A stretch of DNA of 26,104 nucleotides, taken from positions 1 through 26,104 of the forward strand of contig CAVYKI010000001.1 of assembly GCA_963769025.1 (NCBI GenBank). Reading direction: 5' to 3'. Below are positions 1-26,104 of the stretch, piece after piece. The notes below the pieces were generated by a model, which saw nothing but the letters and a program-made list of their open reading frames with translations, was not told the origin of the DNA and searched no databases. Both the position numbers and the translations under genes were made by a program. This DNA is from an uncultured Verrucomicrobiae bacterium (GTDB lineage Bacteria > Verrucomicrobiota > Verrucomicrobiia > Chthoniobacterales > Chthoniobacteraceae). Position 1 is the first letter of the stretch. Every line of letters begins with the position of its first letter.

Positions 1-8
1 ACGCGCGC

Positions 9-1268
9 TTAGGTTCCGCGGTAGGAAGCGAGCACCTCCGTGCGGGTCCACCGCTGGAAGAGGCCGCGGCTGTCCACGGGATGAAAAGGCAGCACGTCCG
101 AGTAGCCGGGGATGATCACCTGCACGACAGGAAACCCGATTTCGGGATCGGTCAGGTCCACGACGATGAAGTCCTTTCCCAGCGTCTCGCAGATGTCGCG
201 GGCGTGCGCGATGTCGTCGAGGCAGTCGCTGTGCGGCTGCCCTTTTTCAAAAGGCACGATCTCCCCTTTCCGGAGAAAATCGGCGTTCCGGTACGGGACG
301 AAGCCAAACATGAAAGCAGAGAGAAAATTGTCGCAGTCATCCGGCTGCGACCGGAGGCTGCGGAAATCGTGCTCCAGCAGGCGCGCAAGCTGGCCCTCGC
401 GATCCTCGGAATCGGGCGTGATGAACTCCTGCTGCCTGCGGCCCTGCGTGTATTCCGTGAACATACGTAGCAGCGCCTCCTCGCGGTCGAAGGACGCGCC
501 GACTTTGAAGAAATGCCGGAACTGGTAATCGTGAGGAATATTGTGATCCACGAAGAACGCGCCGAGGCACGGCAGCACGCCGCCGAAGGACAGATCCTTC
601 AGCACCACCTCGATTCCGCGGGCACGGAGAAATTCCATCTGCGCGCGGACGATCGGATGCGTGACAGTCGCGGGATCGATGGTCGGGACGACGATGCGGT
701 TGCGGAGCACGGTGATATGCGCGCGCCGCTCGAAGATTTCGTGCGCGGCGTGGATGATGGCTTCCTCGATATTGTTCCCCGTCGCCTTGCCATTCGGGCC
801 GCCGATGAGGCGCACGTATTCCAGTGGCACCTTCAGCGTCCGTTCCTGGATCAGCGAATAGCCGTCCACCCAATGAAAGGAATCGTCGAGTGCGCGGATG
901 CGTTCGAGCACCGGCGGCGTCGCAGTGGCGATGTGGCCGAGCAGGGATGCGATCGGCAGCGCGTCCGACACCTCGTGCTCGCACGCGCCGAGGTAGCCGG
1001 GCAGTTCGCCGGTCGCGCGTGCGGTGAGCCATTCCGCGCCCTCGGCGAGCGCGCCCGCGGTGCTGCACGCGGGCGTGACACCTTTGCCCATGGAGCGGAA
1101 GTCGAGGCCTTCGATGAACATCGCCGTCCAGTGCAGGTGCTCGGAGAGGGTTTCCTCGTGCAGCCAGTAGTCGTGCCGCGGACGGATGAGGGCGTCGAGC
1201 CGCGCAATCGTCTCGGAGGGATCCACGCAGCGATCGTGCGCGAGTTTGATGCGGGACTGGAGTTTCAT
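9..1268 (-). CDS. ycaO: Stand-alone YcaO-family protein (ATP-dependent peptide backbone-activating enzyme), ~419 aa
   Basis: YcaO motifs SMGKG..ALAEGAE, NGKATGNNIEEAIIHAAHEIFER, KDLSFGG, EALLRMFTEYTQGR and VQVIIPGYSD. The ATG at 1268 overlaps the upstream TGA (ATGA), which supports this start over 1322. Confidence 0.9.
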   Translation of the reverse strand: MKLQSRIKLAHDRCVDPSETIARLDALIRPRHDYWLHEETLSEHLHWTAMFIEGLDFRSMGKGVTPACSTAGALAEGAEWLTARATGELPGYLGACEHEVSDALPIASLLGHIATATPPVLERIRALDDSFHWVDGYSLIQERTLKVPLEYVRLIGGPNGKATGNNIEEAIIHAAHEIFERRAHITVLRNRIVVPTIDPATVTHPIVRAQMEFLRARGIEVVLKDLSFGGVLPCLGAFFVDHNIPHDYQFRHFFKVGASFDREEALLRMFTEYTQGRRQQEFITPDSEDREGQLARLLEHDFRSLRSQPDDCDNFLSAFMFGFVPYRNADFLRKGEIVPFEKGQPHSDCLDDIAHARDICETLGKDFIVVDLTDPEIGFPVVQVIIPGYSDVLPFHPVDSRGLFQRWTRTEVLASYRGT

Positions 1269-3535
1269 TTGCAAATGTCCCGATGGATCGCATCGCCCGC
1301 TGCGAGTCCTTCGGCCACGCAATGGCTCACGGACGCGCCGCCATTCACGAGAGCGCCGGCGGTGTAGATGCGGTCGCCGTGGCCGGAAAGCGCTGCACGG
1401 ACGCCGGCCTCGACCTGAAGTTCCATGGACTCGATGACGAGTCCCACATGCAGCACCGTCTCCGTGTGCAACTCCGCATGGCGAATCCGCACTCCGCGCA
1501 ATTCACCTTCCTGATCACTCTCATATCCCACCGGCTGCCAGTTCATCATCGCCTGCACACTGGGAGTCGCGAACCAGCTCTCCGGCATGTGCCAGTGCAT
1601 CTCCGATCGCGGGCCGCCGAAGATGATGAAAGTTTCCTTCGCCCCGCGGCTCTGCACCGCGCGCGCAGCGTCCATCGCGCTGTCACCTCCGGCCAGGATC
1701 GCCACGCGCTCCGGCACCGGGTGCTCGGGTGATTCGAGAAAACCGATCGCACCGATGACGCCGCGCGCATTGGCCAGCGATCGCTCCTGCCAGAGTCCCG
1801 TCGCGACGAGCACGGCATCGTGATTTGCGTGCAGTTCCTCCAACCGGAGATCCTTTCCGAGCGTGACGCCGAAGTGAAGTTCGAGGCGAGCGGCGGCGAG
1901 TGCGGGCTGCAGGATCGCATCAATCTCCGCGCGCGGGCTGACGAGCGATCGGTGGGCGGCAAGCACGCGCTCCGGCACACCTCCCAGGCGATCCGCCTGC
2001 TCGTAAAGATCGACGGCGTGGCCGAGTTCCACGAGGCGGATCGCCGCCGCGATGCCCGCCGGACCACCACCGACGACGGCCACGCGCTTGCCCGTTGTTT
2101 CCTGCGGCACACGCGCGCCAGTCTGTCCGCGCTCACGCGCGCGCCATGCGATTGCGTATTGCAAATCGAGGATCGGCACCGGCGTGCCCGTGAGCGTGGT
2201 TTCGATGCAGGCACCCTCGCTCTCCAGCCACGCCGGGGAAAGCCGGGAGGTCAGTTCGGGCAGGGGATCGCGCGCGCGGATGATCTCGTAAGCGCGGCCC
2301 TCGTCGCCATTGCGGAAAGCCTGGATGAATGCGGGGATGTCCGTCCACGTCGGCGAAGCGGCTACACAAGGCGCGGCTTCGCACAGGTGACAGCGGGCCG
2401 CGCCAGCGAGAAGTTGATCGGAATCGAAGCGGCGCATCTGCCGATAGACCGGTCCGTACAACACGGGATCGCGGAGCACGCAGCCGACGGTCTCGCCCTC
2501 GTCGCGCAGTTGCGAGCAGGCAAAGCAAACCATGCACGCGGAGCCCGCTTCCATCCGGCCGCGGGTAAAGATTTCCGCAGGTGCAGACGGGTGCGCGAGT
2601 GCGCCGCGGCCAAGGCCGGCAAAGTCGAACATCCCGTCGCGGAGAGCGCCCGCGGCGACCTGCGGCACGAATTGCCGCAGCCAGCTGAAACCGCTTCCGA
2701 CCACCGGCAGGTCGGGTGTGGCTTCGCGGAGGGCACACGCGAGGATCAGTTGGCGCTCGATCGTCATCAGCGGATGCTCGTCAGGATTTTCGGAATCGGA
2801 TCGCCCGCGACCCCCGCGCTCCGCTCCGCGCAGACTCGGATTCGACGCGGTTACGTTCAACAGCGCGAGACCGCTCGCGCGCAGACTCTGCACGAAGCGA
2901 ATCGGCTCGGCGGGATCGAGCTTGCGGTAGTCGTCCACGGAAACGCCAAAGCCTCCGCGAACTGCCTCGTAGGCGCAGAGACGCGTCGTGAGCAGAAGAT
3001 CGGGAGCGCGCTCGCGCACTTGGGCGAGCGCTTCGGGCAGCATGTCGCGGGAACATTGGACATCCACACCATCGAAGCCGGCCTCCACCGCGAGCTTGGC
3101 AGCGTGGACAATGGCGTCCGTCTGCACTGATGTGAGTTGGATGACGATCGTCGGATTCTCCGCAGCCGCGGCGCGCATCTCATCCACCATTGCGCGGAAG
3201 CCCGCGAGGTTCGCTTCATTCAGACCAAGCCGCCCCGGTTTTTCCGCCGTGCCCGCGGCGGTCAGTTCCACCCAGATCAATCCGAAGCGGCCTTCCGCAT
3301 AGCGGCGATAACGGCGGCGGGTGAGTTCGCCCGGTGAGCCATCAGGCCGTGCGTCGCCGCCGGCGATCGGCTGGGCGCAAAAGCGATTGGGGATTTTCCT
3401 CCGCCCGATGCTGAGAGGCTGCGCGAGATGGGTGAGGTCTTCGTTGATTGGAATGCCAAGTCCGAGCCGCGCAATTTCACCGCGCAGGTCCGCGAGCGAT
3501 CCGATGTAGAACGGCTGATACGCAGGGATCTCCAT
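1265..3535 (-). CDS. Fusion of an NADH:flavin oxidoreductase (OYE-like TIM barrel) with a PreT/GltD-like Fe-S/FAD/NAD(P) oxidoreductase, ~756 aa
   Basis: N-terminal IPNRFCAQP, YAEGRFGLIWVE, AGFDGVD and GLGRGALA; CMVCFAC..GC Fe-S motif; RCHLCEAAPC; Rossmann motifs VAVVGGGPAG and ILAGGDSAMDAAR; C-terminal AGALVNGGASVSHCVAEG. ATG at 3535 is 1 bp from the upstream stop. Confidence 0.85.
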   Translation of the reverse strand: MEIPAYQPFYIGSLADLRGEIARLGLGIPINEDLTHLAQPLSIGRRKIPNRFCAQPIAGGDARPDGSPGELTRRRYRRYAEGRFGLIWVELTAAGTAEKPGRLGLNEANLAGFRAMVDEMRAAAAENPTIVIQLTSVQTDAIVHAAKLAVEAGFDGVDVQCSRDMLPEALAQVRERAPDLLLTTRLCAYEAVRGGFGVSVDDYRKLDPAEPIRFVQSLRASGLALLNVTASNPSLRGAERGGRGRSDSENPDEHPLMTIERQLILACALREATPDLPVVGSGFSWLRQFVPQVAAGALRDGMFDFAGLGRGALAHPSAPAEIFTRGRMEAGSACMVCFACSQLRDEGETVGCVLRDPVLYGPVYRQMRRFDSDQLLAGAARCHLCEAAPCVAASPTWTDIPAFIQAFRNGDEGRAYEIIRARDPLPELTSRLSPAWLESEGACIETTLTGTPVPILDLQYAIAWRARERGQTGARVPQETTGKRVAVVGGGPAGIAAAIRLVELGHAVDLYEQADRLGGVPERVLAAHRSLVSPRAEIDAILQPALAAARLELHFGVTLGKDLRLEELHANHDAVLVATGLWQERSLANARGVIGAIGFLESPEHPVPERVAILAGGDSAMDAARAVQSRGAKETFIIFGGPRSEMHWHMPESWFATPSVQAMMNWQPVGYESDQEGELRGVRIRHAELHTETVLHVGLVIESMELQVEAGVRAALSGHGDRIYTAGALVNGGASVSHCVAEGLAAGDAIHRDICK

Positions 3536-3536
3536 G

Positions 3537-4430
3537 TCACTTTTCGTCCGCCTTCGGTTTCCCCACGCACGCCACGTAAAGTGCGAACTCCTCCTTGCCG
3601 TCCACGCCGAGCAATTCATCCACGCGAGGCTGGTGATAGGAAAGCAGCGCGCAGGCTCCCATGCGGCTCGACTCCGCGGCGAGGTAGAGGTTTTCGCACA
3701 CATGCCCCGCTTCCATCGCGATCATGCGATGCGCGAGGTAGGTGTATTTCCACTCCGTCCGATACGGCACGGCGGCCCAGATGAAGACGACCGCCGCGCT
3801 CCCGACTGAAGGCGTGCCGTAGCAGGCGGCCATGAGATTGCTGGAAATCTGCGCGTCTTCGCGGACGAGCACGAGTTCATGGTCGTTCGGCCGGTAGCGA
3901 TAGACGCCCGCGGCCACGCCTTGCACGCGACTGATCGCGAGATAGGTCTCCAGCGGGTAGCGCGCGCCGCCCGAGGGAGCGGCGCGAAACCGCTGCACGA
4001 TCGCTCCCGCCTCGTCGCGCTGCACGGCGGTGATGCCCTGGGTCGCCCATAGCAAAAAGCTCAGTTCCTCCAGCGACAGTTCCGCATCGCTGAAGTCGCG
4101 CGTGCTCCGGCGCGCTGCGATCGCCTCGCGCAGCGGCATGTCGCCGAGATGGATTTCCGCGAGCGGAACGAGCGCGATCTTCTTCGCGCCCGCCGGGATG
4201 GGTTTCTCCGCAGGCGGTTCCGGCTGTTCGTGGTTCCGGTCGCTGTCCGCCCGCCACTCGCCGGGGAAACCCTTGAGCATCACGCGCAATTGCGCGATCG
4301 GGATTTCATTCAGCTCCCGAATCCGCCCCGCCTCGCTCTTCTTGTGGGAGGAATCGCAACCCGAAAAACCGAGCGCGAGAGCGAAGCACGCGCCGGCGGC
4401 AGACAGGGGAAACCACTTTGCACCAGTCAT
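3537..4430 (-). CDS. SagB/ThcOx-family FMN-dependent dehydrogenase (nitroreductase fold) with a predicted lipoprotein signal, ~297 aa
   Basis: RRSTRDFS, LSFLLWATQG, RAAPSGGARYPLETY, GVYRY, EWKY and EAGHVCENLYLAA; N-terminal hydrophobic stretch ending in the lipobox-like FSGC. Confidence 0.88.
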   Translation of the reverse strand: MTGAKWFPLSAAGACFALALGFSGCDSSHKKSEAGRIRELNEIPIAQLRVMLKGFPGEWRADSDRNHEQPEPPAEKPIPAGAKKIALVPLAEIHLGDMPLREAIAARRSTRDFSDAELSLEELSFLLWATQGITAVQRDEAGAIVQRFRAAPSGGARYPLETYLAISRVQGVAAGVYRYRPNDHELVLVREDAQISSNLMAACYGTPSVGSAAVVFIWAAVPYRTEWKYTYLAHRMIAMEAGHVCENLYLAAESSRMGACALLSYHQPRVDELLGVDGKEEFALYVACVGKPKADEK

Positions 4431-4500
4431 GACTTTCGAGCCGGGATGCACACGAATCGCGCGCGGTTCCTGAAGGTTTGTCGTGTCCCGAGGGGACGCC

Positions 4501-4661
4501 GGAGATTAGCCGGTGGCGCAAGCCACCGGATCGTGCGTTCACATGCAATCCGCCCCGGAGGGGGCGGCGGATTTGAGGGCACGTCGTGGTTCCCGCGCCC
4601 CTGCCGGGGCGCATCCGTCTTTGTCCAGAGATCCGGTGGCTTGCGCCACCGGCTAATTTCC
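4501..4661. repeat. REP-doublet/REPIN-like inverted repeat
   Basis: 4501-4532 and 4630-4661 are reverse complements with 1 mismatch in 32 bp. Each arm holds the hairpin CCGGTGGC-GCAA-GCCACCGG (loop TTGC in the right arm). An inner imperfect inverted pair GCCCCGGAGGGGGCG / CGCCCCTGCCGGGGC is also present. Confidence 0.85.
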
Positions 4662-4697
4662 GCGACGCCGCTGGCGTCGAAGATCGCACGGCAGCCC

Positions 4698-7600
4698 CTA
4701 GAGAGCGCCATTGAGCGCCTTGTAGTACTCGGCGACTTTGTCCCGATATTTCGGCGGCGCCTGGTCGGGGCCGCTCTCGATCACGTTGTCGAGCGCTCCG
4801 GTCGAGCCCTTCGCTTCCATTGCGCCGGAAGGGCCGGCTGCGAGATTCGCGGCTGCGCGGGTAAGCGATGAAATGCCCATCTTCCGAAACTCGCGCATCT
4901 GCCGGATGTCGCCTTTCGCGATGGCATCGGCGGATTGCTTGAGCTCATGCGCGGCGTTCTTCAGCGAATCCACGCGTATATTTTTCATGGAGGCTTTCGC
5001 GTAAAGCGCGTCGGCTTGGCGGGCCATCAGCGCGGCCATTCCTTCGGCGGATCCGGCTTCCTTCGAGTCCACGCGCTCCGCGCCGCCGCCCATGCCCATC
5101 GCGTCAGCCTTGCCGGTCCCGAGCTTGCCGCCGCCAGTGGCCTTCGTGTCCGCCTCGCCTGCGAGATCCACCTTTCCGCTCTGCATCGGATCCTCGGTGC
5201 GGCGTGCCTCGATGTTCTTGTCGCCTTCGCCGATCGTGCCGGAGCCTGCGGCGGTCTCGCCGCTGGACATGCCCTGCCGGCCCACGTTCGAGCGTCCGTC
5301 CTGCTCCTTGTGGTCGGGAGTCTGGTTGCCGGATTTCCCCTGCGCGCCGAAGGAAGCGATGTCCCCTTCCATCACGTCCCAGCCAGCCGGAAAATCCGGC
5401 ATCGCGTGGTTGGTGGCGCTGTCGTCCGCTTCCTTGGCCATCTTCTCCTCCTCTTTCATGAGGTCGCCCACGAGGTCCTGCGCCGCCGCCGCGAGTTCCG
5501 CAAGCGCGATGCCGGATTCCGGCATCTCGGCCTTGTCGTGCGCCTCGGTCGTCACCTTGAGTTCGTCCGGCTTTTCCATGAGCCACATTTCCATCGCATC
5601 GATCCGCTCCTTTGCCTCGCCCATCTGCGCGAGAAGTTCGTCCTCCTTTGCAAAGCCCAGCTCCTTCACCTTGTCGGCGCCGTCTTTTTCGGAACCGGCC
5701 TTCTGCTCGATCTCCTGAAAGACTGCGAAGACATCCTCGACGAGATCATTTGCGACATTCAACTCGGTGAAAATGTGGAGGTCGGTCGGGACTTCGAGCA
5801 GCGCTTCGATGGTGTTCTTTTGCATCTCCACGAAGGCCTCCTCCATCTCGTCCATCGCCTGGTCGTCCTTGTCTTTCTGACCCTTCACCTGCTCCATCGC
5901 CTCCTTCATTTTCTGATTCAGCGCCTCGAGTTTGGCGACCTTCTCCTTGGCCTGTTTCACCGCTTCCACGAGGGCTGCGCGATTCTCGGCCTCCTCCTTC
6001 AGCTTGATCTGGTCGAGCATCGCCTGGAGCGTCTTGAGGCTGGCGATTGCCCGCTCCTCCAGCGGGACCGCCGCGTCCGGCTGGTTCTGGTCGAGTCGCT
6101 CGGCTGCCACCACCATGTCGTTGCGGATCTTCAGTTCCCCGGCAGTCGCCATCACCTTGTCAATCGTCGCGGCGAGCGCGGCGTCGGTCTGCATCACCTG
6201 TGCCGCCTCGTCCTTGCACGCGGCGAGGAATGCCGCCATGTCGCTGCCGAGCCGATCCTGCCCATCCACGAGGGCGCTTCCGACCTTCGCTTTGCTCTCG
6301 ATGAAAGTGCGCGTCAGTTTCAGTGCGCCGGTCTGGTCGCGCAGCAGCGATTCGATCATCGCCGCGAGTCCGGCCACGCGCCGGTCAATCTTCGCATCTG
6401 CCGCCGCGGACATCGCGAAACTGAGCTGCTTCAGAATCTTCGCCTCCAGCGTCACCGCCTCGCTTGCGAGCATTGCCTTGCGGGCGTCCTCCGCGGACGG
6501 GATGGATTGCAGCGCATCCACCGCGAGCACCATCTCATGCACGTAGAGTTTCTGCGCCGCCGCAGTGAGCGTGCCGAGCGGCTTCACCGGATTCGCCAGC
6601 AAATCGCGCATGAGGCTGCGGACTTCCTTCTGCCGCTCCGTGGCTTCCGACCACTGCGCCCCGGTCGTCGCCGCCAGCGTGTCCTTGAAGCGCACCGTGT
6701 CCGCGAGATTGCGTTTCTGGATCTCGATCACCTTTTGCAAATTCACCAGCGCCTCCTTTTCGAGCGCATCGCGCTTCTTCGCGAGGTCCGCCGCGGTCGG
6801 CGCGTTGAAAATCACGTTGGCGGAAAAGGACTCGTTCGGCTTCTCCGTCTTGTTGTCGCGCGCGATGATGCGGTAGGCGATGTCGCCCCCGCGCGCCGGT
6901 GAGGTCGCGCTTTTCCAGATCTGCCGGAAGTTGCGCGCACCGCCGACCGTCCACCGTTTCACTTCCGTGCCCTTGTCCGCGCTCGTGGAATTCGGCGTCA
7001 CTTCCTCGATGACGACCTCGCCGATGCCAAAATCATCCGCGACTTGGAATTCGATCTGCGGGCGCTCGCCCGGCGGCAGGATCGCGCGCCCATTCGGCGA
7101 GACGATCTCGACGCCCGGCGGCTTGTCCGGCTCCAGCACAAAGGACACTTCCTCCTCGAAGCTGCTGCCAAATTTGTCCTCGCCGCGGAGGATGAAAGAC
7201 GTGCCGGAAACGAGCGTCGCCGTGCCCTTCCAGATCGTCGGCTGCGCCGCTGCTGCAAGGTCCACGGATTCGCGCACCCCGCCGCGCAGCCGGATGGATT
7301 CCAGCGGCGTGTTCGATGTCGCGGTGACCTGCGCCTCCGATCCTGCCGGGATGATCAGCTTGCCTTCGCGCGGATTCATGACGCGCGGCTTGAGCCGCAT
7401 GTAAGGCGGCGGCGAGACGACCATCGAGATGCCCGTGAACGCCGGCGGCGGCCGCGTCGCGATGGCGAACCACGCCGAGTCCTGCGCATCGCCCGCGCGG
7501 AAGCGGTAGCGCAGCCCGGTCGTCACTTTCGCGAGCTTGTAGCTGAAGTCCTGTTCCAGCCCGCCGCGAACCTTACCGATCGAGTAGGTGGTCTTCGGCG

Positions 7601-8276
7601 CATCGCTCGGCTCCACCTCCACCTTCACCTCGTGCCCCTCGAACCCCTTCACCGTGCAGCTCAACACCAGCGGCTCGCCCTGCAACACGGTGGACTGCCC
7701 CGGCTTCACCTTGAGGATCTTCGTGAGGCTCGGCGGCTCCACGTTGGAAAATGGATTCACCGTGCGCCACACCGCGACCATCCACGCCTGCCCGAAAAAG
7801 AACAGCGGCAGCACGAGCAATCCCGCGGCCACGGACAGCGCCGTCCAGTTGCGACGGTGCGCCTTTTCATCGCGCATCTTGCGGAAATCGAGGTTCCACC
7901 AAGCGGGTGTGCCGGCCTTCACGTAGGCGGCCTTGAACGGATCGCCCTCGGGATTCTTCGCGAGTTGGAGATAGTTGATGAGATGGTTGTCCAGTTCCGG
8001 AAAGGACTTCTCCACCGTCGCCGCCACCGCCTCCGGCGTTAAACGCCTCCGCAGCGCGCCACGCACCAGCCAGAGCGTCGCCCCGATGAGAGCGAGGAAA
8101 ATGCTCCACGTCACCAACCGCCCCGGACGCTCGATCCGCAGCCACAAATCCAGCAGCCCGAACAGCCAGACCCAGCCGGTGACGACCGCCAGCCCCAGCG
8201 TGAGTTTCAGCTCCGCGCGCCACAGGTTCAGGCATCGCCCGATCTGATCGAGCTTGGCGAGGTATTGGGGAGGCAT
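4698..8276 (-). CDS. Large membrane-anchored DUF4175-like protein (TM helices, Ig-like domains, long coiled coil), 1192 aa
   Basis: N-terminal TM segments; AATVEKSFPELDNHLINYLQ; DKPPGVEIVSP..ADDFGI; Glu/Lys/Ala-rich helical region; C-terminal PPKYRDKVAEYYKAL, as seen in large MoxR-cluster proteins. Family name is from pattern recognition. Confidence 0.7.
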   Translation of the reverse strand: MPPQYLAKLDQIGRCLNLWRAELKLTLGLAVVTGWVWLFGLLDLWLRIERPGRLVTWSIFLALIGATLWLVRGALRRRLTPEAVAATVEKSFPELDNHLINYLQLAKNPEGDPFKAAYVKAGTPAWWNLDFRKMRDEKAHRRNWTALSVAAGLLVLPLFFFGQAWMVAVWRTVNPFSNVEPPSLTKILKVKPGQSTVLQGEPLVLSCTVKGFEGHEVKVEVEPSDAPKTTYSIGKVRGGLEQDFSYKLAKVTTGLRYRFRAGDAQDSAWFAIATRPPPAFTGISMVVSPPPYMRLKPRVMNPREGKLIIPAGSEAQVTATSNTPLESIRLRGGVRESVDLAAAAQPTIWKGTATLVSGTSFILRGEDKFGSSFEEEVSFVLEPDKPPGVEIVSPNGRAILPPGERPQIEFQVADDFGIGEVVIEEVTPNSTSADKGTEVKRWTVGGARNFRQIWKSATSPARGGDIAYRIIARDNKTEKPNESFSANVIFNAPTAADLAKKRDALEKEALVNLQKVIEIQKRNLADTVRFKDTLAATTGAQWSEATERQKEVRSLMRDLLANPVKPLGTLTAAAQKLYVHEMVLAVDALQSIPSAEDARKAMLASEAVTLEAKILKQLSFAMSAAADAKIDRRVAGLAAMIESLLRDQTGALKLTRTFIESKAKVGSALVDGQDRLGSDMAAFLAACKDEAAQVMQTDAALAATIDKVMATAGELKIRNDMVVAAERLDQNQPDAAVPLEERAIASLKTLQAMLDQIKLKEEAENRAALVEAVKQAKEKVAKLEALNQKMKEAMEQVKGQKDKDDQAMDEMEEAFVEMQKNTIEALLEVPTDLHIFTELNVANDLVEDVFAVFQEIEQKAGSEKDGADKVKELGFAKEDELLAQMGEAKERIDAMEMWLMEKPDELKVTTEAHDKAEMPESGIALAELAAAAQDLVGDLMKEEEKMAKEADDSATNHAMPDFPAGWDVMEGDIASFGAQGKSGNQTPDHKEQDGRSNVGRQGMSSGETAAGSGTIGEGDKNIEARRTEDPMQSGKVDLAGEADTKATGGGKLGTGKADAMGMGGGAERVDSKEAGSAEGMAALMARQADALYAKASMKNIRVDSLKNAAHELKQSADAIAKGDIRQMREFRKMGISSLTRAAANLAAGPSGAMEAKGSTGALDNVIESGPDQAPPKYRDKVAEYYKALNGAL

Positions 8277-8292
8277 GACGGAAAGAGGAGGA

Positions 8293-8898
8293 TCAGAATT
8301 TCATCGAAGGGTCGGCGACCTTCGTCACCGTCACATTATCGAGAAAGCCCGGTTTTACCATCCAGATATAAACCGTCAGGTAGCGCACTTTCTTAAGTGC
8401 CGCTGTCGCCGCCGCCGAGAGCTTCACGCCCGGCAGTTCGATCTTCTCCTGCTTCCACGCATCGCTCGAACCGGTGGTCGCCTTGCTCTGGTAGATCATC
8501 CGCAGTTCGCCCAGCTCGGGATTGTCGTGCGGCCTCACACCCGGCGTCCATTGATATCCCGCAAAGTAAACGCGGTAGCCGCCGCCCTTGATGTCAAAGG
8601 TGCAGACGTACCTGAATCCCGGCTCCAGCGGAAACGCGCGGCACTCCAGCTTCACCCCCGCATCGCCCGCATTTCCAAATTGCGCGACATTCCCCCGCCC
8701 GGCTTCCTGCACGATCGAGAGGTGCTTCTTGTTCCCGATGTAGTGGCTGTTCCCCGTAAACGCGTAATCCGTCACCCAGCCTTTGAACGGCTCTGTCGGA
8801 TGGTCAAAACTTCCGTTTTCCATCAGCGACTGCGCCCAGGCGCTTGGCACGGCGAAAGAAGCGGCAATTAGGGCGAAGCTGGAGAGGAGGAATCGCAT
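8293..8898 (-). CDS. Secreted galactose-binding-like/CBM4_9-like beta-sandwich protein, ~201 aa
   Basis: Signal peptide MRFLLSSF..AWA, then QSLMENGSFD; LEPGFRYVCTF; FLDNVTVT. Confidence 0.65.
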   Translation of the reverse strand: MRFLLSSFALIAASFAVPSAWAQSLMENGSFDHPTEPFKGWVTDYAFTGNSHYIGNKKHLSIVQEAGRGNVAQFGNAGDAGVKLECRAFPLEPGFRYVCTFDIKGGGYRVYFAGYQWTPGVRPHDNPELGELRMIYQSKATTGSSDAWKQEKIELPGVKLSAAATAALKKVRYLTVYIWMVKPGFLDNVTVTKVADPSMKF

Positions 8899-8939
8899 GG
8901 CGGGAGCGATTGCATTTGATAACCGGGGAGTGGCCCGGA

Positions 8940-11144
8940 TCACGGCATATTTCGGAATTTCCGGAGCGCCCAGGAAACGGCGAGCATCGCCATCAGGCCC
9001 GCGACGACGGGCCATTCGCGCCAGAGCGTGCGGTATTCGGCGGTTTTCTCCTCGGTTGCGTGGAGCTTGAGCGTGGAGAGGCCCTCGTTCAGCGCGTCGA
9101 GGTTTTCATAAAAATGGCCGCCGCTCGCGAGCGAGATGGCCTGCAGGATTTCGACGCGCGCGGGGCGCGGCACCGTCTCGGGGGAGTACGGTTTTACGAA
9201 AAAGCCGAACGGCTCGCTGGTCAGCGTCTGGCCCTTCACTTTTGCGCTGGCGACCACTTTGTAGAGCCCGGGCTGCTCGGCGGAGAACGGCCACCCGTAG
9301 CCGGGGAAACTTTTTCCCGAGGGCAACGTGACGAGTTGCGGGGCCATGCGGTAGGGGATTTCGCGTTTGTCCGGCAGCGTGATTTTTGCCTCCACGCTGT
9401 CCGCCTGCGGGGCGTTCTCGCTCGCGAGGCGTGCGTGCAGTTCGATGGATTCGCCGAGGAAAAGCTGATCGCGGTCGGCGAAAAGTTCGAGCCGCAGTCC
9501 GTCGGACGCCTCCTCGCGCGGGAGGAGCCACGAGAGCATCTGCTTCCAAAAGCGCTCGTATGGCTTCTCCTTCCCGGACTCCGGCCCGAGCTGCCAGCGC
9601 CAGAGCGAATCGGTGAGGATGGCCGTCACTTTTCCCTGGCCGAAACGCTGCGTCACCACGACGGGCTCCGGCCCGGTCGGCGTCTCGGCGTTGACCAGCG
9701 TCTCCGCGGCGGGCGAAAGGGTGAAGCCGGTGAAAAGCGAGAGCACCGGCGGAATGTTTTGCCACAGCGCGGCGTCGCCCGCGAATGCCGGATGTCCGCG
9801 CGCCGCTTCGCTGAGCCGCACGGGATACGGCTTCTCGCCTTCGATCGTTTTCACGTCGGTGCTGCGCACGGGCAGCATCTTGCCGAGGTCGGTCCCCACG
9901 AGGCCGCCAGAGGTCCAGCCCTTCGTGCCGCCGAGCAGGATGAGGCTCCCGCCGTCCTCGACAAACTTCACGAGGTTCTTCGCGCGCGCCTCGCCGAGTT
10001 CCTTCGCGTCGATGTTTCCGAGCATGATGATTTTGAAATACGCGAGCTGCTGCGGCGTCATGTCGGGGGTGACATTGCCCACGGGCGTGCCGCCAACCGG
10101 TGCGCCGTCCGCGCCGGTGAAAAAAATCACCGGTGAAATCTGCTGCTCGGCCAGCAGCACGCGGCGCAGGTACTTGTATTCCCAGCGCGGAATTCCCTCG
10201 ACGTAGAGCAGCCGGTTGCGCGCGTCCACGACCTCGACGTTGAGCACATACTCGTTGTCCTCCTTGCTCTTTTCGCCCGGCAGCGGCGGCACGAAAATGC
10301 GATAGCTGAAGACGCCCATCTTCGGATGATCCAACTCGAACACCAGTTCGCGCTCGCCGCCGTCGTCGGGAATCTGCGTCGGCAATTCGCTGCGCATCGC
10401 GCCGTCCTCGAAAATCTGCACCGTCACCGGCGCGCCGCGCGTGCCCTGTCCGGAGACCTTCACCTTAAACTCCGACTTCCATCCGATGGTCACGCGCCGC
10501 GAAGTCGTCACCGAGTCCACGCGCAAATCCGGCTCTTGCTTCCAACCGCCCGGCGGCTCGGGCCGCAGCGTGTAGATCGGAAAAGGCCGCGCGGTGCCGG
10601 TCCAGTCGTCCAGCGCCTCGCTCGTGTCCGCACCGTCGCTCAACAGAAGCATCCCGGCGATGTTCAGCCCTGCGGACCGATCGGCGATTTTCTTCAACGC
10701 CTCGCGCAGCCGCGTGGCCGTCCCCTCGGGCTTGAGCGACGCGATATTTGCGGGCGGAACATTTTCCCCCAGTTCCGATGCGAACGGGAAAATTTCGATG
10801 TCGCACTCGGCGGCGAGCGCCTCCAGCCACGGGCGTTTCAGCGCTTCCTGCGCGGTGGCCCAGCGGCTCGGAACGTCGGGCGATGGCGTGAGCGTCATGC
10901 TCTGCGAAGTGTCCAGCGCGATGAAGAAGCGCGGCTTGCGCAATTGCGTGAGCGCGTTCTTGAGCCCGGGCAGCAGCAGGCACCAGCCCATGCCGAGCAG
11001 GACCAGCGCGTAGAGCAGGAAAATGACGGCATTGAGCCACCGGCGCGGCAAAAACTTCCACGCCGTCAGCGCGCCGAGGAGCAGCGCGGTCGCCAGCGAT
11101 GCGACGATCGCCGAGACGGGAAATGTGTGCTCGTAAACGATCAT
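8940..11144 (-). CDS. Membrane-anchored VWA + class I glutamine amidotransferase-like domain protein, 734 aa
   Basis: MIDAS-like LDTSQSM and LLSDG; LLYVEGIPRWEYKYLRR; FVEDGGSLILLGG; RFGQGKV..LWRW; N- and C-terminal TM helices; ATGA overlap with the upstream gene. Confidence 0.8.
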   Translation of the reverse strand: MIVYEHTFPVSAIVASLATALLLGALTAWKFLPRRWLNAVIFLLYALVLLGMGWCLLLPGLKNALTQLRKPRFFIALDTSQSMTLTPSPDVPSRWATAQEALKRPWLEALAAECDIEIFPFASELGENVPPANIASLKPEGTATRLREALKKIADRSAGLNIAGMLLLSDGADTSEALDDWTGTARPFPIYTLRPEPPGGWKQEPDLRVDSVTTSRRVTIGWKSEFKVKVSGQGTRGAPVTVQIFEDGAMRSELPTQIPDDGGERELVFELDHPKMGVFSYRIFVPPLPGEKSKEDNEYVLNVEVVDARNRLLYVEGIPRWEYKYLRRVLLAEQQISPVIFFTGADGAPVGGTPVGNVTPDMTPQQLAYFKIIMLGNIDAKELGEARAKNLVKFVEDGGSLILLGGTKGWTSGGLVGTDLGKMLPVRSTDVKTIEGEKPYPVRLSEAARGHPAFAGDAALWQNIPPVLSLFTGFTLSPAAETLVNAETPTGPEPVVVTQRFGQGKVTAILTDSLWRWQLGPESGKEKPYERFWKQMLSWLLPREEASDGLRLELFADRDQLFLGESIELHARLASENAPQADSVEAKITLPDKREIPYRMAPQLVTLPSGKSFPGYGWPFSAEQPGLYKVVASAKVKGQTLTSEPFGFFVKPYSPETVPRPARVEILQAISLASGGHFYENLDALNEGLSTLKLHATEEKTAEYRTLWREWPVVAGLMAMLAVSWALRKFRNMP

Positions 11145-13277
11145 ACTTCAACCGGTGCGGGCTTCTGCTTTTCCACGTGCCCCGCCGCGTCCACGCGTAC
11201 TTTGCCGCCGCCCTTGCTGCCGCGCGCGAGCGCGTTTGCATACGCGAACTCAATCGCCGTGAGCAGGAGCGCGAGCCACAGTAGATGCTCGCCGTACGTG
11301 CGCCCCACGCGGTGTTCCTCGATCAGCCGGCGCAGCGTTGCGACATCGTTGGCGACGTTCACGCGATCCACGCCGAGCTGTTTCGGGATTTCCTTGTCGG
11401 CGACGGGCGCGAGATTCGACTCCTCGCGCGGGAGATTCACCGCGAGTGCGGGCTTTGCCTCCGGCTGCTCCGCGGTCGCCATCGCGTAGATGCCGGGCAT
11501 CGTCAGCGCCTCGGCATTCAGCACCGTCTTGCCCTGCACCACGGAGCTGCGAACCGGCACCGGCTGTCCGTCCGGCGTAGTCAGCGCGGGCGCGCCCTTC
11601 ATCTCCGGAAAACGCTCGCTGAGCGAAAGCGAATCCGTGGCCCACACGAACGGCGTCTTCGCCCCCACGCCCGCGCCGTAGTCCGCGCATTGCAGCATGA
11701 GCGGGAGAAAAAATGGCGACAGCGGGAAATCGCTCCATGTGCGATCCGCCGACACGGCAAACATCAGCACGCGCCCGTCGCCAAATGGCCGCTCGATCAG
11801 GAATGGCTGCTCCGCGCCCATCGCGACGATGCGCTGCGTGGCCTCATGCATTTTTTCCCACGTGAGCCGACGCCGGATCGCGAGCGCCGGGATGCCGATC
11901 CCTTCGCGCAACGTGCGCACGAGCAGATGCTGCGGCAGATCCCACGTGAGCGTGCGGTTGCGCTGCGCGAGCGCGAGATCCTCGATGGCGGACGGCACGC
12001 CGGGCAGGCAGTTCCACGCCGCGTAGGCATCGGGCTTCGCGCCCATGCCGGGGAACAGCACCATCACGCCGCCGGTCTTCACGTAATCCTCCACCGCCGC
12101 GATCGCCTGCCCCGAGAGCGGCAGCGCATTGCAGAGGAAAACGCACGCGTACGCCGAGAGCGGCTTGTCCGTGATCTGCTCGGGCTGGATCGTCTCCATC
12201 GCCGACGCGCGGCCGAATCCCGCCTTCAGCGCCGTGCGCAAAAAGAGCGTCTCGCTTTCGCTCCCGACAATCAGCGAGGGCATCTGATCCTGGACGCGGA
12301 TCAGAAAATAAAACGCGTTGTCGATCGGGAGATTGTCGTCCGGCGTCTGGATGCGCGCCGCGTGCATGCCGACGGCCAGCGGCGGCAGCGTGAAACTCGG
12401 TGCCGACGCCTCCGGATCGTTCGCGTTGATCGAGCGCCGCCCGGCCTCCTTGTCGTCAATGATGAGCGTCAGCGTCGTGTCCGCCGCCGAGCCCGTGCGC
12501 AGCAGCTTCGCGGTGACTTTCACATCCGCGCCCTTGCGCGCCACGGGCGGCTGCAATTCCACCGACGCCACGCCCGCATTTTCCGGAGCAGGCACGCCGA
12601 GCAGCGAAACGAACACCGCCGTCTTCGCGTCGAGTTCCACCTTGTCCGTCGCGATGCTCTGCCACGGCAGCGCCTGATTGTCGGTGATGATGTGAATCTC
12701 GCGCTCACGCCGCGCATCCGCCTTGAGCAGCGCCTTCATCGCCGCCGCGAGCGACGGCGCGAGCCGCGAACTCCCCTGCCCCGGCTGCTGCGCGCGCAGC
12801 CGGCTGAGTCCCTCCACTTTGTTCCCGACCGGCTCCGCCACCAGCGCCTCCGGCTGCTCGTGCGCGAGGAAAATGCAGAACCGATCCTTGTCGCTCAGCC
12901 CCTCGATGATCGCCGCCGCCGCCTCGACGCCCTTGTCCCACACCGCGCCGCGTTCCGTGTGATAGCCCATGCTGTACGAGGCATCGAGCACGATGGCCAC
13001 ATCGCGCGGCGCCTCGCCCAGCCAGCGCCAGCCCGCTCTTGCGGATCATCGGCATCGCAAACGCCATCCCGAGCAGCGCCATGATCATCGTCCGCAGGAA
13101 CCAGAGCAGGAAATTTTCGAGCTTCACGCGCCGCGACGAATGCTTCTCCGCGAGCTTCAGAAAACGCAGCGTGGGAAACGGAAGCTGAATCTTCTTCCGG
13201 TTCTGCATGAGATGCAGCAACAGCGGCACGCTCGCGCCGATGCCAGCGGCGATGAGGAAGAGCGGGGAGAGGAACAT
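11141..13277 (-). CDS. BatA-domain + VWA protein, ~711 aa after correcting one +1 frameshift near 13025
   Basis: BatA N-terminus MFLSPLFL..PLLLHL..PFPTLRFL..LLWFLR joins WLGEAPRDVAIVLDASYSM (MIDAS) if one base is removed; IITDNQ; GATase-like region; C-terminal TM helix. Confidence 0.8.
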
Positions 13278-13382
13278 GGGCGGCCTGATTCGAAATCGAG
13301 AGCCTAAAGCGCGGCGCTATGCGGTTCCATGATCATGCGAGCGGTTGTCCAACAAGGCCGGAACAATTGGAAGGACTCGGTT

Positions 13383-14895
13383 TCACTTCGGCTCAAATCC
13401 CTCGCGGATCTTTCCATCCCTGCCGATGAGCGGCTGCGGATTCTGTGCGCGCCCGAGCTGGCGGCAGCCCGGCCCGATGCCATCCATGCCGAGGTCGTCC
13501 TTCGTCGCCTCGGCCAGCGCGCGGAGGCGCTTCACCACCTCGGGATTCGCTTCGGCGACGTTCTTGGATTCGCCGATGTCGGAATCGAGATTGAAGAGCT
13601 GATCCTCCCGGACGGCTTCCGGCTTCTTTGCGTTGTCGCCCTTCTTTGCATTTTTCGCCGCAGGCTGATCGGCGGAGGCGAAGCGGAGTTTCCACGGGCC
13701 GCTGCGGACGGCTTCAAGTTTGAGGCCGCGGAAAAAATAGAAATCTTCGTGCGGCGACCTCGCGCCCGGATCGCCAGCGAGCACTGGCCAGATGTCACCG
13801 CCATCAATCTTGCGGTCCGCCGGCACTTTGCCGCCGGCCAGTTTCACGAATGTCGGCAGCACGTCGAACATGCCGGTGATCGCGTCCGTGCTCGTGCCGG
13901 CGGGAATTTTTCCCGGCCACCACGCGATGGTCGGCGCGCGCATGCCGCCTTCCCATGTGCTGCCCTTGAAGCCGCGCAACGGCGCGTTCGATCCGCGCGC
14001 AGTGCCACCGTTGTCGGAGGTGAAAATCACGAGCGTCTTTTCGGCGAGCTTCAGTTCGCGCAGCGTGTCGAGCACCTGGCCGACGCTCCAGTCCACTTCC
14101 TCCACCCAATCGCTGTAGATTCCGTTCGGGGATTTGCCCGCCCATTTCTTGCCGGGATAAATGCGGGAAGTGAACGGCGCTGTGCGGCAGGTAGAGGAAG
14201 AACGGCTTGTCCTTGCTGGCGTTGATGAACTTCACCGCCGCCGTTGTGTAGCGCTCGACGATGCCCTGCTGCTCGTCCTGCCCCACGGTCGCGATGACCG
14301 TCTCATTTTCGACAAGCGGGAGCGGTGGCTGACCCGCGCCGGTGAGGCCGGTCTCGGCGTTGCCTCCGGAACTGCCGGGCTTTGGTTCGGGAAGTTTGTC
14401 GCCGAGGTTGCTCTTCGATCCGTCCTGGCCGGTCCCCATGTCGTTCGAGTACGGGATGCCGAGGTAGTAATCGAAACCACGGCGGCGCGGCAGGAATTCC
14501 GGCTGATCGCCGAGGTGCCATTTTCCGATGCACGCCGTCGCGTAGCCGGACTCCTTCAACAGCTCCGCCACCGTGCGCTCGGCGGGACTCAGGCCGACCG
14601 CGGAGCCGGGAAAGAGCACGTGCGGAATCGGCAGCACGCGCTTGGGATAGGAGCCCGTCATCAGCGCCGAGCGCGACGGCGAGCACACCGGCGCGGCGTA
14701 GAAACACGTGAGCTTGCGCCCTTCCCTCGCCATGCGGTCGAGGTTCGGCGTGCGGTTGAGCTTCGACCCAAACGGCCCGATGTCCGCATAGCCCAGGTCG
14801 TCGATGTTGATGACGATGAAGTTGGGCCTGTCTGCCGCGGACGAGGAGCCGGCAAGCAGGCAGAGTGATGAGAGCAATAGGAGGAGGGTCTTCAT
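13383..14895 (-). CDS. Secreted formylglycine-dependent (Cys-type) arylsulfatase A-family sulfatase, ~503 aa after correcting one +1 frameshift near 14164
   Basis: Signal peptide; RPNFIVINIDDLGYAD; CSPSRSALMTG; GKWHLG; HSAVHFP joins IYPG..YSDWVEEVDWSVG; FTSDNG; KGSTWEGGMR. Confidence 0.92.
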
Positions 14896-15072
14896 GGGGG
14901 CTTACTTTACCGGATGCTTCCGGGGAGGGTTTCATTGCAGGGATCCCCGAATGACGATGCAATCGTTCTTTGGCCGGAGCCCCGTTCGCCGAGACCACCT
15001 GTGCCACACCCAGCCGGCTCAACTTTTTCAACCATCCGCTTCCGCTGCCCCGAGAGGCTGCTACTGAAAGTC

Positions 15073-16479
15073 ATGCCGGAAAACACCACCCCGCGACCCA
15101 CACTGACTCAGACCATCGGGGGCTGGCAGATCATGTTCTATGGTCTCGGCTCGATGCTCGGGGCCGGCATCTACGCGCTCATCGGCAAAGCGGCTGCGGG
15201 ACTCGGCAATGCCACATGGCTCGCATTTCTGATGGCGATGATCGGCGCGCTTCTCACGGGCCTTTCGTATGCGTGTGTCGGCGGGCGCTACGCGAAGGCC
15301 GGCGGCGCGGCCTACGTCACGCAGCGCGGGCTGCGCAATCCGCTCCTCAGCTACGTCATCGGCATTGCGGTGATGATGAGCGGGCTCACGAGCATGGCCA
15401 CCGGCTCGCAAGCGATCGTCGGACAGTTCCGGGAACTCTTCGCGTGGGACTTCAGCGACACAACGAACAAGCTCCTTTCCATCGGCGTCGTCTTTCTCGT
15501 CGGCTGCGTGATCTACCGAGGCATCCGCGAGAGCATGTGGCTGAACATCGTCTGCACCGTCATCGAGGCCGCGGGCCTGCTTTTCATCATCGCCGTCGGC
15601 GTGCGATTCTGGGGCGGCGTGAACTACCTCGAATCGCCCGGCGACACCGTCGCGGGCGGCGCAGGCTCGGGCATCACGCTTGCGCTCGTCATGCAGGGCG
15701 CGGTGCTCACGTTCTATTCGTTCATCGGCTTCGAGGACATCCTCAACGTCAGCGAGGAGGTGAAGAATCCCGCGCGCAACGTGCCCTTCGGACTCATCGG
15801 CGCGATGCTGCTTGCCACTGGCATCTACATGGCCATCGCCATCACCGCCGTCTCCGTCGTGCCGTGGCAGGAGCTGGCGAAAAGCGACGCGCCGCTCATG
15901 GAGGTGGCCCGGCGTGCGGCACCGTGGTTTGGCGGCATCAAGCCCGTCTTCGGCTTCATCACCGTCTTCGCCATCGCGAACACCGCGCTGCTGAATTACC
16001 TCATGGGCTCGCGCCTCCTCTACGGCATGAGCCGCCAGAGCCTGCTCCCTGCAGTGCTCGCGACGATTCATCCGAAGCGCCATTCGCCGCACATCGCCGT
16101 CGTCGTGCTTTTCGGAATCGTCTCGCTGCTCATCCTCAGCGGCGGCGTGAAGCAACTCGCGGAATCCACCGTGCTGCTGCTGCTCATCGTCTTCACGGTC
16201 GTGAATGTCTCGCTCGTCGTGCTCAAGCGCCGTCCCGGCGAACCGCGCGGCGGATTCGAGCCGCCGCTGATCGTCCCGGTGCTCGGGGCCTTCGTCTGCG
16301 CGTCGCTCATCGTCGTCCGCGTGCAGAGTGCGATTGTCAGCGCCGATCCCGCGCAGCACACCGCCCCGCTCATCGCGGGCGCGATCATCCTGATCAGCCT
16401 CGTGCTCTACACCGTGCTGAAGCCGAAGACCCCGACGGCCGATTTCAGTCCCGGCGGCACGGATGGGAATGCAACCTAG
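15073..16479 (+). CDS. APC-family amino acid permease, ~468 aa
   Basis: GLGSMLGAGIY, AGGAAYV, YSFIGFED..SEEVKNPARNVP, SRLLYGMSR; about 12 hydrophobic segments. Confidence 0.92.
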   Translation: MPENTTPRPTLTQTIGGWQIMFYGLGSMLGAGIYALIGKAAAGLGNATWLAFLMAMIGALLTGLSYACVGGRYAKAGGAAYVTQRGLRNPLLSYVIGIAVMMSGLTSMATGSQAIVGQFRELFAWDFSDTTNKLLSIGVVFLVGCVIYRGIRESMWLNIVCTVIEAAGLLFIIAVGVRFWGGVNYLESPGDTVAGGAGSGITLALVMQGAVLTFYSFIGFEDILNVSEEVKNPARNVPFGLIGAMLLATGIYMAIAITAVSVVPWQELAKSDAPLMEVARRAAPWFGGIKPVFGFITVFAIANTALLNYLMGSRLLYGMSRQSLLPAVLATIHPKRHSPHIAVVVLFGIVSLLILSGGVKQLAESTVLLLLIVFTVVNVSLVVLKRRPGEPRGGFEPPLIVPVLGAFVCASLIVVRVQSAIVSADPAQHTAPLIAGAIILISLVLYTVLKPKTPTADFSPGGTDGNAT

Positions 16480-16537
16480 GACCGCACGCGTTGGCCGGTT
16501 AGCGTGAGTGTCCGACTGCCCCGGTCCGCCGCCCTCC

Positions 16538-17653
16538 ATGAATCTCCCCCGCCTCCTCGCCGCCGTGTCACTGCTTCTCACCGCGTGTGCTTTCGCGCAG
16601 CGGCGCGAACCTGCCGCAAACGTCGTCACCGTGCGCAACGCCGCCGAGTTGCGCGCCGCGCTGCAGGTGCTCAAGCCCGCGACCGTTTTGAAAATCGCGC
16701 CGGGCGAATATCCCGGCGGCCACTCGGTGCAGGGCGTCGAGCGGCTCACCGTCGAGGCGCTGGATCCGAAAAATCCGCCGCACTTCAAGGGCGGGAACAC
16801 GGCGTGGCAGTTCTCGCGCTGCGACGGGCTCACACTGCGCGACGTGCGCGTGAGCGGACAGCAGGCCAACGGCATCAACCTCGACGACGGCGGACAGCTC
16901 GACCGGCCGGTGAAAGGCATCACCATCGAGCGCGTCGAAATCTCCGACATCGGCCCGCGAGGAAACCACGACGGCATCAAAGCCTCCGGCCTCACCGGGC
17001 TGACGATCCGGGACTGCACCATCGCGGGCTGGGGCGGCCAGGGGATCGATTTCGTCGGATGCCACCAGTCGCTCATCACCGGATGCCGGTTCATCGGCAA
17101 ACCGGGCTTCACCGCGAGCGCGGGCGTCCAGCTCAAAGGCGGCACGTCCGGCGTCGTCGTGGAAAAATGCCGCTTCACCGACGCCGGTCAGCGCCCCGTG
17201 AACGTCGGCGGCTCCACCGGCATGGCGTACTTTCGCCCGCAGGGTGCAAAGCACGAGGCCAGCCGGATCATCGTCCGCGAAAACATCATCGAGGGCGGAC
17301 TGTGCGCCGCCGCGTTCGTCGGCGTGGACGGCGCGGAATTCACCGGCAACACGATCCTGTTCCCCACGAAATGGATCTTCCGCATTTTGCAGGAGACAAC
17401 CGCGGATGGCTTCGCCCCGTGCCGCAACGTGCTCGTGAAAGGCAACCGCATCGTCTTCCGTCGCGCGCAGGTGCAGACGGATATCAACATCGGCGGCGGC
17501 ACCGAACCCACGACGTTCCGCTTTGAAGGCAATCACTGGTTTGCCGAGGACCGCCCCGGCGCGTCGAAGCCGCAGCTCCCGGTCGCGGAAAAGGACGGCG
17601 TCCACGGCACCGATCCGCGGCAGGCTGCTCCGGTGCCGCCGCGACGGCAGTGA
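16538..17653 (+). CDS. Secreted right-handed parallel beta-helix repeat protein, ~371 aa
   Basis: Signal peptide (AFA-Q); LKIAPGEY; NGINLDDGG; DGIKASG; GIDFVGC; repeated I-x-x-C/N-x-F/I strands. Confidence 0.85.
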   Translation: MNLPRLLAAVSLLLTACAFAQRREPAANVVTVRNAAELRAALQVLKPATVLKIAPGEYPGGHSVQGVERLTVEALDPKNPPHFKGGNTAWQFSRCDGLTLRDVRVSGQQANGINLDDGGQLDRPVKGITIERVEISDIGPRGNHDGIKASGLTGLTIRDCTIAGWGGQGIDFVGCHQSLITGCRFIGKPGFTASAGVQLKGGTSGVVVEKCRFTDAGQRPVNVGGSTGMAYFRPQGAKHEASRIIVRENIIEGGLCAAAFVGVDGAEFTGNTILFPTKWIFRILQETTADGFAPCRNVLVKGNRIVFRRAQVQTDINIGGGTEPTTFRFEGNHWFAEDRPGASKPQLPVAEKDGVHGTDPRQAAPVPPRRQ

Positions 17654-17794
17654 GGGACCGCACGTCGGAATACGTCAGCGGCGCACTCTGTCGCACGGAA
17701 CCGCGCTGTGGCGTCCAAGATTTGACGGCTGGAAATTTATAGTCCTTGTGTTGCGAACGGCGCGTCGCGGTAATGCGAAACCACACAACACCAA

Positions 17795-18211
17795 ATGCAT
17801 ACAAAACAAGCGACCGTCCTTCTGAATGCCCCCGAACTCCGCTCCCGCGGCATCCTGAATCTCTTCGTGGCGATTGCTGCGTTCCTGGCCGTTCTGAGTC
17901 CTGGCGACAGTTTCGCTCAGAACATGGTGAAGAAATTCGTGATCATCACTTCGGACGCGTGCAACGGGGAATTTTCCTGGACCAGTGAGGCTCAGGCCAT
18001 ACGGGATCTGAAGGGCGAGTGCGCCAAGAGCGCGGCCCGGAAAAAGGACGCGATGGCCCGCCAACTCGGGACTCACATCTCCTTTTCCAAGGAGGTGAAT
18101 TGGATGCTGATTCCGCACATGCGCACCTTCAAAGGCGTCAGCAAAGAGACACGCTACAAGGCGCTGCAGGGGTCGATGGCTTACGAGTATTATTACTACG
18201 TAAAAAGGTAA
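17795..18211 (+). CDS. Hypothetical, probably exported small protein (up to 138 aa)
   Basis: Hydrophobic segment followed by SFA-Q; two Cys; protein-like composition; fills the gap between convergent genes. Start is uncertain. Confidence 0.55.
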   Translation: MHTKQATVLLNAPELRSRGILNLFVAIAAFLAVLSPGDSFAQNMVKKFVIITSDACNGEFSWTSEAQAIRDLKGECAKSAARKKDAMARQLGTHISFSKEVNWMLIPHMRTFKGVSKETRYKALQGSMAYEYYYYVKR

Positions 18212-18260
18212 CCGGGAGTGCCTGCGCCAGCGATCCTGGCAGCTCCGAGATTCCAGCCGC

Positions 18261-19213
18261 TCACCTGCTCAGGCGGCGGCGCTCCTCGAGGTAGGCGCGC
18301 ACGAATGACTCCAGCGGCTGGTCCGTGCGCACGAGGCGGTAGTCGATGTTCATGCCGGCGCAGGCTTTCTGGTATTGTTCCAGGAACGCTCCGAAGACTT
18401 TCCGGTACTCGTCGGCGAGGCCGCGCGGATTCACGGCAGGCGCTCGCCGGTTTCGAGGTCCTGCAGTTCGCAGGCTTTCTTGAAAGTCAGATCGATCTCC
18501 GCCGGATCGAGCGTCTGAAAGACGATCACGTCGTGGCGCTGTTTGCGCAGGTGTGCGAGCGCCTTCACCACCGCGGCTTCGTCGCCGAGCAGGTCGGAGA
18601 TCACCACGACGAGCGCGCGCCGCCGCACGGAGCCGGCGATTTCGTGCAGCGTCTGCGCGATGCCCGTGCCCTCGCCGGGCGGGTTCGACTGCACGTGCTT
18701 GAGCATGTTGTTGAGATGCTGGAACGAATTTCCCGCATCCATCCGCACATCCACTTTTTCCGCGTGGAGAAAAAGTCCCACGGAGTCGCGCGCCTTCACG
18801 ATGACGTAACCGAGCGCCGCGGCGAGATGGCAGGCAAACTGGAACTTCGTCGGACCTTGCCGTCCGAGGAATAGCCCATCGAGGCGCTGCGATCGAGCGC
18901 GAGGTACACGCGCAGGTTCGTCTCGTCCTCGTAGCGCTTGATGAAATACTTGTCCGTGCGCGCGAGCACGCGCCAGTCGATGTGCTTCGGTGTCGTCGCC
19001 CTGGCCGTAGGATTTGTGGTCCGCAAATTCCGAACTCGGCCCGCGCAGCGGACTGCGGTGCGCGCCGGCGAGATTTCCCTCGACCGTGTAGCGCGAGAGC
19101 AGCACGAGCCGGCCGAGCTTGTGCATTTCCGCCGGATTCAGAAACGCGGCGATGCCCTCCTTTTCCGGTGCCTTCGCGCGGGGCTTTTCCTTTGGTTGCG
19201 GGTCGGAGGCCAT
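18261..19213 (-). CDS. DUF58 family protein (VWA-like MoxR partner), ~317 aa after correcting three frameshifts (~18991, ~18855, ~18438)
   Basis: GAHRSPLRGPSSEFADHKSYGQGDD / KHIDWRVLARTDKYFIKRYEDETN..LDRSASM / DSVGL..VVVISDL..DPAE / EYRKVFGAFLEQY, spread over alternating frames; TGATG overlap with the upstream gene. Confidence 0.9.
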
Positions 19214-20025
19214 CAGGGGCGGGGAGAAATTTTCCAGTGCGTGAAGTCGCACACCACGATGATTTTTGCGCCGACAAACGCGACATGCAGATCGCCCGTC
19301 GCCTGACCGACGCCCACGACCGCCGTGCCTCCCGCGAGTTTGAATTTCACCGCCTGCGTGTTTCCGGGCGCGGGGATGACCTGCTGCGGCACGGCTGAAA
19401 TGCGCGAGGCGTACGGCAGGTTCACGGCGACCTTCAGCTCGGATGTTTCGCCCAGCACCGCGCTCCGCAGCGAGTATTTCTGGTCCGCGAAACCCTTCAC
19501 TTTCCCGAAGCCCGTCAGCGAATACTCCCACGGTTTGCCGAACCGATCGCGCCATGGCGGCTGCGGCTGTGCCTTCAGTTTCGGATGCGCCGCGAGTTGC
19601 TCGAGCGTCTTCGGGTAGGCGATCTCCTTGCGGTAATACGCCTGCAGCGCCGGCAGCACCCGCTCGCGATCCGCTCGCGTCATCCAGCCCAGCGCCAGCC
19701 GGCGCGCGCCGTCGTTCACCGGCCCCGGCGGCAAGGCGAGATCCGCCTCGAACATCTGCAGCGCCTCGGTCTGCTGGCCCGCGCGCAACATCCGCCACTC
19801 CTCAAATCCGCGCACCACCGGCAGCAGCGGATCACCGGCGTGCGCCTTCGCAAATTCCCGGCACGCCGTGATCACCGCCCCGTGATCGTCCGGCGTTTCC
19901 ATCTGCAGCTTCCACAGCTCCAGCAGCGCATCCTCCTCCGCCGCGTGCGCAGAAATGCAGCAGATCAAAACCGCGCAGGCGAGCAGCAGAAAACCCGGGC
20001 GCCGTTCGAGCCGCAGGCGATTCAA
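19213..20025 (-). CDS. Hypothetical exported helical-repeat protein, ~270 aa
   Basis: TTG start at 20025 overlaps the upstream TGA and is preceded by GGAGG; signal peptide ending AHA-AEE; continuous ORF. Confidence 0.65.
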   Translation of the reverse strand: MNRLRLERRPGFLLLACAVLICCISAHAAEEDALLELWKLQMETPDDHGAVITACREFAKAHAGDPLLPVVRGFEEWRMLRAGQQTEALQMFEADLALPPGPVNDGARRLALGWMTRADRERVLPALQAYYRKEIAYPKTLEQLAAHPKLKAQPQPPWRDRFGKPWEYSLTGFGKVKGFADQKYSLRSAVLGETSELKVAVNLPYASRISAVPQQVIPAPGNTQAVKFKLAGGTAVVGVGQATGDLHVAFVGAKIIVVCDFTHWKISPRP

Positions 20026-20688
20026 CGCTGGCCGCCCTCCTTCGTCCCGCCCGCTGCGCGCTGCTGCTTCCGCTTTGCGATTTCCTTTTCCAAAAATTCC
20101 ATCCACCCCTTCGGGCCGCCTTCCGCCAGCACCTTGTCGCGATGCACCAGCAGGTCGCGGTCGCGGAATTCCACCTTCACGGGCCGCGGTCCCTCGGTGT
20201 AGCTGTAAAACGTCGCCCCGGGATTCACCTCGCCGAGCAGTTCCTTGCCGACCTTCGGGCTCAGCCGATCCTTGTGCCGCACGATGGTTTCACCGAGCAC
20301 GATGGCGTTTTTCGCCGGGTCAAATCCGCTGAGCTTGCCAGTCACCGCGATGGCGTCCCCGACTTTGGAGACCGGGTCGCGATCTCAGCAGCGAAAGCGA
20401 CACCGGCATCGTGATGGTGAATTTCACATCGAGATACGATGACGGCTCGAACGCCGTGATGCGCACACCGTCGCGTCCTTCTTCCTTCACCGGTTCCATT
20501 TCCATGATCTGCAGGTAGCGGAAGAAATGCGGCCTGCCTTGTGCATCATCAACGACGGCCTTCCTCGCCGCGGGACTTTTCGCCTCGGCGAATGCGAGCG
20601 CGAACTCGTTGCCATTGGAGGTCGCCGCCGTCCCGACGGTAATCAGCGAAAGCCACACCACGGTGAAAAGAACAGCGTGCCTGTTCAT
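20022..20688 (-). CDS. Hypothetical exported protein, ~221 aa after correcting one +1 frameshift near 20385
   Basis: The signal-peptide ORF 20320-20688 joins ORF 20022-20345 via DPVSKVGDAIAVTGKL; 7 bp from the DUF4159 stop. Confidence 0.65.
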
Positions 20689-20695
20689 GCGATGC

Positions 20696-22099
20696 CTAGT
20701 GCGTCACCGAATACATCATCACATTCTGCCCCATCTGGATCGCGCCCACGTCGTTGATTCCGCGCGCGTAGGGCGACTGGCTCATCTCCCAGCCTCCCGA
20801 CAGGCCGAGCGGGCTGTAGATCACGCCGAAGTTCCCGTTGATCTGGATGCCAAACAGCACCGGCTCCGTCCGCGCCTGGCCGGTCTCCTGCATGAGCGCC
20901 GGCGTCACGCCGACTGCGGTGATGTTGTTCGGTTCCTTGAAAAGCGGCGCCGTCACCGGAATGCGCGCCAGCGGTTTGTCCGGCAGCACCGAGCGGATCA
21001 TCTCGCGAAAGGACTGGTCGAATCCCTTCCGCCCGCAACACGCCTCGCCGAAAAGGAAGCCGCCATTCTCCAGGTACTTTTTCAGCGCCGCCTTTTCCTC
21101 CGCCGAAAGCTGAAACGACTCGTGGCCGGTCATGTAGATCACCGGGCAGTTAAGATGCGCCGGGTCCGTCAGCCGCAGTTCCTTCAGCCCGAATTTCACC
21201 GGGATGCCCGTGCGTGCGTTGAACGTCTGCAGCATCACCGAAAGCCCTGCGTGCCGCGTCTTCCACACGCCGTCGTACTGCACCTGCGCCACCGATACCG
21301 TGTCCGAGTACGACTGAAGCTTGTCCACAAAGCTCATCGCCTGCGCCGCGTTCTTCGCCCATGCGCGCATCGCCGAGGCGTAGGAGAGAATGTTGACGCC
21401 GAGCCGGAAGGCGGAGTCCGGCTTGTAGGCCTGCCACTCGTCCTTCACCTCGCCCTGCCAGCCCACGGCCATGCACCAGCGCGAGACCAGCGCGACGACG
21501 CGGCAATTCACCTCGATCCCGTCGAACCACGGCTCGTTGCCCTTGTAGCCCGAGGCGGCGACCGCCTTCGCGTATTCGACGCGATCCACATCGTAGTGCG
21601 AATGAAAAATGGGGTGATCGGGAGCCAGCTTTTGCAGCGGTTGCTCGGGGAAGATTTGCTTCAGCTCCGCGACCACCGAATCGTAAAACGGCTTCGAGCC
21701 GAGCCCGGTATTGTAGATGATCATGCCGCCGTTCAGCAGGTATTTCCGCAGCTTCGCGCGCTCCGCCGGGGTGTAGGAAAAATGATAGTGGCCCGACCGG
21801 AAGAGCACCGGGTTTTTCTCCGGATCCTCGCTGACCTGCGCCAGCGTCCGGATGTCCATCTGGAAGTTCGCATCCGTCTGCGACTTCATGGTCTTCAGCA
21901 GGTTGTTCACGTCATTCGGCGTGGCGTTCCAATATACGTCCGGCCCGTAGAGATCCTTGCCGGTCTGCGCGCACACTTCATGCGAAAACAACGCCGCAAG
22001 GACCGCTGCGATGAGCATTGGAACGACCCTGCCAAAGGCCGAAACGAGCCGTGCCCGGATGGGAAGCCGGCGCAGGCATTCGAAGGGGGATTTGCACAT
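20696..22099 (-). CDS. Tandem DUF4159 domain protein, exported; start at 22099 or 22018
   Basis: Two repeats: PVLFRSGH..ERAKLRKYLLNGG..LAPDHPIF and PVIYMTGH..EKAALKKYLENGGFLFGEACCG..F; C-terminal MGQNVMMYS; signal-like LIAAVLAALF..VCA-Q. Confidence 0.88.
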   Translation of the reverse strand: MCKSPFECLRRLPIRARLVSAFGRVVPMLIAAVLAALFSHEVCAQTGKDLYGPDVYWNATPNDVNNLLKTMKSQTDANFQMDIRTLAQVSEDPEKNPVLFRSGHYHFSYTPAERAKLRKYLLNGGMIIYNTGLGSKPFYDSVVAELKQIFPEQPLQKLAPDHPIFHSHYDVDRVEYAKAVAASGYKGNEPWFDGIEVNCRVVALVSRWCMAVGWQGEVKDEWQAYKPDSAFRLGVNILSYASAMRAWAKNAAQAMSFVDKLQSYSDTVSVAQVQYDGVWKTRHAGLSVMLQTFNARTGIPVKFGLKELRLTDPAHLNCPVIYMTGHESFQLSAEEKAALKKYLENGGFLFGEACCGRKGFDQSFREMIRSVLPDKPLARIPVTAPLFKEPNNITAVGVTPALMQETGQARTEPVLFGIQINGNFGVIYSPLGLSGGWEMSQSPYARGINDVGAIQMGQNVMMYSVTH

Positions 22100-22204
22100 G
22101 GAAATCTGTTTGCTTCGGAGGGCGTTTAGGGGAAACTCGAACCGACGCAAGCCTACCTGTGCCGAGCCGCAGGGCAAGACGTTCCAACCCCATTCCCCGC
22201 GCAC

Positions 22205-22495
22205 ATGAAAAACGCCACCGCGAAGAAAGTCATGAGCTCAGCGCTCGCCGCGACGCTCTGCACCGGCACCCTGCTTTCGAATGATGGCACGGGTGAAAAG
22301 GGATTCGTCGCGCCGCCCCGGGAAATGAAGAAGCCGCCGGCGCCGCCGCGTGTCGCGTCCTCAGCCGAAACGGTCCTCGCGTGCTGCTGCTGCCCGGTCA
22401 CTCCCATGTCGCGCACCGAGGCGAAGAAGCCGCCGCAACCCCCCGTCCTGATCACGAAGATCAAGGAGGAGAGCGCCGGCACCGGCAAAAAGTAG
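22205..22495 (+). CDS. Small Pro/Lys-rich protein with a CCCC motif, 96 aa
   Basis: ATG start; basic then hydrophobic N-terminus; mostly G/C-ending codons; first gene of the plus-strand arm, 26 bp before the next start. Confidence 0.7.
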   Translation: MKNATAKKVMSSALAATLCTGTLLSNDGTGEKGFVAPPREMKKPPAPPRVASSAETVLACCCCPVTPMSRTEAKKPPQPPVLITKIKEESAGTGKK

Positions 22496-22521
22496 CAAGC
22501 CGTTTGCGCCGGTTCCCCGCG

Positions 22522-24781
22522 ATGCCCGGAAGCTCCGCCGCCCGTCGCACCGTCGCGTGGTTCGGCGTCGCGCTGCTCCTCTCCCTCCTCCACCTGCACG
22601 CCGCTGGCGACTGGCAGGTCCCCGAGGCGCCGCTGCGTTACAGGCTCGATCTTACCAAGAAGCCCACGCATGCCAGCGCCGGATATTTTGTCACACCTGC
22701 CGGATGGCGGCATTTTCCGCGGCAACACGCCGGCGACCACGGTCGTGACGGACGACGGCAAGGTGCTCCCCAGCTATCTCCTCTGGAACAGTGCCGAGAG
22801 CGGCTTTTCGATCGTCTTCGCCGATCCCGGCAGCCAGGCGCGATCGGCAAATGTTTACACCCAGCCCGGTGCGGGCGCGCGGCTGTGGCGGCCAAATACC
22901 GGCCTCACGCCCAGCGCGATCCTCTGCACATTTCCCGGACGCGACAACCTCGGCTCCGCCCGCGCGCTCGCCAGCCTCGGGCGGGTGGATGCGGACGTCC
23001 ATTCCGCGAACGAAGCCGGCATCCTGCGGGCGCCCTTCAGCATCGGCGGGGACAGCACCGGACGGCCGCGCCCGGGCGCGTTCTACATGCTCTCGCATCT
23101 CGATGCGAAGGAAGCTGGCAGCTACTGGATCGCGCCGTTCATCCAAAGCGGCCAATGCGAGATCCTGATCGACGGCACGAAGATCAATCCCAAGGAGAAG
23201 TCGAAGGCATGGGGTGGGACCGGAGCGTCCGTCGACCTCACGAAGGGCCTCCACCGCGTCGAGGTCTTCCAGACCGCGCCGGGCACCGGCCCCTACTCGT
23301 CGAGCCAGCGGGACGGCGGGCTCATGTATCTCACGTGGCGCGCTCCCAGTGAGAAGCTCAAGCAGGTCGAATCCCGCGTCGTCAGCAGCTCCGAGATCGT
23401 CCGCTCCGGCACCTGCACTCTCACCGCCGTCGAAGCCCGCGATGGTGCGCCCGTCGCCGCAGGCGATCGCCCGGCCCGGCCTTACCTACTGGTTTGAAAA
23501 TGAGGAGCCGCTGATCATCTACGAGCTCAGCGCGCTCACCTCGGGCCAACCTGCCGGCGCGACCTACACGTGGACCTTTCCCGAAGGCGCGACGCTCGAA
23601 GGCGCGAAGATGCAGTGGATTTTTCCCGGCTTCCGAGACAGCAAGGTGAGGCTCACCGTCAAGGCCGGCCAAAGCATCTCCGTCGTGCATCGTCCCGTTC
23701 TTCGGATTCAGCACGCAGCAGACCAGCCTCGAAAACCCCGCGCATCGCAAGGCCTTCCGCGACACCCTCGCCGGAATGCTCGGGGCGTTCCCGCGCAATC
23801 CCAATCCGATCACGAATTGGAGCGATGCGTGGTGGAACAACCTCCTCCGCACTGTCGAGGGCGGCGAAGGCGAGGCGCTCCTGCTGCGTCTTTTCACCGA
23901 TCATTTCGATGCGGCCCGCAAGAAACTCACGCCTGCCCAGCGCTACGTTCTGGAGGATGTTTTTCTCGACCTGACGCTCCGCGACAATCCCGGAGAGAAC
24001 TTCAAGTGGCTGCAAAAATTCTTCGCCGCCACGCCCGAGCCTGAGCGCCAGAACGAGCTGCGACTTCCGCGAGGGCGAACTGCACATGTATTACCTCGGC
24101 GACCGCCCGCAGGCCGAAAAAATCTTCACCGCGCTCGCCGCCGGCCGCGCCCAGATCGGCGAACGCGCAAAGATCCGCCTCGGCGACCTCGCCTTCCTCG
24201 GCGGCGATCTCAACAAGGCCACCGGCTATTACGCCGACATCCAAAACCGCGCCCGCTCGGCGCGGAACGCCGCCCCCGCCCTTCCCGGCGGGCTCGTGAC
24301 CAATCAGCTCCTCGAAGCCGGCCAAAGCCGCCCGGCTACGCCCGCGCCGCCGCAGAAAACCGGCGCCGCGGCCGATCAAAAAGGCGGTGCCCTGCAGGAA
24401 GTGTCGCTCTCCGAAAACGTCCGCACGCTCACCGAAAACAATTTTTTCCTCGAAGCCCGCCAGGGCCTGCTCGCTTGGGAAAACGAATTCCCGCTCAGCA
24501 AAATCAGCGGCGACTACATTCTCGGCGAATCCGCCCTCTACATGAAAATGCAGGACTGGAAACGCGCCCAGCCGATGCTCGAGGCTTACTGCCGCGAGAT
24601 CGACGCCTCCAGCTTTCTCCCGGACGCCGCGTCCATGCTCATCACCTGCGTCACCGCGTCGAAGGCGCCGCCCGCCTCCATCCGCGAGATCATCGAGAAA
24701 GTGAAAGGCCGGCTCAAATATCATCCCGTCGCCAGCCAGCTCGACAAATTCCTTTCCACCGCCGGCCCCCCGGCAAAATAG
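22522..24781 (+). CDS. Large exported protein with PA14-like, PKD-like and TPR-like regions, ~751 aa after correcting four +1 frameshifts (~22694, ~23462, ~23684, ~24068)
   Basis: Signal peptide (LHA-AGDW); ILIDG..VDLTKGLHRVE..LTWRAP (PA14-like); TYTWTFPEG (PKD-like); AKIRLGDLAFLGGDLNKATGYY (TPR-like). The 2260-nt span minus 4 bases is a multiple of 3. Confidence 0.7.
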
Positions 24782-24787
24782 GCCTGC

Positions 24788-25504
24788 ATGGCACTCCGCA
24801 TTCTCCTCCTCGCCCTCCTGTTTGCCGGCACCGCGTTCTCCCAAAACGCCCCCGAGCGCACGCGGCTCTACACCAAGCCCGACCCCGCGAACACCGGCGG
24901 ACTCAAGGGCCGCATCGCCAATCCCGTCCTCCCCATCGAACAGATCCTCGCCATTCCCGCGGAAAACCCGGAGGAAGTTTACCAAGGCGAGATCTCCGGA
25001 TCGCAGCGCACCGCGTTCGAGTTCAAGGGACTCCCGGTCGGAAAATACGATCTCATCGTCATCTACCCCGCCGCCTTTTACGAGGGACTCCGGCTGAACC
25101 GCGACGCGAGCACGCTCACCACGGATGACCTGCAGAAGATCGAAACGACGATCCAGAAATCCGAGCCATTTTTTACGAAGCGGATCGTCCACCGCGTCGA
25201 GGGCGAATCCGGTCGCGGCAATATGGCGCGCGCCCTCGTCACCTATTTCCGTGAAAAAGGTTCCGAGCTGTTGCTGGAAACGTTCGAGGGAAAATCCAAC
25301 CGCCCCGATTTCCGCCGCACCTTCAAGCTCGTGCTCCTCAAGGACGTCGGACCCGGCTGGCAGATCGCCCGCGCACGCGATCTCTACCCCGTGTGGGTGA
25401 ATCCGAAGGGCACGCTGCCCGTTCACAAGTTCAGCGCGGCCCTGAGTCAATTTCGCGTAGCCGATCAAATCAAAGACCTCGGCGATCTCGACCTCACCCG
25501 CTAA
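24788..25504 (+). CDS. Hypothetical exported protein with a carboxypeptidase-regulatory-like beta-sandwich, 238 aa
   Basis: Signal peptide (AFS-Q); [20 protein letters not shown]. Confidence 0.75.
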
Positions 25505-25533
25505 AGCCGGTTCCCTCGCCAACCCCACTTTTT

Positions 25534-26104
25534 ATGGCCGAAATCGAATTCAAATCAGGTCCCATCGCCGGGCGCAGCGTCAAGCTCACTGCGAAGAGCT
25601 ACAAACTCGGACGCAAGCACGACCTCGACCTCACACTCGAAGACGGCATGACGTCCGGCGAACACGCCGAGCTCCACTTCGCGGATGGTGTTTGGAAGGT
25701 CGTGGATCTGGGCAGTTCCAATGGCACCTGGCTCAACGAATCCAAGATTTCCTCCGCCGCCCTTTCCGACGGCGACCTCGTCCAGATCGGCGGCAGCACG
25801 TTCACATTCTATGCCGATGCCACGCCGGCGGGCGGCGTGGACAAACCACCCATGGCGAGCTCCGACGAGCTCGCACTCGTCGAGCAGATGCGCGACCGTG
25901 CAAATCAGATCCGGCGCGAAGTCGGGAAGGTGATCGTCGGCCAGCTCGACGTACTTGACCAGGTCCTTATGTGCATTTTGGCAAATGGCCACGCGCTCCT
26001 CATCGGGCTCCCCGGCATGGCGAAGACGCTCATGGTCCGCACCATCGCGCAGGTGCTGAATCTGAAGTTCAAGCGCGTGCAGTTCACCCCCGACCTCATG
26101 CCGG
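25534..26104 (+). CDS. moxR: FHA domain-MoxR AAA+ ATPase fusion (3' end truncated by the window; absent from the ORF track)
   Basis: Manual translation from ATG 25534: [33 protein letters not shown] (FHA), in frame with [32 protein letters not shown] (MoxR Walker A and signature). Confidence 0.93.

Follow-up and report, generated by a model that had tools for sequence, protein, structure and literature searches.

A YcaO gene set is an integral accessory of a verrucomicrobial envelope gene cluster and may act on a run of four cysteines

In Verrucomicrobia and related bacteria, a gene set centered on a YcaO-family enzyme forms an integral accessory of a large envelope gene cluster. Its most likely target is a run of four cysteines in a small exported protein. 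The window analyzed here, an entire contig of 26,104 bases, is best explained as one copy of an approximately 16-gene cell-envelope system of Verrucomicrobiota (in the GTDB sense). The system occurs in Chthoniobacterales, Kiritimatiellia, and Lentisphaeria. What is new is the relationship of the cysteine-run segment: judged by alignment, it corresponds to the N-terminus of DUF4159 proteins elsewhere, in which a proline motif occupies the place of the four cysteines. We consider it probable that YcaO, aided by a flavoprotein (Ox) and an exported SagB-type dehydrogenase, heterocyclises the cysteine run of what would be a detached DUF4159 subunit. Our literature search retrieved no paper containing both ‘YcaO’ and ‘MoxR’ and no description of a YcaO-envelope cluster system; ‘DUF4159’ was found in the Pfam paper only.

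Gene content and assembly state of the window

Domains were assigned by scanning 22 open reading frames with Pfam and 20 with NCBIfam (Table 1). The DUF4159, DUF58, BatA-VWA, GATase-like, SagB, oxidoreductase, and YcaO genes named in a previous, sequence-only reading of the window are all present. Its description of the 1192-aa protein W04 as DUF4175-like did not hold: W04 matches no Pfam or NCBIfam family, and PF13779 (DUF4175) gave no match even at E values up to 5. DUF4175 support for W04 comes solely from an Atlas neighbour cluster, where PF13779 is present on 10% of the members.

At the core of the system, FHA-MoxR, a cytoplasmic AAA+ ATPase, is partnered by DUF58. The other core members are the membrane proteins BatA_N-VWA, GATase1-like, and W04 (the 1192-aa coiled-coil protein), and a series of exported proteins (DUF4159, h297, h240, W17, W18, and W19). 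MoxR (AAA_3), DUF58, and a membrane protein with BatA_N and VWA domains occur together in the window as a Bat-type set. Neither h240 nor h297 matches a Pfam or NCBIfam family; h297 was detected in 20 genomes out of 301, some of them with YcaO-less clusters. As noted in the sequence-only reading, a CCCC peptide heads the divergent arm that leads to FHA-MoxR, with both genes on the forward strand, and the order W17-W18-W19-MoxR is conserved among relatives. This arm is cut by the assembly, since the window is the whole contig and ends there. Full-length FHA-MoxR orthologues measure 496-499 aa and contain FHA, AAA_3, and AAA_lid_2 domains.

Table 1. Features of the window
Feature	Coordinates	Strand	Basis and remarks
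Stand-alone YcaO without signal peptide, 419 aa	9..1268	-	PF02624
Ox, about 756 aa from MEIPAYQ (812-aa frame, 1265-3703)	1265..3535	-	Pfam domains
SagB-type nitroreductase, lipoprotein-like signal (…LGFSGC)	3537..4451	-	TIGR03605
W04, 1192-aa membrane and coiled-coil protein	4698..8276	-	Conserved in clusters with and without YcaO
h240, exported	8293..9015 (probable start 8898)	-	Conserved between GATase1-like gene and W04
GATase1_like membrane protein, 734 aa	8940..11144	-	PF07090; conserved in cluster
BatA_N double-transmembrane and VWA protein	11141..13277	-	PF07584, TIGR02226, VWA_2 (PF13519)
Inserted block, outside the system	13280..18276	mixed	Pfam; about 5 kb
Sulfatase, in inserted block	13383-14895	-	Pfam; frame break near 14150
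APC amino-acid permease, in inserted block	15073-16479	+	Pfam
Beta-helix protein, in inserted block	16508-17653	+	Pfam
DUF58 (MoxR-associated VWA-like)	18261..19213	-	PF01882; frame breaks, C-terminus in another frame
h297, exported core cluster gene adjoining DUF4159	19213..20106	-	Conservation
DUF4159 protein, split form with own signal peptide	20696..22099 (open frame 20696-22204)	-	PF13709
CCCC peptide, 96 aa, ...LACCCCPV...	22205..22495	+	ORF and translation; heads divergent arm
W17, exported, no assigned family	22522..24044	+	Three frame breaks; first gene after CCCC peptide
W18, weak TPR-like signal, no assigned family	24086..24781	+	Conserved order
W19, exported, no assigned family	24788..25504	+	Conserved
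FHA-MoxR AAA+ ATPase, first 190 residues to contig end	25534..26104	+	FHA, AAA_3 (PF07726)

The BatA, sulfatase, DUF58, and W17 genes are each split over at least two frames. Because rpoB lies in nine pieces in the same assembly, these breaks are most likely assembly indel errors. The single break in the BatA-VWA gene falls near 13025, where a contig of run X4 has one base fewer; in the DUF58 region, a relative’s contig has indels at 18670-18675 and 18859-18861. In the complete genome G197 the BatA-VWA gene is a single frame, and the W17 pieces, which occupy four frames here, match single open frames in G197 and G243. The cluster genes had been described as one co-directional run, which stands for their presence but not for their continuity, as a 5-kb block of sulfatase, permease, and beta-helix genes divides them. 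BatA adjoins DUF58 without this block in G243, and position 13279 is joined directly to 18277 in a contig of run X4; the block is therefore an insertion.

Association of YcaO with the envelope cluster

Relatives of this YcaO were found in PVC bacteria only, where 68 loci encode orthologues that are 52-86% identical to it. Core cluster genes lie beside YcaO in 58 of these, in four gene orders and across three classes. Five more loci are on short contigs where Ox or SagB alone is visible, and another five show no cluster genes, Ox, or SagB, L035 alone among them having 10 kb on the informative side. Ox is beside YcaO in 52/68 loci, and in 22/68 the CCCC gene is directly downstream of it. In G197, the entire set points the same way in a single array that runs from h297-YcaO-CCCC to MoxR-SagB-Ox. 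Of 301 genomes sampled from the phylum, six contain YcaO orthologues, and a profile search recovered the free-standing CCCC peptide (frames of 95-129 aa, E <= 2e-39) in exactly those six; no genome has one without the other.

Since the association survives four gene orders and is accompanied by this 6/6 co-occurrence, the YcaO module belongs to the cluster as an accessory dedicated to it. The link between module and envelope cluster proposed from the sequence alone is thus supported. The proposal had been thought vulnerable to two findings, orthologous MoxR clusters without the YcaO/Ox/SagB triad and triads in unrelated contexts. The first was partly borne out, as most such clusters lack YcaO (25 genomes with a fused form of DUF4159 versus six with YcaO, n = 301). 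The second was not, as this YcaO clade was found almost exclusively inside the cluster. It is very improbable that a functional link is absent and that the YcaO genes are simply carried along with a mobile or often-rearranged cluster. Such passive carriage would be in keeping with the single origin of the split forms described below, with L035, where no cluster genes lie within 10 kb downstream of YcaO, and with G284, where 12 kb were read around a CCCC gene and no other cluster gene was detected. Against it, YcaO stays in the cluster through all the gene orders and classes sampled and, in the 301-genome sample, is never parted from the free-standing peptide.

The triad itself is a non-uniform set across loci. 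Seven loci with both W04 and Ox lack SagB, and none was detected in G182. In addition, YcaO-less genomes hold SagB-like proteins (41-50% identity) and, outside the cluster, Ox-like proteins (35% identity). The gene content of three YcaO-less clusters was followed one gene at a time. In the YcaO-less cluster of G296, a ThcOx-domain nitroreductase directly follows MoxR. The loci without SagB, the relatives of SagB and Ox in YcaO-less genomes, and this nitroreductase count against the reading preferred here.

Relationship of the CCCC peptide to DUF4159

The CCCC peptide is conserved over its full length. Its layout comprises a signal-like N-terminus, GDG..GFVxPP, PPAPPR, SSAET, CCCC, and RTEAKKPPQPPVLITKIK. 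The four cysteines are invariant in 20 aligned sequences, and the variants CCCCC and CCSCC, known from public data, still offer cyclisable residues. One small peptide from public data, P0018, has EGGA where the cysteines would be, which counts against modification of this site. A T-L-C-x-x-T-x-L stretch within the signal-like region is invariant in split peptides and missing from fused forms, a pattern that fits some further constraint, for instance recognition by an enzyme.

The profile of the peptide also matches 25 further genomes, 24 times within frames of 423-742 aa and once in a fragment. In all 21 fused sequences aligned, the peptide-like segment is the N-terminus of a DUF4159 protein, and on this alignment the CCCC peptide is homologous to that N-terminus. 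None of the 24 fused loci read contains CCCC; the site instead reads P[FY]P[PG]PP or LPPLPLP. The YcaO clade is absent from all 25 genomes that match the profile and lack the free-standing peptide, and no YcaO of any kind (PF02624) was found in the five fused-form genomes tested. The split DUF4159 proteins form one clade in a quick tree (SH-aLRT 99). As a result, the 6/6 co-occurrence of YcaO and peptide goes back to a single origin with subsequent co-inheritance and does not represent independent, repeated events.

The DUF4159 protein of the window matches PF13709 in two stretches (224.4 bits; cut-off 25.9) and is without the proline-rich N-terminal segment (alignment A3). It has two GATase1-like domains, with 4i66 as the best PDB match. 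A model of a fused relative likewise matches the DUF4159 structure 4i66 (E 8.6e-11). In the AlphaFold model of a fused protein (pLDDT 84, pTM 0.81), a beta-strand at residues 80-85 (VLFTKI) belongs to a block of mean pLDDT 87, and residues 45-74 fall below pLDDT 50. On alignment, a VLFTKI-type strand is carried by the CCCC peptide and missing from the DUF4159 protein of the window.

Candidate chemistry and known systems

YcaO covers profile positions 1-324 of 325 in PF02624 (171.3 bits; cut-off 25.7) and falls below the cut-offs of all NCBIfam YcaO subfamilies, including the SagD-type TIGR03604 (65.3 bits; cut-off 219.25) and the McrA-type TIGR03266 (70 bits; cut-off 365). Residues E76, E79, E177, E180, and R181 are invariant across six orthologues and align with the ...GEYFER... 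and ...SEVFER... motifs of E. coli YcaO (PDB 4q84). Acidic motifs of this type we take to be the ATP/Mg-binding site, following work on the E. coli protein. Ox combines Oxidored_FMN (an OYE-like FMN barrel), Fer4_20 (Fe-S), and Pyr_redox_2 (FAD/NAD(P)H) domains, with GltD/FadH-like NCBIfam matches that are each below cut-off. SagB exceeds the cut-off of TIGR03605 (129.1 versus 78.4 bits). Inspected by eye, most of about 40 SagB orthologue N-termini have a hydrophobic signal-like stretch, and several a lipobox-like motif.

Alternatively, the cysteine run may be a metal, Fe-S, disulfide, or lipid site, with YcaO, Ox, and SagB performing a redox or small-molecule task that leaves the peptide unmodified. 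We regard this as quite unlikely. The FMN/Fe-S/FAD composition of Ox, the apparent export of SagB, and the existence of relatives of both without YcaO agree with it. However, the known YcaO enzymes are all ATP-dependent amide activators, and a redox role does not explain why YcaO is so strictly paired with the cysteine run or why that run stands where other proteins have a non-reactive proline motif.

It is also rather unlikely, on present evidence, that YcaO serves the system through another substrate or chemistry, such as thioamidation or other backbone activation of DUF4159 or of another cluster protein, with CCCC used otherwise. The EACCGR motif is conserved in DUF4159 (alignment A3), the best PDB sequence match of YcaO is of the archaeal MJ1094 type, and no E1-like partner was found among the window ORFs scanned. 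Modification of cellular-machine components by YcaO enzymes is described for McrA (PMC5589413) and ribosomal uL16 (PMC13063428). Yet the CCCC run tracks YcaO, and its gene abuts YcaO in 22 loci, whereas EACCGR does not track YcaO, because fused, YcaO-less proteins have it too. Likewise, TfuA (PF07812) was not found in any of the six carrier genomes, G000 being only 83% complete, which we count against the thioamide route.

Under heterocyclisation of the cysteine run, which we prefer, the following course may be envisaged. In one lineage, the proline-rich N-terminal segment of DUF4159 would have become a separate gene with a product of about 95 aa, its P-x-P-x-P-P stretch changing to C-C-C-C, and a YcaO gene would have joined the cluster, usually with the flavin/Fe-S oxidoreductase and the SagB-type dehydrogenase. 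YcaO with ATP would activate backbone amides at the cysteine run before export, giving thiazolines, which the exported SagB-type enzyme could oxidize to thiazoles or Ox could process in some other way. In the periplasm, the first DUF4159 domain would accept the C-terminal PPVLITKIK strand of the modified peptide, so that peptide and DUF4159 are reunited, and the heterocycle run would stand in for the polyproline stretch. The full scheme, with contiguous thiazol(in)e rings replacing polyproline in a subunit of an envelope machine, and a substrate split off for modification before export and re-attached by strand complementation, is tentative. Thioamide-forming and azoline-forming structures are equally distant from YcaO, no E1-like/Ocin-ThiF partner or RRE protein was found among the window ORFs scanned, and the peptide and SagB look exported while YcaO needs cytoplasmic ATP; all three points weigh against heterocyclisation. 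If the scheme is true, YcaO heterocyclisation would supply a protein complex with a rigid structural element, whereas a toxin or antibiotic for secretion would not be its product. The system may serve envelope protein maturation through backbone chemistry.

Azole-forming TOMM/LAP synthetases include McbBCD (microcin B17), SagBCD (streptolysin S), and BalhCD/BcerB, and were compared through the proxies TIGR03604 and TIGR03605. As in these, YcaO is accompanied by a SagB-family dehydrogenase and by a small ribosomal peptide whose candidate site is rich in cysteine, this candidate precursor being encoded in the same cluster. In contrast to them, no E1-like or C-protein partner was found among the window ORFs scanned, the YcaO is far from the SagD type, the dehydrogenase looks exported, and an FMN/Fe-S/FAD oxidoreductase is added. 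The peptide is conserved end to end, has a signal-like N-terminus, and is homologous to part of a structural protein, and the module sits within an envelope system instead of a toxin/export cluster. The YcaO-TfuA systems that thioamidate McrA and uL16 offer a functional parallel in that YcaO would serve a component of a cellular machine and not a secreted natural product; they differ in their TfuA partner and in that the candidate substrate here is a dedicated small peptide with four cysteines.

The MoxR AAA+ ATPase, DUF58, and BatA_N double-transmembrane and VWA protein are shared with Bat/MoxR-type operons, among them the Bacteroides aerotolerance operon and Rhizobium RL3499-RL3502. What the PVC cluster has beyond these is an FHA domain in its MoxR protein, DUF4159, the 1192-aa coiled-coil membrane protein, five exported family-less proteins, and, in one lineage, the YcaO module. 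Envelope or stress phenotypes are reported for such operons in studies on Leptospira Bat (PMC3557215), Borrelia BB0172/BB0173 (PMC5700661), and Riemerella MoxR (PMC11834572).

Gene content and state of the contig

The genes named in the sequence-only reading are present in the window, as called by open reading frame (ORF) listing with Pfam and NCBIfam scans (see table). Two details of that reading were corrected. The label DUF4175 for the 1192-residue protein W04 could not be upheld: a Pfam match to this family is absent even at an E-value of 5, and the sole support for the label is an Atlas neighbour cluster in which 10% of members carry the family. At E-values up to 5, Pfam gave nothing usable for W04, h240, h297, W17 (copy from G197, a complete genome), W18, W19 or the peptide. 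In addition, the supposedly unbroken co-directional run is interrupted by three genes, two of them on the opposite strand. This block is an insertion, since BatA adjoins DUF58 directly in G243, a genome with the window's gene order, and a relative's contig from sequencing run X4 joins position 13279 to 18277.

Features of the window and of related loci (window coordinates unless another contig or locus is named)
Feature	Position	Strand	Remarks
YcaO	9-1268	minus	
Ox	1265-3535	minus	OYE-like FMN barrel, Fe-S domain, FAD/NAD(P)H domain
SagB-family nitroreductase	3537-4451	minus	
W04	4698-8276	minus	Membrane and coiled-coil protein
h240		minus	Small exported protein
GAT		minus	GATase1_like membrane protein
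BatA		minus	BatA_N plus VWA
Inserted block	13280-18276		Sulfatase, amino-acid permease, beta-helix protein
Part of inserted block	17654-18260		Between beta-helix gene and DUF58 end; only 138- and 147-residue ORFs, no Pfam or NCBIfam match; present too in C3 copy
DUF58, h297, DUF4159		minus	Beyond interruption after BatA; h297 exported
CCCC peptide		plus	96-residue ORF, start 1 base from listed DUF4159 frame; contains SSAETVLACCCCPVTPMSRTEAKKPPQPPVLITKIK
T-L-C-x-x-T-x-L element	22250-22275	plus	Peptide residues 15-24
W17, W18, W19		plus	After peptide ORF; no family
FHA-MoxR	25534-26104	plus	After W19; cut by contig end
rpoB, same assembly	C3:124523-128279		
Second copy (C3 copy)	C3:661058-665687 (L012:10069-14689)		Corresponds to window 2-206, 673-1524 and 15060-18340
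FHA-MoxR, other loci	L136:5188-6678; L139:17651-19150		
ThcOx-nitroreductase protein, G296 contig C70	L136:3571-5082	minus	503 residues

The contig is complete at its 26,104 bases and belongs to a 13-contig, 5.34-Mb assembly of 64% G+C with a completeness rating of 83%. BatA, the sulfatase, DUF58 and W17 are each spread over several frames. Our first reading of these breaks is assembly indels rather than gene decay, because rpoB of the same assembly lies in nine pieces over several frames, with one in-frame TGA, and the relative's contig has one base fewer at position 13025. A decaying cluster was rejected as first reading given the state of rpoB itself. Indel errors are pervasive in the assembly and probably lower its completeness estimate too. 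Run X3 holds near-identical short pieces, none spanning the frame-break sites; the indel at 13025 and the 13279-18277 joint come from relatives in X4, and the best DNA matches in public sequencing runs share only 0.14 of sampled words with the window; no RNA run was among the matches listed. On contig C3 of the same genome lies a decayed second copy, at 91-99% nucleotide identity. Its YcaO has lost an internal stretch and shows frame breaks; Ox is reduced to its last 87 residues and DUF58 to 25 C-terminal ones, and the permease and the beta-helix gene are present. It derives from a window-like arrangement, because the permease and beta-helix insertion is common to both, and may represent either a genuine duplication or another strain within the bin.

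Linkage of YcaO to the cluster and the CCCC peptide

The proposed link of the YcaO module to the MoxR/VWA/DUF4159 cluster is borne out, specifically for YcaO and the CCCC peptide. A search of 301 genomes of the phylum recovered YcaO orthologues (55-61% identity) in five genomes beyond the window's own and a distant match (31-32%) in two more. When the window's proteins were used as tblastn queries, the cluster was found around or near YcaO in all five other carriers, with differing gene orders. A wider scan of one genome per species, queried with an alignment of the six YcaOs, yielded 68 loci, all assigned by record title to Chthoniobacterales/Spartobacteria, Kiritimatiellia, Lentisphaeria/Victivallales or unclassified PVC MAGs. 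Of the 68, 58 include one or more core cluster genes. Five others are short contigs with only Ox or SagB visible, and the last five have neither kind of gene; among these only locus L035 has 10 kb on the expected cluster side. In public data, this YcaO is represented by at least 364 sequence clusters, with names, where any, as generic as “YcaO-like” or “S12 methylthiotransferase accessory factor”.

Four gene orders were recorded: VWA-GAT-h240-W04-SagB-Ox-YcaO (Chthoniobacterales, the window type); h297-YcaO-CCCC-DUF4159-DUF58-BatA-GAT-h240-W04 and onward; W04-W17-W18-W19-MoxR-SagB-Ox-YcaO-CCCC; and one running through W04-SagB-Ox-YcaO-CCCC-W17-W18-W19-MoxR. In the complete genome G197 the genes are all on the same strand, YcaO close to the start of the array and SagB-Ox at its end. 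Of the 68 loci, 52 have Ox beside YcaO and 39 have SagB there; 23 contain the CCCC gene, which in 22 of them lies immediately downstream of YcaO. The exported protein h297 abuts YcaO in Kiritimatiellia and was rejected as a module member, as it occurs in 20 of the 301 genomes, including beside DUF4159 in YcaO-less clusters. The MoxR of the system always has an N-terminal FHA domain, which hints at control by Ser/Thr phosphorylation; the window has no kinase gene.

The peptide itself was traced with a profile from 20 aligned CCCC peptides, whose mean column identity is 64%. Invariant in all 20 are the CCCC run, the T-L-C, T and L of a signal-like N-terminus, GF, PP.PPR and R-T-x-A-K-K-P-P-x-P-P. 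Run over the same 301 genomes as the YcaO search, the profile matched 31. The six best matches (E ≤ 2e-39) are short frames of 95-129 residues and come from exactly the six YcaO genomes. The 25 other genomes gave weaker matches, 24 of them inside frames of 423-742 residues. Mere hitch-hiking of YcaO with the cluster is possible; it accounts less well for this pairing of YcaO with CCCC.

Loci were read for 24 of the weaker matches, and the 21 complete ones were aligned with the window's DUF4159 and peptide. In every case, the segment matched is the N-terminal part of a DUF4159 protein some 510 residues long: the first 100 or so align to the peptide and the remainder to the window's DUF4159. The long proteins carry PYPGPP, PFPPPP or LPPLPLP at the position of CCCC. 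The YcaO orthologue was found in none of the 25 fused-form genomes in the 301-genome search, and YcaO of any kind in none of the five tested with the Pfam model. Three YcaO-less clusters that were read hold the same core genes in the same order, from fused DUF4159 through h297, DUF58 and BatA onward; those of G296 and G062 continue through GAT, h240, W04 and W17-W19 to FHA-MoxR, and the matches in G176 end at BatA/VWA. Both states occur within each of families f36 and f21.

The split peptides share an invariant N-terminal element, T-L-C-x-x-T-x-L, which is not a canonical lipobox and may serve in enzyme recognition; the fused proteins show no conservation in their signal peptides. Public peptides (P0014, P0016, P0017, P0018, P0019, P0021 and P0023) include the cysteine-run variants CCCCC, CCSCC, CSC and GGCCC, and one small peptide of this set has EGGA without cysteine.

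Origin and structural model of the split form

The DUF4159 domain was placed in a quick maximum-likelihood tree (IQ-TREE, 32 rows), from which L104 (235-residue match, below the 350-residue filter), L111 (a fragment) and L112 (a cut frame) were left out. The 11 split DUF4159 proteins form one clade (SH-aLRT 99) nested among fused forms; its sister is the fused protein of G254. Fission, the change from prolines to cysteines and the gain of YcaO therefore share one origin. The co-occurrence of YcaO and CCCC thus reflects a single event, after which the two were faithfully inherited together through several rearrangements, rather than many separate events.

The AlphaFold model of the fused protein of G062 (pLDDT 84, pTM 0.81) has two GATase1-like domains and matches best, among PDB entries, the DUF4159 structure 4i66 (E 8.6e-11). 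Its residues 23-44 have pLDDT values of about 70-79, and residues 45-74, including the proline motif, fall below 50. Residues 80-85 (VLFTKI) are modelled as a beta-strand (block mean pLDDT 87). As DSSP calls a strand only given a pairing partner, this one presumably joins the sheet of the first DUF4159 domain. By alignment, the strand lies at the end of the window's peptide and the window's DUF4159 begins beyond it, which suggests that the peptide supplies a strand to DUF4159 in trans.

Putative chemistry and relation to known systems

The most economical mechanism has three putative steps. In the cytoplasm, YcaO would act on the cysteine run to form thiazolines in an ATP-dependent reaction, the flavoenzymes would oxidise or otherwise process them, and the exported peptide would re-associate with DUF4159. 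A PxPxPP stretch is observed to be replaced by CCCC, and from this replacement it seems that heterocycles may stand in for the prolines. A redox or metal role of the cysteines is also possible, although it explains the pairing with YcaO less well.

The YcaO retains the acidic residues that align with the motifs of the E. coli enzyme and falls short of the NCBIfam cut-offs for the SagD-type, McrA-type and S12-type models. It is equally distant from MJ1094 (thioamide-type), E. coli YcaO, TruD and LynD, all of which a PDB profile search returned at E-values of 4e-16 to 7e-14. Thioamidation, or action on another substrate, is possible, but leaves the YcaO/CCCC pairing less well accounted for than thiazoline formation at the cysteine run. 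TfuA was found in none of the six carrier genomes, and Pfam and NCBIfam scans of the window detected no E1-like partner. A complex prediction of YcaO with ATP and peptide scored 0.01, which weighs neither for nor against binding.

The module resembles TOMM/LAP synthetases in parts; however, it fails their SagD-type score and C-protein partner, and both its setting and the kind of peptide are different. From the available parts of the literature, the core cluster is a relative of Bat/MoxR-DUF58-VWA operons. In mostly open-access main texts, no published link of YcaO with MoxR or DUF4159 was found, and in mostly open-access literature DUF4159 was mentioned only in the Pfam paper. Among the matches listed, publications naming both YcaO and Verrucomicrobi appear by title to be mostly biosynthetic-cluster surveys; the matches listed for Lentisphaer or Kiritimatiell include no YcaO. 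The terms Verrucomicrobi, Lentisphaer, Planctomyc, von Willebrand and AAA are all absent from the main text of PMC4603692.

YcaO enzymes are known chiefly from pathways for antibiotics and toxins, and in two or three cases as modifiers of core cellular proteins. Here, YcaO is linked with a MoxR/VWA envelope system that is widespread. The natural contrast between polyproline in a fused protein and CCCC in a split one with YcaO marks out a single short stretch of one protein as probably the functionally critical site, and offers experimenters the first concrete handle on both DUF4159 and the cluster. The proposed mechanism would add a further use of peptide heterocycles, as structural mimics within protein assemblies, and a case in which the needs of a modifying enzyme drove gene fission.

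SagB and Ox are bound to the module less tightly than YcaO. The SagB homologue scores above its family cut-off; among the orthologue N-termini printed, most show by eye a hydrophobic signal, often lipobox-like, and an exported SagB would be unusual. SagB is missing from seven loci that have W04 and Ox, and none is detectable in G182. YcaO-less genomes also encode SagB-like proteins (41-50% identity) that do not have the N-terminal extension. That Ox is exclusive to YcaO was rejected, as homologues of 35% identity lie outside the cluster in four YcaO-less genomes. In the YcaO-less G296, a protein with ThcOx (cyanobactin oxidase) and nitroreductase domains directly follows FHA-MoxR, and the fused DUF4159 carries just one cysteine where CCCC would lie, PFPCPP (in PFPCPPV); this may represent an intermediate or an independent state.
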